Shown in pieces: positions 1 through 64,000 of a stretch of 64,000 bases of DNA. Numbering within the stretch: position 1 is the first letter of the stretch; every line of letters begins with the position of its first letter. The notes beneath the pieces are model-generated. The model saw nothing but the letters and a program-made list of their open reading frames with translations. It was not told the DNA's origin and did not search any database. The DNA is from Syntrophales bacterium. GTDB lineage: Bacteria > Desulfobacterota > Syntrophia > Syntrophales > UBA2185. The position numbers were made by a program, and so were the translations under genes. The stretch covers positions 14,810 to 78,809 of the forward strand of contig DATKLL010000148.1 in the NCBI GenBank assembly GCA_035542475.1, written 5' to 3'.

Positions 1-714
1 TTCTTTCAGTTTGATCGCATCCCTCCTCCTGAGTCTTACTCTCTGTTTATCAGGCAACGCACGATTGCCGGATTTTTCTTGAACTGTTTGATCCGCCGTG
101 TTCCGCTCAAACCGTCCGAGAGGCCAGTAATCCAGGAGAAGCAGAACAATGGGAAGTGTGACCAGCATGGGTTTCGCCATCAGACCCAGGGTAAAGAATA
201 CAAGGACATACAGGTATCTCTGTGGCGACGGCCGCTCAACGTAATAACAATACGCGCCCATGGTAACAATCCAAAAGAAAGTAGAAAGGACATCCTTCCG
301 CTCTGCCACCCAGGCAACAGACTCCACGTGGAGGGGATGAAGGGCGAACAGTGCGGCAGCAAAAGCACTCTGCCACAGAGCTTTCGTCATTCGATGGAGC
401 ACAAAAAAGAGCAGCAGCGCATTTGCAATGTGGAACAGGAGATTCGTAAGATGGTGCCGTCCCGATGTCAATCCAAAGAGCTGAAAGTCCAGCATGTGGG
501 ATAACCATGTCAGGGGATGCCAGTTAGCGGCATAACCGGTCGTAAATGCCCACCAAATACCATCCATGGTGACACCATCCTGAATGTGTATATTTTTGGT
601 TACATATTTTGGATCGTCGTAATTAATGAAATCGCAATAATTGACCTGCCAGAACGCTGCGAGGGTAGCAAGTGTCAGGAAAATATAGATCGTTAGCGTC
701 TTATTCTTTGACAT
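1..714 (-). CDS. TPR-repeat / PMT_2-type (GT39, TMTC-like) membrane protein, N-terminal part; 3' end runs off the window
   Basis: Not in the ORF track because there is no in-window stop. Hand translation of the minus strand from ATG 714..712 gives MSKNKTLTIYIFLTLATLAAFWQVNYCDFINYDDPKYVTKNIHIQDGVTMDGIWWAFTTGYAANWHPLTWLSHMLDFQLFGLTSGRHHLTNLLFHIANALLLFFVLHRM... It stays open for all 238 codons to base 1. The FxNYDDxxYV / WHPLTWLSHxLD / HHLTNLLxH pattern is the usual N-terminus of bacterial TPR/PMT_2 proteins. The + ORF 79..504 is antisense to it. Confidence 0.6.
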   Translation of the reverse strand, partial: MSKNKTLTIYIFLTLATLAAFWQVNYCDFINYDDPKYVTKNIHIQDGVTMDGIWWAFTTGYAANWHPLTWLSHMLDFQLFGLTSGRHHLTNLLFHIANALLLFFVLHRMTKALWQSAFAAALFALHPLHVESVAWVAERKDVLSTFFWIVTMGAYCYYVERPSPQRYLYVLVFFTLGLMAKPMLVTLPIVLLLLDYWPLGRFERNTADQTVQEKSGNRALPDKQRVRLRRRDAIKLKE

Positions 715-728
715 GAAAAACCTTTGAC

Positions 729-1931
729 TTACAGCTTGAGGCTGCCCACGCTCATGACCGTCTGGATGAGGGTAAGGACGATGAACCCCACCAGGAAGCC
801 CATAATGATGATGATGGCCGGCTCCAGAAGGGTCAGCGCACGCTTGACGCTGGTCTTGAACCTTTCGTCAAAGATCTGATAAATTTCGAAAAATATTTCC
901 TTCAAACTGCCGCTCTCCTCGCCGACGCGGATCATGTTAGGAATCATGGGCGGCAGAAAGGATACATGGGAAAAGGCATCGGCGATCTTCCGCCCTTCCC
1001 TGATTTGAACAGCCACCATTTCCAGACTCTCCCGGAGACTCCCATTTCGGATGAGGCCTGTCGAAAGGCGCAGGGCCTTGATGAATTCGACTCCCGCTTC
1101 CAGCATGGCGTGCATGGAATAGGAAAACCGGGACAACTCCAGGTTCAGGATGAGGGTGCGGGCCAGAGGCAGGCGGATAAGCCGGTCCTGCAGGACGGAG
1201 AACCGGACTTTTGCCGGATAGACCCTGCTCAGGATATAGAGGACGGAGAAAATCGACGCGACGATGAGCACGTTCTGCACACTCAGCCATTTACTGAGGG
1301 CAAACAGAAGCTTCGCCGCCGCCGGCAGGTTGTCCGCCGAGGCGCCGAAGATGCCCAGGAATCGGGGCACAATGAACTGAAAGATGACGAAGAAGGTCAT
1401 GATGCTCGCGACGATCAGAAAAGCCGGATAGACCATGGCGTCCCTGATTTCTCCCCGGAACTGGATCTGAAAGCGCAGATACTTGGCGATGCTTTCGAAA
1501 GCATCGGGCAGCCGTCCTATCTCCTCATTGTTGTGGATCATGTTGACGAGAAACTGACTGAACCGGCCCGTCTCCTGAAACGCCGCCGTGACGCTCTTTC
1601 CCGCCCGGATGTTGGTCAGTATGAAGGACAGGATTTCCTTCATTTCTTCCTTGTCCGCCGATTGGATCAGGATATCAACGGCCTTGTCGATCTGCATCCC
1701 CGATCGCAGGAGGGTGCTGAGTTCCCTGGCCATGTAGTAGGTGTCCTGGTGGTTGACCCGCCTTCTCCCGGCGAAGGTTTTTTCCCCACCCGCTTTTTCC
1801 GTGAGGTCGATGATGGTCAGTCCCCTCTCTTTCAGACGCGCCAGGGCATCCCTGCGGTCCGCGGCGGCGATTACGCCCCGTCCCTCCTTTCCAGTCTGAT
1901 CTATGCCGACATAGACAAAGTCGTTCAGCAA
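729..1931 (-). CDS. gspF: type II secretion system platform protein GspF (PilC family)
   Basis: 400-aa ORF (TTG start in the track) with two T2SSF-type repeats and three TM segments. Overlaps the gspE stop by 7 nt. Confidence 0.9.
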   Translation of the reverse strand: MLNDFVYVGIDQTGKEGRGVIAAADRRDALARLKERGLTIIDLTEKAGGEKTFAGRRRVNHQDTYYMARELSTLLRSGMQIDKAVDILIQSADKEEMKEILSFILTNIRAGKSVTAAFQETGRFSQFLVNMIHNNEEIGRLPDAFESIAKYLRFQIQFRGEIRDAMVYPAFLIVASIMTFFVIFQFIVPRFLGIFGASADNLPAAAKLLFALSKWLSVQNVLIVASIFSVLYILSRVYPAKVRFSVLQDRLIRLPLARTLILNLELSRFSYSMHAMLEAGVEFIKALRLSTGLIRNGSLRESLEMVAVQIREGRKIADAFSHVSFLPPMIPNMIRVGEESGSLKEIFFEIYQIFDERFKTSVKRALTLLEPAIIIIMGFLVGFIVLTLIQTVMSVGSLKL

Positions 1932-3598
1932 ACCCGGAGCACCTCCTCGATGGTGGTTAATCCTTTGATCACCTTGATCATGCCGTCCTCCCGGAGGAGG
2001 CGAAAACCGGGCCTGGCAGAGACCGATTGCCGGAAACCCTCGAGGGACAGTGTCTTCAGGAATACCTCCCTCAAATCATCCGTGTAATCGAAGAGTTCAA
2101 AGATGGCCGTCCGGCCCCGGTAACCGGTGCCGGCGCACTGCTGGCATCCCTCTCCCTTCATGTAGGCTGGGCCGTCGGGGATCAGTTCTTCGAAGCGTTT
2201 CATGATGCTGGAAACGCCGTATTCCTGAAGAAGATAAAGGGAAGGCGTTTCGGAACGGCTGCAGAACGGACAGTTCCGCCGGGCGATCCGCTGGGCCATG
2301 AGCCCCGTGACGGCGGCGTTGATGAGGTACCCCTCCACGCCCATCTCCATGAGGCGGAAGAGGCTGCTCGAGGCGTCGTTCGTATGGAGAGTTGAGAGAA
2401 CAAAGTGGCCTGTCAGGGCGGACTGGATGGATATCTCCGCCGTTTCCCGGTCCCGTATCTCCCCCACCATGATCACATCCGGGTCGTGGCGCAGGATGGA
2501 CCGCAGAGCCCCCGCAAACGTCAGGCCGATTTCGCTCTTTACCTGGATCTGATTGATCCCTGGAAGTTGATACTCTACGGGGTCCTCAGTGGTGATGATC
2601 TTCCTTTCCTCGCTGTTGAGCCGGGTCAGCATGGAATAGAGGGTGGTCGTTTTACCCGACCCTGTCGGGCCTGTGACCAGGAGCATGCCGTGGGGACGGC
2701 GGATCAGATCTGTGATCACGCGCCGATGATCCGCCTCCATGCCCAGATGCTCCAGATCGAAGCTGAGCTTTTCCCTGTAAAGGAGCCGCAGGACAACCCC
2801 CTCACCGGTGACGGTGGGAATCGTCGACACACGAATATCGAGAAGATGGGAGGCAAGCCGGGTGGAAAACTTGCCGTCCTGAGGAAGGCGCTTTTCCGCA
2901 ATATCCAGACCCGCCAGGAGCTTGACTCTTGACACCGCCGCCAGATAAAATTGTTCTTCGAGGACGTCCTTCTCGTGGAGGATGCCGTCGATCCTGAGTC
3001 TAACCCGGTAACGGTGCTCCGAAGACTCGATATGAATATCCGATGCCCGAAGCTCAACGGCCCGGCCAATGATATGATTGAGAAACTGGATGACCGGCGC
3101 TTCAAAGGCCATTTCCTTGAGCTTTTCCGCGTCCTGTTCGCCGTCGAGGGACACAAAGTCCTTGCCCATGTCACCCTTATAGCCCCGTACCAGTTCTTTG
3201 ACGGTTCCTTCTGGCGCCAGTACGGGGACAATCCTGAAGCCCGTCCGGCCGATGACGTAATCAAAAGTGCCATGCTGAAAAGGATCGTCTGTAGCGACGT
3301 AAAGAATGCGTCGCTCCCGGTCCGCTTTAAGAGGAAAAATCTGGTGGTTAAAGAGGAAGTTGAGATCCAGACGTTCTTCGAGGAACGGAAAGAGCTCGTC
3401 ATCCTGAAGCTCTTCGCCCTGATAAACGGTCAGATTCAAACCGGCGGCAAGCGCGTCGATGAGCTGCACCTCGGTGATGGCCCCCAACCGCAACAGGGCA
3501 CGGCCAATGTCTCCGCCGAGTTCTTTATGAAGTTTTTGGGCCTTCTCCAAAATCTCGGGCTTGATGGAAAAACGTTCTCTGAGGATCTGTTCGAGCAT
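1925..3598 (-). CDS. gspE: type II secretion ATPase GspE
   Basis: The track ORF extends to 3760, but its first 54 codons overlap gspG. ATG at 3598 lies 8 nt after the gspG stop and gives 557 aa starting MLEQILRERF. Has a GSPII_E N-domain, Walker A GPTGSGKTTT, and a C-terminal CPFC...CQQC tetracysteine motif. Confidence 0.9.
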   Translation of the reverse strand: MLEQILRERFSIKPEILEKAQKLHKELGGDIGRALLRLGAITEVQLIDALAAGLNLTVYQGEELQDDELFPFLEERLDLNFLFNHQIFPLKADRERRILYVATDDPFQHGTFDYVIGRTGFRIVPVLAPEGTVKELVRGYKGDMGKDFVSLDGEQDAEKLKEMAFEAPVIQFLNHIIGRAVELRASDIHIESSEHRYRVRLRIDGILHEKDVLEEQFYLAAVSRVKLLAGLDIAEKRLPQDGKFSTRLASHLLDIRVSTIPTVTGEGVVLRLLYREKLSFDLEHLGMEADHRRVITDLIRRPHGMLLVTGPTGSGKTTTLYSMLTRLNSEERKIITTEDPVEYQLPGINQIQVKSEIGLTFAGALRSILRHDPDVIMVGEIRDRETAEISIQSALTGHFVLSTLHTNDASSSLFRLMEMGVEGYLINAAVTGLMAQRIARRNCPFCSRSETPSLYLLQEYGVSSIMKRFEELIPDGPAYMKGEGCQQCAGTGYRGRTAIFELFDYTDDLREVFLKTLSLEGFRQSVSARPGFRLLREDGMIKVIKGLTTIEEVLRVC

Positions 3599-3606
3599 GG
3601 CTTTTT

Positions 3607-4005
3607 TCACCAGTTCGTTATGGATTTCCCCCCCAATGTTCCGTCCGGCCCAAGAGAGTACAGGTCGAAAGGCCCGTGCTCGCCGGGCGCCTTGTACCCG
3701 TAAGCTCTGTCCCAGGGGTCCTTCGGCACAACATTCTTGGAAAGGTAAGGCCCCCGCCACTTGAGATCTTTCGACTGGATTAATTCCTCCAGGTTCGCGG
3801 GATAGCGGTTCATGTCGAGCTTGAAGGACATGACGCTCGACGAGAGCATTTCGATCTGCGCCTTGGCAATTTCTTCCTTGGACCGCTCGAAGCGGCCCAT
3901 CAGGTTCGGCGCGATGAGAGAGGCGATAAAGCCGATGATGATTACCACGACCAGAATTTCGATCAGTGTGAATCCGGCATCTTTTTTTCGCTTTTTATTT
4001 TTCAT
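3607..4005 (-). CDS. gspG: major pseudopilin GspG
   Basis: Prepilin leader plus GFTLIEILVVVIIIG, and a C-terminus DPWDRAYGYKAPGEHGPFDLYSLGPDG typical of GspG. ATG at 4005 is preceded by AGGAG. The track ORF starts at 4035, inside the gspD 3' end. Confidence 0.85.
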   Translation of the reverse strand: MKNKKRKKDAGFTLIEILVVVIIIGFIASLIAPNLMGRFERSKEEIAKAQIEMLSSSVMSFKLDMNRYPANLEELIQSKDLKWRGPYLSKNVVPKDPWDRAYGYKAPGEHGPFDLYSLGPDGTLGGKSITNW

Positions 4006-4019
4006 GACACGCGCTCCTG

Positions 4020-6182
4020 CTAAAATTTCATCCATTTAAGTTCTTTCTTCAGTTCATCCGTAATCTTCGTGGCATCATCCGTTTTCGTTAGGATCGTCGG
4101 AGTTACCAAGACGAGCAACTCCGTCCTTTCCGTTGTATTTTCTGTGACCTTGAAAAGATTGCCGATCACAGGTATATCGCCCAGGAAGGGTATCTTGCTC
4201 TCTTTAACCGCCTTCCGCTCTCTCATCAGACCGCCCAATGCCACCGTTTGTCCATGAGCTGCGACTACGGATGTATTGATCCGGCGTATGAGAATGATTG
4301 GAGAATCGCTGATCCCGGTTGTCGGCGATAAATCCGAAACCTCCTGGGTCAGTTCCAGGGTGAGCAGACCTTCGGTATTGATCGTCGGTTTCACCCGCAG
4401 GATGATTCCGAGGCTCCGATACTGGATGGACCTCTGGATAGTTGGGTTTTCGGTAGTAGAGGAGGCCGTGGTCTGCTCGCCCGTGGCAATGGGTACATCT
4501 TGGCCTATCTGGATGATCGCCTCATGGTTGTCGAGAACGGTCAGACGAGGGGTCGAGAGAATGTTGGCCTTGTCTTTCGTCGCCAAGGCATTCAACATTG
4601 CCTTGAAATTCGCCGTGGCCGTGGCATAGCTGAAAGTCATTCCCAGGGTGTTGATGCCGAGGTTTCCGAGGGTTCCTCCCGTAATCGGACCGCCGTTAAT
4701 GGTATTATTGATATACCACTCTACGCCGTATTTCAGTTCATCCGTGAGACTGAGTTCGGCTACGGTCGCTTCGATGAGGACCTGCTTTGTCTGAGTGTCA
4801 AGCTGGCGGAGGATCTCGAGGTGTTGCCTGTAAACGGTGGGCGAACATATCATGATTACCACATTCTTATTGTTGTCAGCGGCGATTTTCAGGTTGGGCA
4901 GGGCGGCTGCGCTGAAGGCCGCACCGGAAGAAGCTGTCTTTCCTGAGGCCGCCTGAGTGATTGAGCCCCCAAATGTGGTCGACGTCTGGGCGTCGGCGAC
5001 CGGCGTCTGGAAACCCTGGCCCGTTGTCTGGTATCCGGTAGATGATGCCGAAGCTGGACGCGAGGATGCGTCTCTGCCCGGAGCAACTGTATCGGAACGG
5101 GGCGTTATGCCGTAAAGCGCCAGCACAGAATTGACAATGTCCGAAGCCCGTGAAAACTGCGGCGCAAATGTGTAGGCCTTTTCATCCGAGCCTGCCGCTT
5201 CCACTGTATCAAGTCTGTTTTTCCAATCGATGACATATTTCATGGTTGCCTCATCCGGGGCGATGACGAGGACGGCATTCATCTGCCGGATGGCTACAAA
5301 CATGGGACCAGGATCTTTCGGCGTCTTCGCCGCGGCGATCCCCATCCCTTCCAGCATTCTTGTCAATTGACTTATAAACTCTTCCGGCTGCCAGTAAATG
5401 AGACGGAGAAACACAACTTTCTTCTCATGGAGGGAAGGAACATCGAAGAAGTTTATGAAATCTATTATCTGTTGAATATTGTTGCTGCTGCCATGAAGAA
5501 TTAGAACGTTCTCCCGAGCGTAGGGTTTGATCTGGACACTTCCTCTCGACAGATCGGTGATCAGAGATTGAATCTCCGACACTCGCAGGAACCTGAGGGG
5601 AACAATTTGCAGGACATCGCCTCTTCTTTCGACTATTTCACGACCGGTCTGAATATCCGACGTTGGTCTTGGAGCAGGGGGTTTCTGCATGACATGAAGC
5701 GCGCCCGCTTTTTCTTCGACGATAAGGTCATGTTTTTCCAGGACGCCGACAACCATCTCCAGGGCCTTGTCCGCGGGGACAGGCTGAGGCGTGGACAGCG
5801 TGACAACCCGCTTGTCTTCCATCATGGCCTGATCCATGACGAAGGGGATCTTCATGGTTTCACCAATGACATAGATCACGAATTCCGGCAGTCGCATACG
5901 ATTCACATTGATCGATACGGGGCCTTCCGCCGCCTTCAGTTTCTGCACACTCAACGGCTGTCTTGGAGAAGGCGGGCGCGCAGGCGCTTTCTGATCGTAA
6001 GAAAGCGTTTTGACTGTCTCAGCGAGGGCTGCCTTGTCCTGCTCATTCGACGCCTCAGTGCCTTCCACAGACTTTTGTCTATGTTCAATCGTTATGGGCT
6101 TGTACACATAAGGGGCAGGTGCGCAACCGGGAAGCATCAGAAAGATAATTATCCATAGACTGTTAAGAACGTATCTTCTCAT
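4020..6182 (-). CDS. gspD: secretin GspD, predicted lipoprotein form
   Basis: 720 aa. Signal peptide with lipobox LMLPGC (Cys20), N0/N1-like domains, a 70-aa S/T/A/G-rich linker, and a secretin core (VLIEATVAELSLTDELKYGVEWY ... IPFLGDIPVIGNLFK). Confidence 0.9.
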   Translation of the reverse strand: MRRYVLNSLWIIIFLMLPGCAPAPYVYKPITIEHRQKSVEGTEASNEQDKAALAETVKTLSYDQKAPARPPSPRQPLSVQKLKAAEGPVSINVNRMRLPEFVIYVIGETMKIPFVMDQAMMEDKRVVTLSTPQPVPADKALEMVVGVLEKHDLIVEEKAGALHVMQKPPAPRPTSDIQTGREIVERRGDVLQIVPLRFLRVSEIQSLITDLSRGSVQIKPYARENVLILHGSSNNIQQIIDFINFFDVPSLHEKKVVFLRLIYWQPEEFISQLTRMLEGMGIAAAKTPKDPGPMFVAIRQMNAVLVIAPDEATMKYVIDWKNRLDTVEAAGSDEKAYTFAPQFSRASDIVNSVLALYGITPRSDTVAPGRDASSRPASASSTGYQTTGQGFQTPVADAQTSTTFGGSITQAASGKTASSGAAFSAAALPNLKIAADNNKNVVIMICSPTVYRQHLEILRQLDTQTKQVLIEATVAELSLTDELKYGVEWYINNTINGGPITGGTLGNLGINTLGMTFSYATATANFKAMLNALATKDKANILSTPRLTVLDNHEAIIQIGQDVPIATGEQTTASSTTENPTIQRSIQYRSLGIILRVKPTINTEGLLTLELTQEVSDLSPTTGISDSPIILIRRINTSVVAAHGQTVALGGLMRERKAVKESKIPFLGDIPVIGNLFKVTENTTERTELLVLVTPTILTKTDDATKITDELKKELKWMKF

Positions 6183-6277
6183 GTATCCTCTGCTTTCAAA
6201 TCATTCACTCTTTTGATACCTCTGATGCCCGATTGATATTATTTTTCTTATTACGCCGGCAATTAAACACGTCAATT

Positions 6278-6363
6278 GTCATGCCGGACTTGATCCGGCA
6301 TCCAATACCTTAGATAGATTCCCGCTCCCCGATCAGGTCAAGGGCAAGCTTCTCGGGAATGAC
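6278..6363. repeat. two REP-like palindromic elements (GTCATGCCGGACTTGATCCGGCATCC and ATTCCCG-N29-CGGGAATGAC)
   Basis: Inverted repeats read directly in the 231-nt gap between the slt-like gene and gspD. Same family as elements near 16.7, 56.3, 60.6-60.8 and 63.7 kb. Confidence 0.5.
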
Positions 6364-6413
6364 AGGATTGATATAACTATTTGCCAGGGTCATAATGTCG
6401 AACATTGGCATGG

Positions 6414-7022
6414 TTAATAACCTTTTAGCTTTGAGTAGTAATTCAAAACCTGTTTCACGTAATTTCTTGTTTCTCGGATTGCCGGAATCTCTTTCTTTTC
6501 AATGACTTTTTCCAGTCCGGCGTTGTAGGCGGCGAGGCTCAAAGGAAGATTGCCTTTAAGGGCATCGAGAAGCCTGCTCAGATACATGACGCCGCCGTGG
6601 ATGTTCGAAGCCGGCTCAAAGGGATCAACAACGCCCAGTTCTCTGGCAGTTTGCGGCATGAGCTGCATCAAACCCAAAGCCCCTTTAGGAGAAACGGCGC
6701 GGTTGTTGAAGTTCGATTCGACTTTGATTACAGCGCGTACGAGGTCAGGATCTACAGAGTATGTTGTACTTGCCTGAAGGATCAGCGATTCGTAGTCGCG
6801 CAATCTCAGACCAGCAGATAGAACCGGCGCGGAAGATCCGCCTTTCTTCGTCACCAATGGAAAGTGGACCTTTGTGCATCCTGGACCTGGTGTGTTTGTA
6901 TAATATCTTGTCCCATCTTCATCATGGAAGGAATAGACATCGGCGGCAAGAACCGGAAACGGGACCATGAACAGCCAGAGCGAGAAGGCGAGTGTCAGCA
7001 GCCGCGAGGCAAAGGTTATCAT
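6414..7022 (-). CDS. soluble lytic transglycosylase (SLT domain) protein with signal peptide
   Basis: Motif VIKVESNFNNRAVSPKGALGLMQLMPQTA ... AAYNAG with an N-terminal signal peptide. Start overlaps the upstream gene stop (ATGA). Confidence 0.85.
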   Translation of the reverse strand: MITFASRLLTLAFSLWLFMVPFPVLAADVYSFHDEDGTRYYTNTPGPGCTKVHFPLVTKKGGSSAPVLSAGLRLRDYESLILQASTTYSVDPDLVRAVIKVESNFNNRAVSPKGALGLMQLMPQTARELGVVDPFEPASNIHGGVMYLSRLLDALKGNLPLSLAAYNAGLEKVIEKKEIPAIRETRNYVKQVLNYYSKLKGY

Positions 7023-7861
7023 TGGCCGCCTCCCTGAGCATTATCATCCGCTTTTGTAATCGGGGGATAGGGTCTCCTCCGTCCGGGCTTAGAGGGTGGA
7101 GGTGCTGAATCCTTCGGCAGCGCTTGAACAGTCTGAAGCGGGGCTTCTGGAAACGCTTGAGCATAGAGTGTCAAATCTTTTTCATCCTTACCGTTTCTTA
7201 ATCTTACGGAACGGGAATCGATACGGGCAATAACTGAACCATCCGGCAGAGACTGGCTTGTCTCCAGAATGGTCAGGTTGCCGACGTCATCTTTAAATAC
7301 AGCCTTTTTGTGAACGCCTCCCAGAATGCCGATAAGTAAAGGGTTCCCGCCTGAAAGATTCTTCATCTCAACCTGCCCGGATGCGGGTGACGTGGGTGAA
7401 ATGGAAGATCCATAAACATTAAATGCCTTCTTCTCATTTCCTCTCTTGAGCATTACTTGCTTGCTGCTCACAGCGGCAATTCGGAATCCATCAATCATTC
7501 GGTCTCCTGTAGCACCATTCTTGACAGAGCCCGTGTATTCACGGAAGATAGCCTTCATCCCGGCTTTTTCCTGGACAATGCCGATAAGGCTATAAGGATT
7601 ATCGGGCATGGGGGTCTGTACGTAATCTTTATCATTATAACTGCCCGATGCAGCAAAAATGTTTCTCTCTCCGATGGCCGTCCCCTCGCTCTTTCGCCCG
7701 ACTTCCATCGATTTCACCTCCGGCGGCGCCTTTGCGTCTGCCGACACCGGCGCCGGAACGGGCACGGGCTCCTGCATATCCTTTGGCATCCCCGCCAGAA
7801 AAAAAGCGATAACGGCTGCCATAACGATAAAAACCATATCGGGAAGATAGCGACTAATCAT
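7019..7861 (-). CDS. GspC/PilP-like inner-membrane secretin-interacting protein (tandem HR/PilP-like modules)
   Basis: N-terminal TM, a Pro-rich linker and an ERNIF motif. Two similar beta-rich modules follow: YSLIGIVQEKAGMKAIFREYTG...FRIAAVSSKQVMLKRGNEKKAFNV and NPLLIGILGGVHKKAVFKDDVG...VIARIDSRSVRLRNGKDEKDLTL. Position lies between the gspM-like gene and the secretin. Confidence 0.5.
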   Translation of the reverse strand: MISRYLPDMVFIVMAAVIAFFLAGMPKDMQEPVPVPAPVSADAKAPPEVKSMEVGRKSEGTAIGERNIFAASGSYNDKDYVQTPMPDNPYSLIGIVQEKAGMKAIFREYTGSVKNGATGDRMIDGFRIAAVSSKQVMLKRGNEKKAFNVYGSSISPTSPASGQVEMKNLSGGNPLLIGILGGVHKKAVFKDDVGNLTILETSQSLPDGSVIARIDSRSVRLRNGKDEKDLTLYAQAFPEAPLQTVQALPKDSAPPPSKPGRRRPYPPITKADDNAQGGGQ

Positions 7862-8403
7862 AGTTCCATCCGGAAGGCGCTTACCGTCATGGAAAAAGTC
7901 ATCCCCTGGCCGCTTACGGAAATCTCCATGGCCTTGACCGCGAGGGTCTTTTTATTTTCCTTCATGCTTTTCAACAACTCGACGAAAGATCGGGCACTGC
8001 CCGCAAGTCTGAGCACAACGGGCACTTCACTGATCTTCTTGCCGATGGCCGCTTCCGGCATTTCGAATCCCAGGACGGTCAGACCCTTGTCTTCCGAGTA
8101 TTTCAAGATGGTAGCCAGCATTTCTGACTGGATATCAGAGACACGGGCCTCCCGCGGATACAGGGCGGTACGCGCCTTATCGAGGTCTTGCGTGACCCCC
8201 GCACTTTGTGCCTGCTGCGCCTGCTCGAGAATCCGGGCTTTCAGCATGTAAGTCTCCTGCTGAAGAGCAAGATGAGCCCGTCTATCATTGACTGCCGCAT
8301 GAAGCGGATAAATGAGGAACCGCAAGAGCGCAAGGATGAGGATAATATATACACCAATGGTTTTCACCCAGTTATTGCTGTCGATCGCGAATAATCCCTT
8401 CAT
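7858..8403 (-). CDS. GspM/PilO-like bitopic membrane protein
   Basis: 181 aa with one N-terminal TM (IGVYIILILALLRFLIYPL), a coiled-coil and a C-terminal alpha/beta domain. Translationally coupled on both sides. Assigned by architecture and position only. Confidence 0.5.
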   Translation of the reverse strand: MKGLFAIDSNNWVKTIGVYIILILALLRFLIYPLHAAVNDRRAHLALQQETYMLKARILEQAQQAQSAGVTQDLDKARTALYPREARVSDIQSEMLATILKYSEDKGLTVLGFEMPEAAIGKKISEVPVVLRLAGSARSFVELLKSMKENKKTLAVKAMEISVSGQGMTFSMTVSAFRMEL

Positions 8404-9650
8404 GGCCTTATCTCCAGCAACAAAGCACAGTTGTATATTCCCGTGGAGGTCTCTTTCATCGGTGATCCCTTAAGGCTCACCTTCCCGATCCGTTCACTTT
8501 TACCGAGTTGCTTGATGACTGAAAGGGGATCACGGGCCGACACCGTCATCTCAACTATGCCATTATTGACAACCAGGCTTTTCACGTAGCTTTCCTCTTG
8601 AAGATCGGCAGCGAGAACATCGAGGACTCTCAGGGGCGTGACAGCTCCCTTCATTCTTGCATCGAAATCCTTTATCGTTTCCGGGTTTCCCTGCGCCATG
8701 CCGCCACGTTCCAGGACGTTTATCTCCTTCTCGATTGATATTGATTTGTCCTTCAAATCAGTCAGGGCTTTGTCATAATCCTTAAGAGTCAAAAAAAGCA
8801 TCAGTCCATAGGCAAGAACAGTATAGAGGGCAAAGCGAAGCAGGAGTGTTCTGTTGAGATATAGAGTCGCTATCCCTGTCTTCAAGCGGAAGGGCTTGAG
8901 AGAAATTTCAGCAACCGCGTTGAGGAACGGCGGATAATCGATTCTCTGAAGCCCCTTCACACGGGATATGAGGGAAGACGGCACGTCCACTGAGGTATTG
9001 CCGTAGAAACTGATTTCCTTAATTTCGGAAAAACCATTAGCAAGGCCCGCGAGGAACCGCTCCAGGTCTGCTTTCGAGAAATCGGCGGCCGGGTATGAAG
9101 CTGCATCCATGAATCGTCCCTCTCCACAGGCAATGACCTCTACCTTTGAGCCGGATGGATAAATGAAAATCCCGGATGGCGAAGAAAGAAAAGCAATATC
9201 TTCGGGAATGACATAACGGAATGGAAAAGACGCCCGCAAACGTTCCACAGGTTCCCGTTGCCATGCCCATATATCCAGCATGACGTGAGTGTTATACGTC
9301 TCGGCAATCCTGCAGTGAAAAGAGCAATCGGCTATGGGGAAAAGGGTCGGGATTTCCATTTCCACCGCACGACGGAGCTTATCCTTCTTCATCGGAGGAT
9401 AACGCTTCCTTAAGCGGATAGCATTACTTCTCCCTACAATAAGAGTCCGCCGCTGCATCCCCCCTTTCATGGGCTTAAGCCCATCAAGAGGACCTGAATA
9501 AAGCAGCTCTGCGTATCCCTCCCCGGCCATCTGCCCGATCATCTGGTAGACGTCCACGCCTTTTTCTCCCCAATATGCGGCTTGCCACTTAGCCACCCGA
9601 CTATTCCTCCTGCCAGTAGTGAATGAAATAGGGATAAAAAGTACCTTCAC
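8400..9650 (-). CDS. GspL-like (PilM/PilN-type) assembly protein
   Basis: 416 aa: a cytoplasmic N-domain, one TM (LLLRFALYTVLAYGLMLFLTL) and a periplasmic C-domain. Lies between the gspK- and gspM-like genes. The GTG start in the track overlaps gspK by 50 nt, so an internal ATG (M37) may be the real start. Confidence 0.5.
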   Translation of the reverse strand: MKVLFIPISFTTGRRNSRVAKWQAAYWGEKGVDVYQMIGQMAGEGYAELLYSGPLDGLKPMKGGMQRRTLIVGRSNAIRLRKRYPPMKKDKLRRAVEMEIPTLFPIADCSFHCRIAETYNTHVMLDIWAWQREPVERLRASFPFRYVIPEDIAFLSSPSGIFIYPSGSKVEVIACGEGRFMDAASYPAADFSKADLERFLAGLANGFSEIKEISFYGNTSVDVPSSLISRVKGLQRIDYPPFLNAVAEISLKPFRLKTGIATLYLNRTLLLRFALYTVLAYGLMLFLTLKDYDKALTDLKDKSISIEKEINVLERGGMAQGNPETIKDFDARMKGAVTPLRVLDVLAADLQEESYVKSLVVNNGIVEMTVSARDPLSVIKQLGKSERIGKVSLKGSPMKETSTGIYNCALLLEIRP

Positions 9651-10524
9651 CTATCGTTAGACCCGCGCTGATTTTATAAAGGCTGCGGGGACTGCCGGTG
9701 CGAACGATAATATCCATATAGTATGACGGCGCAAACCATCCCTTCTGTTTCTCCAGATAAAGCATCTTGCCCGTTAACGCGACAAGTTCCGGCATGGCTC
9801 TTATTGTCTTTCTTGCGACATAGTCCCTTATCTTCGCCACCTTGCTGTCATCGATATTAAGAAATGCCTTCAAGACGGAATCACCGGCCGTATTTGGATT
9901 AAAGCCCGTGGTCGGCAGGATCGTCACCGCAGAAGCCAGTCGACTGAAAAGATCGGCGTCAACGCCCCTTATGAGTTTCATCTCTTCCAGGTACTGAAGA
10001 TCATATTTACGGGGCGTATAGGGAAACCCGTGGTTTCTGTAATATGGCGCCTTGGCCCCGTTTACTCGGGCCATATCACCCTGGCTGATCCAGTCCAGAA
10101 AGCTATCCGTAAATATAGCGCCCCGCTCGGAGTCTGTTTCATTGGTGACAAGCCTTTGCAGGGCCTCCTGGTTTCGCGCTGTGAGAGACAGGCGTCCGTT
10201 GCTGTCCTGAGCCATTACAAAGACGCCGTCAGAGATCATCACTTCCGATCCGTCAAGGGGTATGGATTTCAGATCAGTAATATCACTCTGCGCAATCACT
10301 ATTCCATTCTCCGTAATTTGCCCTGTAAGCATGATGTAGATAAGTGTGTCATAGGCTGAACGGGTCTTGATGATGGCCTCGGCCTTGTCACGCAGCCCCT
10401 CTGAGGTTCTTATATGCTCTTTGACCAGCCAGTTGAAACCCAGGCCAATGGCAAGAATCACCGCCGCCAGAAGCGCGATCAGAATGGTCACGGAGCCTCG
10501 CTCATTGCTCGTATAGTTTTTCAT
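9601..10524 (-). CDS. gspK: minor pseudopilin GspK
   Basis: 307 aa with an N-terminal hydrophobic segment (GSVTILIALLAAVILAIGLG). The C-terminal region LIRGVDADLFSRLASAVTILPTTGFNPNTA matches the GspK SAM-like/HhH pattern. Confidence 0.7.
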   Translation of the reverse strand: MKNYTSNERGSVTILIALLAAVILAIGLGFNWLVKEHIRTSEGLRDKAEAIIKTRSAYDTLIYIMLTGQITENGIVIAQSDITDLKSIPLDGSEVMISDGVFVMAQDSNGRLSLTARNQEALQRLVTNETDSERGAIFTDSFLDWISQGDMARVNGAKAPYYRNHGFPYTPRKYDLQYLEEMKLIRGVDADLFSRLASAVTILPTTGFNPNTAGDSVLKAFLNIDDSKVAKIRDYVARKTIRAMPELVALTGKMLYLEKQKGWFAPSYYMDIIVRTGSPRSLYKISAGLTIGEGTFYPYFIHYWQEE

Positions 10525-11242
10525 AGCCTCGCTTCCACTGAGAATTCACATGCATTGCGTACATGAACATTCTGTTTTCACCACCTCGCGTGTAGTCGAC
10601 TCGAACCAGCAGGGGGAGCTGTTTTGTCTCAGCTCCTTCAAATATACTCCGCCATTTATGCTTTTCATCTCGAACATCATAACCGTAAAATTCGAATTGA
10701 ACCCTGTCAGCACCTTCGAGGATTTTGACGGATTGACCTTTCCGATAGGCGCCCGACGCAAGGTCTTCCTTGAGATCTTCGAACGACTTGGCGTAAACGG
10801 GGAGTTCATAATAAACCAGACTTATTTTCCCATCTGCCGTCACTTCTTTTCTCATCCAGACGACGACGGGGAGATCCCCGGCAAAAGGCGCCAGAGTCAC
10901 AAACGAGATCCCCTCCTGATTTCCTCTGAAATAAGGAAACCAGCCCTGTGCGCTCGTATTCACATAATAATCAATGGTTGAATGAAAACTCTTATCTGTC
11001 CAGATTTTCTGAGCGTAATCCCAGAAACAGAGCCCTTTATCAACAAGTCCCTGGTATTGCATCAACCCCTGATTCAAGGCCATTCCCCCTAATAGGAGCA
11101 TTGCTGAAAAAATGGCCATGGCCACAACGACCTCTATCAGGCTGTAACCAGGAGCGGTGCGTCTCTCACCTCCATGATAACGGCCGTGAACGAAAGACAT
11201 GGATATGATACTCCCTGATCGACTTTTTAAATTCCAAGACAA
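10502..11242 (-). CDS. minor pseudopilin, GspJ-like
   Basis: Prepilin-type N-terminal methylation motif PGYSLIEVVVAMAIFSAMLLLGG. Size and position fit GspJ. The real start is probably an internal ATG (about 11200). Confidence 0.6.
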   Translation of the reverse strand: MSWNLKSRSGSIISMSFVHGRYHGGERRTAPGYSLIEVVVAMAIFSAMLLLGGMALNQGLMQYQGLVDKGLCFWDYAQKIWTDKSFHSTIDYYVNTSAQGWFPYFRGNQEGISFVTLAPFAGDLPVVVWMRKEVTADGKISLVYYELPVYAKSFEDLKEDLASGAYRKGQSVKILEGADRVQFEFYGYDVRDEKHKWRSIFEGAETKQLPLLVRVDYTRGGENRMFMYAMHVNSQWKRGYEKLYEQ

Positions 11243-11597
11243 AATCGACTCGATATAGAAATAGATCGTGTGAGAGATTTCTTCTGACCATTACCCCGCT
11301 TGCAGAAGCAGTCCCTGACCGGTCCCGATTATTCTGAGCAAGAAGGTGCGATACCCATTTCATAATCACGCCATCTCCCATGTCTTCCGTTCCAGATTGT
11401 CTTTCCAGCTCTATGATCTTCAGGAGACTTCCTGCCTGCAAAAGCTTTGCGGACAGGAGATTGACCTGGTTCACTCTCTCCATGTGGTTGAATCCCACTC
11501 TGAAAAGATACATGGCGGCTGCGATGCTTGCTGTCAGGATGAGGCCGGCAATCAATACCTCCAGGACGAGAAATCCCCGCGAATCGTCTCCTCTCAT
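11166..11597 (-). CDS. minor pseudopilin, GspI-like
   Basis: N-terminus RGFLVLEVLIAGLILTASIAAAMYLF, a degenerate prepilin motif with conserved Glu. 143 aa, and position fits GspI. Confidence 0.55.
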   Translation of the reverse strand: MRGDDSRGFLVLEVLIAGLILTASIAAAMYLFRVGFNHMERVNQVNLLSAKLLQAGSLLKIIELERQSGTEDMGDGVIMKWVSHLLAQNNRDRSGTASASGVMVRRNLSHDLFLYRVDFVLEFKKSIREYHIHVFRSRPLSWR

Positions 11598-11995
11598 GTC
11601 CCTCTTCTTTCAAGGGAAAGATCACCCAGCGGGGCTTTAACCACAAGGTGCTGGACCACGTCGTCCACGCTCAATACAATTATGCCCCCGGACGATGTTC
11701 CATTCGGAAAAAAAACGATGGACTCAGAGAGATGGACATTTATCCCGCCGAATATTTTCTTTCCCCCATCGACTGTCATATTACCGTCCTGCGATGAAAT
11801 AACCTTCCTTTCACTGTAAAGGAAAGCGTCCCGCCTCAATTCGGAAACGTAAGCCATGACCTCCTGCACGCGCAGAGAGGAATTGTACGTAGCATACATG
11901 CCGTATGAAACCGGCAGGGCAACCGACAACACCATCCCCACGAGAATGACAACAATGAGGAGCTCGATGACTGTGAATCCTCTTTTTTTACACAT
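11594..11995 (-). CDS. minor pseudopilin, GspH-like
   Basis: MCKKRGFTVIELLIVVILVGMVLSVALP is a classical prepilin cleavage/methylation motif. First gene of the operon, with a GGAGAG RBS about 12 nt upstream. Confidence 0.7.
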   Translation of the reverse strand: MCKKRGFTVIELLIVVILVGMVLSVALPVSYGMYATYNSSLRVQEVMAYVSELRRDAFLYSERKVISSQDGNMTVDGGKKIFGGINVHLSESIVFFPNGTSSGGIIVLSVDDVVQHLVVKAPLGDLSLERRGT

Positions 11996-12322
11996 GCAAT
12001 TGAATCTCTCCGCAGCAAGCTAAGGAAATGCACTCGCTGACGAATTCACGATGATTAGGCACGAAATCGAAACCGTAGATGTCTGCACATGTTCAATGGA
12101 ATTGCCAGAGGAAAAGTTTTCGAAACTCGATACTTATCGGGACAAGCACTCTAACTTTAGCAAAAGTTGAAGCATCAGTTCCCTGTATGACCATATATGA
12201 CTGTAATTTTAAATGCCGTCATCCATGTTAATCCTTCGTCGGTCAGGCATGTCCATTATACCAGCGCATTTATAAACGTCTTCTGTTGTGTTGTTATGAC
12301 AAAATGATGATGTTTTTGTTAA
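11843..12322. repeat. direct repeat copy A (gspH 5' 153 nt plus about 330 nt of upstream leader/promoter)
   Basis: Aligns by eye with 15170..15537 at roughly 85-90% identity where aligned. Copy A has two extra segments of about 41 and 71 bp. Confidence 0.85.
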
Positions 12323-12438
12323 TTAGTGATAACATGCCAATATTATGCAAGTTATTGCATAATTTTCTGAAGGCGGGCAAGGACATCTCCCGGCACAGGA
12401 GGAATAAGAACATGAGGCGAGCGGCAGATTCTCTGATC

Positions 12439-14952
12439 TTATTTTTTCTCTAATCGGTTTCGCCGCATTCCAAATACCGCTACCGCAGCCAGGGCCGGCA
12501 CCAGCACCAAAAACCCCACATAACTGAGGGCAGGAACAGGCGAGGATGTCGAGGCATTGATGGCGGCTTCGAGGTTGATACGTGTTTTGCCGTAGTTGAT
12601 CTTGACATCCGTCAAAGGATCCCCCGTGCTGACGAGAATCGACCGCACATCAGCCGGTGTAAGAAAATAACCCAACTTTTCCTTCGCAGCATTTTGCAGT
12701 ATAGCAGCGGCGCCCGCCGCATAGGGAGAAGCCGCCGAAGTGCCGCCAAAATTGCTCACGTAAGAACCCCCTTTAGCGGTCGTATAGGCCATGTGCGACG
12801 GCGCTAAAAGCCCGAGAATCGGCGCTGTGTTGGAATAGGGCGTTTCCCGGTCCGGTGTAATCGAGTAAGACCAGGCAACTGGATTTGGACTGCAAGAGGC
12901 ATGCGTCCCCTGATTGGGCGCACAGGATGATGGATCCACGCAAAACCCCAGAGTCCCCAGAGACGCATCAAAAACAGCCCCCACAGCGATCACATGCGAT
13001 ATGCAGGATGGCCAGGCGATTGCATTACAATAGCCGTTATTTCCCGAAGACACAAAAATCGTAATGCCCGCGGCGACGGCATTGGCGGCAGCTGAGGTCA
13101 TGGCGGTGGAGTAGCTGTCGCAGGCCGTTGTGAACTGTCCGCTTCCCATGCTCGTGTTAATGACCATGATCGGATAATTCGGATTGTCATTCTGGTGCGT
13201 GATGCACCACTCCCAACCCGCAATAATGTCCGAAGTATAGGCCTCCCCGGTCGAGCCGTGAGTGACTTTGACGGCATAGAGTTTCGCGCCGTAGGCCACC
13301 CCGCCGATATAATCACCCGTCGTACCCGTATCGCCCGCAGCGATGCCCGCACAGCTTGTGCCGTGGCCGTTTACGTCCATCGGATCAGCATCCTGGACAG
13401 CGGGGTTGTTATACTCCCCGCCAAAGTCGTAGCCGCCAAGCACCTTGGCGCTAAGCTTCGGGTGCGTGTAGTCGATGCCCGTATCCACAATGGCTATGGC
13501 CACGCCCTGGCCGTTGTAAGTGCCGCGAACGGCAGAGGCATCAATCAGCGGGATCCCCTGGGCGGTGTGAATCTGAAGCTTACGATCCAATTCAATGGAG
13601 AAGACGTCGCCATGTTGGCGCAGATCTTCAAGTCCTCCACGGGTCACCTCAGCGGCAAATCCGGCGTGGTAATCAAAAAAGTTCGTGACTTTTACCCGGT
13701 TTGCGTTTAACCCCATTAAAACCCGTTGCTGTATCCACCTGACATTTTGCCGGCGCGTCACCCTGCCCTCCGGCCGTTTCATGTCCTCCCGTCCGGGATC
13801 CGCCAGGTTCACGATAACATAGGTCGTGGCCCGGCTGCTATTAAAGCCGCGAAGGATGCCCGCCTCGTCAATGAGCCGCGCCTGGGCACAGACCGGCAGG
13901 GGCCGGCCAAGCGCAAGGATTCCGAGGAATAAAAGTAAAACCATACAGAGTATCGCAGGGCGCACCTTTGCAAAACGAATATTCATCAAGCGCCATCGGA
14001 TCGACAGCCCCCCTCCCAAGGTGAGCCAAAGAACGAGCGGTATAAGCGATTGCGCTGTGAGGTGGACCGCTGTCGCCACCGGGAGAAAATCCATCAATCC
14101 GTATCCGACAACAATGACATTGAAGACGCGAAGAACAAGATGCAGCGCCGCTAAAATAACCGTTCCGATGAGCAGCGCTCTGGTTTTTGACATTCGTGTC
14201 ATGCCGTCGTCGGCAAGAACAAGTGCGCCAAAGACTACAAGGTTGACGGTGTGGTAATAGATTTCATGGTGATGGGCAAATATAATTTTGGCCCCGAAAA
14301 TTGAAAAAATGAAACTCAGCAATGCATCACTGGAGATAATATAGCCCTGATTGAGCGGAATCCAGATGATAAAGAGGGTACTCGACGCAACAGCAAATCC
14401 GACGACAAATCTTCCGATCGCGCCAGGCTTTTTTGTCTTGTCGCAGAAGCGGACCCAGACATGGCAGGTGACCAGTACAATCAAAATCGTCCAGATCTGA
14501 CCGATGTAGGCATGAAAATAATTGAACCATGACGGTACGGCCGAGCCGAGGGCGATGGTCAAGCCCAGGCGGAGAGTATTGGCCGCGGTGAGAAAAAGCA
14601 TACCGGCGAGCAGACCTTGAATTCTGTCCGCAGGCGTCGCCGGAAAAGAAAAGAGAAAAACCGCAAAAATAAGGATCATGAAAACCGGTGTGCATTCCGG
14701 GACGATCCATACGGATAATCCGTCTGCAAAAAGATATTCCCCCCTGGCAACGATTGGCATACCGAAAACACCGAGCAGCAGACTTGTGAGTTTGGCTGTC
14801 AGTCGATTGACCGGCGCGTAAACGGGGTCGGGAAGCAGACTTGCCGCAACATAAAAGACAAGAGCGTTAAGTGAAAATCGGAAGAGAAGGCGCCTGTAAC
14901 CCGTACGCTGAGTTTCAACTTTTCCTTCTCGGGACACAACCATCACCTCCAT
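12439..14952 (-). CDS. fusion protein: exosortase/archaeosortase-like membrane domain + I9 propeptide + S8 subtilisin-like protease + PEP-CTERM-like C-terminal sorting signal
   Basis: 837-aa ORF. Exosortase signature residues are in context: Cys87 (WIVPECTPVF), Arg128 (AANTLRLGL), His147 (NYFHAYIGQ). There are about 9 TM segments up to residue 320. Residues 323-356 read as an internal signal-peptide-like segment, MNIRFAKVRPAILCMVLLLFLGILALGRPLPVCAQA. The S8 triad is AIVDTGIDY / NGHGTSCAG / GGTSAASPYAAG. The tail is SSPVPALSYVGFLVLVPALAAVAVFGMRRNRLEKK. Confidence 0.8.
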   Translation of the reverse strand: MEVMVVSREGKVETQRTGYRRLLFRFSLNALVFYVAASLLPDPVYAPVNRLTAKLTSLLLGVFGMPIVARGEYLFADGLSVWIVPECTPVFMILIFAVFLFSFPATPADRIQGLLAGMLFLTAANTLRLGLTIALGSAVPSWFNYFHAYIGQIWTILIVLVTCHVWVRFCDKTKKPGAIGRFVVGFAVASSTLFIIWIPLNQGYIISSDALLSFIFSIFGAKIIFAHHHEIYYHTVNLVVFGALVLADDGMTRMSKTRALLIGTVILAALHLVLRVFNVIVVGYGLMDFLPVATAVHLTAQSLIPLVLWLTLGGGLSIRWRLMNIRFAKVRPAILCMVLLLFLGILALGRPLPVCAQARLIDEAGILRGFNSSRATTYVIVNLADPGREDMKRPEGRVTRRQNVRWIQQRVLMGLNANRVKVTNFFDYHAGFAAEVTRGGLEDLRQHGDVFSIELDRKLQIHTAQGIPLIDASAVRGTYNGQGVAIAIVDTGIDYTHPKLSAKVLGGYDFGGEYNNPAVQDADPMDVNGHGTSCAGIAAGDTGTTGDYIGGVAYGAKLYAVKVTHGSTGEAYTSDIIAGWEWCITHQNDNPNYPIMVINTSMGSGQFTTACDSYSTAMTSAAANAVAAGITIFVSSGNNGYCNAIAWPSCISHVIAVGAVFDASLGTLGFCVDPSSCAPNQGTHASCSPNPVAWSYSITPDRETPYSNTAPILGLLAPSHMAYTTAKGGSYVSNFGGTSAASPYAAGAAAILQNAAKEKLGYFLTPADVRSILVSTGDPLTDVKINYGKTRINLEAAINASTSSPVPALSYVGFLVLVPALAAVAVFGMRRNRLEKK

Positions 14953-15075
14953 TTATGGTTTGTTCTTTTTGTGATATACTTTTTTCAGTCACCGACTTAA
15001 TATCACCGGCAATAATATGCCTGAAACACATTTTTCCAGTTCCGCATGCATCATCATATCCATAAGACGCAGGTT

Positions 15076-15126
15076 CATAAAAAAACCCAAACCGATCAAT
15101 TATATTCCTTTGATCGATCCGGGTTT
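15076..15126 (-). terminator. intrinsic terminator between the gspH' remnant and the exosortase-subtilase gene
   Basis: Minus strand reads AAACCCGGAUCGAUCAA-loop-UUGAUCGGUUUGGGUUU, a 17-bp stem with 3 G-U pairs, followed by UUUUUAU. Confidence 0.55.
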
Positions 15127-15160
15127 TCTGATTCCAAATATATGGTCAGCAAAATGCCCG

Positions 15161-15322
15161 TCAATGACTGGAAACGTAAGCCATGACTTCCGGCGCGCGC
15201 ATAGGGGCATTGCACGTGGCATACATGCCGTATAAGACCGGTAGGTCAACCGACAACACAATCCCCACGAGAACGACGACAATGAGGAGCTTGATTACTG
15301 TGAATCCTCTTTTTTTACACAT
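15161..15322 (-). pseudogene. truncated gspH paralogue (first ~50 codons only), part of repeat copy B
   Basis: MCKKRGFTVIKLLIVVVLVGIVLSVDLPVLYGMYATCNAPMRAPEVMAYVSSH* compared with GspH MCKKRGFTVIELLIVVILVGMVLSVALPVSYGMYATYNSSLRVQEVMAYVSEL... The RBS-containing 41 bp of copy A is missing. Confidence 0.75.
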
Positions 15323-15537
15323 GCAATTCACGATGATTAGGCACGAAATCGGAACCGTAGATCTCTGTGTATGTTCAATGGAAGCGCCGGAGGCAGAGTT
15401 TTCGAAACCTGAGATTTGTTGGAACAAGCACCGTTATCCATGTTAATTCTTCGTCGGTCAGGCATTTCCGTTATACCAGCGCGTTTATAAACATCTTCTG
15501 TTGTGTTGTTATGACAAAATAATGATGTTTTTGTTAA
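15170..15537. repeat. direct repeat copy B (see 11843..12322)
   Basis: Same orientation as copy A. The two copies flank 12323..15169. Confidence 0.85.
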
Positions 15538-15771
15538 CGAATAATATTGCCTTGATATCAGGTACTTATTCCGTTGATAAAGAGGTGCTTACCGTTGCGG
15601 TGATTTAACACCGAGAGGAGGAAACCGTCGTGCATCCTGTATCAACCACGTTTTGAGCAAGCTTCACAAAATGTTCACATGATTTTAATCTGAATAAAAC
15701 AATTGTGATATAAGAAAGCTAGCTTCAAGGAGCGCCGAAATTTTTTGTAATTGAAACCGAGGAGGAGGCTG

Positions 15772-16554
15772 ATGATGAAAAAGATGCTCTGCGTTATGGT
15801 GTGGGTAGTGATGATTTGCTGCGCAGGAACGGCTATTGCCGGGACAGACGTTGAAAAGATTTTGAAAACAACATTCCCCGATTTTGCATTCGATTCTGTA
15901 TCTCCGTCGCCGGTAAAAGGGATCTATGAAGTAGTAGGGGGGAAGAGAATATTCTACTTTGCACCGCAAGAAGGCATCCTCATCCTGGGACAGATGTTCG
16001 ACAAAACAAAGCGGAATCTGACCGCTGAACGGATGAAAGAGATATCGGCCAAGGCCGATGAGCAGATGGCCGAGATGGCCAAGGACTTACCTCTCGATAA
16101 AGCAATCAAGACCGGTAACGGACCGCACGTAGTGATAGAGTTCACCGATCCCGACTGCCCTTACTGCCGCAGGGCGGCACAGTTCTTTGAGTCTCGGACT
16201 GATGTGACCAAATACACCTTCTTCACTGCCCTCCCAATGCACCCGGATGCCAAGAACAAGGTGCGTTATATACTCTGTCAGAAGGAGAGAAGCAAGGCAT
16301 TCGAAGAGGTGATGAAAGGCAAAATCGATGGCGGCAAGTATGAGACCTGCACAAACGCTGAAGTCGAAGACCTGATCAAGCTTCATGAGTCCGCGGCTGC
16401 AAAGCTTGGCGTCTCAGGGACGCCATTCTTCATCATTTACGGCAGACCGGTTTCCGGCGCCGATATCCCAAAACTCGAAAGTCTGCTGGGCGAGAAAGTC
16501 ATCAACGGTAAAGAGGATAAACCTGTCAATCCCACTGTGCCGCAAGCCAGATAA
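15772..16554 (+). CDS. DsbC/DsbG-family periplasmic thiol:disulfide interchange protein
   Basis: Signal peptide MMKKMLCVMVWVVMICCAGTAIAG and thioredoxin-fold active site FTDPDCPYCRRA. GGAGGAGG RBS before ATG 15772 (track ORF starts at 15751). Confidence 0.8.
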   Translation: MMKKMLCVMVWVVMICCAGTAIAGTDVEKILKTTFPDFAFDSVSPSPVKGIYEVVGGKRIFYFAPQEGILILGQMFDKTKRNLTAERMKEISAKADEQMAEMAKDLPLDKAIKTGNGPHVVIEFTDPDCPYCRRAAQFFESRTDVTKYTFFTALPMHPDAKNKVRYILCQKERSKAFEEVMKGKIDGGKYETCTNAEVEDLIKLHESAAAKLGVSGTPFFIIYGRPVSGADIPKLESLLGEKVINGKEDKPVNPTVPQAR

Positions 16555-16687
16555 GTGGTAGGCGTTGGGAACACTATGATTCAGTAAGGTCCTGATGTAC
16601 ACGAACGCATGAGAAAGGTTTAGAGTGAAAGATCGAAGTACAGTGTACTACGGCAGATCCGTTGCTAAAAGCAAAAGAGAGAAAGTT

Positions 16688-16736
16688 GTCATACTGAGCC
16701 CGTCGAAGTGTGGTCACACTCCGACAAGCTCAGTAT
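16688..16736. repeat. REP-like long hairpin between convergent genes (possible bidirectional terminator)
   Basis: ATACTGAGC-CCGTCGAAGTGTG-GTC-ACACTCCGACAA-GCTCAGTAT is near-perfect dyad symmetry. Lies between the dsbC-like stop (16554) and the lectin stop (16753). Confidence 0.5.
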
Positions 16737-16752
16737 AACAGTAACATAACGA

Positions 16753-17361
16753 TTAAGATACTCTCCCTTTGACCACCCGAACCCCCCCTAACATGGCCAA
16801 TCCAGACCCCAAGAGCCACACCACGCCCGGAATTGGAACTACTGGATTAGGAGGATTATTTTCTCCCATTTCCCTTTCTACTAAAAAACCCGAGATGTTC
16901 CTAAGGTTTCCCTCGTCATTCCACATCCAGGCGTGCTTCCTATATTTGCTCCATATGGCAAGGTGTTGTTCCGAATCGTGGCCATAATAATCGTTAGGTT
17001 CCCCCTTCGACCATCTGTGATAATTCCAGGGTTCATTTGTCGCCCAATGCCATTTGTTCGATCCATCCTGATACCCACCGATCCAGAACTCGCCGTTAAC
17101 CCCCTGCAGTAATTTTTGTACATATCTCTGTTCCGTCTTGCTTGTAATGGTGGCGAGATGGTAAGAGCTGCCCCAACTCGCGACTTCCGCTGCTGCATCG
17201 TCCCAGGACACGCCCTTTTTAAACACGAGAATGTACTCATTGTCGCCGGAGAATGTGGAATCGGCCAGGGGACCGACGGTCATGCAGGCGACACTCTGAG
17301 CCGCTACTGCGCAACAAATGATAATGACCAGAACGATTGTGACGATTACTTTCTTTTTCAT
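16753..17361 (-). CDS. secreted C-type lectin domain protein with PEP-CTERM-like (PIP variant) C-terminal anchor
   Basis: Signal peptide MKKKVIVTIVLVIIICCAVAAQSVA. CTLD hallmarks are WIGGYQDG...WHWATNEPWNYHRWSKGEPNDYYG...WMWNDEGN (EPN and WND motifs). The tail is NPVVPIPGVVWLLGSGLAMLGGVRVVKGRVS. Confidence 0.75.
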   Translation of the reverse strand: MKKKVIVTIVLVIIICCAVAAQSVACMTVGPLADSTFSGDNEYILVFKKGVSWDDAAAEVASWGSSYHLATITSKTEQRYVQKLLQGVNGEFWIGGYQDGSNKWHWATNEPWNYHRWSKGEPNDYYGHDSEQHLAIWSKYRKHAWMWNDEGNLRNISGFLVEREMGENNPPNPVVPIPGVVWLLGSGLAMLGGVRVVKGRVS

Positions 17362-17521
17362 AATTCCTCCCTTTTATTTATTTGATAGTTTTTGCCCTTG
17401 GGCGTTTAAAGAAAAATTTATGACGGTTCCGAGAACTCCTTGTTTCCTCCCTTTCGGTTTGAGTCTTCATGGCGGCCGCACTCGATGCCGACCAAATCCT
17501 CCTCCGAAACAATTATGCAGA

Positions 17522-17956
17522 TTACGCATTCGGCGCGCCCTCTTTTCTTATCGTTTGATCGCGAAATTCTATTTCAGTCTTTGTTCCCCTCCTGGACCCC
17601 TCCGGTGAGGAAATACTTTCTTCTTCAGTGGCCGCAAATTCGATTTGATAGATGCCTGTCTTCTCATTCAGGGAAATCTTGCTTTGGAGGTTCTTGGGAA
17701 GATCGATGCGGACGCCGCCCAGAAGGAGGTAGACATTCTTTTCCGGGCGGCTCCCTTCTTCCTCCGTAACACAGAGCTCCATTCGGCCAATGCCGTTTGG
17801 CACATGGGTCCATTTTTCTTGACTGCGAGAAAGGAAATCGCGCATAATCATTTCGATTATGGAGGACCGCGAACTGTTCGATTCGCAAACGATCCGATCC
17901 AAGGATTCCTTCAGTTCCTGGCTCGTTCGGAAAGATATCATTACCGCTTTTCTCAT
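17522..17956 (-). CDS. ribbon-helix-helix (CopG/Arc-like) domain protein
   Basis: The N-terminus ISFRTSQELKESLDRIVCESNSSRSSIIEMIMRDFL has the beta-alpha-alpha RHH pattern. The C-terminal ~95 aa are unassigned. Confidence 0.45.
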   Translation of the reverse strand: MRKAVMISFRTSQELKESLDRIVCESNSSRSSIIEMIMRDFLSRSQEKWTHVPNGIGRMELCVTEEEGSRPEKNVYLLLGGVRIDLPKNLQSKISLNEKTGIYQIEFAATEEESISSPEGSRRGTKTEIEFRDQTIRKEGAPNA

Positions 17957-18150
17957 CCCTTTTCTCCTTTTGAAAATATTAAAAAAATAGTCCGTTGGTT
18001 TCTGATCCCAGCCCTCTCTCTCGGACGGAAAGGGGAAAGGGTTGGGTTTTTCCTATCCGATATTGCAACGGCTGAAATGTCTGTGTTCATCTGAGTCCCC
18101 TTAAAGTTTTCTAGCTGCGGCTGCTCCCTGCTGGGTGCTCTGCGGTGAAG

Positions 18151-18188
18151 AATAAAAAAGCCCGAACCGAAAAACATCCGGTTCGGGC
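18151..18188 (-). terminator. orphan intrinsic terminator (minus strand)
   Basis: GCCCGAACCG-GAUGUUUUU-CGGUUCGGGC, a perfect 10-bp stem, followed by UUUUUUAUUCUU on the minus strand. No credible CDS lies upstream of it. Confidence 0.55.
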
Positions 18189-18651
18189 TTTCTGTTTCCA
18201 GGAATCGGTGGAACCCGGTCAGCAAAGGACCCTTCAGAATGGCGTCTCACCGTAGCGCTTAAAGCTTTAGTCCGGTGAAGGAGCATATTGGTGATTCTGA
18301 ATTTTGAGAGATCGTATCACACAAGTATTACAAAAGTATGACTTTTGTATGAAGATCGAATGAATTTCTGCCATCCAGTCTTCGATTTCGGGTTTATTCC
18401 CTCCCATCACGCCGGATTACTCGGTTCCTCCTCTATCCGTCAGCCGTTTTCGGGCCTTTTTTGAGGGCAGTCTGTCATACAATTTTGTCAGGTGATCATG
18501 TCATAATAAAGGAGACCAGATGAACTGGTATCCGTTTAAACCAGCTTTCACCCGGATTTTACAATTGCATAACAGCCGCGTTTTAGGATAGGAATCAATA
18601 TCTCCGGTCTTTGCCCACTTGTTTGGGGAGAAAAAATAGAAACGCGGAGGA

Positions 18652-19257
18652 ATGAGTTTGGGAGATTCATTTATGCGAGTAAACATCTTTGGCAGAGGCA
18701 TGGACAGGATGCCTGATCTGGCATTCAGAATAATTGCTTTGATGTTTAAGATAAGAGATATATTTATTCAAAAGGATAAGCTTCTGGATAAATTTGGCAT
18801 CCGCCAAGGTCAGAGCGTTGTTGATTATGGATGTGGGCCGGGATCATATATCAGGAAAGCATCTGAACTCGTGGGCACTGGGGGTAGGGTCTATGCAATT
18901 GATATTCATGAACTGGCAATTGAATCTGTCAAGAAACGCATCTCAAAAGAAAATCTGCACAATGTAACCGCTCTGGCAGCCTCGAAGGAAAGATGTCCTT
19001 TGAACGATGACAGCATCGACCTTATCTATGCGTTGGATATGTTCCATATGGTTGCAAATCCTACCATATTCTTAAAAGAGCTTAACCGGATATCCAAGCC
19101 TGATGGGATCCTGTTTATAGATAACGGCCATCAGAACCGGGATAAGGCCAAGACAAAGATCAACTCCTCGGGAACTTGGGAAATTACGGAAGAGAGGCAG
19201 CGATATATGAAATGCCGGCCCATTAAAAAGAACATGACAAACAAGAGAACACAATAA
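18652..19257 (+). CDS. class I SAM-dependent methyltransferase
   Basis: Motif I VVDYGCGPGSY and post-I VYAIDIHE. An alternative ATG at 18673 has better RBS spacing. Confidence 0.75.
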   Translation: MSLGDSFMRVNIFGRGMDRMPDLAFRIIALMFKIRDIFIQKDKLLDKFGIRQGQSVVDYGCGPGSYIRKASELVGTGGRVYAIDIHELAIESVKKRISKENLHNVTALAASKERCPLNDDSIDLIYALDMFHMVANPTIFLKELNRISKPDGILFIDNGHQNRDKAKTKINSSGTWEITEERQRYMKCRPIKKNMTNKRTQ

Positions 19258-19541
19258 GTGCTTCTCCTGAAATATTTTTTTGGAATTTCCGTCCGGAGTC
19301 TAACATTTCTAAATAAAATCAATGATATGGGTGGTAACTAGAAGAGGAAATTTCCCTCTTGACTATCCATTAGCATATGAGTATTCTCTTCTTATAATTT
19401 ACCCTCGTAGCTCAGTAAACCCATCAACAAAGCACTTAATCTTCTGTAGCGTGTCGTATGATAAGGAGATTCCTGAAGGTGACAATATCATAGGCTCCAG
19501 GGGAAGTTTAATATCCCCTCGGAGCCTTCTTCAGTGAGATC

Positions 19542-19923
19542 TTTTGGAAAGAGTGAGATTGGCCTACAATACAAGAGCTTCTCAAGATGACCTAACTATT
19601 ATGGATAAGTGAAAGGTATAGATACTTATGGTACTGGTTTTATCTAGCATTGATACTGAGAAGAAAATCCATCTGAACTCTATCGAGATACTGGCAAAAG
19701 AACTCCGCAAAGCAACAGGGGAGGTAACTCTGATTTACACGCGCATCCTTGATGATATGCAAAAGCAGGCTCGTGTGAAGACATTTCTTCATATCTTTGT
19801 GAGTAAGAAGGTGAAGGAACTTATAGAGCATTGAGAAGCATTCTCGGTGGGTACAGGTATTTTTTTGTTTTCTTTGAAAGGGTGATGATTAAACTATCCT
19901 CACCCTCAGTTTTATTAGATTCA
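19542..19923. repeat. 380-bp direct repeat, copy 1 (contains small ORF 19628..19834)
   Basis: Aligns with 21844..22222 at about 85% identity by eye, including the leader, ORF and about 90 nt of trailer. Confidence 0.85.
19628..19834 (+). CDS. small conserved hypothetical protein (68 aa), paralogue 1
   Basis: MVLVLSSIDTEKKIHLNSIEILAKELRKATGEVTLIYTRILDDMQKQARVKTFLHIFVSKKVKELIEH is about 75% identical to the ORF at 21924..22139. Reading frame is kept in both copies. Confidence 0.5.
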   Translation: MVLVLSSIDTEKKIHLNSIEILAKELRKATGEVTLIYTRILDDMQKQARVKTFLHIFVSKKVKELIEH

Positions 19924-20210
19924 GGCGACTCTGATTGCGGTTTATGGGCTGTTTATGACACCTCTCGGCTGGGGCTGGGCACTGTTCGTTTGGGGCAATG
20001 CTCTGGCTTGGTTCCTCGTGAATGACTGCGTGAAACTGCGCCTGTCGGATTTTTGATCCCACCAAAGTCAAGACACCGTCCGATTTGACGCCGCAGATCG
20101 CCAAGCGTGCCTATGAACTGTACAAGCAGTGAGGACGCCAGGACGGTCTATCAGTTCAGGACCGGGAGCAGGCGGAGCGGGAGATTAGGAAAAATGAACC
20201 CCATAAATAA
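19919..20210 (+). pseudogene. 3' remnant of a plasma-membrane-type P-type ATPase gene with DUF2934-like tail (frameshift plus in-frame TGA)
   Basis: Hand translation gives ...ATLIAVYGLFMTPLGWGWALFVWGNALAWFLVNDCVKL, the last TM of H+/Mg-type P-ATPases. After a +1 shift it reads RIFDPTKVKTPSDLTPQIAKRAYELYKQ*GRQDGLSVQDREQAEREIRKNEPHK*. No upstream ATPase body is present; it starts exactly where repeat copy 1 ends. Confidence 0.6.
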
Positions 20211-20246
20211 ACACACATAAATAACGCGGTTGGCACTGTCGAAAGG

Positions 20247-21137
20247 ATGAGGATGAAGATCAGTTCCAAACATTTCCAGGTCCCCGCAGGAGAAAAGGTC
20301 AAATTCAAACAATGGCCGACGTGGGTCAAGCCCTACTACATGTCGAAGGAGCACTATAAAGAAATCCTCGCTGAACACATCGAGGAACTAAGTGAGCGGC
20401 AAAGTCTGCTCTACGCTTACAATCGCTATTCGGTGCTGTTGGTTTTTCAGGGCATGGACGCAGCTGGCAAAGACGGGGCCATCAAGCACGTGATGTCTGG
20501 CGTCAATCCGCAAGGCTGCGAGGTTTTCAGTTTCAAACAGCCGCTTGCTGAAGAACTGAAGCACGATTTTCTTTGGAGCGCGATTTGCCGCCTGCCCGAA
20601 CGCGGTCGGATCGGCATCTTCAACCGTTCCTATTACGAAGAGGTATTAATCATTCGCGTGCATCCGGAGATTCTTCACGGACAAGGTCTCCCGGACGAGT
20701 TGCTGGACGAAAATACGATTTGGCAGGAGCGGTATCGTTCCATCGTGGACTTGGAAAAGCATCTCCACCGGAACGGCACCCGGATCATCAAGTTCTTCCT
20801 TCACCTGTCGAAGGACGAGCAGCGAAAGCGATTCCTCGAGCGCATTGATGAGCCGGACAAAAACTGGAAATTCGGTCTCTCGGACATTAACGAGAGGAAC
20901 TACTGGAAGCATTACATGGAGGCTTATGAGGCTTGCCTGACCGCGACAAGCACCCATCACGCGCCCTGGTACATTGTTCCTGCCGATGATAAGGGGAATG
21001 CCCGGTTGATTGTTTCTCAAATTGTCCTTGATGCGCTCAATGAACTTAAGATGGCCTATCCCAAGACCACCGCGGAACGTCGGCGGGAATTGAAATCTAT
21101 CCGCAAACTGCTATTAAAACAAAACCATGACCAATAA
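20247..21137 (+). CDS. ppk2: polyphosphate kinase 2 family protein (single-domain PPK2)
   Basis: [28 protein letters not shown] (PPK2 Walker A) and lid region [26 protein letters not shown]. Confidence 0.85.
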
Positions 21138-21140
21138 ACA

Positions 21141-21247
21141 ACCGTCACCGATTTTTTCCCTATCGTGCCCTCCCGATCTCATACCCTAGCTTTATTTCCT
21201 TGTCACGGAGTTTCCGTATTGCCTTCCTGAAGTGCACATACCGCCTC
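21141..21247. repeat. 107-bp direct repeat, copy A
   Basis: ACCGTCACCGATTTTTTCCCTATCGTGCCCTCCCGATCTCATACCCTAGCTTTATTTCC...GCCTTCCTGAAGTGCACATACCGC aligns with 30540..30646 at about 85% identity. Confidence 0.75.
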
Positions 21248-21843
21248 TCCTCTTCGACGATGATTCTACAAAACTCAGCAATTCGTCACGGGTAACATGG
21301 GTAAACTAAATCCTACTTTTTATTTTATTCTTCCTTGTCATTGTTCAATGCATATGATTCATATAAGACATCAACCTGAGGAAAACAAAAGCATTCGTGC
21401 CATGAGATGCGATGGTTACCTAAGATAGAATACATAATGCCAAGGACACCGACCTCAATTTATTTAAATGGGGCAGGTCATGAAAATTAAAATAATAGTA
21501 AGTATTCCCTACCATGTTACACCAATTATATTATTATTGCCTCTAACCAATGTATGAATTAGCATTTTTATAAATAAAACATTCAAACAGAACTTCCCTA
21601 TATTTTTCCAATTAGAAAGCAATGCCTTATCAAAAAAAGAAGGAAGATATGGCAAGAGTAGGTTCGGTAATAATGTCACCCACAGATCAAGACAGTCTCA
21701 TAGGATGTGAAAGGCGATTCGCATGCGAAAATGAGGGATTGGATAATGTCTTTTGTTAAACAAGAAATATATCATACGCTTGCCGTAATTCGATTATTAC
21801 CTGAGGCAAGAAGTGAAGCGGAAACAGCGGCTTCAATGAGATA

Positions 21844-22222
21844 TTTTGGAAAGATGGAAATTGGCCGTCGATACAAGATCCTCTCAAGAAAACCTAACTA
21901 TTATGGATAAGTGGAAGGAATAGATGCTTATGGCACTGGTTTTATCTGGCAATGATAATGAGAAGAAAATTCATCTGACCTCTATTGAGATACTGGCAAA
22001 AAAACTCCGCAAAGCAACAGGGGAGATAACTCCGATTTACACGAGCGTCCTTGCTGATTTGCAAATGCAGGCTCGTGTGAAGATATTTCTGCATATCCTT
22101 GTGAGCAAGAAGGTCAAGGAACTTATAATAGGGTATTGAGAAGCATTCTCGGTGAGTACAGGTATTTTTTCTTTGCAGGAGTGATGATTAAACCATCTTC
22201 ATCCTCAGTTCTATTAAGTTCA
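21844..22222. repeat. 380-bp direct repeat, copy 2 (contains small ORF 21924..22139)
   Basis: See 19542..19923. Confidence 0.85.
21924..22139 (+). CDS. small conserved hypothetical protein (71 aa), paralogue 2
   Basis: MLMALVLSGNDNEKKIHLTSIEILAKKLRKATGEITPIYTSVLADLQMQARVKIFLHILVSKKVKELIIGY. Confidence 0.5.
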   Translation: MLMALVLSGNDNEKKIHLTSIEILAKKLRKATGEITPIYTSVLADLQMQARVKIFLHILVSKKVKELIIGY

Positions 22223-22438
22223 ATGGAACTTAAGTTTATCTTTCATTGTTCGGCAGTGATCCGCTGTCAGGAATATCCCAATTTACGGCTTTAAAAATCC
22301 TTAAGACAGACTGCGAAAATCCTGCTTGATAATGCTTTTCTTAAAGACAGAATGAATGGTAGACATCCATCCTATCAAGTCGAATCAAAAACGACGTGAT
22401 GAGTAGCCGGAAGAGAGGACAACATAGGAGGAGACGAA

Positions 22439-22801
22439 ATGAAACCTGACATCAGTGACACAGGGTTCGGTTATATAACCATCGAAGGTTCAAAGATCGA
22501 ATACGATATCGTTATTCGACTGTCCGGCAAGATAAAAAAGCGAAAGAAGAAATTATCAAAAGCTGTCTACGGAACATCACATACTATTTCACTGGAAGAG
22601 GTGAAGCACATCTATCAAGACGGTGCAGAACGACTGATAATAGGCTCAGGCCAAGAAGGCATGGTGAGACTCTCAGAAGAGGCGGCTGATTACTTGAAGA
22701 AAAAGAAATGCAAAGTGACTCTGCAGCCAACGCCTAAAGCAATAGAATACTGGAACAAAGCAAAAGGTGCAGTCATAAGTCTTTTCCACGTCACGTGTTG
22801 A
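22439..22801 (+). CDS. Mth938-like domain protein
   Basis: 120 aa. FGYITIEGSKIEYDIVI...HTISLEEVKHIY...ERLIIGSGQEGMVRLSEEAADYLKKKKCKVTLQPTPKAIEYWN...ISLFHVTC fits the Mth938/DUF498 pattern. Strong AGGAGGAG RBS. Confidence 0.55.
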   Translation: MKPDISDTGFGYITIEGSKIEYDIVIRLSGKIKKRKKKLSKAVYGTSHTISLEEVKHIYQDGAERLIIGSGQEGMVRLSEEAADYLKKKKCKVTLQPTPKAIEYWNKAKGAVISLFHVTC

Positions 22802-22996
22802 TTGCCACATTTTTACCATATGCCGAATTACATTGCGTCCAAGTACCGCCTGCGTCTGTCAGACATGTAGGAATTGGGGCCATCTAAAACCCGGTCGCAG
22901 CGGAAGGCTCGGGCGCGCACCACCACTGAATCGCACCATCAGACCATCAAGAAATATCTGACTAACCAGTTATAATTATAGCTGAACACCGAAATC

Positions 22997-24610
22997 TTAT
23001 TTTTCTTCTGCTGTTTGTATGGAAAGGGTCTCGTTAAGATGTCTGATTGTTTCCTCGGATGCGAATCGCTCCCATATCTTTTTGAACCCTTCCTGGCGTT
23101 CTTTCGCTATTTCACCTTGGAGTTGGTAGATCTCACCGAGGATGAATACGACTACAGGTTCAACGAGTTTGTCCTTCCAGTCTTCGAACAGGTAGTCAAT
23201 GAATTCCCTGGTGAAGACGGTATCCTGGATCTCCCCGAGACAGTCTTGCAGTTCGACGGTGTGGTCAATAAACGGAGCAAGCGCACCGTCATATGCAGGC
23301 GCCATGAATTCACACGCATAGCGGAGCCGTTTCATCTGGATTCTCAGACGGTGAAACTCCTTAAGCTTCGGGTTTTCGAGAACGGTACGTCCCTGCTCAA
23401 TGACGGAATCTAATTTATCGGTGATTATCATAGGCGCCATCTCACGAACCAGTTTTACTGCTTGCGTCGCCCGTGGACGCGCGGCCAGCGGCCCTTCAAA
23501 GAACTTGATAAGACGCCGCTCAAAACTTTCATACCGCGGCGATTCTAGCGCATTGATAAGAGCCTTGACCGGTGTGCGGCGGTGCTTCTCAATCCAATCC
23601 TCAAAAACCTTCTTCTTTTTCCCAGGGAAGTGTTGTATCTGCTCTTTGAACCGGGATAGATTCAAAAGAAAAACATCAAGGTCGCGTACTGCTCCGAACG
23701 TTTCGCCAAGCCATTTCAATTCGCCTTCGAGGTAGGTGCCCGTGGCGTGAGGGACCGCATTGCGAAACAGACGCAGAGCTGAACGCATCCGCCGCGTTGC
23801 AACACGCGCCTGATGCACAAACTCCGTATCTATATCACGCTTTACACCGGGAATTTGTTCACGAAAGCGGCTAAACTGATAGTGCAGAATTTTATGAACG
23901 GTGAGGTCAAGACGGTCGTCGAGTCGAACCCTGAGTTTTTCAGGCAGCTTCTTTGAAGGAATTACAATCTTGAGACGATCAATCGCAACTTCCAGCTTCG
24001 ATGCGGTTGACGGCGGATAGGGGAATTCACGGCTGAGCAGCAGCGCGAGGGACTTCAATGCCGCCTCCGAACCGTCGATGATCTCTGCCTCCATCTCCTG
24101 GAGCTGTTGTGCACGTCGTGGCTTATGGAGTCCTCGCAAAGAGAAGCAGGAAGTATCAAAGGCAAGCTCTATTTCTGCTCCCTTCGGTGTAAGGGCATGA
24201 TAACGCCGACGCTCCGTGCGGATCTGAATATGTTCAAGGAGTTTTCGTGGGTAAATGACAGGATCGATAAGTTCCCTGATCTGTTTTATGTGAATCTCCG
24301 ATGGGGCATCGACCGGCGCCTCGAGCGGCACTTCCGTTTCCATCCTTTTTGCGATCCCGCCTCCGATTGTCCCGATGCTCTTGATTGTATACATCGCTGC
24401 ACCATCTGTTACGCGATATCGCAGCGCAAGCTTGCTCTTCATTAGGAGCCAGTCAAACGTGTCCAGATATATGTCAATGTTTCTTAATTTGTCGAGTTCC
24501 TTGATCGCGTACTTGTTTTCGCGCATTTTTGCGACAATTGCTGACTCCGCTCCCTGACCGGTGAGAACGAGCTTTAGTTCTATCTCCACAGGTTTCTTCC
24601 CCCTGGTCAT
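22997..24610 (-). CDS. CYTH (triphosphate tunnel metalloenzyme) + CHAD domain protein
   Basis: N-terminal EIELKLVL CYTH signature. C-terminal helical CHAD region with HQARVATRRMRSALRLF and LHRLRIQMKRLRYACEF. Confidence 0.8.
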   Translation of the reverse strand: MTRGKKPVEIELKLVLTGQGAESAIVAKMRENKYAIKELDKLRNIDIYLDTFDWLLMKSKLALRYRVTDGAAMYTIKSIGTIGGGIAKRMETEVPLEAPVDAPSEIHIKQIRELIDPVIYPRKLLEHIQIRTERRRYHALTPKGAEIELAFDTSCFSLRGLHKPRRAQQLQEMEAEIIDGSEAALKSLALLLSREFPYPPSTASKLEVAIDRLKIVIPSKKLPEKLRVRLDDRLDLTVHKILHYQFSRFREQIPGVKRDIDTEFVHQARVATRRMRSALRLFRNAVPHATGTYLEGELKWLGETFGAVRDLDVFLLNLSRFKEQIQHFPGKKKKVFEDWIEKHRRTPVKALINALESPRYESFERRLIKFFEGPLAARPRATQAVKLVREMAPMIITDKLDSVIEQGRTVLENPKLKEFHRLRIQMKRLRYACEFMAPAYDGALAPFIDHTVELQDCLGEIQDTVFTREFIDYLFEDWKDKLVEPVVVFILGEIYQLQGEIAKERQEGFKKIWERFASEETIRHLNETLSIQTAEEK

Positions 24611-25341
24611 TGCAGGAATCTCCTCTTGTTTCCCTCTGCAAAATCCTTTTGGAGCCCTTTCGGCAGGCTGGTCTTGTTGAGCGCCTCAATTGTCCGATCC
24701 CTGTCGTACATGAACCTTACGATATGTCCCCGCGGTGTGGCGCCGGTTTTGGCATCAACAAGTGCATAGGGGGGGCGCGGGTCGCCGTCGATCGGATGTC
24801 CGGTCGAGCTGCAGTTTACAACGAGGATTCCATGGATATGCTTTACAAATGGGATATGTGTGTGCCCGCAGACGAGTATATCCGGACGAATATCTCCGAG
24901 CTTTGCTTCCAGTGCTTTCCTCGTAATGCTCGGATAGATCGTATCGTCCATTGAAACGGGGCTGCCATGGACGACAAGAAGCCTCTGTCCACCGGCAAGT
25001 CTCAGGTCCAAGCGATCCGGCAAACCGGAAAGGTAGTGCTCTGTCTCACGGCTGATATGTTCTACGGTCCATTGAAGGATTTCTTTCTTTTTCGGTTTCA
25101 TTCCTTCGGCAGCGGACTTACCCCGCTTCACCATGTCAATCACTTTTTGATCGTAGTTGCCGATTATCGTGGGGATGCGCCGATTCTTGAGGAAACGGCA
25201 GACATCTTCCGGAAAAGGACCATATCCCGTTATATCGCCGGCACAGATAATCCGGCCGGCTCCGTGCACCTTTGCATCAGCAATCGCCGCCTGCAATGCG
25301 GGCATATTTCCATGTACATCGGAAATGAAAGCAATCAGCAT
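24607..25341 (-). CDS. metallophosphoesterase (YfcE/MJ0936-like calcineurin-fold)
   Basis: Motifs ISDVHGN, AGDITGYG, GNYD, VHGSP and GHTH in order. 4-nt overlap with the downstream CYTH/CHAD gene. Confidence 0.8.
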   Translation of the reverse strand: MLIAFISDVHGNMPALQAAIADAKVHGAGRIICAGDITGYGPFPEDVCRFLKNRRIPTIIGNYDQKVIDMVKRGKSAAEGMKPKKKEILQWTVEHISRETEHYLSGLPDRLDLRLAGGQRLLVVHGSPVSMDDTIYPSITRKALEAKLGDIRPDILVCGHTHIPFVKHIHGILVVNCSSTGHPIDGDPRPPYALVDAKTGATPRGHIVRFMYDRDRTIEALNKTSLPKGLQKDFAEGNKRRFLQ

Positions 25342-25955
25342 CGGTATACGATCTTTCTGTCTGTTTTTTTCAAAAGGAGCTCCTGCTTTTGACGGGACCT
25401 TTCAATTTCCAGCCGGCAGCCATCCGAACATTCGAGATGAATCGTTACCGTTTTGTCGCCGACCGTACATGATAACCGTTTGACGGTACTCGTATGGTTG
25501 CAGTCGAGGCCATCTGCGACACGAAGAATGCCCGCGAGCCACTCAACAAGCTCACGTTTACCTGGATCGAGTGACGCGAACCGACCATGTCGGGATGGGT
25601 CCGGAAGCGCCTTTGTATGATACCGGGCAATGAGGGCGCACGCAAGACGTTCCTCCTCGTCAAGACCGGGGATATCAAGTTCCCGGATCATTTCACTGCT
25701 CAACTTGTGGTGTTTTCCCGACACAACCCTTGACCAGCCGATATCGTGCAGACGGCCGGCGATCTCAAGGAGGCGCCGCTCACCCGATTTGTACCCATGG
25801 AGTACGTGGAGCTCATCGAAGAGGGCAAGGGCGAGTGCCGTAACCTGTTCGCTGTGAGAAGGATCAGGGTCGTACGTGTGAGCCGTTTCGACGACAAATG
25901 CCATCGTTCTGTCCTTGTTTTGCGTTTGCACATTCCGCAATCTTTCTTGCCCCAT
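25335..25955 (-). CDS. HD-domain protein (resembles the C-terminal HD module of Ppx/GppA)
   Basis: HSEQVTALALALFDEL...LLEIAGRLHDIGW. Directly abuts the ppk1 stop and overlaps the next gene by 7 nt. Confidence 0.7.
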   Translation of the reverse strand: MGQERLRNVQTQNKDRTMAFVVETAHTYDPDPSHSEQVTALALALFDELHVLHGYKSGERRLLEIAGRLHDIGWSRVVSGKHHKLSSEMIRELDIPGLDEEERLACALIARYHTKALPDPSRHGRFASLDPGKRELVEWLAGILRVADGLDCNHTSTVKRLSCTVGDKTVTIHLECSDGCRLEIERSRQKQELLLKKTDRKIVYRC

Positions 25956-28163
25956 TTACTGCTTCCTACGTTTCTTGCGGCCGATTTTCGTAACGAATTC
26001 CTCATAAGGTGGGGATTTAATGCCACCTTTTCTGGCTATTGCTATGAGTTCGCTCTGGCTCCGTAGGGGTTTATCCCCGTCCTTTCGATTGACTCGGACA
26101 TACGATCCGTCGGGCTGCATGAGGCGGGCCTTTACATTGTCATTCAAGTAAGTCATCAGTATCTCATCCATGATGCGGGACTTTAAATCGGCGTTTTTTA
26201 TAGGATAAAGGATCTCAACGCGCCTTTTGAAATTTCGCGGCATCCAATCGGCGCTCCCGGAATAGATCTCCGGCTCCCCGCCGTTGTGGAAGTAGTAAAG
26301 CCTTGAATGTTCGAGGAAACGGTCAACAATACTGGTGACACGGATATTCTCGCTGATCCCCGGAAGTCCCGGTCGCAGGCAGCAAATGCCTCTAACGATG
26401 AGATCAATACGTATGCCGGCCCGGGACGCCTCATATAGCTTGCGGATCGTCTTCGTATCGATGAGGGCGTTCATTTTCGCTATAATGCGGCCTGGCTTCT
26501 GGGGATTCGATTTCTCAATCTCCCGGTCGATCAGTCGAAGAATCGCATCCTGGGTCGTCACCGGCGAGATCATGAATATCCGGAACATCGACGCTACAGT
26601 ATCAGTTTTTAACATATCCCCACTGGACCATGAATTGAACCCAGTGAGAACATTGAACAGTGCAGAGACGTCGTTTCCGAATTCGGGATCACATGTCAAG
26701 AGGCCAACGTCTGTGTATATCTTCGCGGTAACAGTGTTGTAGTTGCCCGTTGAGACATGGACGTAACGCCGCAGTTGCTTACCTTCGCGCCGCACGACAA
26801 GGGTTGCCTTGCAGTGCGTTTTCCATTGAACAAAGCCGAATACGGAGTTGACGCCGGCCTCCTCCATCCGCTTTGACCAGTTGATATTGTACTTCTCATC
26901 AAAACGGGCTTTCAGCTCAACGATTGCGGTCACCTGCTTACCCGTCTCTGCTGCCCGACGTAGCGCGGCAACGACAGGGGAGTCCTTTCCCGTTCGATAG
27001 AGCGTTTGCTTTATTGCGAGCACGTTGGGATCATCGGCCGCCGCATCCAAGAATTCCATCACCACGGCGAATGAGTCGTATGGATGGTGCAGGAGCACAT
27101 CACCTTCACGGATTATTGAAAACACATCCTTGTCGGATGTGAACCGTTTCGGCAAACGGGGATTGAAAGGAATGTCCCTGTGAGGCGCATCGACAGGAAG
27201 GTCATAAAGCGGAAGAAAATCAGAAATATTGATTGGACCGTTGATCTCATAGACAAACCGTTCCTCAATGCCGAGTTGTTTGAGGATCATATTCACTATT
27301 TTTTTCGGCGCGCCGGGATCGATCTCAAGCCTTACAGCTATCTTATTTGAGCGGTCCTTTATCACGGCTTCAATCGACTGTAAGAGATCCAGGACTTCAT
27401 TTTCGTGGAGATCATAATCCTGGTTCCGGGTCAGACGCAGTGCGATGGTGTTCTTGATTTTCATCCCGGGAAACAACCTATTGATGTACCGGCGGATGAG
27501 ATCCTCAAGAAGGATGAATCTGTACCCGTTCCCCTCTCCCTTGACGGGGACGAGTCTGTTCAGGATGGAGGGCACCTCGACGAAGGCATAGGCCTGCGGT
27601 CTCTTTGTACCTACCATTTCCTCAAAGAGGACCATGAGGTTGAGGCGGAGGTTGCCCAAGTACGGAAACGGGTGACCCGGATCTACGGCGAGCGGCGTCA
27701 GAACAGGAAAAACATGCTCCTCGAAGTACTCTTCAAGCCGATTGCTCTCTTTCTTATCGAGTTCATCAATCCGGAGAATGGATATCCCTGCTCTCTCCAA
27801 TTGCGGCATCACTTCGCCAACGAAACACTTGTACTGATCGGTGACTAGTTCGCGTGCTTTTTCCGCGATCTCGTTGAGCTTTCGCTGAGACATTTCGAGG
27901 TATGGGTCGATATCCTCGACATCCATTTCGAGGATACGGTAAAGCCCGCCGACACGGACCATAAAGAACTCATCGAGGTTCGAACTGAAAATTGAGGCGA
28001 ACTTGAGTCTTTCAAGAGTGGGATTTGTATTGTCTTGCACCTCTTCGAGTACCCGACGATTGAACTCAAGCCATGATAATTCACGATCCAGTTGGAGCAA
28101 AGGGTCGTCAAGATTTACATTCTCTTGTTTCGGTTTGCTGATTGATGCTTCTTCCTGTATCAT
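25956..28163 (-). CDS. ppk: polyphosphate kinase 1
   Basis: 735 aa with the PPK1 N-domain LSWLEFNRRVLEEVQD and two PLD-like C-domains. Full length and colinear with the known PPK1 architecture. Confidence 0.95.
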   Translation of the reverse strand: MIQEEASISKPKQENVNLDDPLLQLDRELSWLEFNRRVLEEVQDNTNPTLERLKFASIFSSNLDEFFMVRVGGLYRILEMDVEDIDPYLEMSQRKLNEIAEKARELVTDQYKCFVGEVMPQLERAGISILRIDELDKKESNRLEEYFEEHVFPVLTPLAVDPGHPFPYLGNLRLNLMVLFEEMVGTKRPQAYAFVEVPSILNRLVPVKGEGNGYRFILLEDLIRRYINRLFPGMKIKNTIALRLTRNQDYDLHENEVLDLLQSIEAVIKDRSNKIAVRLEIDPGAPKKIVNMILKQLGIEERFVYEINGPINISDFLPLYDLPVDAPHRDIPFNPRLPKRFTSDKDVFSIIREGDVLLHHPYDSFAVVMEFLDAAADDPNVLAIKQTLYRTGKDSPVVAALRRAAETGKQVTAIVELKARFDEKYNINWSKRMEEAGVNSVFGFVQWKTHCKATLVVRREGKQLRRYVHVSTGNYNTVTAKIYTDVGLLTCDPEFGNDVSALFNVLTGFNSWSSGDMLKTDTVASMFRIFMISPVTTQDAILRLIDREIEKSNPQKPGRIIAKMNALIDTKTIRKLYEASRAGIRIDLIVRGICCLRPGLPGISENIRVTSIVDRFLEHSRLYYFHNGGEPEIYSGSADWMPRNFKRRVEILYPIKNADLKSRIMDEILMTYLNDNVKARLMQPDGSYVRVNRKDGDKPLRSQSELIAIARKGGIKSPPYEEFVTKIGRKKRRKQ

Positions 28164-28182
28164 AATTTACTCCCTGAGAACA

Positions 28183-29694
28183 TCATGCATTAACCTGAAC
28201 ATCCATGTGGAAGATGTCCTGAAACAACGTGGATTGCTTTCTTATAGCCCACTTGGTTAAAGAAAGATCACTTGATCCGTTGAGATCAAGGATCAGACAA
28301 TCTTTAGCCATGGAGGCAGTCAGTTTAACGACTCTACCAACATGTTCGAAATCAATAGCATCCGCAAGTCTGATAATAGCCGAGAGTTTTTTTACCCGTT
28401 CCCGATCCTCTTCAGAAAGCGAAATAAAGTTTTCATGGCGAAGTTTCGGAAATGATTTGTTATGGTAACGAGCTACGTTAGCTACGATCTTTTTTTGTAT
28501 TGGCGTTAGACCCACTATTGGCGATGCATTAATAATATACAGCGAATGCTTGTGATGATCGTTGATATTTATAAACTGACCGATGTCGTGAAGCCAGGCT
28601 GTTACGGAAAGAATTAGCCGATCATTGCTGTCAAGTCCGTGAAGGGGTTGGGCTGCGTCAAAAAGTTGCTCTGCAAAAAAACACACTGTTTCGGCATGTT
28701 TTTCATCAAAGTCAAACTTCCGTCCGATGACACGAACTGACTGGAGGACCTGATTCCGCAAATGAATGTAGTCGGGGCCGGCGATTTCTTCCGCCAATTC
28801 GATCAAGATCCCGTCCTTTAGGCTTACGTGCGGGATCATTACTTTGGAAAGATCAAATTGCTTAAGTAAGAATTCAAGAACGACTGCGGCGGGCAGAATA
28901 ACATCTGCGCGGTCAGGTCGCAATTTCAGATTAATGATGCGATCCTCATAACTAACGGCCTGCAATTCAGCCAAAATCTGCTTTAATTCCTTGGCATACA
29001 GGAATTCATTGCTTCGTTTACCTAGCAATTGTTTTCTCAGTTCTCCAAGCACCTCGACGTTTCCGCCTGTACCGATGCACAGGTCTAATTTTCTTCTGCC
29101 AATCCTGGTTTTAATGAAACGTCCAGTGGGCTTAAGATAGTCACGCGCCAGGGAGATGAAATTGTCTGCATCGTGGTTTTGATTGCCGAACATTTGCAGG
29201 AGGCGGACACTTCCCATTCTAAAGCTTTCAGTAGTTGAAACCTGGCCGTTTTCAAGAATTATGACTTCAGCGCTGCCTCCGCCTATATTGACAAGTGCGG
29301 CGTTTTTACTCTTGAGATTGACCTTCGACGTAACTGCTCTGCTGACAAGACGCGCTTCCTCATCGCCGCCTATGGGAGTCACCTCAATACCGGAGGCTGC
29401 GGCAATCTCATTTATGAACTCGATTCGATTGCGAGACTCTCGCAAGGCGCTTGTTCCGAGCGCTCTGATCCGGTCAACATGATGCTGATCAATAATGGAA
29501 CGGAATTTCTTGAAAGCTTCTACGGAGCGCTGAGCTGTCTGAGCTGAGATCTTGCTGGTGGCGAACACGTCCTGACCAAGTCGGATTGGCTCACGGCAAA
29601 AGCACAGCATTTGAAGTGTTTTCTTTTCTTCTACAGAGGCAATGGCCATCCGTATGGCATTTGATCCTACATCAATGGCAGAAATGACAGGCAT
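28183..29694 (-). CDS. ppx: exopolyphosphatase / guanosine pentaphosphate phosphohydrolase family (Ppx/GppA) with HD domain
   Basis: AIDVGSNAIRMAI actin-fold phosphate-1 motif and a C-terminal HD region LSVTAWLHDIGQFIN. 19 nt upstream of ppk. Confidence 0.9.
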   Translation of the reverse strand: MPVISAIDVGSNAIRMAIASVEEKKTLQMLCFCREPIRLGQDVFATSKISAQTAQRSVEAFKKFRSIIDQHHVDRIRALGTSALRESRNRIEFINEIAAASGIEVTPIGGDEEARLVSRAVTSKVNLKSKNAALVNIGGGSAEVIILENGQVSTTESFRMGSVRLLQMFGNQNHDADNFISLARDYLKPTGRFIKTRIGRRKLDLCIGTGGNVEVLGELRKQLLGKRSNEFLYAKELKQILAELQAVSYEDRIINLKLRPDRADVILPAAVVLEFLLKQFDLSKVMIPHVSLKDGILIELAEEIAGPDYIHLRNQVLQSVRVIGRKFDFDEKHAETVCFFAEQLFDAAQPLHGLDSNDRLILSVTAWLHDIGQFININDHHKHSLYIINASPIVGLTPIQKKIVANVARYHNKSFPKLRHENFISLSEEDRERVKKLSAIIRLADAIDFEHVGRVVKLTASMAKDCLILDLNGSSDLSLTKWAIRKQSTLFQDIFHMDVQVNA

Positions 29695-29806
29695 ATCTAA
29701 TACTCAGTTACAAATCGAGAAGACCAATTATCTTTAATATTGGCTGTTGTAAGAATTATCTTTTGAATATAAGTTTACTTATTTGTACTTTTGCAACTGT
29801 GATAAA

Positions 29807-29989
29807 TCATTTTTGGTTCGTACAATCTTGTTTCCACAAACAATCGTTTTCACAAGTATCTTTAGTTCGAAAGCACGCTGAATTTCCTTCGCTAACCTGA
29901 ATAGCCCTGATGATATCCTGTTTAGAGCGCTGGGTTCTTGTATCAACTCCCCACGTCTTTGCAATTTCACGGATCTCTTGAATTTTCAC
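29807..29989 (-). CDS. small SAP/Rho_N-like Cys-rich protein
   Basis: MKIQEIREIAKTWGVDTRTQRSKQDIIRAIQVSEGNSACFRTKDTCENDCLWKQDC has an N-terminal helix-extended-helix followed by 4 Cys. The overlapping ORF 29779..29970 in another frame is probably spurious. Confidence 0.45.
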   Translation of the reverse strand: MKIQEIREIAKTWGVDTRTQRSKQDIIRAIQVSEGNSACFRTKDTCENDCLWKQDCTNQK

Positions 29990-30110
29990 TTTATCATCTC
30001 CTTTTTGCTCCTGTTAATTTCCCACCCGGTTATCAATACCTTACCATTAATGAAAAAAAACATCTACAGAAGTCTTGCCTCGATTTCAGCCACAGCGGCT
30101 CTCTCTCCCT

Positions 30111-30350
30111 TCAACAAAACACTCCTTCATAAATCAACTCGGTAAGGTCACATCCCTTCCCGCTCACTGCGTGGGAGGGGAATTTCCGGCGTTTCGATTT
30201 AAACAGTGTATAGGCATGAAGCAAGAGAATCTGTTTCTGCGTATCCAGTTCGAGCATAGCATTTAGATTTTCCGGTTGATTGTCTATGTATGCGATAACC
30301 TGATTTTTGAAAATAGAATGCAGAGCCAATCTTTTCATCAGCTCCTTCAC
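30111..30350 (-). CDS. hypothetical protein (possibly a HAD-hydrolase C-terminal fragment)
   Basis: Only weak resemblance (VIAYIDNQPENLNAM) to HAD motif IV. No N-terminal catalytic motifs. Confidence 0.25.
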   Translation of the reverse strand: MKELMKRLALHSIFKNQVIAYIDNQPENLNAMLELDTQKQILLLHAYTLFKSKRRKFPSHAVSGKGCDLTELIYEGVFC

Positions 30351-30539
30351 ATGTAATCCTCGACAATCTCAATCATTATAGCTACGTTACATGTATTTTG
30401 TTTAGATATTGTGATGGTTGTATTAAGAGATTGTTACAATTAAGATAGGTGTCCTCCAAACTTCACCCTACAGCAATATTGAATTATTAAACACCCTTTG
30501 TTAAATTCCCCCAAATTACCGAATTAGTGAGCTAGTACG

Positions 30540-30646
30540 ACCGTCCCCGATTTTTTTCTATCGTACCATCCCAATATCATACCCTAGCTTTGTTTCCTTC
30601 TCACTGAGTTTTCTGGATTGCCTTCCTGAAGTGCACATACCGCTCC
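30540..30646. repeat. 107-bp direct repeat, copy B
   Basis: See 21141..21247; same orientation. Confidence 0.75.
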
Positions 30647-30726
30647 ATCAACATGGTGGTGTTGCCGTCATTCCTTGGCCTGCCATTAAAGCCGATAACT
30701 TTCATATCCTTTTTCCTTTCCGTCAT
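30601..30726 (-). pseudogene. N-terminal fragment of an NADPH-dependent FMN reductase/flavodoxin-like gene, truncated by the 107-bp repeat
   Basis: MTERKKDMKVIGFNGRPRNDGNTTML is a typical FMN_red start. It runs straight into repeat-derived sequence (ERYVHFRKAIQKTQ*). Confidence 0.35.
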
Positions 30727-30873
30727 GATAAAGTGACCTCCTTGCTTAAAACGGTCCCATATTTTGCCGGTCATTTTACACTTCATCATTGCCCCTATTT
30801 TCCCGATAAATAATATATGTAATATATTATATAAGGTACTGAAAAAATGCAGAGTGCCTCTTTTTAGACAAAA

Positions 30874-31166
30874 TACTTCCCACGGCATCGCTTGCGATCG
30901 TTTACCAATGGGACTAATGGTGGAGAATCATTCAGTTTTAATGTTCAGCTTATGCCTACCGACAGCATATGGTTATCTATATATTACTCTTCTCGAACGC
31001 TTTTTTTGCAAAAAAATTAAATTTTTTTTGACTTGGCTTATACACCTTCTTGATGTTTTGAACAAAATTTTCAATCTCGAAACTGATTGATTTCACGCTT
31101 GATTAAATTACAGCTCTCTCAAATTCACTTTTTCTACTTTTCCCCCTCAGTCATATCCATTTGGCA
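30874..31166. repeat. par-cassette upstream region, copy 1
   Basis: The ends (ACTTCCCACGGCATCGCTTGCGATCGTTTACCAATGGGACTAATGGTGGAGAAT... and ...CACTTTTTCTACTTTTCCCCCTCAG) match 34633..34881. The centre is more diverged. Confidence 0.6.
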
Positions 31167-31175
31167 GGAATGTAG

Positions 31176-31508
31176 ATGCAAATTCTAAGGAGATTGTATG
31201 TGTACCAGGGTAAGTATTTGAATGGCCACGCCCGAACTTATCCGTTCGACATATCTATGTTACTTGATGCTATCGCTAAGGAATTCTGCTGCAAATATGG
31301 TTTTTTCATCGACTGGAAAAGAGCGCTGGATTTTGTCACGGAGCACCGCGCTGAGTGGTTCAGTAAAGTGTATGAAGTCGATAATATCGACGACGTCATT
31401 AAGAAGTACGAAGACGAAGTCTCGGCCATCATAAACAACTACATGGAGAGCCGGGATCCCGATATCGGCATAGCAGGGGAGGCACATATACGTTTGGCAA
31501 TTTTCTGA
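31176..31508 (+). pseudogene. 3' remnant of a second ParM-like gene
   Basis: TYPFDISMLLDAIAKEFCCKYGFFIDWKRALDFVTEHRAEWFSKVYEVDNIDDVIKKYEDEVSAIINNYMESRDPDIGIAGEAHIRL aligns with residues ~195-285 of the 316-aa ParM-like protein. The N-terminal actin-fold half is missing. Confidence 0.55.
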
Positions 31509-31742
31509 AATTAAAAAAGAAACTTATTGTTGTAGATTCGCCCGAGTCGGCAAAACGCAGTCGACAATTAGCATTATGGCATCCTCCAAAAGGAAGACAT
31601 TTGACACTTTTGCCACCTTTGTCGTTTCTTCAGCCTCTTAAAGCGCCAAATCCTTCCAATACGTCAATTCTTCCGATTGGCTCCCTATGAAGCGCAATAT
31701 AACAGAAAAAGAGGTTTATAACTTTTGAAGGAGATCTAATTT

Positions 31743-32693
31743 ATGATGTGCTTAAGCATCGATATCGGGTCTGGGTTCACAAAAATTTTCGACGGTACCA
31801 ATATCGTGTCGTTTCCTACAATCGTCTCAAACGCTATTGACTCTGCCGGATTCAGCGAAAAGAGTTGTATCGTTATTGATGATGAAAAATTTTATGTAGG
31901 CGATGATGTGAGGGGTCAAGAAAAATGGTATGACGCCAGGACGTCAGATTTTGTCGGTTCATCCCAATGGAGCGCTCTTCTGGCCCAGGCCATAAAAGCA
32001 TGCTCGATTCCCAATATGTATAAAAACGCCCTCATACTGGGCATCCCTGCCGAACAATATGACAAAGGAAAAGCGGCAGAACTTGTTAATGTGTTGAAGC
32101 GCCGTTATGTTTATGCCGGCAACGACCGGATCGACCTGGACTCTGCTTATATTTCCATCGTCCCTCAGGCGTTCGGAATATTTTTGAAATACCTGAACGA
32201 CAGCGGCATAGGAAGTGATTATAGAACCATGGTGATTTCCGTCCTTGACATAGGCTTTCATACGATTGACATCATTACAGTAGATAAAGGAAAATATGTC
32301 GACGACTATGCCAACAGCTTCCCCATGGGTGTATCCGTTTTGTTAGACGAGATCAGAAGAGAGGTTAACAAGAAATACCGCTATTTTATCAGCCGCGAGG
32401 ACGCTATACAATTCATACAGAATTCGCGCCTTGATTGGTTGGGCGAAACGTTTGAGCTTAAAAACGTAAAAAACATCGTAAGAAAATATGCCGCGAACGT
32501 CGAGACGATCGTCAACAATTATATGGAAGGTCATAGGTTTGACATTGGCATAGCGGGAGGTGGATGGGTTCATCTTCTCCAAAACATAGTGAAGTTAAAA
32601 AAGAAACTTTCTGCCGTTAGCGCCCTGGCAGCGGCAAATGCCATCGGTTACTGGTATTATGGAATGGAGAAATACGGAAAGGTGCAACGATAG
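31743..32693 (+). CDS. parM: ParM/StbA-family actin-like segregation ATPase
   Basis: LSIDIGSGFTKIF (phosphate 1), LILGIPAEQY, VLDIGFHTIDII (phosphate 2) and DIGIAGGG (adenosine motif). 316 aa with an AGGAG RBS. Confidence 0.75.
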   Translation: MMCLSIDIGSGFTKIFDGTNIVSFPTIVSNAIDSAGFSEKSCIVIDDEKFYVGDDVRGQEKWYDARTSDFVGSSQWSALLAQAIKACSIPNMYKNALILGIPAEQYDKGKAAELVNVLKRRYVYAGNDRIDLDSAYISIVPQAFGIFLKYLNDSGIGSDYRTMVISVLDIGFHTIDIITVDKGKYVDDYANSFPMGVSVLLDEIRREVNKKYRYFISREDAIQFIQNSRLDWLGETFELKNVKNIVRKYAANVETIVNNYMEGHRFDIGIAGGGWVHLLQNIVKLKKKLSAVSALAAANAIGYWYYGMEKYGKVQR

Positions 32694-32695
32694 TT

Positions 32696-32905
32696 ATGGA
32701 CCGGAGCGATAGACTGCAGATACGTCTCACCTTAACCAGACAGAAACACGCCGAGGCCATGGAAATACTGAGAGATGTATCCAAGTACTGGAGAAGTGAT
32801 TTCATTGCTAGAGCAATTGTTTTGCTGGACAAACAGGAAGGAAAACCCACGCTGCCAGGGAAAGCAGATGTAATTGACACAGGTGTTGCCGATATATTTG
32901 GTTGA
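32696..32905 (+). CDS. ParR-like small DNA-binding adaptor (RHH-like)
   Basis: 69 aa located 3 nt after parM. LQIRLTLTRQKHAEAMEILRDVSKYWRSDFIARAIVLL, with a paralogue at 34918..35166. Assigned by position and size. Confidence 0.45.
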   Translation: MDRSDRLQIRLTLTRQKHAEAMEILRDVSKYWRSDFIARAIVLLDKQEGKPTLPGKADVIDTGVADIFG

Positions 32906-33430
32906 GGAGCCAAGAACATAGTAAGAACATGGGCAAGAATACGGGCGATGGCAGTGGGCCATGGAAGACGGCTTTTTTCACAAAAGGGAGAGATATTGAG
33001 GACGGCATATGAATTGGAGGGGGATTTCCTGTCAGATGTATTTTAAAATTGCTTCTCACAATTCCTAGTAATATGCGAGGACAAGACAGCTCGGTTACCT
33101 GTATAATTGCCCGGCAATCCTTTCAGTCAAAATTACTATTCCTTTGCTTCCTGGGCTACCAGGTAAAAGAAACCCTTTCTTCGCATCTTTCTTTTGGTCA
33201 TCTTGTAGCTCCATTATGATAAATCCTGGTTAATCATTTTTTAGCTCACATCTATACGGTCTCTATATTTGTCTGCTGATGTGTTGTTAAGGGAAAGGGG
33301 AGAATTGTTAAATCAAAAAAGATTATCAATATCTTTCAAACGAACATAAATAAAAATAAAAGAACACATAATTTCACTTCTTTAATAAATACCAAATAAA
33401 TATTCAATGGTTATAGACTTACTGATCTGA

Positions 33431-33690
33431 TAGTTATCAGTCATCACTAACTCAGCTGATTAAAAATTATCCAGTTTGGTCTACTGGGCTGACTAAAAAT
33501 CCAGTCATAGGCCCACTTGGCCTATTAGCAATCAGTCATAGGCCCACTTAGCATATCAGTAATCAGTCATATGTTAACTTGGCATATCAGATATTGAGTC
33601 ATATGCTAACTTAGCTAATAGGTAATCAGTCATTTCCTAACTTGGGTAATTGGTAATCAGTCATTGCCTCACTGAGCTTATAAAGGAGAA
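33431..33690. repeat. array of ~8 tandem 31-bp iterons (AATCAGTCAT-N5-6-ACTTRGC-N...)
   Basis: CAGTCAT or GAGTCAT recurs at 33438, 33502, 33533, 33564, 33596, 33627 and 33658. A degenerate unit lies at about 33472. The array ends at the RBS of the ParB-like ORF. Confidence 0.75.
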
Positions 33691-33702
33691 AGGAGATCTG
33701 CT

Positions 33703-33915
33703 ATGTATTATAAAGAAATTCCCATCGACCTGATAAAGTTATTACCCCACTCTAAATTACCACTCTTACCTTCTATGTCACCAGATGAATTAGATGCGTT
33801 AAAAGAAAACATTCAAGAATTTGGAATTCTCCAGCCACTTGTAGTTACTGTAAATGGAGATGACAAGTATCTGCTACAGGTCGGCCGTAACAGTCTGCGA
33901 ATTGGTAGAAATTAG
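33703..33915 (+). pseudogene. ParB/Srx N-terminal domain fragment; the gene appears frameshifted, with remnants continuing to about 34263
   Basis: IPIDLIKLLPHSKL...ELDALKENIQEFGILQPLVVTVNGDDKYLLQVGRNSLRIG matches the ParB N-domain pattern. After the stop, another frame continues LGLSIILSFVALRNDDITDILMGFHTDGFRRH... Confidence 0.45.
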
Positions 33916-34420
33916 GTTTAAGCATTATTCTGTCCTTTGTCGCATTAAGGAATGATGATATTACTGATATACTAATGGGATTTCACACAGACGGATTTCG
34001 ACGACACTCAACACCTTGTCAAAAAAACGAGTTGTTGATCTGGCAAACCGGCCTCAAAAAAAATAAAAATGAACATCCAGAAGACCAAACACCTCAATTA
34101 TTCTTCATCAGAAGATGAATCAGCATTGTCGAAAAAATTATTAATCAAAAACAAAAAACAATTTAAAAACGCCGTTTACAAGCCTTCTGTAAAAGAAAAG
34201 ATTATCCGCTTCCAACAGGAAAAACTTCAGGAAAAAAGCAGCACCTTGAAAAAAAGAGGATAAATGGAAGAGTGAAAATGGTTGTTAAAGACATTTCTTC
34301 AAATTTTTGCGCTCGTCTAATTATCGCGACATATATAAATAGTGAAAAATGCATTAACATAAAAGAGCAAATTATCATGCTTCTTGAAAACAAGTCAGAA
34401 GAATTATTATCAATATAAGA

Positions 34421-34563
34421 TTCATGTCCAGGCCACATGACCCGGTTGGAAAAAAATAAATTCATGACAGGGAACACCTGTCCCCGTTAGAAAAAAAATA
34501 ATTTCATGACGGGGACACCTAGCACCGTAAAAAAAAACAATAAATTTTTAAGGCAGTCATGAC
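34421..34563. repeat. 3-4 tandem ~41-bp repeats, each TTCATGAC-core plus A7-9 tract
   Basis: Units read TTCATGTCCAGGCCACATGACCCGGTTGGAAAAAAATAAA, then TTCATGACAGGGAACACCTGTCCCCGTTAGAAAAAAAATAAT, then TTCATGACGGGGACACCTAGCACCGTAAAAAAAAAC..., ending ...GTCATGAC. Confidence 0.55.
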
Positions 34564-34632
34564 AAGTATAAAGATATAGAATATATCTTATTAGTCCCTG
34601 ACTTTTTGATGACAACGAGTTTCAGATAAATA

Positions 34633-34881
34633 ATTTCCCACGGCATGGCTTGTCATCGCTTACCAATGAGAACAATGGTGGAGAATTATTGAACTAGTTC
34701 GAGTTCGTCCTACGAAAAATGATATGGTTACATATATGTTACTCCCCTATTGTGATTTTTTAAAAAAAATGAAAATATTCTTCTACATTGCGTATCCTCT
34801 TGACCACACAAATCTTTCCTAATTTTTATCCTCAAACTTCACTTTTTTTGCTTTTTCCCCCCTCAGCACATCAATTTGCAG
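34633..34881. repeat. par-cassette upstream region, copy 2
   Basis: See 30874..31166. Confidence 0.6.
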
Positions 34882-34917
34882 AGTAATATGTATATAGAGA
34901 AATTGAAGGAGGCTGTT

Positions 34918-35166
34918 ATGAACCAAGCAGTATATGACAAAAAACACAAGAGGATAAGTGTCGTTTTCGACACAAAGCTGCATGCCAGGGCAATCGAGAT
35001 ATTGAAAAATGTGGCCCCATATTGGCGCAATGATTTTATCAGCGATGCGATAGTGGCTTATAACAATAAACGTGATGATTTGGGGGCAATGATTGAAGAA
35101 GGCGCAAAGGCAAGCGAGGCATCACGTGATGCCAAATTTATTGATCAAGCTTTTTTTAACTTATAA
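34918..35166 (+). CDS. ParR-like small protein, paralogue 2
   Basis: ISVVFDTKLHARAIEILKNVAPYWRNDFISDAIVAY parallels the 32696..32905 product. GAAGGAGG RBS before ATG 34918 (track ORF starts at 34876). Confidence 0.45.
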   Translation: MNQAVYDKKHKRISVVFDTKLHARAIEILKNVAPYWRNDFISDAIVAYNNKRDDLGAMIEEGAKASEASRDAKFIDQAFFNL

Positions 35167-35310
35167 AGGAGACAGACCATGGAAAACGAAAACGTAATGA
35201 ATGAAGAAACCTGTACTGATTTTCGTCAAAATACGTTCCACAGGTACAGTCCATACGTCAAATAAAATTACTTAGCGGCGCGCTGTTATTATAATTTGAG
35301 GCGAGGATCG

Positions 35311-35682
35311 ATGGAAAGAACGGGGTCGGAGAAATTGAGCGTTGACACTAATTCCGAAAATGGCATAATGCTTACCGAGGAGGTCGCCCGGTACCTGCGA
35401 AAAAGTTCAAGTTGGGTTTATAAAAACTGGCGTATCCTGGGCGGCGTGAAGCTCGGAGGTTCTCTGCTCTTTCCTAGAAAGGAGGACCTGAATGAGCGTT
35501 TATTCGGTAAGAGGGAAAGGGTGGCGATACGACTTCACCCTGAGAGGGATCAGGTACACGGACGCCTGGTTCAGAACAAAGTCAGATGCAAAGCAGGCAG
35601 CAGCGAAGAGAAAGGAGGATATACTAAGCCCGAAAGCGACAATAGAAACCCCGACAGACATGGGCTTCTTGGAACTGGTTAA
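35311..35682 (+). CDS. excisionase/AlpA-like helix-turn-helix protein (3' limit uncertain)
   Basis: MLTEEVARYLRKSSSWVYKNWRILGGVKLGGSLLFPRKEDL is an HTH_17-type pattern located directly upstream of the integrase. The ORF tail overlaps int by 190 nt in another frame, so the functional end is unclear. Confidence 0.5.
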   Translation: MERTGSEKLSVDTNSENGIMLTEEVARYLRKSSSWVYKNWRILGGVKLGGSLLFPRKEDLNERLFGKRERVAIRLHPERDQVHGRLVQNKVRCKAGSSEEKGGYTKPESDNRNPDRHGLLGTG

Positions 35683-36592
35683 CAGAAGGCTCGATCATGT
35701 GAAGGCCTATAATTCCGAGAGCCATTACATGGAGCATATCGGTCTCGCCCGGAGATGGATCAGGAGATGGTCAAAGCTGAAATGCAGTGATTTGAAAGTC
35801 GACGAGATTGAGAGATTCGTTGTCGAACGACGGAAGGTTTCGGCATACACTGCGAACAAAGAGATTCGTTATCTCAGGGCCCTCTTTAATTTTGGAATAA
35901 AGAGAGAGTGGACAGCGAAGAACCCCACTGCGAATATCCCGTTTCTTCCGGTGGAAAAGAAAATAAAATACATTCCTTCAAAGGAAGATGTGATGAGGGT
36001 GATACTGGCTGCCGATCCCGCTATTCAGAATTACCTGTGGACGGTCAGGGAGACGATGGGCCGGATAAGTGAGATCAACCGGCTGACGTGGCAGGACGTG
36101 GACTTCGATGGGCGATATGTCGTGCTCTATACCCGGAAGAAGAGAGGAGGGCACTTAACGCCTAGGAAGGTACCGATGACGGGAAGGCTGTACGACGTGC
36201 TGTCTCATATGTACAAGCAGAGGGATGTAACAAAGCCGTGGGTCTTCTGGCGTCGGCAATGGAACAGAAAAAAACGGGAGTGGACGGAAGGCCCGTACAA
36301 AATGAGAACCAAGATAATGGAAACGCTTTGCAGGAAGGCCGGTGTAAGGTATTTCCGTTACCATGCGATTCGTCATTTCGGTGCTTCGACGCTTGACAGT
36401 GCGAATGTGAATGTCGGGTCGATCCAGCGTATCCTGGGTCACGAGAACAGAACAACGACGGAAATATATCTCCATTCAGTCGGTGAATCTGAGCGTAAAG
36501 CGATGGAGATTTTTGAACGAGTCACAAACTTTTCACACACAGATTCACACACAGAACTGAGAAGGGAAAAGAGCGATTTTGTAAGTTACTGA
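35492..36592 (+). CDS. int: tyrosine recombinase / phage-type integrase
   Basis: 366 aa. SAM-like N-domain, a catalytic region with R (ETMGRISE), HAIRHFGAST, GHENRTTTEIYLH (H-x-x-R ... Y). Ends 6 nt from the tRNA 3' end. Confidence 0.9.
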   Translation: MSVYSVRGKGWRYDFTLRGIRYTDAWFRTKSDAKQAAAKRKEDILSPKATIETPTDMGFLELVNRRLDHVKAYNSESHYMEHIGLARRWIRRWSKLKCSDLKVDEIERFVVERRKVSAYTANKEIRYLRALFNFGIKREWTAKNPTANIPFLPVEKKIKYIPSKEDVMRVILAADPAIQNYLWTVRETMGRISEINRLTWQDVDFDGRYVVLYTRKKRGGHLTPRKVPMTGRLYDVLSHMYKQRDVTKPWVFWRRQWNRKKREWTEGPYKMRTKIMETLCRKAGVRYFRYHAIRHFGASTLDSANVNVGSIQRILGHENRTTTEIYLHSVGESERKAMEIFERVTNFSHTDSHTELRREKSDFVSY

Positions 36593-36598
36593 CATTAT

Positions 36599-36675
36599 TG
36601 GTGCCCCCGGCGCGACTCGAACGCGCGGCACACGGATTAGGAATCCGTTGCTCTATCCGCCTGAGCTACGGGGGC
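36599..36675 (-). tRNA. tRNA-Arg (anticodon CCU)
   Basis: Reverse complement is GCCCCCGTAGCTCAGGCGGATAGAGCAACGGATTCCTAATCCGTGTGCCGCGCGTTCGAGTCGCGCCGGGGGCACCA. It folds as a cloverleaf with a 7-bp acceptor, GCTC/GAGC D stem, ACGGA/TCCGT anticodon stem with loop TTCCTAA, GCGCG/CGCGC T stem with TTCGAGT loop, and an encoded CCA. Confidence 0.85.
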
Positions 36676-36769
36676 ACTCATTGTGTAGCAGGATGAAGGG
36701 CTTTAACATGGTTTTGCTTGAGGTGTCAATGTCTGTATTATTTCCAAATCAGAATAGATTGCCACTTCA

Positions 36770-37672
36770 TTATGCTTGCAATGACTGCAAATGTGTTTCA
36801 ATGATGCACTCCTCACAGAACTTCGACAACTGGAGATACTCGGCAGAAACATCTTTGATGGCCTCTTCCGGGATGAGGCCTACCAGCTCCGATTCCAGAA
36901 TGGAAATACCAGACTCTGATGCTTTCTCCTTTACCGCGTCAAAGACTGTCCGGATCGATGTCGCTTTGTAATTTGTCAGGTTCATTGATACCTGAACGAT
37001 GTTCCTGCTTCGTAAAGGAACCCCTATGGCCTTCACGTGCTGCAGCCCGCCGCTGGACTGCCTTATGGAATAGGCGATATCTTTTGCCGCTTGAAGATTG
37101 TCTGTTGCAAGGTTGATATTGAAGGCAATGAGAGGCTCACGCGCTCCGACGGCTACAGCACCGCTTCGCGGATTAAAGAGTGCCGGTCCTGCATCCGGCA
37201 GCCAAGAAGGATTGTCAAACCGCGTTTTCAGGGCTTCGTACTCTCCTTTACGGACGTCGGGTAATTCCCTTCTTGCGGGATCGAGTGCCGCTTCACCATA
37301 GAAATAAACAGGGATTTTCTTCCTTTTTCCAAAGCCACGTCCAAACCGGTGCGCCGCATCCACAGCATTTTTCATCGTTGCACCTTTCAGAGGTACAAAA
37401 GGTACGACATCCACCGCCCCAATGCGGGGGTGGACACCCTTGTGCTCGCGCATGTCAATCAGATCAACGGCCTTTTCACAGACGGCCGCTGCTCCCTTCT
37501 CCACAGCTTCCGGTGTCCCGATGAAAGTCATAACCATCCGGTTATGGTCCGCATCGATACATGTATCGAGCAGCCTCACATCCTCAACCGCGGAAAGCGC
37601 CGACACGATGCGGTCTATCTTTTTCCTGTCCCTGCCTTCGCTAAAATTGGGGACGCATTCAATGATCTTCAT
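36770..37672 (-). CDS. ftcD: glutamate formimidoyltransferase
   Basis: MKIIECVPNFSEGRD is the canonical start of the formiminotransferase domain. 300 aa, which is the N plus sub-domain length. Confidence 0.85.
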   Translation of the reverse strand: MKIIECVPNFSEGRDRKKIDRIVSALSAVEDVRLLDTCIDADHNRMVMTFIGTPEAVEKGAAAVCEKAVDLIDMREHKGVHPRIGAVDVVPFVPLKGATMKNAVDAAHRFGRGFGKRKKIPVYFYGEAALDPARRELPDVRKGEYEALKTRFDNPSWLPDAGPALFNPRSGAVAVGAREPLIAFNINLATDNLQAAKDIAYSIRQSSGGLQHVKAIGVPLRSRNIVQVSMNLTNYKATSIRTVFDAVKEKASESGISILESELVGLIPEEAIKDVSAEYLQLSKFCEECIIETHLQSLQA

Positions 37673-37676
37673 GCCA

Positions 37677-38321
37677 TCAGACTTGATATATCTTCATTTC
37701 CGTCAGTTCAATGCACGTCAATTTACCGCCGTATACAGCACCTGTATCAAGGCCGATCTTGTTATTATCGGTCAGGGGTTCTGTAAAAGAGAGAGGGGTG
37801 TGTCCGAATATAACGACCTTGCCAAAATCGTAGGTAGAATTGATGAACTCGTAGCGAATCCAGATAAGGTCTTCTATGTTCTGTTTATTGATGGGGACGC
37901 CGGGTCTTAGTCCTGCATGCACAAATATATAGTCATCCGTTTCATAATATGGCCGGAGGGTGGTTAAGAACTCCATGTGCTCGTCCGGCACATATAAACT
38001 ATTACTGCTATCCCGTGTAAAGCCATAAGATATTAATGTGCTTATGCCGCCGTTATGCAGGAAAAGCTCTTCATCCTTTTTTTCGATGTAGTAATTTAAA
38101 AACATTCGCTCATGATTTCCCAGCAGACAGACAACATTTTTTATTTTTTTTCTGATATCAAGGATTTTATCAATGACTCCTCTCGAATCAGGGCCTCTGT
38201 CTATATAGTCCCCAATAAACACGAGCGTGTCCTTTTCGGTATCAATATTGAGCCTGGCCATTAATCTATCGAGCTTTAATATGTATCCGTGTATGTCCCC
38301 TACGGCAAATATCTTTCCCAT
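37677..38321 (-). CDS. PPP-family metallophosphoesterase (PrpA/ApaH-like Ser/Thr phosphatase)
   Basis: Motifs GDIHGY, GDYIDRGPDS, GNHE and HAG...GH in order. Confidence 0.75.
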   Translation of the reverse strand: MGKIFAVGDIHGYILKLDRLMARLNIDTEKDTLVFIGDYIDRGPDSRGVIDKILDIRKKIKNVVCLLGNHERMFLNYYIEKKDEELFLHNGGISTLISYGFTRDSSNSLYVPDEHMEFLTTLRPYYETDDYIFVHAGLRPGVPINKQNIEDLIWIRYEFINSTYDFGKVVIFGHTPLSFTEPLTDNNKIGLDTGAVYGGKLTCIELTEMKIYQV

Positions 38322-38334
38322 TTAAAAAACTTCC

Positions 38335-39333
38335 TTATCCTTCCCTCTGGCCTGTGTCTTGTGCGAAGAGGGCCGTTACAAATTCTTCACTATTGAAACT
38401 CTTTAAATCATCCAGTCCTTCGCCGATACCGATATAGCGGATGGGTATGTTGAGTTCCCTGGCAATTCCTATAATGACTCCGCCCTTTGCTGTTCCATCC
38501 AGCTTAGTTAATATAATTCCCGATACTCCTATTTCATCATAAAACATCTTCGCCTGAAGAACGGCATTTTGGCCGGTCGTGGCATCGAGCACGAGGAGGA
38601 TCTCATGCTGACCACCCGGGAGTTCCCTTCCAATGATGCGCTTCATCTTCTTCAGCTCCTCCATCAGATTTACCTTGGTGTGAAGCCTGCCAGCCGTATC
38701 AATAATTAAGACATCAGCCTTCCTGGTCTTTGCTGCGTCAATGGCATCAAAGACAACAGCGGAAGGATCCGCGCCGATTTTCTGTTTGATCAGGGGCACA
38801 TCCACCCTCTGGCTCCAGATTTCAAGCTGTTCGATCGCTGCCGCCCTGAAAGTGTCGGCGGCAACAAGCATGATGGACATACCGTCTTTTTTCAAATTAT
38901 GCGCGAGCTTGCCAATGGTTGTCGTCTTGCCTGTCCCGTTGACGCCCACCACCAGTATAGTAAAGAGCCCATTACGCGGGACGTAAAAGGATGATTCATT
39001 TTTTCTCAACGTGTTCGTGATGGTATCCTTCAGGACTTTTTTGAGCAGTGCAGGATTACCGAGTTCTTTTCTCCTGACCTGCTCCTTCATTTTTTCGATC
39101 AGCTCGTAGGTAAAGGCAGGACCGACATCAGCTGTTATCAGAGTTTCCTCCAGTTCTTCGAACAGTTTCTGATCAATGATCCTTTCCCCCAGGAGGAGGT
39201 CATCAATATTTTTAACGAAACTTTTCCTTGTCCTGGTAAGACCGGCCTTCAGTTTCTCGAAAAAACCCTTCTTTTCATTGTCTTCCATTCTCAAATCCAT
39301 ACCATAACTTGATTTATTTTTTCTTATAACCAT
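38335..39333 (-). CDS. ftsY: signal recognition particle receptor FtsY
   Basis: NG domain with GVNGTGKTTTIGKLA, DTAGRL and TKLDGTAKGG. Confidence 0.9.
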   Translation of the reverse strand: MVIRKNKSSYGMDLRMEDNEKKGFFEKLKAGLTRTRKSFVKNIDDLLLGERIIDQKLFEELEETLITADVGPAFTYELIEKMKEQVRRKELGNPALLKKVLKDTITNTLRKNESSFYVPRNGLFTILVVGVNGTGKTTTIGKLAHNLKKDGMSIMLVAADTFRAAAIEQLEIWSQRVDVPLIKQKIGADPSAVVFDAIDAAKTRKADVLIIDTAGRLHTKVNLMEELKKMKRIIGRELPGGQHEILLVLDATTGQNAVLQAKMFYDEIGVSGIILTKLDGTAKGGVIIGIARELNIPIRYIGIGEGLDDLKSFNSEEFVTALFAQDTGQREG

Positions 39334-39806
39334 TTTTACCAGGAGATGTAAAGGACGGAATAAGGATGCCTTGGAACATCTGTTTATGCAAATTTACACA
39401 TATATCTTATATGACATATGTTGTTGAAATAATTAGATTTCTTGCCGATTTATGCTTGACACCGTCAGATAATTAGTGTAAAGGGAGGCGCTTCGTTCAT
39501 TTCCCGGCTGATACCTGTGATCTGTTTTAATTCTCGCAGGAAAAATCAGAAAGCTGTTGCAAAAAACGAGTATTTTTTCTCAGACTCACACAATATATAT
39601 ATATAATTCTCTAACTGATGAACTAGCACGCAGTTTTTTCAAAAGATGTTAATAGAATTCATCTACATTTACTCGCCACCATTACCAGCACAGCATCTCT
39701 GTAGTCGAACATCTCTTTATTTCGATTACTATTTTATCGTCTGCAGTTTTAACGAAGGGCGTTAACAGACATGACCTATTTTCAGTTTGTATGAAAGGAG
39801 TATGTA

Positions 39807-42503
39807 ATGGAAACAAATAAGATTTCACTGACTATTGACGGAAAGGAGGTTCAAGCCACTGCCGGACAGACAATTCTGGAGGTTGCCCGGGATAACGGTA
39901 TTTATATACCGACGCTCTGTCAGTATGCGAATACCACAAATGTCGGTGCGTGCCGTGTGTGTGTGGTCGAGGTTGCGGGCGCGAGAACCCTTGTGGCCTC
40001 CTGCTGCATGCCGATAAACGCAGGCATGGTTGTCAAAACCGATACACCGGCTGTGAGGGCAGCCCAAAGACTGGTTGTCGAGCTACTCTGGTCTTCGGGC
40101 GATCACAACTGTCTTACGTGCGAACAGAACGGTGCCTGCGAACTGCAGAATCTGATTTACTGGTTACAGATCGAAAAACCACGGTTTGAAATCGAATCCC
40201 CCGGTTATGAAATTGAAAAAACCAATGTTATGATTCAGAGAGACCTCAACAAATGCATCCTCTGCGGCAGATGTATCAGGGCCTGTAATGAGATTCAGGT
40301 CAATGAAGTCCTTGATTTTTCCATGCGGGGATTCCGCACTAAGGTCGGTCCAGCCTTTGATGCGGATTATATCGATTCCACATGCGTCTTCTGCGGCGAG
40401 TGTGTAGATTCCTGCCCGGTAGGTGCAATCACGTTTAAACAGGCAAAATTTCAGGGCCGTCCATGGGAATTGAAAAAGGTAAAAACGACATGCACATACT
40501 GCGGCGTCGGCTGCCAGATGGATCTTAACATCCATAACGGTAAGATAATCAAAGTTACAGGCAATCGTGACTATGGTCAACCTAATGAGGGCAGACTCTG
40601 TGTCAAAGGCCGTTTCGGACTGGATTTCGTCCAGCATCCTGACCGCCTGAAAACCCCCCTTGTTCGGAAAAACGGGGAGTTGAAAGCGGCAAGCTGGGAT
40701 GAGGCGTACAGCTTCATTGCTGATAAACTTCATTCTATCAAGAAGAAAAACGGTCCTGACAGTATCGCGGGGTTCTCCTCTGCAAGGGTTACGAATGAAG
40801 AAAACTATCTCTTCCAGAAATTCATGAGAGCGGTAATCGGCACCAACAATGTAGATCACTGCGCACGTCTTTGACACTCCTCCACAGTGGCCGGTCTGGC
40901 CGCTGCCTTTGGAAGTGGTGCAATGACCAATTCTATCGATGAACTCGAATATACCAACGTCATGCTCGCCATAGGAACAAACACAACAGAGAATCACCCT
41001 GTTATCAGTTCTAAAGTAAAGCGAGCTGTTCGTCTGCGCGGTGCAAAACTGATCGTCGCTGATCCGAGAAAAATCGACCTGGTGAAATATGCCACCATAT
41101 GGCTGCGCCAGAAGCCGGGCACTGACGTGGCCCTCTTAAACGGCATGATGAACGTAATTATCGCTGAAGGCCTCTACGCGAAGGAATATGTGGATACGCG
41201 CACCGAGGGCTTTGAAGCCCTGAAAAATGTAGTGGAGAAATTTACCCCGAAGTATTCGGAAAAGATCACAGGAGTCCCTGCCGAAGACATTAAAGCGGCA
41301 GCCCGTTTGTATGCGGGTGCGGGGAAGGCTGCAATCCTCTACACTATGGGTATCACACAACACGTCACGGGCACGGACAACGTCAAGTCCTGCGCGAATC
41401 TTGCCATGCTCTGCGGCTATGTGGGGATTGAGGGAGGGGGCGTCGATCCTCTGAGAGGGCAGAATAACGTCCAGGGTGCATGTGATATGGGCGCCCTTCC
41501 TGTCGTCTTCACCGGGTATCAGCCGGTAGCTAATGATGAGTCAAGGGCAAAATTCGAGAAGGCCTGGGGTGTCACTTTACCGCCCAAACCGGGTCTTACC
41601 ATCGTGGAAACGTTGAATGCCGCCCATGAAGGAAAGGTGAAAGCCCTCTATGTCTGCGGTGAAAATCCCATGCTCTCCGATCCTGATTTGACCCATGCAA
41701 AAGAAGCATTGAATCATCTGGATCTCCTTGTCGTACAGGATATCCTCCTCAGTGAAACGGCGCAGCTTGCGCACGTTGTCCTGCCCGCCGCCTGTTTCGC
41801 TGAAAAAGATGGAACCTTCTCTAACACCGAAAGGAGGGTGCAACGCGTCAGAAAGGCTGTAGATGCTCCCGGCCAGGCAAAACCGGACTGGGAAATCATT
41901 TCCGAACTGTCCACGAAAATGGGCTATCCTATGAAGTATGCCGCACCTGAATATATTATGAAGGAGATCAACCTGCTAACACCAAGCTATGCAGGCATCA
42001 CTTATGGGAGACTTGAAAAAGAAGGCATTCAGTGGCCGTGTCCCAATACGGATCATCTGGGGACCAAGTTCCTGCATAAAGACAGATTCAGCAGAGGGCT
42101 CGGATTATTCCACGCCATAGATTATATTCCTCCGGCAGAAGTCCCGGATGCTCAGTATCCGTTTGTAATGACCACGGGTCGTGTCCTTTACCAGTATCAC
42201 ACCGGTACCATGTCGCGCCTCTCCAAAGGAATAACGCAGAGATGCCCGGAATCCCTGGTAGAGATTAACCCGGGTGACGCAAAAAAACTCGGGATCAAGG
42301 AAGGCCAGTTGACTAAGGTCTCGTCACGACGCGGCATCGTCCAGGCGAAGGCTCAGGTAACGGAGCGCGTGCCTAAAGGGACCGTCTTCATGAATTTCCA
42401 TTTTAAGGAAGCAGCCGTTAATTTGCTCACGAACCCCGCTCTCGATCCGATTTGCAAAATTCCGGAATATAAGGTATGCGCCGTCAAAGTGGAAGCGGCA
42501 TAG
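39807..42503 (+). CDS. fdhA: selenocysteine-containing formate dehydrogenase alpha subunit with N-terminal 2Fe-2S/4Fe-4S (NuoG-like) domains
   Basis: Track ORFs 39807..40874 and 40887..42503 are in the same frame, joined by TGA 40872..40874 in the context [31 protein letters not shown]-terminal Cys clusters are followed by a MopB molybdopterin domain and a C-terminal barrel. Confidence 0.9.
40885..40905 (+). promoter_or_regulatory. bacterial SECIS-like hairpin
   Basis: CAGUGGCC-GGUCU-GGCCGCUG is an 8-bp stem starting 10 nt after the UGA. The apical GGUCU resembles the loop of E. coli fdhF SECIS. Confidence 0.6.
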
Positions 42504-42522
42504 AAAGAACCCATGATTGACA

Positions 42523-42553
42523 GTTGCCCCGCCCATCAGTGGGGCAACTTTAA
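42523..42553 (+). terminator. hairpin after fdhA (terminator/attenuator)
   Basis: GTTGCCCC-GCCCATCAGT-GGGGCAAC followed by TTTAAATT. Confidence 0.45.
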
Positions 42554-42597
42554 ATTATAGAAGAGTAAAATATTTTATAATGAAGGAGCAATGTATT

Positions 42598-43839
42598 ATG
42601 AGTAATGAAAATTTAGAAGGAAAGAGATGGTGGATTGCGATTGCCGCAATCGTCATGCAATTGTGTCTGGGGACGGTCTATGCCTGGTCCGTTTTTAAGA
42701 AACCTTTAATGGCCACCCATGGCTGGGGTGAGACGGCCACGCAGGTGACGTTTATGATCTGTATCGGCATGATCGGCATCGCCGCTGCCTTTGGAGGGAC
42801 CCTTGTAGATAAGAAAGGCCCCAAGTTTGTGGCTACCATCGGCGGTATTCTGTTCGGTGTTGGAACCCTCCTTTCCGGGTTGGCCGATCAGATGGGAAGC
42901 ATCTGGCTTCTTTATTTAGGGTTTGGTCTCATTGCCGGCCTGGGGAACGGCTTCGGCTACATTACACCCATCGCCACCCTGATCCGCTGGTTTCCCGACA
43001 AGAGGGGTCTGGTGACGGGTCTCGCGGTTATGGGTTTCGGTGTCGGCGCCTTCTTTATGGGCAAGATCGCTCCCCCGATGGTGATTTCCATGGGTGTGGC
43101 ACAAACGTTCTATATCTGGGGCGTGATCTTCCTCGTTCTAGTTACAGCATCAGCACAGTTATACAAGAATCCACCCAAAGGCTGGCTCCCGGCGGGTTTC
43201 ACTCCCAAAGCGGCAACTGGCGTCTCCGCAGCGCAGTCATTCACCTTTGACGAAGCCGTGAAGACTCCCCAATGGTGGATGCTCTGGGGCATGCTTTTTC
43301 TGAACGTATCCGCCGGACTCGGTCTGATTTCACAGCTCTCACCCATGGCCCAAGATGTAATCAAGAAGGCCGATCCCACCATAACTGCGGCGGCCCTGGC
43401 TCTCGCGGGTGGATCGATCCTGGCATACGCGTCCATCTTTAACGGCCTGGGCAGGCTCTTCTGGGCCTGGACATCGGATGCCATCGGCAGGCGGAACGTC
43501 TTCATTACGATGTTCATTACGCAGGCTGCACTCTACATCTTATTGCCCTTTATCGGAAGCGAATTTATTTTCACGATAATCGCATGCTATTTGCTGGCCT
43601 GTTACGGCGGCGGTTTTGCCACTATGCCGGCCTTCGCCGCAGACTCCTTTGGCCCGGGATACATCGGCAAGGTGTACGGGATTATGCTGACGGCGTGGGG
43701 CGCCGCGGGTATTGTGGGACCGCTGGTATTCGCCGCGATAAAGGGCGTTGCGTTGTACGTAGCCGCAGGACTCCTGATCGTTGGCCTCCTGCTGGCGCTC
43801 GGCTACAAGAGACCGGCGCCGAAAGAAGCGAAGGCATAA
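42598..43839 (+). CDS. MFS transporter, oxalate/formate antiporter (OFA) family
   Basis: MSNENLEGKRWWIAIAAIVMQLCLGTVYAWSVF is a typical OFA N-terminus, with 12 predicted TM segments. AGGAG lies 9 nt before ATG 42598 (track ORF begins at 42517). Confidence 0.8.
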   Translation: MSNENLEGKRWWIAIAAIVMQLCLGTVYAWSVFKKPLMATHGWGETATQVTFMICIGMIGIAAAFGGTLVDKKGPKFVATIGGILFGVGTLLSGLADQMGSIWLLYLGFGLIAGLGNGFGYITPIATLIRWFPDKRGLVTGLAVMGFGVGAFFMGKIAPPMVISMGVAQTFYIWGVIFLVLVTASAQLYKNPPKGWLPAGFTPKAATGVSAAQSFTFDEAVKTPQWWMLWGMLFLNVSAGLGLISQLSPMAQDVIKKADPTITAAALALAGGSILAYASIFNGLGRLFWAWTSDAIGRRNVFITMFITQAALYILLPFIGSEFIFTIIACYLLACYGGGFATMPAFAADSFGPGYIGKVYGIMLTAWGAAGIVGPLVFAAIKGVALYVAAGLLIVGLLLALGYKRPAPKEAKA

Positions 43840-44122
43840 CTTCTCATATTTATAAACGCAGGGCGGATTTCATCACATTCTACCAAAATGAGGCAGATCC
43901 GTCCTGCCGTAACACGGAAATTGGCGGTAGGCAGGTTTGGATTTAAATTTTGTTGCTCTCTTTTATATCATCCGATGGATAATCAATTTTCAGCCATAGC
44001 CTGATTGCTATTCCTTCCGGATCATGTTTAATTTTAGCAACTGTATAGTTTTAAATATTCTGAAAAATAATAAATTATCTATATTTTCATGCCAACCGCT
44101 GCCTGGAATCATTTAAGGAGGA

Positions 44123-44596
44123 ATGGAGAAAATGCAAAATACACTTAGCTCTGTAATTAATATGGCCATAGACAAAGAGCAGGAGGCCTACGATTTTTAT
44201 ATGGACCTCTATAACCTGGTAGAGGATAAGGAGGCGAAGAGCACCCTGAAGTATATTGCCCAGGAGGAAGCCAAGCATAAAGAATTTCTGACGACATGCC
44301 AGGAAGGCCGCTTCTGCTCGGAAGTTTTGAAATTGGAGACACCCGTTGATTATAAAATCATAGAACACATGAAGAAGCCGGATGTTAAAAAGGACTTAAA
44401 AAGCGCCGAGGTCTATCTGATTGCCGCCAACAGGGAGATTAACGCCTACAATTTTTACAACAGCCTGGCAAGAAGCTATCCGGCAGGCGATGTGAAAGAG
44501 CTGTTGACCAAAATGGCAAGCGAAGAATTAAAGCACAAGGAAAAGATGGAGTATCTTTACGCCAATACGGCTTTTCCGCAAACTGCCGGCGGTTGA
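44123..44596 (+). CDS. ferritin-like diiron protein (rubrerythrin/erythrin family)
   Basis: Two E...ExxH half-sites: EQEAYDFY...QEEAKHKEFL and EINAYNFY...SEELKHKEKM. Confidence 0.6.
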   Translation: MEKMQNTLSSVINMAIDKEQEAYDFYMDLYNLVEDKEAKSTLKYIAQEEAKHKEFLTTCQEGRFCSEVLKLETPVDYKIIEHMKKPDVKKDLKSAEVYLIAANREINAYNFYNSLARSYPAGDVKELLTKMASEELKHKEKMEYLYANTAFPQTAGG

Positions 44597-44673
44597 TTTC
44601 TTTAATAAGGCAGAGTAACAGAGTTCTTTTTAGATGCTTAAATAACAAAGATCAATGAATGGAGGGTTAAAAA

Positions 44674-45114
44674 ATGTTTGCACCGAAAAATATTTTAGTT
44701 CCAACAGATTTTTCCGAGTATTCAGACAAGGCATTAAAGAAGGCTGTGGATATTGCATCAGAGCATAAGTCCAAGATTTATCTTCTGCATGTCGTAGATC
44801 AGGTAGTGCAGTGCGCGGTCGATTATTGCCTCGATATCTCTCTCGTGAAGCAAGTCGAAAAGCAGAGTTTGAAGTTTGCCAGGGAAAAGCTGCAAAAGGA
44901 AGTGGAACAGCTAGCTCCGTCCAAGAAAATACAGATCAGCGCTGATGTAAAGATGGGAGATACACTTGAAACGATCCTAAAAGAGCAAAAAGACAAACGC
45001 ATTGATCTCATTGTGATCGCATCACGGGGGAAAAAGGGATTAATTCATCATCTCGGCAGTGTCGCCGATAAGGTTATGAGGGCAGCCAAATGCCCCGTCA
45101 TGCTGGTTAAGTAA
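44674..45114 (+). CDS. universal stress protein (UspA family)
   Basis: NILVPTDFSEYSDKALKKAVDIA ... LIVIASRGKKGLIHHLGSVADKVMRAAKCPVMLVK. Confidence 0.85.
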   Translation: MFAPKNILVPTDFSEYSDKALKKAVDIASEHKSKIYLLHVVDQVVQCAVDYCLDISLVKQVEKQSLKFAREKLQKEVEQLAPSKKIQISADVKMGDTLETILKEQKDKRIDLIVIASRGKKGLIHHLGSVADKVMRAAKCPVMLVK

Positions 45115-45115
45115 A

Positions 45116-45325
45116 GTTGCCGTCATCAACCGCGATCGCTGCATCGGTTGTGGAGTTTGTGTTGTGGCATGTGTTAATGATGCCCAACTAATGCATAAAA
45201 AAGATAAAACTCATATACCACCAAAAACCCATAACGATATGTACAAGAAAATTATGATCGAACGTTTTGGGTTAGTGAATACTTTAAAAACTGTGTCGCG
45301 TGTATTGACGGGGAGAAAGGTATAG
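45116..45325 (+). pseudogene. start-less 3' fragment of a 4Fe-4S ferredoxin-domain gene
   Basis: Hand translation VAVINRDRCIGCGVCVVACVNDAQLMHKKDKTHIPPKTHNDMYKKIMIERFGLVNTLKTVSRVLTGRKV* begins 2 nt after the usp stop with no start codon. Confidence 0.35.
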
Positions 45326-45349
45326 CAAAAAAAGGAAGGACAACACGAA

Positions 45350-45380
45350 GGGCAGGGTCAAATTGGCTCTGCCCTTTTTG
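45350..45380 (+). terminator. intrinsic terminator
   Basis: GGGCAG-GGTCAAATTGGCT-CTGCCC followed by TTTTT. Confidence 0.5.
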
Positions 45381-45562
45381 TATCTCAAATTAGGGATTAT
45401 CAATTGAAATGTAACATGGATGAACAAAAATGGCTTTACAGAAAAAAAGCAATAAAGAAGTGGTTGTTTAAATCATCTGCTTATCTTAAGCTTCTTGTAG
45501 ATCCAAAAGTTAAAGATTTTCGATTTAAGTGATTCGACACTAGAGAAAGGAGTAAATCGACC

Positions 45563-46024
45563 ATGGCCGACTACACGGAAAAACCGAAAGGGTGGAAGGA
45601 TCTCTCCCCCGAGAAGCTGGCCGAATTAATGAACCGACGCAGTGAGGGTTATCTCCCGGCACTGCTCGGCTTCACATTGGAGTCAGTATCTAAGGAGCGC
45701 GTGCGCGCCCGCATGGAGATTGAGAAACACCACTTGGCCCCCAATGATTATCTGCACGCAGCTTCCGTAATCACTCTGGCTGACACTACCTGCGGATACG
45801 CAACCATCATCAACCTTCCCGAAGGCGCAGGGGGCTTCACAACCATCGAATTGAATACTAACTTCCTCGGCACAGCCCGCGAAGGTGTCATATTATGTGA
45901 GGGGACACCCGCCCATATCGGAAGACGTACTATGGTCTGGGACGCCCGCGTATGGGATGAAAAATCAGGAAGAACCCTTGCACTTTTTCGCTGCACCCAG
46001 ATGATTCTGCCGAAACAGCAATAA
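45563..46024 (+). CDS. PaaI-family hotdog-fold thioesterase
   Basis: [47 protein letters not shown]...[14 protein letters not shown]. Confidence 0.8.
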
Positions 46025-46163
46025 GACTCTGACAGAGTTAGCAGGATGCTGACCAAACTCAAACCGGCCCAGCGTGCGGCTATTCTTAGCCACGGGCCGC
46101 TCGTCCTGAAGGACGTGGATGCTTATAGCAGGTTGATCACCGCTGCGGTTAAGAATATGGCAA

Positions 46164-46676
46164 CTAGAGTGTTTCCTTTTCTCCCGAAGTGAAATTGCTT
46201 CCGAGGTAAGCATTTACAAGTTCTTCGTTATTCTTAACCTGTTCCATGCCTCGCCGGATCATTGCCCCAGCCTGGGAGCGGGCAGGAGCGGCGGGGGCAT
46301 AAAGGAGTTCCTCCAGGAGTTCCGGTTCGGTTGCGCCGCGTGGAAATAATTCAACGCCTCCTTCTCGTGGCGGCGGTGGTGCGGTGAGATTGAATGCTGC
46401 GGACAGAAGGAGGGGATCGCTCTGGTTTCCATCATCATCTCTTGCGGTGACCGCTATGTAATAGATCCCCCGTTTCCTGGGAAATTCAGGCCATTCATCA
46501 GGAATAACTATCTCAGTTTTATCTCGTGGGATGGTTTTTGAAATCACCCCCGGAGTGTCTCCCCATGAAAATGTTGCCGGATTTATCGGGTGGGCTTCTG
46601 TGCCGAGATAGATCACATAGCCTGTGGCTCCGGCCACAGATTCCCACCATATGCACCTTTTCTGAATGAACGGCAT
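46164..46676 (-). CDS. hypothetical protein with FN3-like N-domain and Pro/charged disordered tail
   Basis: [15 protein letters not shown]...[17 protein letters not shown] resembles a fibronectin-III beta-sandwich. Lies 30 nt downstream of the ParA-CBM48 gene. Confidence 0.4.
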
Positions 46677-46705
46677 AGTCTGGCCTTCCCCAGGGAATTA
46701 TTCGG

Positions 46706-47770
46706 TCAGATACTTATTATGCTGTCGAAAGACCCGAAATCATTACTCTCGACATTTTGATTCCTGTGATCAATGTTCCATTCCCCGTCGACGAGGAATT
46801 TGTATCGGTAAGTGCCCGGCGGCAGTTCCATCCGCTTCTCCCAGAACCCGTTTTCGCCGCGCAGCAACCTGCTTCCTTCGTCTGCAGCCCAATCATTGAA
46901 TTCACCAACAAGGTAGATTTCATTTGCTGCCGGCGCTTCAATGACAAAGGTCACCTCCCGCATGTCCATTCCGGACACTGCTTCATTCTGCTTCCACTCC
47001 GGCACATGCTGGCCGCACAGCATTATCTCTTCCGCGAGCAGCACGTAATCTCTCGCGCCGTTTGATGTCGGGTAGAAACTGATGACTGATGCGCCTTCAG
47101 AGACCGCTCGCTTAAGGGCCACGTTATGCCGTATGACGGTTTGAAGCAGCCTGTCACCGAAAAATGACTCAACTTCATCAAGTATTGACTGCGAATACTT
47201 GGTGCGTTTATCGAAAAGGGTGGCGAGGGCGCTGACCTGGGGGGCGCGACCTGTTTTCCTTCCCACCAGTTCAATCATTCCCAGAAGCTTGCCGACACCG
47301 AAAAGGGTAAAGGGGCTCATATCGATAGGGATGATGACCCAATCGGCCGCTCTCAAGGCATTGAAGGTGAGAAAGCCCAGACTTGGGGGACAATCGATCA
47401 GGGCGTAATCGTATGAATGGCAGTCGGATAAGACTTTGCGGAGCACTGAGACCGCATCTTCTCTGTCGTTGAGTTCCTGCTCAAGGGTGGATAGTTGTGC
47501 ATTCGACGGCAGGATATCGAGATCCGGAGAGACCGGCACAATACAGCTTCCAAAAGGACGTTTCTTCTCCGGTTTTTCTGTCAGCACGTTATACGCCGAG
47601 CTGTCGGGTGACTGGTCGTCTTTTCGCAGGGCAAAGGAAGCGTGGGCTTGGGGGTCCAGGTCGATTACAAGCACCTGCTTTCCGTTCTTGGCGAGGGCTG
47701 CACCAAGGTTTATGGCCGTGGTTGTTTTGCCGCACCCGCCTTTTTGATTTGCAATGGCAATCGTCTTCAT
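46706..47770 (-). CDS. ParA/MinD-type ATPase fused to a C-terminal CBM48 / AMPK-beta glycogen-binding domain
   Basis: Deviant Walker A IANQKGGCGKTTTAINLG, then DLDPQ and IDCPPSLG. The C-terminus VTFVIEAPAANEIYLVGEFNDWAADEGSRLLRGENGFWEKRMELPPGTYRYKFLVDGEWNIDHRN is a CBM48/AMPK1_CBM pattern. AGGAGG RBS before ATG 47770 (track ORF starts at 47824). Confidence 0.8.
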   Translation of the reverse strand: MKTIAIANQKGGCGKTTTAINLGAALAKNGKQVLVIDLDPQAHASFALRKDDQSPDSSAYNVLTEKPEKKRPFGSCIVPVSPDLDILPSNAQLSTLEQELNDREDAVSVLRKVLSDCHSYDYALIDCPPSLGFLTFNALRAADWVIIPIDMSPFTLFGVGKLLGMIELVGRKTGRAPQVSALATLFDKRTKYSQSILDEVESFFGDRLLQTVIRHNVALKRAVSEGASVISFYPTSNGARDYVLLAEEIMLCGQHVPEWKQNEAVSGMDMREVTFVIEAPAANEIYLVGEFNDWAADEGSRLLRGENGFWEKRMELPPGTYRYKFLVDGEWNIDHRNQNVESNDFGSFDSIISI

Positions 47771-48170
47771 GTCGGGTCCTCCTTGATATTTGATAAGGCA
47801 TTGCTTTTCACGGTGTAAGTGCAAGGAGAAGTAATTCTAGATTTAAGAGGATTGTTGACGCAAAATATGGAAGGCAGAGCGGTTAAGCACGGCAGGTATG
47901 TGTAGGATTGGTTAATCTTCATAAGAAGCAATCCAAATTTTAATTGCTTTTTCTTATATCATAATCACCAAGAAAAAAACATTATTTATTTCAATTTGGG
48001 ATAAGCATTCTCTGATCAGCCCATAATGCCCCGTCCTCAACTATTCCTTCCGATTAAGATCGCGCTTATCTTTCATCCTGAATTCAATGAACCGGTGCGG
48101 TGACCTTAGGCGTTGCTTCGTATTTGAAGCGGAGGATATGTTATATTTGGATTGATATGTCTCACGTAGA

Positions 48171-48569
48171 TCATGTTAGATCATATTCATCTAAGTTCCA
48201 TCTTTCAAGCTTCGCAAAAGCATCTTGAGCTGCTTGTAAAATTAATTCTAACTTAACGGGCTTCGTAAAATAATCATCAAAGCCCGCCCTGCGACAGTCT
48301 ATCAAACCAAATAGATCTGTGTACCCGGTGAAAGCGTAAATAATACCCACGTCATTATCTATTCTTATTTTCCTACATAATTCCATACCGCTGATACCAG
48401 GAAGCTTGAGGTCCAAAAACATGACCATGAAACTTTCTCCCCTAAGAATATCCAATGCCGTTTCTGCGCTTTCAGCTAAGCGAACCACATAACCATTTTT
48501 GCTAAGAAATTCCTGGAGCATATTTCTGATAACTTCTTCATCATCAACAACAAGAATCTTCTTTTCCAT
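48171..48569 (-). CDS. single-domain response regulator (CheY-like receiver)
   Basis: KILVVDDEEVIRNML...MVMFLDLKLPGISGMEL...TGY...KP. Confidence 0.85.
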   Translation of the reverse strand: MEKKILVVDDEEVIRNMLQEFLSKNGYVVRLAESAETALDILRGESFMVMFLDLKLPGISGMELCRKIRIDNDVGIIYAFTGYTDLFGLIDCRRAGFDDYFTKPVKLELILQAAQDAFAKLERWNLDEYDLT

Positions 48570-48610
48570 ATTCCATCCCTCTTTAGCGATCTTTCAAGTC
48601 TTACAACGGA

Positions 48611-49786
48611 TCAACTTATTGATTTGTCAAGATCAATTATTTTCATTTCCTCCACGTAAGGTTTAGTCTCATGCTTTGTTATTTTCATAAGTTTCTTTGT
48701 AATCCCCGCAATCCTCGCTATTTGCTCCTCCATAATGTTTACGCGACTGTTTTCCGGATGTTCTTTTCCAAGGTTTAATGAAAGCATCTCTGCGTGTCCT
48801 GAAATAGCTTGCAAAGGTTGATTTAGTTCATGACATACCATCCCTGCGGTTTCAACTATAGCGGATAGGATCTCACGGCGATGCTTTTCTTCTTCGGCTT
48901 TCAGCCGATCTGTTATATCTCTTGCTGTTGCCTGAAAACCAACAACATCTCCCTGCTCATAAATTAGTTGGACCTGTTGGCCAAACCACTTTTCCTCCCC
49001 GTCTCTCGTTACAATTGGAAACTCATAATAGGTAGTCGGCGTTTTCTCCAAAATTTGCTTCTCATAAAATCTATCCAACGTTTCATGATAATCTTTTCGG
49101 ATAACAGAGTGAAAGTGCTTTCCGAACAACTGTGAAGTCGCATAGCCTGTTACTCGCTCGGCAGCAGAATTAAAATAGGTGAAGATCCCTTGAAGATCGG
49201 TGGTATAAACTATATCACCACTGTTTTCCACAAGATGCCGATACCTTCTCTCCCTCTCCTTAATCATGTTCTCCAGAAGACTATGTTCTGTAATGTCTGT
49301 CTGGTAACCTTCGTAATAAAGGACTTTACCATTATCATCAAATACCGTTCGTGCACTGATGGAAATCAGGATTCTGCTCCTATCTGTTCGCAATATTTCA
49401 ATCTGAAAATCCTCAATATGTCCTTCATCATCAAGAATATTTTTGAACAAATCGCGTTGGTGCGGATCCACATAATGTTGTTTTGCTACATCGGTAATCT
49501 TCGACATCATCTCATTTGGAGAATCATATCCGTACATCTTGGCCACGGCCGGGTTAACCCGAATAAACTGACCTTCAGGCGTGCTCTGAAATATTCCTAC
49601 CAAGGCATTTTCAAATACACCCCGATACCACTCTTCACTCTTCTTCAATTCCTCTTCAGTACTCTCACGCTCGTTGATGAATTCTTTCAGCCGTAATACT
49701 TCTTGTCTCAAGGAAATCAATTCTTCGATCAGTTGTGTCTCGCTTTTTGATTTTTCCTTCATATTCTCCTCGCTTGAGATGAACAC
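48611..49786 (-). CDS. PAS-PAS-DHp sensor protein lacking a recognisable HATPase_c domain
   Basis: N-terminal coiled coil and two PAS modules (WYRGVFENALVGIF...; RYRHLVENSGDIVY...). H-box VCHELNQPLQAISGHAEML, but the ORF ends about 60 aa later with no N/G1/G2 boxes. Confidence 0.7.
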   Translation of the reverse strand: MFISSEENMKEKSKSETQLIEELISLRQEVLRLKEFINERESTEEELKKSEEWYRGVFENALVGIFQSTPEGQFIRVNPAVAKMYGYDSPNEMMSKITDVAKQHYVDPHQRDLFKNILDDEGHIEDFQIEILRTDRSRILISISARTVFDDNGKVLYYEGYQTDITEHSLLENMIKERERRYRHLVENSGDIVYTTDLQGIFTYFNSAAERVTGYATSQLFGKHFHSVIRKDYHETLDRFYEKQILEKTPTTYYEFPIVTRDGEEKWFGQQVQLIYEQGDVVGFQATARDITDRLKAEEEKHRREILSAIVETAGMVCHELNQPLQAISGHAEMLSLNLGKEHPENSRVNIMEEQIARIAGITKKLMKITKHETKPYVEEMKIIDLDKSIS

Positions 49787-50194
49787 GAAGTTTTTAACCC
49801 CGCTTCATTTAAGGAGTGCGGCCTTTCTCAATTAATCCGTGATATTTTTAAAATCTATTTTGTGTTTAATAAAAGAATTACTGTCTCAGTATAGGTATTT
49901 AACTATCATGACTTTCAAACAAAATCTATTACAAAAAAGAAATCAGATTGAGGTTTGATGATAATTAATGACACCAGAAGAGAAAGTATTAAAAGTTATG
50001 CCATGTTTTTGCTGGAAGCGAAGAGGAGATCTTCGGAAGGTAAACAATAAAAGACCTTGTCATATTTGATTTCACCTACAAGACTTCACAATATCTTGTT
50101 GATGTTCAGTGAAGATTATCAATTGAAATGGTATTTCATTATACGGGAGCGCGTTCCTGTACAAATTGTCACCTGATTGCCTGTGATAAAGTTT

Positions 50195-50845
50195 TCAGGT
50201 GAGGCGCAGTACGTTGAGCACACGGTGGCCGGAACGCCAGAGCTCTGCAAGCAACTCATCTCCCACATCACCGGCAAGGCGGATAACACATAATTGCCTG
50301 TCACCCTGGCTAATAGACAACAGGCTTACAACACGTACGCCCCAGCGAAGAGCAAACGGCGCAATAAACCCGAAAGTGTCTTCCTCAGATTCTATCTCAA
50401 AAGTGATACGCACGTTGCCGAATGTTGGCTCAAAAATGCCGACAAAAGCCCTGAAAATATCTGACTCGGTAATCAGGCCGACCAGTTTTGCTTTCTGCAC
50501 GACAAGCAGGGTGCTGATCTTCGCATTCCGCATAAGCCTTGCTGCTTCTTCAAGAGGCGTTTCTGGTTCAATCGTTTGAAGAGTGCGGCTCATGACCTGC
50601 GCCGCAGTCATATGGGCCTCGCTGATATCGCGGGGCATAACCGCAAAGGGATTCACTTCCGGCGGATAAACATGGAGGATGTCCGTTGCCGTAATAATAC
50701 CCACTGGATAGTGGCTCCCGTCACGCTTTTCCACAACCGGGAGGCGACGGATGTGGTTTTGGGCCATGAGAGCAGCAGCTTCAACAATAAGTGTGTAGGG
50801 ACTTATCACAACCAGGTTCCTCGTCATCCACATGCTTACAATCAT
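50195..50845 (-). CDS. CBS-pair + ACT-like domain protein (AcuB-like)
   Basis: Two CBS motifs (MTRNLVVISPYTLIVEAAALMAQNHIRRLPVV; VMSRTLQTIEPETPLEEAARLMRNAKISTLLVV) and a C-terminal ACT-like segment. Confidence 0.7.
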   Translation of the reverse strand: MIVSMWMTRNLVVISPYTLIVEAAALMAQNHIRRLPVVEKRDGSHYPVGIITATDILHVYPPEVNPFAVMPRDISEAHMTAAQVMSRTLQTIEPETPLEEAARLMRNAKISTLLVVQKAKLVGLITESDIFRAFVGIFEPTFGNVRITFEIESEEDTFGFIAPFALRWGVRVVSLLSISQGDRQLCVIRLAGDVGDELLAELWRSGHRVLNVLRLT

Positions 50846-51006
50846 CGTTTTTAGCCTTTTCTTTCCCGGACAAGCCTTGGTGTTTAGTATCCTCGAAATA
50901 AAGGAAGTAAAACTTATCCAGGCATTTTCATTGCCGTCTGCACAATAATGTTTATATGTATCTGTATAAAAAACCTATATGCGGGTTTTATTGACAACAG
51001 GAAGCA

Positions 51007-51459
51007 TTAAATACTGCTTACACTTTTTTCAAGATTCAGGATCTGCAGCTTCAGCTCCTCCGGTACACGGGCCTTCTTGTTCTCCTTGTAATTGAAAGTC
51101 GCAATTACACTATTGCCTTCTGCAGCTATCTTCTGAAGCTTTTTGCTCACAATGCGATGATTCATCATAAAGCGGTCGTCCAACATTCTGGTAACTTTAA
51201 CTCCCACAAGAACAGTATCCGGATAAGTCAACGGTGTCTTAAATTTACATGACGTTTCAGCAAGAATCGGCCCAATTCCCGTTCGAGACCTCAAATCTCT
51301 GAGATTCAGTCTATCGTAATATGCCATCCTGGCGCTTTCAAAGTACCGGAAATAGGCGCCGTTATTTACATGCTGAAAGGCGTCCATTTCTCCCCACGCC
51401 ACGGGGATTGTGATTACAACAGGAAAGGCATCGAGGAGTGGTGAGTTCATATTATTCAT
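51007..51459 (-). CDS. 4HBT/YbgC-type acyl-CoA thioesterase
   Basis: VVITIPVAWGEMDAFQHVNNGAYFRYFESAR is a hotdog fold with the catalytic Asp context. ATG 51459 overlaps the upstream stop (track ORF extends to 51492). Confidence 0.75.
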   Translation of the reverse strand: MNNMNSPLLDAFPVVITIPVAWGEMDAFQHVNNGAYFRYFESARMAYYDRLNLRDLRSRTGIGPILAETSCKFKTPLTYPDTVLVGVKVTRMLDDRFMMNHRIVSKKLQKIAAEGNSVIATFNYKENKKARVPEELKLQILNLEKSVSSI

Positions 51460-51926
51460 CAGGTTAATAGCTTCTCCGGCATGATCATCCATTTAATATA
51501 CCATATAGCCTTTTCGGTTTCCTGATAAAAACAGACGATCCCACCATTCTGGAACTTTACAATAGTGTATTTATCTGTTCCAGTAATCAGAAATGAGACA
51601 AGACGTTCCAGAAAGGGAAGATGACCGACAATCATAAAATTTTCTGGCCCCTTGATCGTTGATGCAATCGAATAGACGTCATCATTGGGATCTAAACCTG
51701 TTGATTCTCTTATACCCAATTCAGGCTTTATATACATTGATATAATTTCTGCTGTCTGTCTTGCTCTGGTTTTCCCGCTATGAATGATCTGAGAGACGCG
51801 AATATGATATTCAGCAACTGTTTTAGCGATACGATGGACAGTTGCTTTTCCTTCTTCGGATAGAGGTCTATCAGGGTTAATCTCTTTAGGAAGACTCTCT
51901 CCATGTTGGACTAGGTATAGAGACAT
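51459..51926 (-). CDS. SixA-like histidine phosphatase family protein
   Basis: MSLYLVQHGESLPKEINPDRPLSEEG...SGKTRARQTAEI...IVGHLPFL. Note QHG where the family usually has RHG. Confidence 0.6.
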   Translation of the reverse strand: MSLYLVQHGESLPKEINPDRPLSEEGKATVHRIAKTVAEYHIRVSQIIHSGKTRARQTAEIISMYIKPELGIRESTGLDPNDDVYSIASTIKGPENFMIVGHLPFLERLVSFLITGTDKYTIVKFQNGGIVCFYQETEKAIWYIKWMIMPEKLLT

Positions 51927-52044
51927 TTATTACCACCTCCGCTTGATCTGGAAATGTTGTGCTTGTTGTGGATCGAGTTTATCTGTCATAGTGATCTCCC
52001 ACCTTCTATTTATTAATAGCATTGCCCATTATTTGTCAAAAGCT

Positions 52045-52353
52045 TTATAGCGGTTTTAGAATGCGAACCCTTATACTTTTTACAACTGATTTTGTAGCTT
52101 CTCGATAGGTCTTCATGTGGGAGGTCTGAAGATGATTCTTTAAGGCCTGTATATCTGTCCACCGTTCCATAATGGTTACTGCGTTATCGTTCACCGGGTC
52201 CTGAACAGGTATATCAGTGGCAACATCGGCAGAAGGACTATATTCAAGACACCCGGCTTCAGCACGCACATCAGGAATAACTTTTTTTAATTCTCTAAGA
52301 TATTGGCCCTTTTTCCCTTCAACGAACTCTACAGTAGCTATCACATAAATCAT
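52045..52353 (-). CDS. ABM-domain (antibiotic biosynthesis monooxygenase-like) protein
   Basis: 102 aa. MIYVIATVEFVEGK...GCLEY...ERWTDIQALKNHLQTSHMKTY. Confidence 0.7.
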   Translation of the reverse strand: MIYVIATVEFVEGKKGQYLRELKKVIPDVRAEAGCLEYSPSADVATDIPVQDPVNDNAVTIMERWTDIQALKNHLQTSHMKTYREATKSVVKSIRVRILKPL

Positions 52354-52569
52354 GACATCGCTCCTTTTCTTATATGTTTGAATAACTCAGTATATTAATA
52401 TAGGTGCATGGGTTATTAATTATAGCCCTATGACCACAAATAATTATACGCTTCCATTAGATTAATCAACTTATAAAATCGGAAAATATTTAAGGATCTT
52501 TGGGAATAAAACAATAGTATAGTTTTAGGGAATAAAAATCGAAGTACTTATGACATGATTATCTCAGAA

Positions 52570-53685
52570 TCACAGAGATTTCATGGCGATGAGATCTTTT
52601 GCGTTAATGTGCCGTGAGTCGCCCATGGAAAGACCCTCGTGAATCAGTTTCAGTACAAGCGGTTTTTCTTCGGGGAACTTATAGCCTTCATAATCCTGAT
52701 GGAAGAGCAGACCGCCAAGTCTGTTTCTCCATGAATTCATGTTATGGTCGAAACAGACACGCGATGTCACATTCAGCCCTTCGATCATCACCTTTAACTC
52801 CTCAAGACGTTCATGAGCTGAAGAGAGGCTCAGCCTTCCCTGTTCATATTCCTCAAACAATGGCGTTCCCCGTCTTGGAACGAGGGGACGGGACCTTATG
52901 TAGTCCGGATTGATGGCTGTGAGGACACGGGCCGTATTTTCCGCATGCTGCCGCCAGCGTTCTCTGCCGCCCAGACCAGGCATCCAATATTCGGACAGTT
53001 GAAAGCCAGCAGCCATGGCCTTTTTACCACCTTCAATCTGCTCCGCGCAGGTCACACCCTTGTGGACAATAAGCAACAATTCGTCGTCTCCTGTTTCCAG
53101 ACCAACATGAAGACGGTCAAGGCCTGCTTCCCTGATAGACTTTAATTCTTCCGGCTTTCTTCGAGCCAGCGTCTTGGAGCGGGTATAGGAGGTCACCCTG
53201 GTAAGCGTTTTTAAAGTTCCCCTCAGATAATTCAGCACTTCAACGATCTCATGCGGCCGCATGATCATACTATCGGCGTCCTGAAGAAAGGCCGTCTTGC
53301 CCCCCGAATAAAGCCAGTTGAAAACTGTGCTGAAGCAGTAGTTTTCATTAAGGGAAGGATCGGCCCGCAATACAGCCGCTCCCACGTCCCTGGTGATCCG
53401 GCCGCCTTGACCCATTTTCCACGATACGACTGTAAGTTCGTCGCTGATGGCCTTTACGGTATCGATATCGGCTTTTATATCTTCTACGCTGCGATACACA
53501 AAGCGATGCCCCTTGTACATTTCACAAAAGGTGCATTTATTCCACGGGCAATTCTCCGTGATCCTGAGAAGCAGCGATGCGCTTCCTCCCTCGCTGGGCG
53601 GACGGTAAACGCCAATAGCAAAAGATAACTTTGCAATTTTATCCGCGTTTTCCCGATACTTATTGTTTCCTGTCAAAAATGCCAC
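52570..53685 (-). CDS. radical SAM protein with atypical CX4CX2C cluster motif
   Basis: ITENCPWNKCTFCEMYKG, followed by a GG-type SAM motif region and the length of a TIM-barrel core. Confidence 0.7.
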   Translation of the reverse strand: MAFLTGNNKYRENADKIAKLSFAIGVYRPPSEGGSASLLLRITENCPWNKCTFCEMYKGHRFVYRSVEDIKADIDTVKAISDELTVVSWKMGQGGRITRDVGAAVLRADPSLNENYCFSTVFNWLYSGGKTAFLQDADSMIMRPHEIVEVLNYLRGTLKTLTRVTSYTRSKTLARRKPEELKSIREAGLDRLHVGLETGDDELLLIVHKGVTCAEQIEGGKKAMAAGFQLSEYWMPGLGGRERWRQHAENTARVLTAINPDYIRSRPLVPRRGTPLFEEYEQGRLSLSSAHERLEELKVMIEGLNVTSRVCFDHNMNSWRNRLGGLLFHQDYEGYKFPEEKPLVLKLIHEGLSMGDSRHINAKDLIAMKSL

Positions 53686-53815
53686 AAATATTCCCTTTAT
53701 AATTCGATCTTATTGACAAATATAATTACTTCTTTTGTTTTTGGCAATAGACCTCTCGATCAGGGTTTACAGATATGGAGAGGCCTTCTATATTTAAATG
53801 ATCAAGAAAGATACA

Positions 53816-54349
53816 TTATCTCTCGATGGTGTTATCTATAGAGACTTCAACCCTCCTGTTTTTCTGTCTTCCTTCCGCGGTTGCATTGTGCTCAATAGGC
53901 TTGGAAGATCCAAAACCCTTTGCCGTTAGCCTGGAGCTTTTAATACCGAATTTGGTTGCCATGATCTTTTTTACCGCTTCTGCACGCTTCTGGGAAAGGT
54001 TAAGATTGTATTCCTTTCCCCCGACATTATCTGTATGACCTTCAATGATGATCTTCATATCGGGATACTTTTTCATTATTTCGGCGACACTCTGAATGTC
54101 TTTATAATATTTTGGCTTTACGACTGCTCTACCGTAATCAAACTCGACATTAAGTGTGGCTCGACCTTTCTTAAGCAGATTCAATTCACTCTCAGGCGCT
54201 TTCTTCATCTCCTCTACTGGTGCTGGTGGCGGTGGCGGCGCTTCGGTTGGACCGGCCTTCTGTGTGGCGCACCCAATTAACAACGCTAATACAAAGAATG
54301 GAAATAGACGCTTGAAAATGTTTTTTCTGGACATTTCTCCTCCTTTCAA
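53816..54349 (-). CDS. OmpA-family peptidoglycan-associated lipoprotein
   Basis: Lipobox LLIGC, a Pro-rich linker, and OmpA_C IEGHTDNVGGKEYNLNLSQKRAEAVKKIM. Confidence 0.85.
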   Translation of the reverse strand: MKGGEMSRKNIFKRLFPFFVLALLIGCATQKAGPTEAPPPPPAPVEEMKKAPESELNLLKKGRATLNVEFDYGRAVVKPKYYKDIQSVAEIMKKYPDMKIIIEGHTDNVGGKEYNLNLSQKRAEAVKKIMATKFGIKSSRLTAKGFGSSKPIEHNATAEGRQKNRRVEVSIDNTIER

Positions 54350-54404
54350 AAGCTTTTTTGCGATTCTGCGTCATCCGCGACAAGTCATTATTGAATCAAG
54401 CTTA

Positions 54405-54445
54405 ATTATTCCAGATTATTCCAGATTATTCCCGGATTATCCCAG
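54405..54445. repeat. four tandem 10-11-bp repeats ATTATTCCAG / ATTATTCCAG / ATTATTCCCGG / ATTATCCCAG
   Basis: Read directly, 56-96 nt upstream of the OmpA-lipoprotein start (minus strand). Confidence 0.8.
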
Positions 54446-54731
54446 AGGGGAAAAGTTAAATGATCTATAAAAATGCCAGAGTTTTTGGAAGAAGATGGAT
54501 ACAATATCAACTGGAATAAATCAACTTGTAAATGTGAAAGGTAATTGCGCTAAATTACAAAAACCTGCTGCTTTCCACCAATCACACACTGGCTTGCGCT
54601 GGAATTGGGGATCGAATTTCTTTGAAACAAATCCCACAGAATTGCCCTAATGACTTTGAGGTGAGGAAATCGCGCGAGATTTTTCCGATGTATATTTAAA
54701 TGAACCCGTCCCCGATTATTCGGACGTCCTG

Positions 54732-56006
54732 CTAAGTCATAGCGTAAGGCCGTGCTGCTTTCCATGCTTGCATGGTTTCATGAAGCCATTCGTTAAGTTC
54801 CTTAACGACGTAAAATTTAGGGTAAAGCAGAGTGTCTCCCGGGTAAATCAGGCCGTCTTCAATCGCGAATTTTGCCAAAGGAGTATTCGGATAGATCCGA
54901 ATGCCTATAGTAATCTTAAGGTTGTCCAGTTGAAGTGAGTCGGCAAAGTCAAGACTTTCTTTAACAGTTTCTTTCGTCTCACTGGGCCCTCCTAACATCA
55001 GAAAACCCCATCGCCGAATTCCGTTTTTTTTGAGAACATCTGAAGCTCTTCTGACGTGGGCCGGTCTGAATTTCTTGTTCATTATGTGCAGGATGTTTTC
55101 GGAGCCGCTTTCGAAGCCGAGACTGACTTCCAAGCAACCAGATCTGGACATAAGAGCAATTAATTCCTCATTGGTTTTTCCCGGGTAATAAATGCACCGC
55201 CACAAAATTTTTAGCCCGTGCTCGATGATTCCTTGACAGATCCTTCGCGCGTAGGAGGGGGGAACATTGAAAATATTGTCCACAAAATAGAAACGCTCAA
55301 AACCCGCATCGACGTGCTTGGCAATGGCCCCGATTACGGGATCGGGACTGCGTTTCCGGAGTGCGCAACCCTCAATCATAAATGTGGAACAATAGCTGCA
55401 GTTTAGTGGGCAACCGCGCCGGGTCTGAAAGGGCATCCAAATTTCCCGCTTGTCAAAGACGGTGGTGGACGAGATACCTGCATCCGGCAGCGGCATGATG
55501 TCCAAGTTTTGTACGAATTCTCTCGGACCCTGGAGACCCTTGCCTCTCAGGAAGAGACCAGGCGTCCCTGAAAAGGGGACACCCTTTTGAATCCGATCAA
55601 GAAGAAGAGGAAACGCCCTCTCCCCTTCACCCTGAATCCCCATGTCGGCCTCCAGGTAATCAAGCGCACTTTCAGGGTACATGCTGTAGCCCGCACCCCC
55701 GAGGACCAGTGGCGCATTCGATGCAGCACGGCAGTCGCATACAACTTCTTTGATCGGGGGCAGCAGGAATTTCGGGTTGTCCATGTTCTGGTCGTCTATA
55801 TTCCGAACGGATATTCCTATGACTTCCGGCCTATAATCTTTGATTTCTTTTGTGAGGGATATCCCATGATATTCCTCTGTCATGAGGTCGAGCAACTTTA
55901 TCTCATGCCCTGCCTCACGAGCTGCTACCCCCACGCAATTCAGCCCCAGCGGGAGGGGTAGAATGTTCATTTGTTCAGTATTTGCGGAGACCAGGAGAAC
56001 TCTCAT
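54732..56006 (-). CDS. B12-binding-domain radical SAM protein
   Basis: N-terminal Rossmann-like MRVLLVSANTE...GLNCVGVAAREAGHEIKLLDL and radical SAM motif RRGCPLNCSYCS. Confidence 0.8.
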   Translation of the reverse strand: MRVLLVSANTEQMNILPLPLGLNCVGVAAREAGHEIKLLDLMTEEYHGISLTKEIKDYRPEVIGISVRNIDDQNMDNPKFLLPPIKEVVCDCRAASNAPLVLGGAGYSMYPESALDYLEADMGIQGEGERAFPLLLDRIQKGVPFSGTPGLFLRGKGLQGPREFVQNLDIMPLPDAGISSTTVFDKREIWMPFQTRRGCPLNCSYCSTFMIEGCALRKRSPDPVIGAIAKHVDAGFERFYFVDNIFNVPPSYARRICQGIIEHGLKILWRCIYYPGKTNEELIALMSRSGCLEVSLGFESGSENILHIMNKKFRPAHVRRASDVLKKNGIRRWGFLMLGGPSETKETVKESLDFADSLQLDNLKITIGIRIYPNTPLAKFAIEDGLIYPGDTLLYPKFYVVKELNEWLHETMQAWKAARPYAMT

Positions 56007-56231
56007 AAAGTTTGAATCCGTCAGAATTCTGGGAACAGTCTACTTAATTACAGCAAAATAAAAAGACAATGTTTCCACCAATATTTATTTCATGATATTC
56101 TCAACTATATCAAAGTATTTGTTAGTAAGTGTAATGTTCAACTGAGTATAATATGTAAAGTCGGTCTTATTGAGAAAATATTTTTATTACTTCGCCCATT
56201 TCCCTAAATATTTTATCTCCGGACGATATCA

Positions 56232-56256
56232 TAAAAAAGCCCTCCAAGAAGAGGGC
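56232..56256 (-). terminator. intrinsic terminator downstream of smc
   Basis: Minus strand reads GCCCUC-UUCUUG-GAGGGC followed by UUUUUU. A REP-like element (56271..56292, CCTTCGACAAGCTCAGGGTGAC) lies between it and the smc stop. Confidence 0.6.
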
Positions 56257-56314
56257 TTCCAAACTCTTACCCTTCGACAAGCTCAGGGTGACATTTCTTG
56301 TCATTTCACAGGAA

Positions 56315-59300
56315 CTAGTTCAGGGCAACGGATACCATCGTGGAAATACCCTGTTTTTGCATGGTAATGCCAAACAGATATTCGGCAACCTCCATTGTCT
56401 TCTTGTTGTGGGTAACCATGATTATCTGAGAACCTGCCGAGATATCTTTGACAAGGTTATTAAACAGGAATATGTTTGCATCATCAAGAGCGGCGTCAAC
56501 TTCATCTAAGACCACAAAGGGCACCGGCCGATATAGCAGAATCGCAAAAATCAAGGCAATGGCAGCGAGGGACTTTTCACCACCGGATAATAAACTTATA
56601 CTCTGCGCTCGTTTTCCTGGAATAAGTATGTCGATATCCACGCCCGTCTCCAGCAGGTCTTCGCTGTCTGTCAGTCTCAGCTCACCCCTGCCTCCCGGGA
56701 ATATCCTGCTGAACACTTCCTGGAAACATTTGTTGACTGCCTCAAAAGTCTCCGCAAATCGCTTCCGGGATTCAATATTTATTTTTGTTATCGTCTTCTG
56801 GAGCGCATCCATCGAAGCATTAAGGTCTGATACCTGGCCCGTAAGAAATTCAAAACGCTCTTTCAATTGCTCATACTCACTGAGCGCCAGCAGATTTACT
56901 TCACCGAAATTTTCCACGAACTTTCTGTTTTTTTCGAGTCGGCCGCTTAGTTCCTGTACAGCCTGCTCATCAATTCTCTGAAATTCGGGGACCAACGCCT
57001 GTAAGTCCACATAATATTTTTCTTCCACGCCCTTTTTCAAGCTATCCATCTGGAAAGAGTACTCGCGATATGTCATCTCCAGTTCACCGGATTCCTTGAC
57101 TACTTCGTCGAGGGTTTTTTTAACCTCCCGGAGATCCGTCTCACGGTTTCTCAATAAAGCCTCCCTTTCCTGCTGCAATCTCTTAACCTCTGAGAGAGTC
57201 TCTTCCATGGCTTCATGATCCGAGGACAGGCTTTCCAGGAGATCCTGTTCAGCCGAAATTTGACTGGTTATATCCTCAACTTCGTGTTCACTATTCTTCA
57301 GTTCGCCGATCCTGACATCGATTTCACGGATCGTATCCGTCCTGTCGGCTTCCAGTCTGTCTATAGCCTTAAGATCGGCATTTCTCTTTTCTTCAAGGGA
57401 GGCCAGATGAACCTTTTCCCTGGTAAGACATTCTTCATGTTCTTCTGCCTTCACCTTCAGTGCATCCCATTTTTCTTGGAGAGAAGATATGGCATGGTTG
57501 ATTTTTTCTTCTTCAGCATCAGAGGAAGCGATTCCTTCCTTTATCATCTTGATCTCTTCCAAAGCGTTATCTTCCTCAGACTGAAGACTCTCACAACTGA
57601 AATCGATGATTTTTATTCTCTGCTCGATCCCCTTTATTTCAGATTCATATCTTTCGACATCTTTCCGCTTGCTGTTGACCCGTAGCTCAAGATCGCGGAT
57701 CTCTGATTTTAGCTGAAGTAATTCTTCTTCCCATTGCAGTATACGTGATGCTGCTTCTTTTTTCCTTTCAGTTTCCTCTTCAAGCAGCGTATTTAACCGG
57801 TCAACTTCTTCGTCGAGTTCGGCGATCTCCCGCTTAATACGGAGGAGACTCTTTTCACCGTTTGTCCTGCTTCCGCCCGTTAACACTCCATGCGGATTAA
57901 TAACGTCACCTTCCGATGTAACGAACGTGCCCCTGAAACCGTTTCGCTCCCATAGAGAGATACCACTTGATAGGTTCGGTATTAACAGTACATCCCCCAA
58001 AAGATAGTCGGCTATTTTTTCAAAGCCCTGATGGACATTAACCATGTCAATAAGCCTGACCGCCCCCCTGAGATGCTCTGCCTCAGAGTTCGAGGCATTA
58101 TTTCTGACTTCAAGCGGGACAAAGCTCCCCCTTCCGGACGAAGAACTCTTCAGATAGTCGATTGCCTTTACGCCGTCTTTCTGGCTCTTGACTACTATAT
58201 ACTGGAGCTTCTCGCCCAGGACAGACTCAACAGCCGTTTCGTAATCCTTGGGGACATCGATAACATCCGCAACCAGCCCGAGGAAGGTCTCACCGGGCGG
58301 CAAATCGAAATTACCGACCTTCCCTGCTTTCATAATTGACTTTGTGCCTTCACTACACCAGGCATAGTTTTCCTGTAACTCTCGCAATGATGTAAGCCGC
58401 GACGATTTTTTCCCCGTCTTTTCCTTTTTCCCCGAGATATCCTCTTCAATCACCTGCAGGTCATTTTTTACTTTTTCCAGCTCATGGGAAGCAGTATTTG
58501 CTTTACTCCCCAGATCACTCAGTGTCTCTTCATCCGCTTTCAGCCCCGACATCAAGTCATCGAGATTTTCGCGGGCAGCGGCAAGGCTTTCCTTGTTTTC
58601 ATTTATTTCCCGGATGTCCCTCTCTTTTCTTTTCCTGATATCCTCAATTCCCTTTGTGAAACCGGTCAGCGTATTTTTTAATCTTGCCTTCTCCGTAACA
58701 ATCTCGATAAACCCCGCCTTCTTTCCTTCAAGTTCTGTTTGGACGGATCTGGCCGCTGCCTTGTGTTCTTCAAGAGCCGACTGGTTTTGAAGGACACTAT
58801 TTCTGACACTCTGAATCTCCTCACCGGATTTGCTCGTCAACATGTTAAGGGCATCCACCTCTTTACTCAAGCTTTCCTGCCGCAAACGGAGTGATTCTAT
58901 TTCCGAAGAATTTTTCGATTTTTGTGAAGCTATATCTTTTATTTTATCCTTAAGATGTTCTACCCCCTGTTCCTTGATGTTGATCGAGTTTCTGATGTCG
59001 TAGAGTTTTTCCTGGTATTCCGAAACGGATGTTTCATTTTCAAGGACTTCCGCTTTTATCCCTTCGATTGAAGCTTCAAGCTCATTCAGTTTCGTCCTTA
59101 CTTCCAGATCTCTCTTAGCAAGCTCGTCACGCGTTTTCCCCAGTGCTTCCTTTTGTCCGGATATATCTGTGTACGTCTGAAGCGCCAGCGTCAACTCTGT
59201 CTCTTTGATTTCCTTCTTTAAGGTCTTGTATTGCTCCGCTCTCTTGGCCTGCCTGGATACCGCATTAAGTTGAGATTTTACCTCTCTGATTATATCATTC

Positions 59301-59881
59301 AAGCGAACTATGTTCAGCCTCGTTGCCTCCATCTTCCTGGAAGCCGATTCTTTTCTAACTTTATATTTCGATATTCCCGCGGCGTCTTCAATGAACTGCC
59401 TTCTGTCTTCGGGCTTTGCCTCTACAAGATTGGCGACACTGTTCTGTTCCACGAGAGAATAAGTTCTGACCCCGGTTCCCGTACTCATAAAAAAGTCCCT
59501 GACATCGATCAGCCTGCAGGGAATCTTGTTTATGGCGTATTCGCTTTCGCCTTCCCGGAAGAGTCTCCTCGAAATCATAACTTCGCTGCATTCTTCATAC
59601 GCCCCGGGGAATTTACGACCGTTGCAGTCCAGGATCATCGATACTTCCGTCATGCCGATGGGGGCAGCATTTTCAGCGCCGTGAAAGATGACATCGTCCA
59701 TCTTTTTTCCGCGCAATGATTTAACCCTCTGTTCGCCCATTACCCAGCGGATCGCATCAACGATGTTGCTCTTCCCGCATCCGTTAGGACCAACAACCGC
59801 GGATATGCCTTTAGAAAAATCGATGGCAATTTTGTCCCGGAAAGATTTAAATCCGGTTACTTCCAGTCTCTTCAGTCTCAT
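56315..59881 (-). CDS. smc: chromosome segregation protein SMC
   Basis: 1188 aa. N-terminal Walker A GPNGCGKSNIVDA, long coiled coils, a hinge (GLVADVIDVPKDYETAVESVLG), and C-terminal LSGGEKSLAAIALIFAI plus VLDEVDAALD. Confidence 0.95.
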   Translation of the reverse strand: MRLKRLEVTGFKSFRDKIAIDFSKGISAVVGPNGCGKSNIVDAIRWVMGEQRVKSLRGKKMDDVIFHGAENAAPIGMTEVSMILDCNGRKFPGAYEECSEVMISRRLFREGESEYAINKIPCRLIDVRDFFMSTGTGVRTYSLVEQNSVANLVEAKPEDRRQFIEDAAGISKYKVRKESASRKMEATRLNIVRLNDIIREVKSQLNAVSRQAKRAEQYKTLKKEIKETELTLALQTYTDISGQKEALGKTRDELAKRDLEVRTKLNELEASIEGIKAEVLENETSVSEYQEKLYDIRNSINIKEQGVEHLKDKIKDIASQKSKNSSEIESLRLRQESLSKEVDALNMLTSKSGEEIQSVRNSVLQNQSALEEHKAAARSVQTELEGKKAGFIEIVTEKARLKNTLTGFTKGIEDIRKRKERDIREINENKESLAAARENLDDLMSGLKADEETLSDLGSKANTASHELEKVKNDLQVIEEDISGKKEKTGKKSSRLTSLRELQENYAWCSEGTKSIMKAGKVGNFDLPPGETFLGLVADVIDVPKDYETAVESVLGEKLQYIVVKSQKDGVKAIDYLKSSSSGRGSFVPLEVRNNASNSEAEHLRGAVRLIDMVNVHQGFEKIADYLLGDVLLIPNLSSGISLWERNGFRGTFVTSEGDVINPHGVLTGGSRTNGEKSLLRIKREIAELDEEVDRLNTLLEEETERKKEAASRILQWEEELLQLKSEIRDLELRVNSKRKDVERYESEIKGIEQRIKIIDFSCESLQSEEDNALEEIKMIKEGIASSDAEEEKINHAISSLQEKWDALKVKAEEHEECLTREKVHLASLEEKRNADLKAIDRLEADRTDTIREIDVRIGELKNSEHEVEDITSQISAEQDLLESLSSDHEAMEETLSEVKRLQQEREALLRNRETDLREVKKTLDEVVKESGELEMTYREYSFQMDSLKKGVEEKYYVDLQALVPEFQRIDEQAVQELSGRLEKNRKFVENFGEVNLLALSEYEQLKERFEFLTGQVSDLNASMDALQKTITKINIESRKRFAETFEAVNKCFQEVFSRIFPGGRGELRLTDSEDLLETGVDIDILIPGKRAQSISLLSGGEKSLAAIALIFAILLYRPVPFVVLDEVDAALDDANIFLFNNLVKDISAGSQIIMVTHNKKTMEVAEYLFGITMQKQGISTMVSVALN

Positions 59882-60181
59882 TTTCTTACAGTCCGGTGTA
59901 AATTAAAATCTTTTCTGCAGATTTAGTGCAAAAAAAGACCACGCCCATAAAATTTTGTGAATTCTAACAAAATAAATATGTCTTGTAAAGAAAAAATACA
60001 ACTAAATGTATTCAATTTTTTTTGACCCCCAATATATTGTATTGATCATCTTTCCCGGATTATCACTGTATTAAATGTTAACAAACATGGTATAAACATC
60101 CCCCTGTATCCCCCCTTGAAAAGGGGGATTTATAAAGTATTCGTTCGGATAGAGAGATTTCTTACGAGCAGGTAATAAACG

Positions 60182-60430
60182 ATGATTGATGAGGAAAAAT
60201 GGGGGGTAGCCTGCAAGGCATCAGGCATAACAAACGCAAAAATAGTTTCCGGAAGACTGGAAACGGAAGGCATCCCCACCAAATTGAAATATGAAGCCGT
60301 CGGAGCCATTTACGCAATAACGATTAACGGCCTTGGCGAAGTCAAGATTATGGTTCCTGAAAGCCTACTGGATAAGGCCCGTGAAGTCCTGTCTCAATCG
60401 TATGACGACAAAGACATTGATTGGGAGTGA
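60182..60430 (+). CDS. DUF2007-like small protein
   Basis: 82 aa with an IVSGRLETEGIPTKL...VKIMVPESLLDKAREVL pattern. Confidence 0.45.
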   Translation: MIDEEKWGVACKASGITNAKIVSGRLETEGIPTKLKYEAVGAIYAITINGLGEVKIMVPESLLDKAREVLSQSYDDKDIDWE

Positions 60431-60555
60431 TCCTGCTGAATTAGGGACTCAGTTCATAAACCATGAAGATTTTTCCTCAAAGATGTTAGTGTCGTTTCCC
60501 ATAAATTATTGTCATATCGATCGAAGGGAGATATCTTAGATCTCTACTGTCAGTC

Positions 60556-60837
60556 GGTACAAGATTTCTCGTTTCACTCGAAATGACACCATTGTAAAAT
60601 CATTAATGAGATACGAAAATAGGCATTCGGAACAGTAATGATCAATTTTCCATTATTTGATAAAGCTTTTTTTCATACAACGCGTCCATGGCCTTAGATT
60701 CTACAAACGGCTTTCCCTTGCACATAAAAATATCAAATTCAGGGTAACATGGTTCAAGGGAATCCAGAATTTTTTAAAGATATAGATTCCGGATCAAGTC
60801 CGGAATGACACTTATATATTATTTTCTCGGGAATGAC
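60556..60837. repeat. cluster of three REP-like elements
   Basis: 60556..60589 GGTACAAGATTTCTCGTTTCACTCGAAATGACAC, 60786..60809 ATTCCGGATCAAGTCCGGAATGAC, and 60824..60837 TTCTCGGGAATGAC. The first has an inverted near-copy at 63693..63724. Confidence 0.55.
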
Positions 60838-60878
60838 GGGCCTCAGGATTAATGTAAAGAGGCGTTAGACACAATGTA

Positions 60879-61889
60879 TCAGAATAATCCATCAAGGGGT
60901 GTATTGCAACGGGGACAGCTTGTGCCTTTCAGATTAAGACGTTCGATATAAAAGCCGTAACGGTCTATGAGATGCTCCCCGCAGTTCGAGCACCTGGTAT
61001 CTTCACCTTCATCTCCCGGTACATTGCCGCTGTATATATATTTCAAACCTTTCGCCTTTCCTATTTCAACAGCCTTGTGGATTGTCGCTACGGGCGTAGG
61101 CGGTAAATCAGTCAGTTCGTACTGGGGATGGAAACGGCTTACATGCCATGGTGTTTCTGCACCCAGAGAATAAATGAATCCAGCGATCTGACGGAGCTCA
61201 TCATCATTGTCATTTAAGGTGGGAATCAAAAGCGTGGTTATCTCCACCCAAATTCCCAGCGATTTCATCTTTTTCAGACTGTCAAGAACCGGCTGGAGAC
61301 GCGCCCCGCATCTCCTCCTGTAGAATTCATCGCTGAACGACTTCAAGTCTACATTTGCCGCGTGGAGGTATGGTGATATCGTATCGAGGGCTTCCGCCGT
61401 CATGAATCCGTTTGTTACGAAGACATTCTTCAGACCTTTATCACTGGCAATCCGGGCTATCTCATAAGCAAATTCGAAATATATAGTCGGTTCCGTATAG
61501 GTATAGGAAATGGTTTTTGATCCCGTCTTGAGGGCCCTCTCCACAACATCAGCGGGCGCAACATCTCTTCCCATGATTCTCCCGTTCTCCCTGGGTATCT
61601 GGGAGATTTCATGGTTCTGACAGAATATACAGCGAAAATTACAGCCTACCGTTGCGATGGAAAATGACTTCGATCCCGGATATACATGAAAGAGGGGCTT
61701 CTTTTCGACAGGATCAACATTCTCCGCGATCATCTTCCCGTAAACCAGGCTGTAAAGAGTGCCGTTTCTGTTCTCCCTGACCCCGCAAATGCCCCGCTTA
61801 TCGGGTTTAATCTTGCAATGGTGTGCGCAGAGGTAACATCTTACCTGGCTGTCTTCTGTTTTTTCATACAGCATTGCTTCCCTGGTCAT
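60879..61889 (-). CDS. AmmeMemoRadiSam-system radical SAM enzyme (PflA-like activase fold)
   Basis: CYLCAHHCKIKPDKRGICGVREN (N-terminal extra Cys cluster), VGCNFRCIFCQNHEIS (CX3CX2C), and a C-terminal CSNCGEHL...CPRC. Confidence 0.75.
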   Translation of the reverse strand: MTREAMLYEKTEDSQVRCYLCAHHCKIKPDKRGICGVRENRNGTLYSLVYGKMIAENVDPVEKKPLFHVYPGSKSFSIATVGCNFRCIFCQNHEISQIPRENGRIMGRDVAPADVVERALKTGSKTISYTYTEPTIYFEFAYEIARIASDKGLKNVFVTNGFMTAEALDTISPYLHAANVDLKSFSDEFYRRRCGARLQPVLDSLKKMKSLGIWVEITTLLIPTLNDNDDELRQIAGFIYSLGAETPWHVSRFHPQYELTDLPPTPVATIHKAVEIGKAKGLKYIYSGNVPGDEGEDTRCSNCGEHLIDRYGFYIERLNLKGTSCPRCNTPLDGLF

Positions 61890-62659
61890 TTCGTTATCTC
61901 CCTCACAATGCCGGGGGCAGGCTTTCTTGGAGGCTCTATCTTAAACGGTTCCTTGATGACATCCTGAAGCGCCCTGTAGGTAAAGGTCACGGGGAACGAC
62001 ATGCCCAAAAAGGCCCCGAAGGGATTTTTCATTATCGGGATTGTCTCCTCAACGCCGGTCGCAAATGTATACCACCGATGGGGCAGGAAGATGACGCTTC
62101 CCCACTGGGTATGGACACCCTGAAGCTGGTTCCTGACCATGCCGGTCAACTGGCCAATATGGAAAAACCGGGCCCTTTTATATATGGATGGACAGCCCAG
62201 CCGGTCATACTTCCAGCGCGTTCCTGCTATGGATAATCTGTTTGTCCCTCCCAGGAAGATCCTTCCCCGGCAAACCCTGATGGCTTCACATATCGCCTTC
62301 TGAGGATCATCCAGGAATTCGAGAGAACTGATCATGGTAACGATGTCAAATTCATTATCGGAGAAAGGTAAATCTTCAGCTTTTCCCAGATAGAGATCCG
62401 CACCATTTCCCAGCTTCTTTTTTGCAACATCCAACATGCAGGATGACGAATCAATGCCTGTGACATCGCACCCTTTTTTCATGAAAAGGAGGAGGTGTTC
62501 ACCGGTCCCGCAGCCTACATCCAAAACTTTTTCACCTACCCTGGGTGCGATAAGGTCGAGGATCAGACTCTTTTCTCTCCCGTCTATATAACGACCAACA
62601 GGTGATTTGAGCCAGTCATCATAAGATCCGGCGATTTCTTCACTGTTGAAGACCATCAA
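61886..62659 (-). CDS. class I SAM-dependent methyltransferase
   Basis: VLDVGCGTGEHLLLF motif I. 4-nt overlap with the downstream radical SAM gene. Confidence 0.75.
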   Translation of the reverse strand: MMVFNSEEIAGSYDDWLKSPVGRYIDGREKSLILDLIAPRVGEKVLDVGCGTGEHLLLFMKKGCDVTGIDSSSCMLDVAKKKLGNGADLYLGKAEDLPFSDNEFDIVTMISSLEFLDDPQKAICEAIRVCRGRIFLGGTNRLSIAGTRWKYDRLGCPSIYKRARFFHIGQLTGMVRNQLQGVHTQWGSVIFLPHRWYTFATGVEETIPIMKNPFGAFLGMSFPVTFTYRALQDVIKEPFKIEPPRKPAPGIVREITK

Positions 62660-62676
62660 ACATTCCCCATTTCACA

Positions 62677-63669
62677 TCATCCGCCAATGTAAGACATATC
62701 TGTCATACACTTCTTTCTATGACTTTCATCGCAGGAAATATCATGCTGCAAAGGCTTTTGGGTTATTGCCCCTTTTATGAGACCTGTCAGGTCAGCATCA
62801 CTACAGCCGTCCCGCAGCGGTTTTTTCAGATCGACTTCTTCATCTGAAAGCAGGCATACCCGGAGGTGCCCATCTGCCGTAAGCCGGAGCCGATTGCATG
62901 CATGGCAGAATTTGTGACTCAAGGGGCTTATAAACCCTATCTCTCCCGCACTCCCGGTAATCCTGTATATCTGCGCCGGTCCGTCGAGGGTATTTCTTCT
63001 TCCATTGACAGGTTCGAGAGGGTAACTTCTGCCGATGATTTCCCTAATGACTGTGTTGGATATGTATTGATTGTCAGGATCGAGGGCAACCTGCCCGATG
63101 GTCATAAATTCGATAAATCTGATCTGGAAAGGATCAAGCATACTGAGCTTTGCAAAGTCCAGTAATTCATCGTCGTTGAATCCTTTTATAGCCACGGTAT
63201 TGATTTTAATCGGCGCGAAACCTATTCTGCGTACCTCCGCTATACCCGCCAGTACTGAGCTCAGGTCACCGCCTCTTGTTATGCGGGTATATTTCTCCGG
63301 GTTAAGGGAATCAAGGCTTATGTTAATCCTTTTTATGCCCGCGTAAAAAAGTTTGGCGGCGAAAGCCTCCAAGAGTGTCCCGTTAGTCGTCAGGCTGATA
63401 TCGCTCAGACCTTCCAGGGATGAGAGTGAAGAAATAAAATCAACAACACCGCGCCTCACCAGGGGCTCGCCACCGGTTATTCTAACCTTGCTGATCCCCA
63501 TACTGACGGCGACGCGGACGATCCTCAATATTTCCTCATACCTCAGGATATCGTCATGTCCGATCTGAGATATTCCTTCCCTGGGCATGCAATATGTACA
63601 GCGGAGATTGCATCTGTCCGTAATAGAAATCCTCAGGTAATTAATCTCTCTGTTATATCCATCAAGCAT
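62677..63669 (-). CDS. moaA: GTP 3',8-cyclase MoaA
   Basis: YLRISITDRCNLRCTYCMP, GGEPL, a C-terminal second cluster CHACNRLRLTADGHLRVCL, and a terminal GG. Confidence 0.9.
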   Translation of the reverse strand: MLDGYNREINYLRISITDRCNLRCTYCMPREGISQIGHDDILRYEEILRIVRVAVSMGISKVRITGGEPLVRRGVVDFISSLSSLEGLSDISLTTNGTLLEAFAAKLFYAGIKRINISLDSLNPEKYTRITRGGDLSSVLAGIAEVRRIGFAPIKINTVAIKGFNDDELLDFAKLSMLDPFQIRFIEFMTIGQVALDPDNQYISNTVIREIIGRSYPLEPVNGRRNTLDGPAQIYRITGSAGEIGFISPLSHKFCHACNRLRLTADGHLRVCLLSDEEVDLKKPLRDGCSDADLTGLIKGAITQKPLQHDISCDESHRKKCMTDMSYIGG

Positions 63670-63692
63670 AGATCATGTACGATTAACAAGTT

Positions 63693-63724
63693 GTCATTTC
63701 GAGTGTAACGAGAAATCCTTGTCC
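63693..63724. repeat. REP-like element (inverted copy of 60556..60589)
   Basis: GTCATTTCGAGTGTAACGAGAAATCCTTGTCC. Its reverse complement differs from the 60.56-kb copy at about 3 positions. Confidence 0.55.
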
Positions 63725-64000
63725 CGACCAGAGGGAGGGATCTTAAATATATTCCGAAGTTTACCCCGATTTAACCAATTCTGCAAATTCTAGTATTTTA
63801 CCTTAGCATGCTTATAAAGACATAGCAAGACAATCACAAATACGGTAGGGGTGGTTTAATTTTAATAAATTATCCTGTCTTATTTGCCTTGACAGACACC
63901 GTTGAAAAAATCCTGCCATGATTATCGGCTACACCTGTGAAGTGTAAATGAGGTAACCTATATAAGTTTGGAATTACGGGAAGAAACCGGGTACAACGGC

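Follow-up and report, generated by a model that had tools for sequence, protein, structure and literature searches.

An exosortase–subtilase fusion gene with DsbC and C-type lectin neighbours beside a type II secretion operon in a Smithella-like bacterium

In V. cholerae, the serine protease VesB bears a C-terminal tag. Proteins of the GlyGly-CTERM and MYXO-CTERM classes need a type II secretion system (T2SS), and Synerg-CTERM co-occurs with T2SS (PMC11980579; bioRxiv 10.1101/2023.06.07.544157). In the window, by which we mean the whole analysed stretch of 64,000 nucleotides, a T2SS operon lies beside a gene that joins an exosortase to a protease, and the original prediction was that about 17 kb here form one integrated surface-protein sorting module. 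The predicted exosortase–protease fusion, DsbC and tailed C-type lectin were all found, with profile matches and characteristic motifs. We consider it fairly likely that a small, dedicated exosortase system is what has been conserved here, and that the adjacent T2SS lies outside it.

The fusion gene, dsbC and the lectin gene

The fusion gene (12439..14952, minus strand) encodes 837 aa and belongs to a Smithella-like bacterium; orthologues of 824-827 aa were found in independent assemblies. The polypeptide runs from an exosortase through an internal signal peptide, an I9-like propeptide and an S8 domain to a sorting tail. The XrtH-like exosortase domain (aa 1-331; 13960..14952, minus strand) scored 37.2 bits against TIGR04178 (cut-off 23) and, in a profile search, 70.4 bits against the XrtH model, under the cut-off of 86. 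It contains Cys87 (codon at 14692-14694), Arg128 and His147, which were invariant, together with E86, across 40 sequences. Most of aa 20-320 was modelled with AF2 pLDDT >90, and the second half of the domain appears to repeat the first in diverged form (hhalign of aa 176-315 vs the first half: probability 87.5%, E 3.6e-6). An internal signal-peptide-like helix follows (aa 330-355; 13888..13965, minus strand; hydropathy peak 2.54), preceded by a loop with four K/R and no D/E and ending in VCA↓QA; ACA↓QA or ASA↓QA stands at the same junction in fusion orthologues, and AxA was kept in every one read. The Peptidase_S8 catalytic domain (aa 481-779; 12616..13512, minus strand; Pfam 138.8 bits) carries Asp490, His530 and Ser739 as catalytic residues and is Cys-rich as predicted, with eight Cys between residues 534 and 687 that are conserved in unfused homologues. 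The C-terminal sorting tail (aa 803-837; 12442..12546, minus strand) comprises VPALSYVG (12514-12537), a TM helix and RRNRLEKK. The fused secreted protease is most likely a substrate of its own exosortase.

A DsbC-family disulfide isomerase is encoded at 15751..16554 on the plus strand (DsbC_N 56.9 bits, Thioredoxin_2 52.3 bits; CPYC codons at 16156-16167). Its gene adjoins the fusion in Smithella loci, being divergent from it in the window and co-directional in relatives. The C-type lectin gene (16753..17361, minus strand; Lectin_C 27.8 vs 22.6) encodes a signal peptide and a tail (16756-16854) that begins with VPIPGVVWLLGSGL and ends in VRVVKGR. The protein matched C-type lectin structures in PDB at E 4e-9 and, judged by its motifs EPN121 and WND147, is of the mannose type. 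Protease and lectin had both been described as Cys-rich with matching tails, and for the lectin neither description fits. Its domain has no Cys, the only Cys of the protein (16, 17 and 26) lying in the signal-peptide region, and its tail best matched the PEP-CTERM and VPLPA-CTERM families; the fusion tail best matched midcut-by-XrtH (20.2 bits) and IPTL-CTERM (16.9 bits, cut-off 20.5). The two tails thus point to different curated classes, and neither scores high enough to pass a curated sorting-signal model.

The T2SS operon and the duplicated upstream region

The T2SS operon comprises 12 minus-strand genes (729-11995) in the order gspH-I-J-K-L-M-C, SLT lytic transglycosylase and gspD-G-E-F. 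The operon was correctly anticipated, and the term "full" was not, as neither a prepilin peptidase nor GspN was found within the window. The first gene encodes a gspH-like pseudopilin (11594..11995; prepilin 24.9 vs 16.3; N-terminus GFTVIE), and a gspJ-like pseudopilin (10502..11242) matched the prepilin N-terminal domain at 20.4 bits vs 16.3. The gspI-like gene (11166..11597) and gspL (8400..9650) gave no family match and were named by position and synteny, in 40 or more loci for gspL. Weak matches were obtained for the minor pseudopilin gene gspK (9601..10524; NF037980 56 bits; orthologues with Pfam T2SSK_1st), gspM (7858..8403; NF040576 30.4 bits; weak PilO and T2SSM_b) and delta-type gspC (7019..7861; NF041515 38.8 bits, under cut-off; position conserved). 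The secretin gene gspD (4020..6182) scored 350.3 vs 351.35 for TIGR02517 and matched Pfam Secretin and Secretin_N, and the major pseudopilin gene gspG (3607..4035) scored 122.9 bits for TIGR01710 (cut-off 88.85). Clear family matches under equivalog cut-offs were found for the gspE ORF (1925..3760; MshEN-type N-terminus; TIGR02533 521, T2SSE 425, MshEN 32 bits) and for gspF (729..1931; 400 aa; TIGR02120 278 bits, cut-off 424; Pfam T2SSF twice). The true start of gspE is probably near 3610, because its orthologues have 557-561 aa. The SLT-domain lytic transglycosylase gene (6414..7022; Pfam SLT 99.9 bits) keeps its position in Smithella loci and in 10 more distant T2SS operons, and the remaining complete distant operons gave no SLT match at that position.

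The upstream region of gspH is duplicated, 11843-12331 matching 15170-15546 in three blocks with 84-91% identity (roughly 380-490 nt). Copy 1 (11843..12331, minus strand; repeat search and alignment) includes the T2SS upstream region and the gspH 5' end, and an extended -10-like element, TGGTATAAT, was read from the sequence at 12255-12263. Copy 2 (15170..15546, minus strand) has two deletions and a -10-like element, TGGTATAAC, at 15470-15478; here a truncated gspH' remnant of 53 codons (15161..15322, minus strand; alignment; tblastn 78% identity to gspH) reads GFTVIK, with Glu5 changed to Lys. A strong terminator-like hairpin with a U run (15082..15127, minus strand; dG -28.7 kcal/mol, z -4.0) sits between copy 2 and the fusion gene start, and a homologous element lies 3' of dsbC in relatives. 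A search of 15 Smithella-clade loci found no second copy. The duplication itself had been read correctly, and the hairpin and the restriction of the duplication to this genome count against coupling to the T2SS. We infer that the duplication, which covers the gspH promoter and the beginning of the gene, is a local rearrangement scar from the event that also inverted dsbC.

Recurrence of the exosortase system and rival explanations

About 190 cluster representatives matched the exosortase at E<=1e-10, and relatives reached 75-86 bits against XrtH (cut-off 86). With ±10 kb visible per locus, the 29 loci of this subfamily outside Smithella yielded 18 with a PAL-type tailed protein, whose gene abuts the exosortase in 13, which bears out the expected linkage of exosortase and tail-bearing protein. 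The motif [VT]PAL[GS]xxG recurs in distant lineages on subtilases or sedolisins beside or fused to an XrtH-like exosortase. The scan of tailed proteins identified proteases of families S53 and S8, nucleotidases and proteins with InlB repeats, clan-SB proteases forming the largest group (S53 in L014, L022 and L027; S8 in L016, L087, L099 and L084). A second fusion lineage (P0041, P0055) combines exosortase, S8 and DUF11 with the tails VPALSPWG and VPALSGLG; its S8 is only 29% identical to that of the window, which is ~50% identical to unfused S8 proteins. DsbC stands directly upstream of an unfused exosortase–S8 pair at L087 and inside the Nitrospirota cassette of L027, L096 and L097. Synteny extends to distant lineages in that DsbC or the lectin recurs by an exosortase and a tailed protease, and a T2SS-like operon adjoins at only one of the 29 loci (L019). 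These comparisons support the part of the predicted module that stood, in which exosortase, tailed protease, DsbC and lectin form one set.

The T2SS could instead be the outer-membrane exit for exosortase clients, making the whole 17 kb one integrated sorting and secretion module, an explanation that we regard as unlikely. dsbC, fusion and T2SS follow one another in this order at all Smithella-clade fusion loci with a visible downstream flank, where the fusion, intact or decayed, always lies at the T2SS operon head, and the arrangement persists down to 53% exosortase-domain identity (L007). At one independent locus from an unrelated member of Nitrospirota (L019), an XrtH-like gene is head-to-head with, and divergent from, a T2SS-like gspG-E-F-H-I-J-K operon. 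By analogy, the GlyGly-CTERM/rhombosortase and MYXO-CTERM/myxosortase systems offer a precedent for T2SS involvement, and VesB is likewise a tagged serine protease. However, the Smithella adjacency counts as a single observation, since it is most simply explained by one inherited insertion, and within the sequence available the T2SS did not adjoin the exosortase at the other 28 of the 29 distant loci. No T2SS was seen within ±10 kb of the unfused trios at L087 or L099, in the 1.4 kb upstream at L084, or on the contigs of the second fusion lineage as far as they extend (5.7 kb for P0041). Orthologous T2SS operons in >40 loci of Syntrophales, Nitrospirota and relatives have no upstream exosortase, S8 or DsbC, five Smithella genomes (L029, L030, L031, L032 and L033) retain the T2SS and have no fusion, and the genome-specific duplicated promoter is separated from the fusion gene by the hairpin. 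The proposed coupling is not supported, since the exosortase co-occurs with tailed proteins independently of an adjacent T2SS, an outcome that the original prediction had itself named as refuting, and the adjacency appears confined to the Smithella clade. Because only ±10 kb are visible per locus, these genomes may use a T2SS encoded at another site, and the operon-head position of the Smithella fusions together with L019 makes a functional coupling of the exosortase system to secretion a possibility. The preferred reading, with the exosortase system as the conserved unit, would make the T2SS a conserved, separately evolving operon at whose head the cassette lodged in one lineage.

The lectin is probably a second client of the exosortase system. 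Its PEP-CTERM/VPLPA-CTERM rather than IPTL-CTERM match, its absence within ±10 kb in other Smithella loci and the homologue at L101, which bears a true PEP-CTERM tail and directly precedes XrtA, EpsI and PrsT, are consistent with an ordinary PEP-CTERM protein of an XrtA-type exosortase elsewhere, placed here by chance or local rearrangement. We find this doubtful, since VPIP-type tails occur 0.2-8.7 kb from XrtH-like genes in 11 of the 29 loci, and at L012, L013 and L090 no tail of another kind was seen. Moreover, at L099/L100 an XrtH-like gene and a tailed S8 stand 2.3 kb from the gene of a 45%-identical lectin, whose tail is of the VPIP type like that of the window lectin. The lectin family is small, with 14 members at E<=1e-3 in a set of 5.8 billion proteins. 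That the cassette is a decaying relic without present function in this genome is very improbable, although relatives are often decayed (S8 remnants in L007, truncated exosortase in L008/L009 and L010/L011) and the window locus carries a rearrangement absent from them. The 837-aa frame is intact, with the catalytic residues of both domains, signal peptide, eight Cys and tail; neither dsbC nor the lectin gene is disrupted, and three other distinct intact fusions (P0002, P0004 and P0005; loci L001, L002-L005 and L006) with 74-77% identity come from independent assemblies. Frequent decay of the fusion, and a frameshifted dsbC beside an intact fusion in L002-L005, indicate that the parts of the cassette are not strictly co-dependent.

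Proposed mechanism and relation to known systems

The fused ~330-aa XrtH-like exosortase is predicted to act catalytically, its N-terminal half carrying Cys/Arg/His. Its client would be a secreted clan-SB serine protease; the two are paired across the loci compared, and the exosortase would cleave its partner. The polytopic N-terminal exosortase domain would insert into the inner membrane, and the internal signal-anchor helix would export the pro-subtilase to the periplasm. The protease N-terminus may be freed by a signal peptidase I cut at AxA or by propeptide autoprocessing, after which the protease would be held solely by its C-terminal helix. DsbC and the general Dsb system would set roughly four disulfides in the eight-Cys catalytic domain, and Cys87 would cleave at VPALSYVG and hand the protease to a putative acceptor. 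This cleavage-and-transfer step is modelled on the ArtA and PEP-CTERM systems. The client's tail, in which [VT]PAL[GS]xxG precedes a TM helix and a basic cluster, resembles the IPTL-CTERM signal, and the unit of exosortase and tailed protease is a system of the XrtH/IPTL-CTERM kind.

Domain architecture and sorting tail of the fusion protein

The gene at 12439-14952 (minus strand) encodes a protein of 837 aa in which an exosortase-like enzyme is fused to a protease, as the original prediction had proposed. Residues 1-331 exceed the cut-off of the TIGR04178 exosortase/archaeosortase signature (37.2 bits against 23), PF09721 is a precomputed Pfam assignment on fusion orthologues, and Glu86, Cys87, Arg128 and His147 are invariant in an alignment of 40 subfamily sequences. 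The best named exosortase type for the domain is XrtH (TIGR04177), at 70.4 bits and below the cut-off of 86. Profile comparison matched residues 15-172 with residues 176-315 (probability 87.5%, E 3.6e-6), and the catalytic-Cys loop is absent from the second half, which looks like a diverged repeat of the first, a tentative reading owing to the composition bias of membrane helices. A profile of the exosortase family had no match among solved structures.

Residues 330-355 form a signal-peptide-like helix that is preceded by a K/R-rich loop and ends in VCA/QA (the slash marks the junction); fusion orthologues have ACA/QA or ASA/QA at this position. A weak I9-like propeptide follows, and then an S8 catalytic domain (Pfam, 138.8 bits) with a complete triad of Asp490 (DTG), His530 (HGT) and Ser739 (GTSAA). 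Eight Cys lie within S8 at residues 534-687, in agreement with the at least eight predicted for the C-terminal half of the subtilase. The C-terminus consists of VPALSYVG, a hydrophobic helix and RRNRLEKK. In an AF2 model of the whole fusion (63-sequence alignment), pLDDT is above 90 over most of exosortase residues 20-320 and 56-73 in the tail helix, and parts of S8 are also much less confident than the exosortase domain. The domain order suggests that a complete pre-pro-subtilase gene, its signal peptide and sorting signal retained, was appended in frame to an exosortase gene. No curated family, and no paper in the literature searched, describes an exosortase whose fused client still has its signal peptide.

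Both of the two best NCBIfam matches of the protease tail, midcut-by-XrtH (20.2 bits) and IPTL-CTERM (16.9 bits against a cut-off of 20.5), are sub-threshold; the tail at locus L023 reached 20.2 bits with IPTL-CTERM at the same cut-off of 20.5. Scans of species-representative genomes and of metagenomes, the latter by alignment (14 loci), gave 29 exosortase loci outside Smithella, with carriers that include Geobacter argillaceus, a Geoanaerobacter, a Syntrophobacter, several Nitrospirota and deltaproteobacterial MAGs. Their proteins show 27-34% identity along the full length of 300-plus residues, and the relatives tested against the XrtH model scored 74.7-85.8 bits, all below 86. In an exhaustive HMMER search, about 190 cluster representatives reached E<=1e-10, with lengths almost always of 300-370 aa. 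A protein with a PAL-type tail, [VTG]PAL[GS]xx(G/W) followed by a helix and a basic cluster, is present at 18 of the 29 loci, and its gene abuts or overlaps the exosortase gene at 13 of these 18. The window tail fits this class by its motif. The tailed proteins scanned comprise Pro-kumamolisin/S53 sedolisins (L014, L022 and L027, with a near-identical protein at L097), S8 subtilases (L016, L087, L099 and L084), 5'-nucleotidase/CBM96/MBG proteins (L016, L023 and L088) and InlB-repeat proteins (L015, L020 and L095); the L095 tail is without the PAL motif and was left out of the count of 18. A VPIP-type tail occurs 0.2-8.7 kb from the XrtH-like gene at 11 of the 29 loci, and is the sole tail type at L012, L013 and L090.

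Full-length fusions formed five clusters only in 5.8 billion proteins, namely the window's own and four at 73-76% identity (Smithella, JGI annotations), and the contigs of these relatives carry dsbC, the fusion gene and gspH…gspF, all in the same direction. Standalone matches to the N-terminal domain, at 53-64% identity, are decayed copies in the same genomic place. At L007, the exosortase is intact, S8 is reduced to remnants and the T2SS follows; the exosortase genes are truncated at L008/L009 and L010/L011 (Smithella M82). A frameshift splits dsbC beside an intact fusion gene at L002-L005 (L002 5913-6658), four assemblies that come from different samples. At L001, in one Smithella relative, the gene of a 400-aa TPR protein (12818-14020) is inserted between the fusion gene and gspH, so the head of the T2SS operon appears to tolerate insertions.

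A second fusion lineage is formed by P0041 (944 aa) and P0055 (915 aa), which are exosortase-signal peptide-S8-DUF11 proteins with 44% identity to each other and the tails VPALSPWG and VPALSGLG. Their S8 domains are 29% identical to that of the window, whereas the window S8 is about 50% identical to unfused subtilases; the exosortase-S8 fusion therefore probably arose at least twice. Nine other subfamily members of 640-690 aa (P0065, P0071, P0090, P0091, P0103, P0110, P0121, P0132 and P0138) have an exosortase domain, an internal signal peptide and a periplasmic region of roughly 300 aa, with no Pfam match and no C-terminal sorting tail; they are a fusion of another kind.

DsbC, the duplicated leader and the lectin

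The DsbC-family gene lies at 15751-16554, on the strand opposite to the fusion. Its product has a DsbC_N dimerisation domain (56.9 bits), a thioredoxin fold (Thioredoxin_2, 52.3 bits) and a CxxC motif (CPYC at 136-139), which bears out the prediction of a periplasmic disulfide isomerase at the locus; the E. coli DsbC equivalog model scored 57 against a cut-off of 215. DsbC also occurs in the Nitrospirota cassette (L027, L096 and L097), and Geobacter-type loci carry an FKBP-thioredoxin protein. Locus L087, on a 114-kb contig, has the unfused order of DsbC, a 392-aa exosortase and a tailed S8-DUF11 protein, with no T2SS within 10 kb. A radical-SAM protein (14828-15961; Pfam Radical_SAM, 61.5 bits) is encoded a few kb from the exosortase-protease pair of this locus, and an ORF at L022 (2615-3784) has a Cys-rich C-terminus that resembles it by eye.

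Several further genes recur around these cassettes. A cassette common to Geobacter and Nitrospirota lies beside the XrtH-like gene at L012-L014, L016, L022, L027, L096 and L097 (for example, L014 11893-19944), and encodes a protein of ~250 aa with a VPIP/PEP-CTERM-like tail, a PBP-like protein of ~430 aa, an FKBP-like protein of ~300 aa and an uncharacterised protein of ~400 aa. At L012-L014 it also includes a BamA/Omp85-like barrel of 530-580 aa, with a cut-off match at L016, and an Omp85-type protein rather than a T2SS could be the outer-membrane partner at those loci. A protein of 336-393 aa with no Pfam or NCBIfam match adjoins dsbC in Smithella (L002 4469-5650, minus strand; L006, L007, L008, L011 and L031), and a homologue stands beside the tailed S8 in the distant loci L099/L100 (L099 15935-17101, minus strand, 37% identity); the protein is absent from the window.

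The regions 11843-12331 and 15170-15546 align in three blocks that are 84-91% identical, the upstream copy carries two deletions, and each region holds an extended -10-like element (TGGTATAAT at 12255-12263, read by eye, and TGGTATAAC at 15470-15478). The upstream copy contains the first 53 gspH codons, with the conserved Glu5 changed to Lys, and then a stop. A hairpin with a U run (15082-15127; dG -28.7 kcal/mol, z -4.0) lies between this gspH remnant and the fusion start, and a homologous hairpin element comes after dsbC in relatives. The duplicated promoter/leader of the original prediction is thus real as a duplication, and the promoter that it was taken to share between the fusion gene and the T2SS was rejected, since the upstream copy is unique to this genome and the terminator after it cuts it off from the fusion gene. 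A simple sigma-70 scan found no more sites than in shuffled sequence, and a scan of 11500-18500 for riboswitches or leader RNAs by Rfam E-value gave three chance-level matches, none of them in the leader. In relatives, the gspH region is single-copy and dsbC is co-directional; the duplication is accordingly best explained as a scar left when a local rearrangement inverted dsbC in this genome, and not as a shared regulatory device.

The C-type lectin gene (16753-17361) encodes 202 aa, with a Pfam Lectin_C match of 27.8 bits against 22.6, the motifs EPN121 and WND147, and PDB matches at E 4e-9. The lectin had been described as Cys-rich, with a fold in need of disulfides that would account for DsbC. 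Its only Cys are at positions 16, 17 and 26, with none after residue 26, so the canonical disulfide cysteines are absent, the domain is Cys-free, and this reason for DsbC was rejected. The proposal of matching CTERM-like tails on protease and lectin did not hold either. The lectin tail, VPIPGVVWLLGSGL…VRVVKGR, has sub-threshold matches to PEP-CTERM and VPLPA-CTERM families (VPLPA-CTERM 14.1 against 25.35) and none to TIGR02595 or IPTL-CTERM, whereas the protease tail matches XrtH-cognate models best; the two tails therefore belong, as classified by curated models, to different classes.

The lectin family comprises 14 proteins, and no homologue was found near the fusion at the other Smithella loci. 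The homologue at L099/L100 is 45% identical, has a VPIPP tail and is encoded 2.3 kb away from an XrtH-like gene (74.7 bits), which is divergently paired with the gene of a 489-aa S8 protein ending in VAVPAFSGYGLWG…RKQSRSK; a homologue of the Smithella 393-aa pre-dsbC protein is next, and T2SS genes are absent from these loci. At L101, a 39%-identical lectin (P0196) has a true PEP-CTERM tail (TIGR02595, 24.1 bits against 16) and is encoded immediately upstream of XrtA, EpsI and PrsT. The family is a repeat exosortase client, whose tail appears to vary with the type of the neighbouring exosortase (VPEP by XrtA, VPIP by XrtH-like enzymes) across three context types, and the lectin is therefore a plausible second client in the window.

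The type II secretion operon and its proposed link to the cassette

The T2SS operon of the window (729-11995, minus strand) consists of 12 contiguous genes in the order gspH-I-J-K-L-M-C, an SLT lytic transglycosylase gene and gspD-G-E-F. Secretin, ATPase, platform protein, major pseudopilin, minor pseudopilins H-K and GspC, L and M were all assigned. GspG is the sole T2SS component above its NCBIfam equivalog cut-off and GspD is one bit short; GspE and GspF clearly belong to their families, the family matches of GspK, GspC (delta type) and GspM are weak, and GspL and GspI were named by position and synteny alone. Neither a prepilin peptidase (GspO/PilD) nor GspN was found in or flanking the operon, so what had been called a full T2SS stands for the core and minor components and not for these two; the prepilin peptidase may be encoded elsewhere in the genome. 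A PMT_2 glycosyltransferase-like ORF comes after gspF. Elsewhere in the window, a PPK2-family ADP-polyphosphate phosphotransferase (20247-21137; 502 bits against a cut-off of 450) is encoded close to a minus-strand gene block at 22997-29694. The region 30000-36600, with a G+C content of ~0.40 against 0.45-0.56 elsewhere and many short ORFs, including one (35492-36592) with an N-terminus of integrase-like appearance, may be a mobile-element remnant.

The functional coupling of exosortase and T2SS, as originally put forward, finds neighbourhood support confined to one clade. A scan from the T2SS side, anchored on GspK, covered 56 loci. Among the other Syntrophales, Nitrospirota, Thermodesulfobacteriota and relatives, gene order in the orthologous operon is gspG-E-F-H-I-J-K-L-M-C-(SLT)-D, and no exosortase, S8 or DsbC gene was found upstream of it at more than 40 loci. 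The Smithella-clade order, with G-E-F after D (gspH…D-G-E-F; window 729-11995 against L035-L075), is derived, and from this difference the G-E-F block is judged to have moved in the lineage that also gained the cassette at the operon head. Within Smithella, L029, L030, L032 and L033 show the operon and 8.5 kb upstream of it without dsbC, exosortase or S8; at L031 (Smithella SCADC), dsbC immediately precedes gspH and there is no fusion. These five Smithella genomes have the T2SS without the fusion. Since the T2SS is found in many lineages and in Smithella without the fusion, gene content indicates that it predates the cassette, occurs far more broadly and is independent of it; the cassette is by the same comparison an accessory element, often lost or broken.

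From the exosortase side, gene neighbourhoods do not show the co-occurrence of sorting enzyme and tag with a T2SS across lineages that marks the T2SS-coupled GlyGly-CTERM, MYXO-CTERM and Synerg-CTERM systems: T2SS genes were near the exosortase at only one of the 29 non-Smithella loci, L019. In this Nitrospirota MAG (1-7181), an XrtH-like gene and a gspG-E-F-H-I-J-K operon point away from each other, the operon being of a different, more distant T2SS subtype, with an alkaline phosphatase gene downstream; no other independent case of an exosortase gene beside a T2SS was found. By rough estimate, a 20-kb window would overlap a T2SS-/T4P-like operon by chance at 0.3-0.9 of 29 loci, and the strict head-to-head arrangement has a chance expectation of 0.02-0.06; L019 is therefore a lead and not a result. 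The contigs of P0041 and P0055 show no T2SS over the stretches available (5.7 kb for the P0041 contig; 1.4 kb upstream at L084). At L102 (3447-6022) and L103, the gene after that of a PEP-CTERM lectin homologue encodes a GspE/MshE-like ATPase whose N-terminus has a c-di-GMP-binding motif; this was rejected as T2SS linkage, the ATPase being only 37% identical to the window GspE and the contigs ending there.

Once processed, GlyGly-CTERM and MYXO-CTERM proteins are taken across the outer membrane by the T2SS (PMC11980579; bioRxiv 10.1101/2023.06.07.544157), and by analogy the T2SS would be a reasonable candidate for the outer-membrane route of the product here. The stronger reading, that the T2SS is the outer-membrane exit of the exosortase-processed subtilase, and perhaps of the lectin, with L019 as a second, independent instance, is considered unlikely; if true, this would be the first exosortase-type sorting system wired to a T2SS. 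The titles and abstracts of the literature searched include no paper on exosortase–T2SS coupling.

Possible processing route and comparison with known systems

The proposed route builds on the observed domain content, catalytic residues, AxA junction, tail class linked tightly to the exosortase subfamily, and recurrence of DsbC and the lectin. The pro-subtilase would be exported via the internal signal anchor, and its N-terminus would be freed by signal peptidase I or by autoprocessing of the propeptide. DsbC may isomerise the disulfides of the eight-Cys domain, and Cys87 would then cut at the VPALSYVG motif and transfer the protease to an acceptor. To our knowledge, the cleavage site, the acceptor and the outer-membrane route of exosortases are not established. 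The subfamily represents a minimal system of one enzyme and one or two dedicated clients encoded alongside. In at least two lineages, enzyme and client are a single polypeptide with a fixed 1:1 ratio, thereby making the enzyme-substrate pairing explicit, and the fusion is a construct that could be expressed, with mass spectrometry used to read where cleavage occurs and which moiety is attached. For genetics, the subfamily has a cultured carrier in Geobacter argillaceus (ATCC BAA-1139), whose locus L013 shows a VPIP-type tailed protein only.

Exosortases were identified through comparative genomics (PMC11980579; bioRxiv 10.1101/2023.06.07.544157). The closest known system is XrtH with IPTL-CTERM (TIGR04174) and midcut-by-XrtH (NF033207): XrtH is the best-scoring named type for the window and all tested relatives (70-86 bits), and the window VPALSYVG aligns with IPTLxxWG. 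The window enzyme and its relatives nevertheless fall below the cut-off of 86 and have 300-370 aa, double the 158 positions of the XrtH model, the difference being a second membrane half that resembles a repeat; moreover, the enzyme is here fused to its presumed client, and the tails do not reach the IPTL-CTERM cut-off. Rhombosortase/GlyGly-CTERM (V. cholerae VesB) and myxosortase/MYXO-CTERM share with the present locus a serine protease with a tripartite C-terminal tag, a polytopic processing enzyme and an adjacent T2SS operon, but the enzymes are unrelated (rhomboid and CPBP-type against exosortase), and T2SS co-occurrence is limited here to one clade.

The XrtA/PEP-CTERM/EpsI/PrsT system resembles the present one in its enzyme superfamily, in the PEP-CTERM-like tail of the lectin and in the lectin homologue that serves as a PEP-CTERM protein in L101. 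XrtA systems typically have dozens of clients scattered over the genome, whereas the window has no EpsI, PrsT or EPS genes beside the exosortase, and its short, XrtH-type enzyme has one or two dedicated clients encoded in adjacent genes. Fusion of an exosortase with a protease-type domain has a named precedent in exosortase E/protease, VPEID-CTERM (TIGR04162). The XrtE enzyme is joined to an intramembrane CPBP-type domain that is not a client, whereas the fusion partner in the window is a soluble pre-pro-subtilase with a signal peptide and sorting tail of its own.

Follow-up and report, generated by a model that had tools for sequence, protein, structure and literature searches.

An XrtH-like exosortase fused to a pro-subtilase, its putative cargo, in a Smithella-like bacterium

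Exosortases are widespread, and their targets are known almost entirely through comparative genomics. The window analyzed here (the whole 64-kb stretch of DNA) contains a gene whose product combines, in order, an XrtH-like exosortase core, further membrane helices, a signal-peptide-like segment, an I9-like propeptide, an S8 protease domain, and a tripartite C-terminal tail; the gene is carried by a Smithella-like bacterium. An earlier note, made from the sequence alone, read this product as a sorting enzyme and its cargo in one polypeptide, raising the question of whether the two halves belong together and, if they do, what becomes of the chain. On sequence evidence, we consider it reasonably probable that the gene encodes a dedicated exosortase system, in which an XrtH-type enzyme is fused to its own pre-pro-subtilase substrate and the chain is then split. 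The author of the note did not recognize such an enzyme-cargo fusion as described, and we likewise found no description of an exosortase fused to its own target in the literature searched. The novelty lies in the recognized architecture, not in the sequence: the proteins are already public under generic names (“S8 family serine peptidase” or “exosortase family protein”).

Integrity and conservation of the reading frame

The gene is a single frame of 837 aa with zero stops in its translation (Table 1), and profile models match both sets of domains within it, which bears out the reading of one continuous polypeptide. Translation probably begins at the GTG of codon 6 (position 14937), given a GGAGG 8 nt upstream of it and orthologs that begin MSRK. 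A protein identical to the product is present in the databases (P0154).

Table 1. Coordinates of the fusion gene, its segments, and its neighbors in the window
Feature	Residues	Position	Strand	Basis
Whole ORF, XrtH-like exosortase/pro-S8 protease fusion		12439..14952	-	837 aa
Exosortase catalytic core	18-172	14437..14901	-	TIGR04178, XrtH model, invariant residues, pLDDT
Cys87 codon	87	14692-14694	-	
Arg128 codon	128	14569-14571	-	
His147 codon	147	14512-14514	-	
Second membrane module	176-318	13999..14427	-	hhalign, AF2 helix pattern
Internal signal-peptide-like segment	319-357	13882..13998	-	n-region, h-region, AxA motif
I9-like propeptide	358-470	13543..13881	-	Inhibitor_I9, Foldseek, dN/dS 0.14-0.26
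Subtilase (S8) catalytic domain	471-795	12568..13542	-	PF00082, triad, dN/dS 0.11-0.13
Putative C-terminal tripartite sorting signal	796-837	12442..12567	-	motif, TM helix, RRNRLEKK
Tail motif P-V-P-A-L-S-Y-V-G		12514-12540	-	then TM helix, then RRNRLEKK
Type II secretion cluster, directly downstream		729..11995	-	Pfam matches
dsbC-like disulfide isomerase gene, upstream neighbor		15751..16554	+	Pfam DsbC_N, Thioredoxin_2

Two adjacent genes joined artificially, through a lost stop, a frameshift, or a chimeric metagenome assembly, could look much like this: the junction looks just as the beginning of a separately encoded secreted protein would, the DNA just upstream of the gene is locally rearranged, and some relatives carry broken versions. 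Yet the same unbroken frame recurs in at least four other, independent assemblies derived from different samples (P0006, P0155, P0156, and P0157; full-length orthologs of 824 to 827 aa with 73 to 77% identity), on which ground a stop or frameshift near 13.99 kb is dismissed. Two distant fusions (P0011 and P0021) share the domain architecture at 31% identity and have tails that end VPALSxxG. Moreover, all segments of the fusion are under purifying selection, with dN/dS values of 0.21 to 0.40 for the exosortase core and below 0.45 for both enzyme modules (those for the propeptide and S8 domain are given in Table 1). On the strength of the independent orthologs and these dN/dS values, we reject an artefactual origin, which we regard as barely credible.

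Weighing against a dedicated system is that the gene is dispensable, several relatives having only decayed versions (L001, L002/L003, L006, and L012). An initial search for homologs of the N-terminal part returned short proteins only (196 to 375 aa), seemingly against a conserved fusion, but tblastn found vestiges of S8 and of the tail in other reading frames for three of these short homologs, which are thus decayed copies. In L001, the exosortase ORF still extends through the signal peptide as far as the beginning of the propeptide, which is a further argument against an artefact.

The enzyme and its candidate cargo

The exosortase signature that the note had read from Cys87, Arg128, and His147 holds up in profile searches: the exosortase/archaeosortase signature model TIGR04178 matches residues 83 to 169, spanning all three positions, with 37.2 bits against a cut-off of 23. 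Besides the Cys and Arg, a third basic residue is present in the form of His147; in ArtA, the conserved residues are Cys173, Arg214, and Arg253 (PMC9263693). E86, C87, R128, and H147 make up four of only nine invariant columns in an alignment of 40 family members at ~30% identity. PF09721 is listed for P0154, the identical database entry, and for orthologs, but not for the window protein. The AlphaFold model of the core has a pLDDT above 90, and a search of the PDB found no sequence related to the exosortase part. Judging from hydropathy, loop charges, and AF2 helices, C87, R128, and H147 would lie at the outer face of the membrane.

Among exosortase subfamilies, the best match is XrtH (TIGR04177), at 70.4 bits over residues 21 to 172 and below the cut-off of 86, as is the ortholog P0006 (56.2 bits). 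Six relatives pass this cut-off (P0007, at 107.8 bits; P0033, at 102.9; P0021, at 92.9; P0011, at 87.8; P0012; and P0060), and such relatives are labeled “exosortase H” by NCBI and IMG. By these scores, the window enzyme belongs to an XrtH-like clade, in which it is divergent, and does not qualify as a certified equivalog. We found no XrtH biochemistry in the literature searched.

The XrtH model has 158 positions, whereas the window enzyme adds a Cys-less repeat of ~145 aa, which would account for the further transmembrane helices that the note had seen up to about residue 320. This second membrane module probably represents a degenerate copy of the exosortase core without the Cys loop: hhalign aligns the two with a probability of 86% and an E value of 5e-6 (score of 39, versus 12.6 ± 2.9 for column-shuffled controls), R275 aligns with R128 of the core, and the helix pattern of the core recurs in the AF2 model. 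That the module is a separate known domain was ruled out, with zero matches in Pfam or NCBIfam. A Cys-less internal duplicate suggests a pseudo-dimer mode for such short exosortases.

The protease half is equally recognizable. Peptidase_S8 (PF00082) matches residues 481 to 779 at 2.9e-40, and the Asp/His/Ser triad described in the note as intact (D490, H530, and S739) is invariant across fusions, together with the oxyanion residue N638. The S8 domain also contains many cysteines. The I9-type propeptide fares less well in the window protein itself, where Inhibitor_I9 scores 18.2 bits against a cut-off of 21.2; however, the ortholog P0006 passes with 23.2 bits, and in Foldseek the AlphaFold model best matches unautoprocessed pro-subtilisins, over 445 to 490 aligned columns and with the propeptide included (for the whole model, only subtilisins are among the 50 matches listed).

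As to the tail, its tripartite design of motif, transmembrane helix, and basic cluster stands, and its description as PEP-CTERM-like does not. PEP-CTERM models gave zero matches, the only NCBIfam models to respond being IPTL-CTERM (TIGR04174; 17.0 bits, E value of 0.005, cut-off of 20.5) and midcut-by-XrtH (20.4 bits, cut-off of 45). Since both are XrtH-linked and both matches fall below cut-off, the tail resembles an XrtH signal at a sub-threshold level rather than a classic PEP-CTERM, and it may best be described as an IPTL-CTERM-like PAL(S/G) variant. The tail of P0011 likewise stays below the IPTL-CTERM cut-off (16.9 bits), and four of six other tails tested, including several from orthologs, match no XrtH-linked model. 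P805 and L809 are invariant in all nine aligned sequences, and V806, P807, A808, and G813 in a four-sequence alignment, with Ala at position 806 in some close orthologs. The 64-kb window and loci L001 to L010 yielded no further tail of this kind.

The pairing of enzyme and tail becomes clearer in relatives that are not fused. A scan of GTDB genomes with a six-sequence alignment yielded 16 long-form XrtH loci (L013 to L028), 10 of which have an adjacent ORF with a P-A-[L/V]-[S/G] motif, a transmembrane helix, and a basic cluster; in eight of these 10, the tailed ORF abuts or overlaps the XrtH start. The neighbors' tails follow the pattern [G/A/V]-P-A-L-[S/G] plus helix plus basic cluster, as in the fusion. 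One neighbor (L017) is a separate S8 protease sharing 63% identity with the S8 part of P0011, and another (L015) is a sedolisin-like protease. An S8 homolog also exists on its own (P0161, 52% identity), starting with a signal peptide and ending in an AVPAMG tail. Enzyme and signal-bearing protein are thus regularly encoded by adjacent genes, as in dedicated exosortase-target pairs, and are fused in the window. A tail motif common to unrelated proteins beside unfused homologs is characteristic of a sorting signal. With an XrtH-like enzyme, an XrtH-like tail, and unfused neighbors bearing the same tail, the note's view of the S8 protease as the exosortase's own cargo is well supported by comparative sequence evidence.

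The sub-threshold XrtH and IPTL-CTERM scores, and a second module that is clearly non-catalytic, would also suit a protein in which the protease is no cargo at all, the exosortase-like region serving as a polytopic anchor or inactive scaffold and the C-terminal helix as a second anchor of a doubly anchored periplasmic protease. We consider this quite improbable, as the whole family keeps Cys87, Arg128, and His147 unchanged, the core shows the constraint given above, and the tail motif recurs on the unrelated proteins encoded beside unfused homologs.

The junction and the fate of the chain

The two halves meet in a segment laid out like a signal peptide, as the note had observed: a basic n-region, RWRLMNIRFAKVR, is followed by a hydrophobic core (hydropathy peak of 2.54) and by PLPVCAQA↓RL with an AxA signal peptidase I motif (by region, RFAKVR - AILCMVLLLFLGILALG - RPLPVCAQA↓R; the arrow marks the predicted cleavage site). 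The n-region, the h-region, and small residues at -3 and -1 are present in all 16 fusions read, as judged by eye, and they are also retained in a class of fusions of ~645 to 695 aa that lacks the sorting tail. By dN/dS, selection on the junction is relaxed, a common feature of signal peptides. An internal translation start at Met323 was considered and rejected, there being no upstream Shine-Dalgarno sequence and the Met being replaced by Ile in P0156. Going by the motif, signal peptidase probably splits the chain at the junction. Of the two outcomes that the note had envisaged, delivery of enzyme and cargo at 1:1 stoichiometry is likelier than obligatory processing in cis, because the conserved AxA suggests that the chain is cut in two.

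The chain might instead stay uncut, with the signal-like segment acting as a ninth transmembrane helix that tethers the protease to the exosortase, the anchor being processed in cis or on a neighboring chain to give a membrane-bound periplasmic protease. The continuous and conserved frame, the missing internal Shine-Dalgarno sequence, and the lack of conservation of Met323 all fit such a product, and a fusion would keep enzyme and substrate close; yet a transmembrane linker needs no AxA after a helix breaker, and one is kept in 16 of 16 fusions, the unfused cargo homologs have ordinary cleavable signal peptides, and the adjoining type II secretion system (T2SS) cluster would be left without an obvious role. 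On balance, an uncut chain seems unlikely. A bolder version, which we hold to be doubtful, would make the unsplit chain a single-turnover self-processing sorter that acts on its own far end, long-form XrtH having repeatedly captured its neighbors as polyproteins (at least two S8 lineages plus the tail-less class). If true, it would turn the XrtH family into a natural enzyme-substrate fusion system, with both chemistry and acceptor readable from one expressed gene.

In the preferred reading, that of a chain split at the junction, the protein would enter the inner membrane via ~8 transmembrane helices, with its N terminus and basic loops cytoplasmic; hydropathy, charged loops, and AF2 helices agree in placing the S8 domain outward. 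Translocation of the pro-protease to the periplasm would be directed by the internal signal peptide, and a cut by signal peptidase I after AQA357 would yield enzyme and cargo at 1:1. The pro-protease, held by its C-terminal helix, would fold with the help of DsbC and autoprocess its I9 propeptide. The exosortase Cys would then attack the PALS motif and remove the anchor, such that the protease is released or transferred to an acceptor, and the neighboring T2SS would export it to the cell surface or medium.

The gene neighborhood contributes the last of these steps. The fusion gene sits between dsbC and a complete T2SS cluster (pseudopilins H/I/J/K, L/M-like genes, SLT, secretin, GspG, GspE, and GspF, by Pfam), and this arrangement is syntenic in L001 and L007 to L010; the linkage to the T2SS is seen only in the Smithella-like clade, and L011 lacks it. 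Upstream, dsbC is a conserved neighbor whose orientation is inverted in the window, where a local rearrangement is seen just upstream of the fusion gene. From this linkage, the T2SS cluster is likely the export route across the outer membrane. Experiments offer precedent on two points: a T2SS exports a protease bearing a sorting signal (VesB, processed by rhombosortase; PMC6219818), and an IPTL-CTERM protein has been located at the cell surface (PMC8671808).

Known systems and significance

The closest known system is XrtH/IPTL-CTERM (TIGR04177/TIGR04174): XrtH is the best-matching subfamily, and V-P-A-L-S-Y-V-G resembles I-P-T-L-x-x-W-G, although the window protein falls below both cut-offs and unites enzyme and target in one polypeptide. 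Exosortase-protease fusion as such has a natural counterpart in XrtE (TIGR04162, “exosortase E/protease, VPEID-CTERM system”). There, the fused partner is an intramembrane CPBP/CAAX-type protease, accessory rather than cargo and without a sorting signal, whereas the protease in the window is a putative cargo that carries one. Dedicated sorting systems, as described by Haft, consist of one sorting enzyme and a single adjacent target (PMC3237569; bioRxiv 10.1101/2023.06.07.544157), a relation of one enzyme to one cargo that also applies here and that the unfused relatives preserve, with a cargo gene abutting the XrtH gene; in contrast with those separate genes, the window protein, P0011, and P0021 are fused through the cargo's signal peptide. 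The VesB/rhombosortase/T2SS system of Vibrio cholerae (PMC6219818) offers a functional parallel in that it combines a serine protease, a tripartite C-terminal signal, a membrane sorting enzyme, and the T2SS, and the gene arrangement suggests the same route for the window protease. In that system, however, the sorting enzyme is an unrelated rhomboid, the signal is GlyGly-CTERM, the protease belongs to S1, and the genes are separate.

A natural fusion of enzyme and target would constitute Rosetta-stone evidence, drawn from sequence comparison, that the XrtH-like clade acts on P-A-L-S/G tails, and it provides a one-gene construct for testing cleavage, the role of Cys87, Arg128, and His147, and the acceptor of the cargo. 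How exosortase cargo crosses the outer membrane is a step that has been called unknown (PMC7726332); the linkage to dsbC and type II secretion offers a concrete outer-membrane route that such cargo may take.

Architecture and conservation of the fusion

The interval 12439-14952 (-) is a single frame of 837 codons, joining an exosortase H (XrtH)-like enzyme to a subtilisin-like (S8) protease with its propeptide and a C-terminal tail. Cys87, Arg128, and His147, which the earlier note had singled out as the exosortase residues, are borne out: across 40 aligned family members (~30% identity), only nine columns are invariant, among them these three and E86. Protease residues D490, H530, N638, and S739 show no variation among aligned fusions. 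The true start is likely the GTG at codon 6 (14937), which lies 8 nt past a GGAGG and agrees with ortholog starts (MSRK...), and the annotated 837-aa product is probably really 832 aa. At 14935-14952, the ORF's first ATG contains this likely ribosome-binding site, with the GTG five codons on.

An assembly artefact can be ruled out for practical purposes because orthologs occur in other assemblies, their segments carry the dN/dS values listed in the table (pairwise, four intact orthologs, segment by segment), and distant proteins share its domain order. An identical protein exists (P0154), as do orthologs of 824 to 827 aa (73 to 77% identity), one source being an NCBI Smithella sp. MAG, where the protein is annotated "S8 family serine peptidase"; further orthologs come from JGI and Logan contigs, the longest of them 116 kb. 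The distant fusions P0011 (944 aa) and P0021 (915 aa), each ~31% identical to the window protein, add a DUF11 domain and exceed the XrtH cut-off (87.8 and 92.9 bits, respectively).

Features of the fusion protein, its neighbourhood, and related loci
Feature	Location	Result
Peptidase_S8	residues 481-779, 12439-14952 (-) product	Pfam, 2.9e-40
Inhibitor_I9	residues 406-462, 12439-14952 (-) product	Pfam, weak match
Exosortase/archaeosortase signature (TIGR04178)	residues 83-169	NCBIfam, 37.2 bits (cut-off 23)
Exosortase H (TIGR04177), best subfamily	residues 21-172	NCBIfam, 70.4 bits, under model cut-off 86
IPTL-CTERM	last 44 residues	17.0 bits (cut-off 20.5)
"midcut-by-XrtH"	last 44 residues	20.4 bits (cut-off 45)
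Exosortase core		dN/dS 0.21-0.40
Second membrane module		dN/dS 0.31-0.42
Propeptide		dN/dS 0.14-0.26
S8 domain		dN/dS 0.11-0.13
Junction and tail		dN/dS looser than other segments
Type II secretion cluster	window 729-11995	same as L001 and L007-L010
InlB-B-repeat proteins	L016, L018, L021, L022, L027	tailed XrtH neighbours
Sedolisin-like protein	L015	tailed XrtH neighbour
Separate S8 protease	L017	downstream of XrtH
Decayed stretches	L001 7600-8200; L002 8200-8272; L006 5475-5734; L012	

Membrane modules and junction

A search of 1.8 billion representatives returned 65 clusters at E <1e-30, most of them 300 to 370 aa long and matching residues ~20-312; NCBI and IMG use the name "exosortase H" for proteins of this kind. 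Residues 176-318, the second membrane module, match no Pfam or NCBIfam model. When the first and second halves of the family alignment are compared profile to profile, they align over 120 columns (probability 86%, E 5e-6) with a score of 39, against 12.6 ± 2.9 (maximum 22.6) for column-shuffled and 13 for reversed controls; R275 falls opposite R128, and the second half lacks the Cys-holding loop. In the AlphaFold model (pLDDT >90 over residues 20-310), one helix pattern occurs twice. These features are read as a probable tandem duplication in which the second copy is non-catalytic. Arg and Lys are concentrated at the N-terminus and in loops 169-181, 248-258, and 316-327, and the Cys87 loop is acidic; together with the modeled helices, these charges suggest four spanning helices per module, with Cys87, Arg128, and His147 positioned near the outer face, the protease outside, and the final RRNRLEKK inside.

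Residues 319-357 run from a basic stretch through a hydrophobic core of 17 residues and a Pro-containing break to CAQA|R, and all 16 fusion proteins read keep small -3/-1 residues past the core. Since a plain transmembrane linker needs no such motif, we infer that signal peptidase I probably splits the chain here. Separate translation of the protease part is unlikely, as the fusion gene has no evident internal ribosome-binding site and Met323 is not kept among orthologs.

The junction motif is also present in a second fusion class of ~645 to 695 aa from Geobacteraceae MAGs and metagenomes (P0033, P0041, P0060, P0065, P0075, P0078, P0092, P0101, and P0106). These proteins combine a long-form XrtH (core plus second module), an internal signal peptide, and two uncharacterised periplasmic domains separated by a Pro/Ser-rich linker; they have neither a C-terminal sorting tail nor a Pfam match.

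Sorting tail and unfused relatives

Among 18,950 NCBIfam models, the last 44 residues match two only, both XrtH-linked. Orthologs carry the motif P-[V/A]-P-A-L-x-Y-x-G; in P0011 and P0021 it reads VPALSxxG. Because the remaining tails tested score lower against these models or not at all, the tail is best read as a variant sorting signal. As one relevant precedent, the S-layer protein of Methylomirabilis is an IPTL-CTERM protein (PMC8671808).

The strongest support for the protease as putative cargo comes from unfused XrtH relatives with tailed neighbour genes. A scan of GTDB genomes yielded 17 loci. They come from MAGs of Nitrospirota and Desulfobacterota and from Geobacter argillaceus and Syntrophobacter, a single genome having as many as four paralogs; setting aside the decayed copy of Smithella sp. 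M82 (L012) leaves 16 long-form XrtH loci. At 10 of the 16, an adjoining ORF carries a C-terminal P-A-[L/V]-[S/G] motif followed by a TM helix and a basic cluster, and in 8 of these 10 this ORF directly borders or overlaps the start of XrtH; the tailed neighbours are mutually unrelated. One MAG, MFD01828.bin.2.72, has at least four long-form XrtH paralogs (L016, L018, L026, and L027), each with its own upstream gene ending GPALS + TM + RRK, and by sequence reads as an array of one-to-one sorting pairs.

The S8 part of P0011 shares 63% identity with the free-standing protease of L017. The window S8 shares only ~29% identity with this lineage; closest to it among free-standing proteins is P0161 (52%), which starts with a regular N-terminal signal peptide and ends in an AVPAMG tail. 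Because these are distant S8 lineages, each with a free-standing relative, fusion to long XrtH probably arose more than once.

Gene neighbourhood, decay, and meaning

In related loci L001 and L007-L010, dsbC is followed by the fusion gene and then by a complete type II secretion cluster (pseudopilins, K, L/M-like genes, SLT, secretin, G, E, and F). The protease is cysteine-rich, in keeping with a disulfide isomerase gene next to it. The stretch between the fusion gene and the first pseudopilin gene contains no terminator-like site, and a promoter-like site is weakly indicated at 15164-15137. The locus of a distant fusion, L011, has no secretion genes nearby. A second relevant precedent is VesB of Vibrio cholerae, which requires its GlyGly-CTERM signal, rhombosortase, and type II secretion (PMC6219818).

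Direct repeats (84 to 91% identical) lie either side of the fusion gene, at 15170-15546 and 11843-12331, the upstream one being a truncated duplicate of the first pseudopilin gene's 5' part and its upstream region; dsbC (15751-16554) has the opposite orientation to that in all related loci. Together, these features reflect either a rearrangement at this site or a fault in the assembly. At 16753-17361 (-), a gene absent from related loci encodes a 202-aa C-type-lectin-domain protein whose C-terminus, VVPIPGVVWLLGSGLAMLGGVRVVKGRVS, is PEP-CTERM/VPLPA-CTERM-like, with all matches sub-threshold; no second exosortase was found within the 64-kb window.

Several relatives carry remnants: L001 keeps the exosortase, its frame running into the signal peptide, followed by S8 fragments in other frames; L002 and L003 lack what lies between residue ~191 and the tail; L006 and L012 retain residues ~6-167 along with small remnants of S8 and the tail; and L004 and L005 encode a stand-alone enzyme (313 to 328 aa) among unrelated neighbours. 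These copies indicate that the fusion arose long ago in this clade and has undergone repeated loss. In several Smithella-like populations, decayed copies differ in large internal deletions and frameshifts, with neighbouring secretion genes intact where the contig extends that far (seen in L001), which indicates more than one independent loss.

"Dedicated" sorting systems, in which the enzyme is encoded next to its target, have already been described (PMC3237569; bioRxiv 10.1101/2023.06.07.544157), and the fusion sequences are already public under generic names; the literature searched gave no description of an exosortase fused to its own target or to an S8 protease. The interest of the fusion lies mainly in its being a natural proof of an enzyme-target pair and a handy experimental system.

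Follow-up and report, generated by a model that had tools for sequence, protein, structure and literature searches.

ParA/MinD ATPases are a general bacterial means of placing chromosomes, plasmids, carboxysomes, chemoreceptor arrays and flagella. In the McdA/McdB system a ParA-type ATPase distributes carboxysomes, a large cytoplasmic cargo other than DNA, over the nucleoid. Storage polymer can also be linked to DNA, as PhaM and PhaF do for PHB granules, which are thereby spread and inherited by both daughter cells. To our knowledge, no positioning system has been described for glycogen, the most widespread carbon store. Recent imaging of E. coli showed that glycogen without an anchor gathers at the old pole, passes unequally to the daughter cells, pushes the nucleoid aside and biases division (PMC12706056).

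The window, the whole 64-kb stretch of Syntrophales DNA that was analysed, carries gene A, encoding a ParA/Soj-type ATPase with a C-terminal CBM48 module, and gene B, encoding a small cytoplasmic partner (Table 1). Both open reading frames lie on the minus strand, at the positions given in the earlier note. The stop codon of A occupies 46706-46708 and its start is most likely the ATG at 47770, with an AAGGAGG ribosome-binding site just upstream; a longer, TTG-initiated form extending to 47824 is probably unused. Since no terminator was detected on the minus strand in the A-B spacer, we infer that A and B are co-transcribed as a two-gene operon, the promoter of which is probably within the AT-rich region 5' of A. 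That region contained no ORF of note and no convincing match to a sigma-70 promoter was reported in it, nor did the leader match any Rfam family (riboswitch or other known RNA). An ORF of 73 to 85 aa found just 5' of A in loci L002-L006 was rejected as part of the system, since neither the window nor L001 has it. Upstream REC and PAS-HisKA genes were also rejected as conserved regulators, as they adjoin A in no other locus examined.

Table 1. Features of the A-B locus (positions in the window; aa, residues of the encoded protein)
Feature	Position	Strand	Basis
Gene A, ParA/Soj-type ATPase + C-terminal CBM48, 354 aa	46706..47770	-	ORF, Pfam, homologues
ParA ATPase domain of A, aa 1-253	47012..47770	-	alignment to TtSoj 1WCV/2BEK, E = 8e-41
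Flexible interdomain linker of A, about aa 254-270	46961..47011	-	low pLDDT, variable length
AMPK-beta-type CBM48 alpha-glucan-binding module of A (predicted), aa 271-354	46709..46960	-	Pfam, AMPK beta1 alignment
Ribosome-binding site of A, AAGGAGG, 7 nt 5' of ATG	47778..47784	-	sequence inspection
AT-rich intergenic region upstream of A, 400 nt	47771..48170	-	sequence
A-B spacer, 29 nt, with ribosome-binding site of B (GGGGAAGG)	46677..46705	-	sequence
Gene B, cytoplasmic partner protein, 170 aa	46164..46676	-	ORF, homologues, synteny
FN3-like beta-sandwich of B, aa 1-110	46347..46676	-	AlphaFold2, Foldseek, conserved columns
Linker of B, disordered and rich in Pro and charged residues, aa 111-133	46278..46346	-	pLDDT <50 at 114-133; poor alignment
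Conserved helical C-terminal peptide of B, aa 134-160	46197..46277	-	helices 135-149 and 151-158 (model)

Like McdA/McdB, the locus pairs an orphan ParA-type ATPase with a gene for a small, partly disordered partner. However, cargo is bound by the partner McdB in that system, whereas here it would be bound by the ATPase. B is FN3-like rather than McdB-like, A is far closer to Soj than to McdA (the McdA structures 6NON/6NOO are detectable relatives of its ATPase domain at E ~6e-15), and the window contains no carboxysome genes. PhaM and PhaF differ in being passive, histone-like DNA-binding phasins with no ATPase and no known sequence kinship to A-B.

The best solved-structure match to the first 254 residues of A is Thermus thermophilus Soj (E = 8e-41), followed by other ParA/Soj proteins. 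With hmmscan, AAA_31 matched residues 1-172 (E = 7e-49, 166.6 bits against a cut-off of 27) and CbiA matched residues 4-228 (E = 8.5e-23, 81.1 bits; cut-off 25.4). As read from its sequence, A has all the catalytic motifs of a deviant Walker-A ATPase: the deviant Walker A itself (KGGCGKTT, aa 10-17, nt 47720-47743), Walker A' (DLDPQ, aa 37-41) and Walker B (IDCPP, aa 125-129). None of K10, K15, T16, D37, D39 and D126 varies among the 76 species representatives. By its motifs and HMM matches, the predicted protein belongs to the ParA/MinD (deviant Walker-A, SIMIBI) ATPases. It resembles chromosomal ParA/Soj (TtSoj 1WCV/2BEK; Helicobacter pylori Soj 6IUB) in sequence, in the signature lysine of the deviant Walker A and in Walker A' and B. 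Unlike those proteins it has an extra C-terminal CBM48, a Walker A of the form KGGCGKT, in which the Cys is family-specific, and a locus without ParB or parS.

[quoted passage not shown] Residues R182, R194, R208 and R211 of TtSoj bind DNA non-specifically (PMC6393308). At the equivalent positions of the window protein R189 is basic and E201, H215 and A218 are not; further basic residues are close to the patch (R214 beside H215; K220 and R221 after A218), and two of the four canonical positions count as basic. Because so few are, DNA binding by A is uncertain. Across the family, K or R occupies the four positions in 75/76, 61/76 (position 201), 0/76 and 45/76 (position 218) representatives, respectively. 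Position 189 is R in 74 of the 76, and the residue corresponding to K220 is K or R in 75.

Three carbohydrate-binding models matched the C-terminal region of A above their cut-offs: AMPK1_CBM (PF16561; residues 281-353, E = 1e-12, 48.5 bits against 26.8), CBM_48 (PF02922; residues 268-332, 25.0 bits against 22.4) and X25_BaPul_like (31.4 bits against 27). These results, with those for AAA_31 and CbiA, bear out the earlier note's reading of A as a ParA ATPase fused to a C-terminal CBM48. Among solved structures, the last 97 residues are matched best by the carbohydrate-binding modules of AMPK beta1 and beta2 (E = 6e-9). When residues 271-354 are aligned with rat AMPK beta1 (1Z0M/1Z0N), W100, K126 and W133 are identical in A (W294, K324 and W331), while L146 (F345), T148 (S) and N150 (D349) are replaced conservatively. 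Both tryptophans are W in 76/76 family members, the K126 equivalent is K or R in 75/76, the L146 equivalent is F or Y in 72/76 and the N150 equivalent is D or N in 76/76. The module is modelled with a pLDDT of ~88, and the preceding linker (pLDDT <50 at residues 254-267) is unconserved across the family, with lengths from 9 to 72 aa. The predicted CBM48 is thus flexibly tethered and keeps its sugar-stacking residues intact. In contrast to AMPK beta, it is carried by a bacterial P-loop ATPase rather than by a scaffold subunit of a kinase, and it is without an S108-type regulatory loop (there is a 3-4 residue indel at that place).

The ParA-CBM48 fusion is present in at least 76 species-level genomes, from Syntrophales and other Thermodesulfobacteriota, Omnitrophota and Latescibacterota, and full-length homologues of A form more than 120 clusters. 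In the window and in L001-L013, B is directly 3' of A on the same strand. This arrangement, with a spacing of 30 to 170 nt, is common to 11/11 of the distinct related loci of Syntrophales type; all neighbours other than B vary. The search for the architecture and its neighbours that had been proposed in the earlier note yielded a widespread family with one constant partner in Syntrophales-type loci, and no constant link to another known system.

Outside the Syntrophales-type loci, in Omnitrophota, Latescibacterota and other Thermodesulfobacteriota, A is in operon-like clusters with alpha-glucan genes, encoding GH57, GlgC, Glyco_transf_5-type (starch-synthase-like) synthases, a stand-alone AMPK1_CBM protein and a DUF4912 protein. 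GH57 (PF03065, E = 1e-64) was found within flanks of ~8 kb in 31 of 67 such loci and directly upstream in 24 of the 29 main-type Omnitrophota loci with enough flank; GlgC was nearby in three. A free AMPK1_CBM protein, GH57 and Glyco_transf_5-type synthases are encoded downstream of A in L082 and L084, as is GH57 in L041, L058 and L062, and a confirmed DUF4912 protein is encoded just upstream of GH57 in L041. Gene context thus supports a link between A and alpha-glucan. The suggestion that the cargo is glycogen or another polyglucan stood in part: it gains from the conservation of sugar-binding residues in 76 species and from the alpha-glucan clusters in other phyla, but neither the 64 kb of the window nor the ~8 kb around A in any Syntrophales-type locus contains a glycogen gene.

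B gave no match to Pfam or NCBIfam models, fn3 included. Its AlphaFold2 model (mean pLDDT 71; 85-90 over most of the sandwich core) has beta-sandwich strands at residues 7-95, and the top 20 Foldseek matches to the sandwich were all FN3 domains (E down to 1.6e-4; target-normalised TM-scores 0.6-0.69), with the qualification that the pLDDT of the model is only 71. Within the sandwich the motifs PDEWPEFP and GNxSDP are invariant. A small FN3-like partner with a Pro-rich, charged tail, as first read from the ORF, is consistent with this fold and with the disordered linker that follows it. No signal peptide or transmembrane segment was detected in the B of the window, and its 33 homologues are all unnamed. 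The C-terminal tail is kept in all B proteins that follow ParA-CBM48 and absent from paralogues of the B domain located away from it; this peptide may serve to dock on the ATPase or to stimulate it. Values of dN/dS (0.20 for A against its orthologue in L007; 0.33 for B, with an omega of 0.19 for its FN3 domain) indicate that A and the FN3 domain of B are under purifying selection.

In the other phyla, neighbours of A-family proteins often carry an N-terminal peptide like that of ParB. In nine loci the immediate downstream partner begins with KKLG(R/K)GLEDI, and the tail of B (IxRGLEE; IRRGMEQV...AYLGS in the window) resembles the LG(R/K)GLE peptide, although the resemblance is short. In a search of 4882 ORFs with an HMM of these class-2 peptides, B proteins came no higher than ranks 10 and 41, and the likeness is kept as a lead only. 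The same HMM ranked no membrane partner from Omnitrophota in its top 100. With an HMM of the B tail, membrane partners were not above background (of 3452 ORFs, the first 40 included two such partners, each matched away from the N-terminal peptide). Homology between B and these membrane partners was rejected (HHalign probability <1%), and a pattern seemingly shared by the B tail and their N-terminal peptides, E-x-[LV]-x-x-x-Y-[LF], had been drawn by eye only and was dropped.

The reading we tentatively favour is that A-B tethers glycogen-like granules to the nucleoid, or positions them there, in a manner switched by ATP and regulated by B. A and B would form a self-contained two-gene ParA-type system, the cargo of which is an intracellular alpha-glucan (glycogen-like) particle. 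In the positioning mechanism that we infer, A would first form an ATP-driven sandwich dimer of the Soj kind. This dimer may bind nucleoid DNA non-specifically through what is left of the Soj basic patch (R189 and K220, with R214 and R221 near) and would present two CBM48 modules, gripping glycogen by avidity. Granules would then be tethered to, and spread over, the nucleoid instead of gathering at the poles. B would regulate the cycle, its tail docking on the A dimer and stimulating ATP hydrolysis and release, while its FN3-like domain could supply a second contact. More tentative still is the broader proposal that glycogen-like granules are a new class of cargo for ParA/MinD positioning ATPases, and the first in which the cargo binder (CBM48) is fused to the ATPase, with a ParB-like stimulating peptide supplied by exchangeable partners (FN3-like with tail, small disordered, degenerate ParA-fold, DUF4912 and membrane proteins).

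The same architecture and the same alpha-glucan context would be expected if A were an energy-state switch or scaffold of glycogen metabolism. Here the bivalent ATP dimer would cross-link or coat particles and recruit or exclude enzymes such as GH57, or sense glycogen as AMPK-beta does, with no DNA matrix or ratchet and with B as a modulator. A metabolic role would agree with the tight operon link to GH57, Glyco_transf_5-type synthases and GlgC that is seen in other phyla, a cargo binder on the ATPase itself is atypical of ratchet systems, and only some of the canonical DNA-binding positions of the window protein are basic. Nevertheless, the ATPase domain is closest to chromosomal Soj, R189 and K220 are almost invariant, ParB-like stimulating peptides on partner proteins are a usual trait of positioning systems and Syntrophales-type loci have no linked enzyme gene. 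We regard this alternative as unlikely, though a serious contender.

It is improbable that the CBM48 fold was recruited to contact proteins, as the CBM of AMPK-beta also does with the kinase domain, and that the FN3-like domain of B specifies a non-glucan cargo. The absence of glg genes near A-B in Syntrophales-type loci would suit such a role, as would the occurrence of B's FN3-like domain elsewhere, fused to receiver domains or beside an RHH protein, from which it may be argued that the domain is a general interaction module. However, the residues that are invariant in the CBM48 extend beyond the fold core to those for sugar binding (W294, W331, K/R324 and D/N349), and an alpha-glucan gene context recurs in three other lineages.

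BcsQ has the ParA/MinD fold of A and is dedicated to the synthesis of a polysaccharide, cellulose. A could similarly be an envelope-associated factor for alpha-glucan assembly, export or uptake, resembling either BcsQ or the cytoplasmic kinase module of a split BY-kinase, which a membrane partner activates, with CBM48 holding cytoplasmic glucan. At least 38 Omnitrophota loci have, directly 5' of A, a gene for a single-pass membrane protein whose cytoplasmic N-terminal peptide is conserved, and in 16 loci an Alginate_exp (AlgE-like) porin precedes GH57; in Omnitrophota, the membrane partner and porin point to the envelope rather than the nucleoid. Pfam CBP_BcsQ also matched A (42 bits, above its cut-off of 21.3), but the scores for the BcsQ equivalog TIGR03371 (77.3 bits against 157.85) and the BY-kinase model TIGR01007 (27.6 against 108) were far below cut-off, and A has neither a C-terminal tyrosine cluster nor an amphipathic membrane helix. 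BcsQ itself has no CBM, and no bcs genes are near A-B. With no transporter or synthase in Syntrophales-type loci and a window B devoid of membrane or secretion signals, a role of this kind is highly improbable for A.

An ordinary chromosome- or plasmid-partition ParA with an incidental extra domain, as its database name, the Soj proteins as its closest solved relatives and the smc gene 8.5 kb away might imply, is already disfavoured and scarcely credible, given that no ParB-like protein was found among ~30 annotated neighbours, no ORF matched a ParB-box regex, no parS (at ≤3 mismatches) or centromere-like repeat array was found across the 64 kb, NCBIfam ParA_partition (NF041546) scored 118.8 bits against a cut-off of 180, the locus context varies except for B, and the downstream partner is FN3-like rather than a DNA-binding fold. 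The orphan status originally ascribed to A was thus upheld in the window. Membership of a defence system was considered and dropped, as PADLOC models gave nothing for B and only a match local to the P-loop for A (residues 3-40, 27 bits).

If the positioning of glycogen-like granules by A-B is correct, a dedicated glycogen-binding ParA would directly answer the problem of unequal glycogen inheritance, and Syntrophales and Omnitrophota anaerobes would actively control the spacing and inheritance of their carbon store. A cargo binder on the ATPase rather than on its partner would also be mechanistically unusual compared with canonical systems. A search of open-access papers and bioRxiv for ParA with CBM48 or glycogen, or for DUF4912, returned nothing relevant.

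With at least 76 species in at least three phyla, this is a large family that is annotated only in generic terms, and many 'chromosome partitioning protein' entries from MAGs could be re-annotated; homologues of A are deposited under this and similar names. In a library of representatives at 50% identity, about nine full-length ParA-CBM48 proteins could be recognised among the best 150 matches, which were swamped by proteins with tandem CBM48 repeats.

The preferred start of gene A is the ATG at 47770, which is preceded at 7 nt by an AAGGAGG ribosome-binding site; the predicted protein has 354 aa. With hmmscan, residues 1-228 were spanned by AAA_31 (E = 7e-49) and CbiA and residues 281-353 by AMPK1_CBM (48.5 bits, cut-off 26.8), while CBM_48 (25.0, cut-off 22.4) and X25_BaPul_like were also matched at the C-terminus. 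The closest solved protein to the ATPase is T. thermophilus Soj (E = 8e-41), and those closest to the last 97 residues are the carbohydrate-binding modules of AMPK beta1 and beta2 (E ~6e-9). The sequence features that define the ParA/MinD deviant Walker-A family are present in gene A, as are those of CBM48/AMPK1_CBM at its C-terminus, and on this basis it is classed in both; the ParA-CBM48 architecture is virtually certain.

Gene B has its own ribosome-binding site, there is no terminator between the two genes, and no Pfam or NCBIfam model matched it. Its AlphaFold2 model is a beta-sandwich (residues 7-95), whose best Foldseek matches are all fibronectin type III (FN3) domains, followed by a Pro-rich linker modelled at low confidence and then by a pair of helices (135-158). 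The ORF layout, hmmscan domains, solved relatives and model of B bear out, on every checkable point, the earlier note's description of an orphan ParA ATPase joined to a CBM48/AMPK-beta domain, with a small FN3-like/disordered partner.

Homologues of B are few (33 clusters). In the window, as in each of the 11 distinct Syntrophales-type loci, one follows A at 30-170 nt and is co-oriented with it; the other neighbours differ from locus to locus. Among the loci fetched, B was not detectable outside this clade. Conservation in B falls in two parts: the FN3-like core, whose PDEWPEFP motif is invariant, and a peptide at the C-terminus, TII-x-RGLEE(V/M)(K/R)-x-N-x-E(V/L)-x-x-AYLG. Paralogues of the core that stop right past it (including proteins P0137-P0153 from the database searches) are fused to receiver domains or lie behind an overlapping RHH_1 gene, and none adjoins ParA-CBM48. 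The C-terminal tail is thus the element of B that tracks with the ATPase, and the FN3-like core is a more general, unannotated cytoplasmic module. Directly 5' of ParA-CBM48, a conserved ORF of 73-85 aa (or conserved leader) occurs in one Thermodesulfobacteriota clade and is present neither in the window nor in the related locus L001.

More than 120 clusters came out of the protein search, matching at 58-90% identity along their entire length and sharing the ParA plus AMPK1_CBM architecture; their only database names are 'AAA family ATPase' or 'chromosome partitioning protein'. When the C-terminal half of gene A was searched against one genome per species, at least 412 relatives emerged, and among the best 80 full-length ParA-CBM48 was present in 76 distinct species. 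The carriers among these best 80 include Syntrophaceae, Syntrophorhabdales, Desulfobacterales and other Thermodesulfobacteriota, very numerous Candidatus Omnitrophota (with the complete genome of Ca. Velamenicoccus archaeovorus), Planctomycetia-labelled MAGs and one Latescibacterota MAG.

In the 76-protein alignment the signature and P-loop lysines, Walker A' aspartates and Walker B aspartate are invariant, as are the equivalents of AMPK beta1 W100 and W133; the equivalent of K126 is K/R in 75/76, that of N150 is D/N in 76/76 and that of L146 is F/Y in 72/76. Against the closest orthologue, L007, dN/dS was 0.20 for gene A and 0.19 for the FN3 domain of B. From the invariant residues and low dN/dS, ATP turnover and predicted sugar binding both appear to be under selection. 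The linker between the two domains shows no conservation (9 to 72 residues; model pLDDT <50). The Walker A motif is KGGCGKT (window 47720-47743), with Cys in place of the Val of Soj (KGGVGKT); this Cys is kept in ≥90% of the 76 proteins, and the Gly after it is substituted in two species (GGCSK or GGCAK). The representative library also contains many proteins of ~480 aa in which the AMPK-type CBM48 is repeated four times in tandem, and giant ones with as many as 19 copies (P0154-P0303); the module is in far wider use than glycogen enzymes alone imply.

The glucan-gene neighbourhood of ParA-CBM48 in other phyla is the main new evidence for an alpha-glucan-related role, which is likely for the family. 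GH57 lies inside the fetched flanks of 31/67 non-Syntrophales loci and directly upstream in 24 of the 29 loci of the main Omnitrophota type with enough flank (PF03065, E = 1e-64). GlgC lies 4-7 kb from ParA-CBM48 in three loci. The genes 3' of ParA-CBM48 in L082 and L084 include those for a stand-alone AMPK1_CBM protein, for GH57 and for Glyco_transf_5 enzymes resembling starch synthases, and in L041, L058 and L062 the genes from ParA-CBM48 through to GH57 form one cluster on one strand. The loci are phylogenetically non-independent, yet the association recurs in different lineages with different gene orders; the chance of finding a one- or two-copy gene this close is, by rough estimate rather than computation, well under 1%.

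The main Omnitrophota order is GH57, a single-pass membrane protein from one of two related families (191 or 245 aa), ParA-CBM48, a gene for either a small membrane (DUF4870-like) or a nitroreductase-like protein, and a protein whose N-terminus is Lys-rich and histone-like, frequently with an AlgE-like porin farther 5' (Alginate_exp, confirmed by Pfam on L066 only). It was seen in Ca. Velamenicoccus archaeovorus and ~30 other Omnitrophota loci. In the membrane partner the N-terminal peptide KKEIYEHLAxIYLDASSKKKK is invariant and the C-terminal domain resembles a jelly roll; a ParB-like motif in these partners was rejected as it failed the profile tests. In L041, L058 and L062 the order is ParA-CBM48, a degenerate ParA-fold protein with N-terminal KKLGKGLEDIS, two unannotated genes (~220 and ~260 aa), a Lys-rich protein of 392-512 aa and GH57, with two extra genes before GH57 in L058. 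DUF4912 was confirmed in L041 only (the gene just 5' of GH57), L058 and L062 having Lys-rich counterparts. A PilZ-domain gene lies just 3' of the A-B pair in L007, and PilZ-like ORFs, judged by eye, lie within ~4 kb in nine Omnitrophota loci; such neighbours may hint at c-di-GMP control.

In nine loci with neither B nor the membrane partner, the protein encoded directly 3' of ParA-CBM48 starts with KKLG(R/K)GLEDI(S/A)xxFLS. A start of the KKLG(R/K)GLEDI type marks the N-terminal peptide with which ParB stimulates ATPases of the Soj type. It is carried by unannotated small proteins of 166-218 aa, by the 281-aa protein of L075 and by 303- to 328-aa proteins whose degenerate ParA/MinD fold has no Walker A; the DUF4912 protein of L041 has the same peptide. 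I-x-RGLEE in the tail of B resembles it. In an unbiased profile search for the peptide, B proteins ranked 10 and 41 of 4882, weakly, and as the match is also short the resemblance is kept as a lead.

The ATPase of gene A is Soj-like in sequence. Four Soj residues contact non-specific DNA (PMC6393308). The first position is kept (R189; R in 74/76) and a basic residue two positions past the fourth, K220, is nearly invariant. Most family members also have basic residues at the second and fourth positions, where the window protein has E and A. With these residues only partly basic, nucleoid binding is plausible rather than established. ATP-bound A dimers would be positioned on the nucleoid, their two tethered CBM48 modules would grip glycogen-like particles, and the tail of B would set off hydrolysis and release, leaving granules tethered to and dispersed over the nucleoid. 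This full mechanism is put forward tentatively, at slightly less than an even chance. E. coli lacks a system of this kind, and its glycogen forms a condensate at the old pole that pushes the nucleoid aside (PMC12706056).

The main rival, though unlikely, casts A as an ATP-switched scaffold in glycogen metabolism, or as its regulator; this fits the glucan neighbours equally and needs no DNA matrix. Reuse of the CBM48 fold for protein contacts is improbable beside the invariant tryptophans. An envelope-linked role, to which the Omnitrophota membrane partners point, is about as improbable, B in the window having no signal peptide or transmembrane segment. An ordinary partition ParA is scarcely credible: the nearest NCBIfam model for the N-terminal part, ParA_partition, scored 118.8, below its equivalog cut-off of 180, and there is no ParB in the window, no parS at ≤3 mismatches in 64 kb and no centromere-like repeat at the locus.

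Nucleoid tethering with B as trigger would probably work most like McdAB-type cargo positioning, with the difference that the cargo binder sits on the ATPase itself. Membership of gene A in ParABS, McdAB or BcsQ was rejected, the defining partners, sites or equivalog scores being absent or not reached. Searches of open-access papers and preprints yielded no account of a ParA-CBM48 protein, nor of glycogen as the cargo of a ParA system.

Coordinates of features in the window and in related loci fetched from other genomes (L, local coordinates)
Feature	Sequence	Positions	Strand	Remark
Genes A and B	window	46164-47770	minus	co-oriented
Gene B	window	46164-46676	minus	170 aa; starts 29 nt past stop codon of gene A
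Receiver-only response regulator (132 aa) and PAS-PAS-HisKA protein	window	48171-49786	minus	directly upstream of gene A
CYTH-CHAD protein	window	22997-24610	minus	
PPK1	window	25956-28163	minus	
Ppx/GppA	window	28183-29694	minus	
ParM-like actin (ALP_N, MreB-like_C)	window	31743-32693		within low-GC island
Phage-type integrase	window	35492-36592		within low-GC island
ftsY	window	38335-39333		
smc	window	56315-59881		
ParA-CBM48 to GH57 cluster	L041	7491-14525		same strand
ParA-CBM48 to GH57 cluster	L058	7509-16600		same strand
ParA-CBM48 to GH57 cluster	L062	6527-13071		same strand
Omnitrophota cassette	L054	3479-10042		Ca. Velamenicoccus archaeovorus
PilZ-domain gene	L007	3022-3417		
Tail-less PDEWPEFP core	L087	7789-8609		
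Tail-less PDEWPEFP core	L090	326-1081		
Upstream ORF or leader	L002	7763-7984		
Upstream ORF or leader	L003	7727-7984		
Upstream ORF or leader	L005	7727-7969		

The sequence derives from wetland and peat metagenomes, and MAGs of Syntrophaceae and Syntrophales are most closely related to it. The A-B locus is chromosomal; besides smc and ftsY, nearby genes encode an MFS transporter, rubrerythrin, a Usp protein, thioesterases and a selenocysteine formate dehydrogenase. Neither Pfam on the larger ORFs nor seed searches revealed a glycogen gene in the window; the 400-nt leader of gene A matched no known RNA family, and the locus no defence system. The PAS-PAS-HisKA protein stops 18 residues past HisKA, without a HATPase_c domain; its pairing with the receiver-only regulator was not seen beside ParA-CBM48 in other loci, though receiver domains are nonetheless fused to some B-domain paralogues.

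About 17 kb from the operon, a polyphosphate cluster (22997-29694; CYTH-CHAD, two small ORFs, PPK1 and Ppx/GppA) places the genes of a second storage polymer on the same contig. A low-GC island (~28000-36600; GC ~0.40 against ~0.50 elsewhere) probably represents a mobile element that has integrated here and brings an actin-type partition gene of its own. At 1925-10524 lies a set of genes for type II secretion or a type IV pilus (T2SSE ATPase, secretin and T2SSK-like protein), and at 12439-14952 a large subtilase. The formate dehydrogenase alpha subunit (39807-42503, plus) consists of two ORFs linked by an in-frame TGA at 40872-40874 (…CARL-TGA-HSSTVAG…), likely a selenocysteine codon in an unbroken gene.
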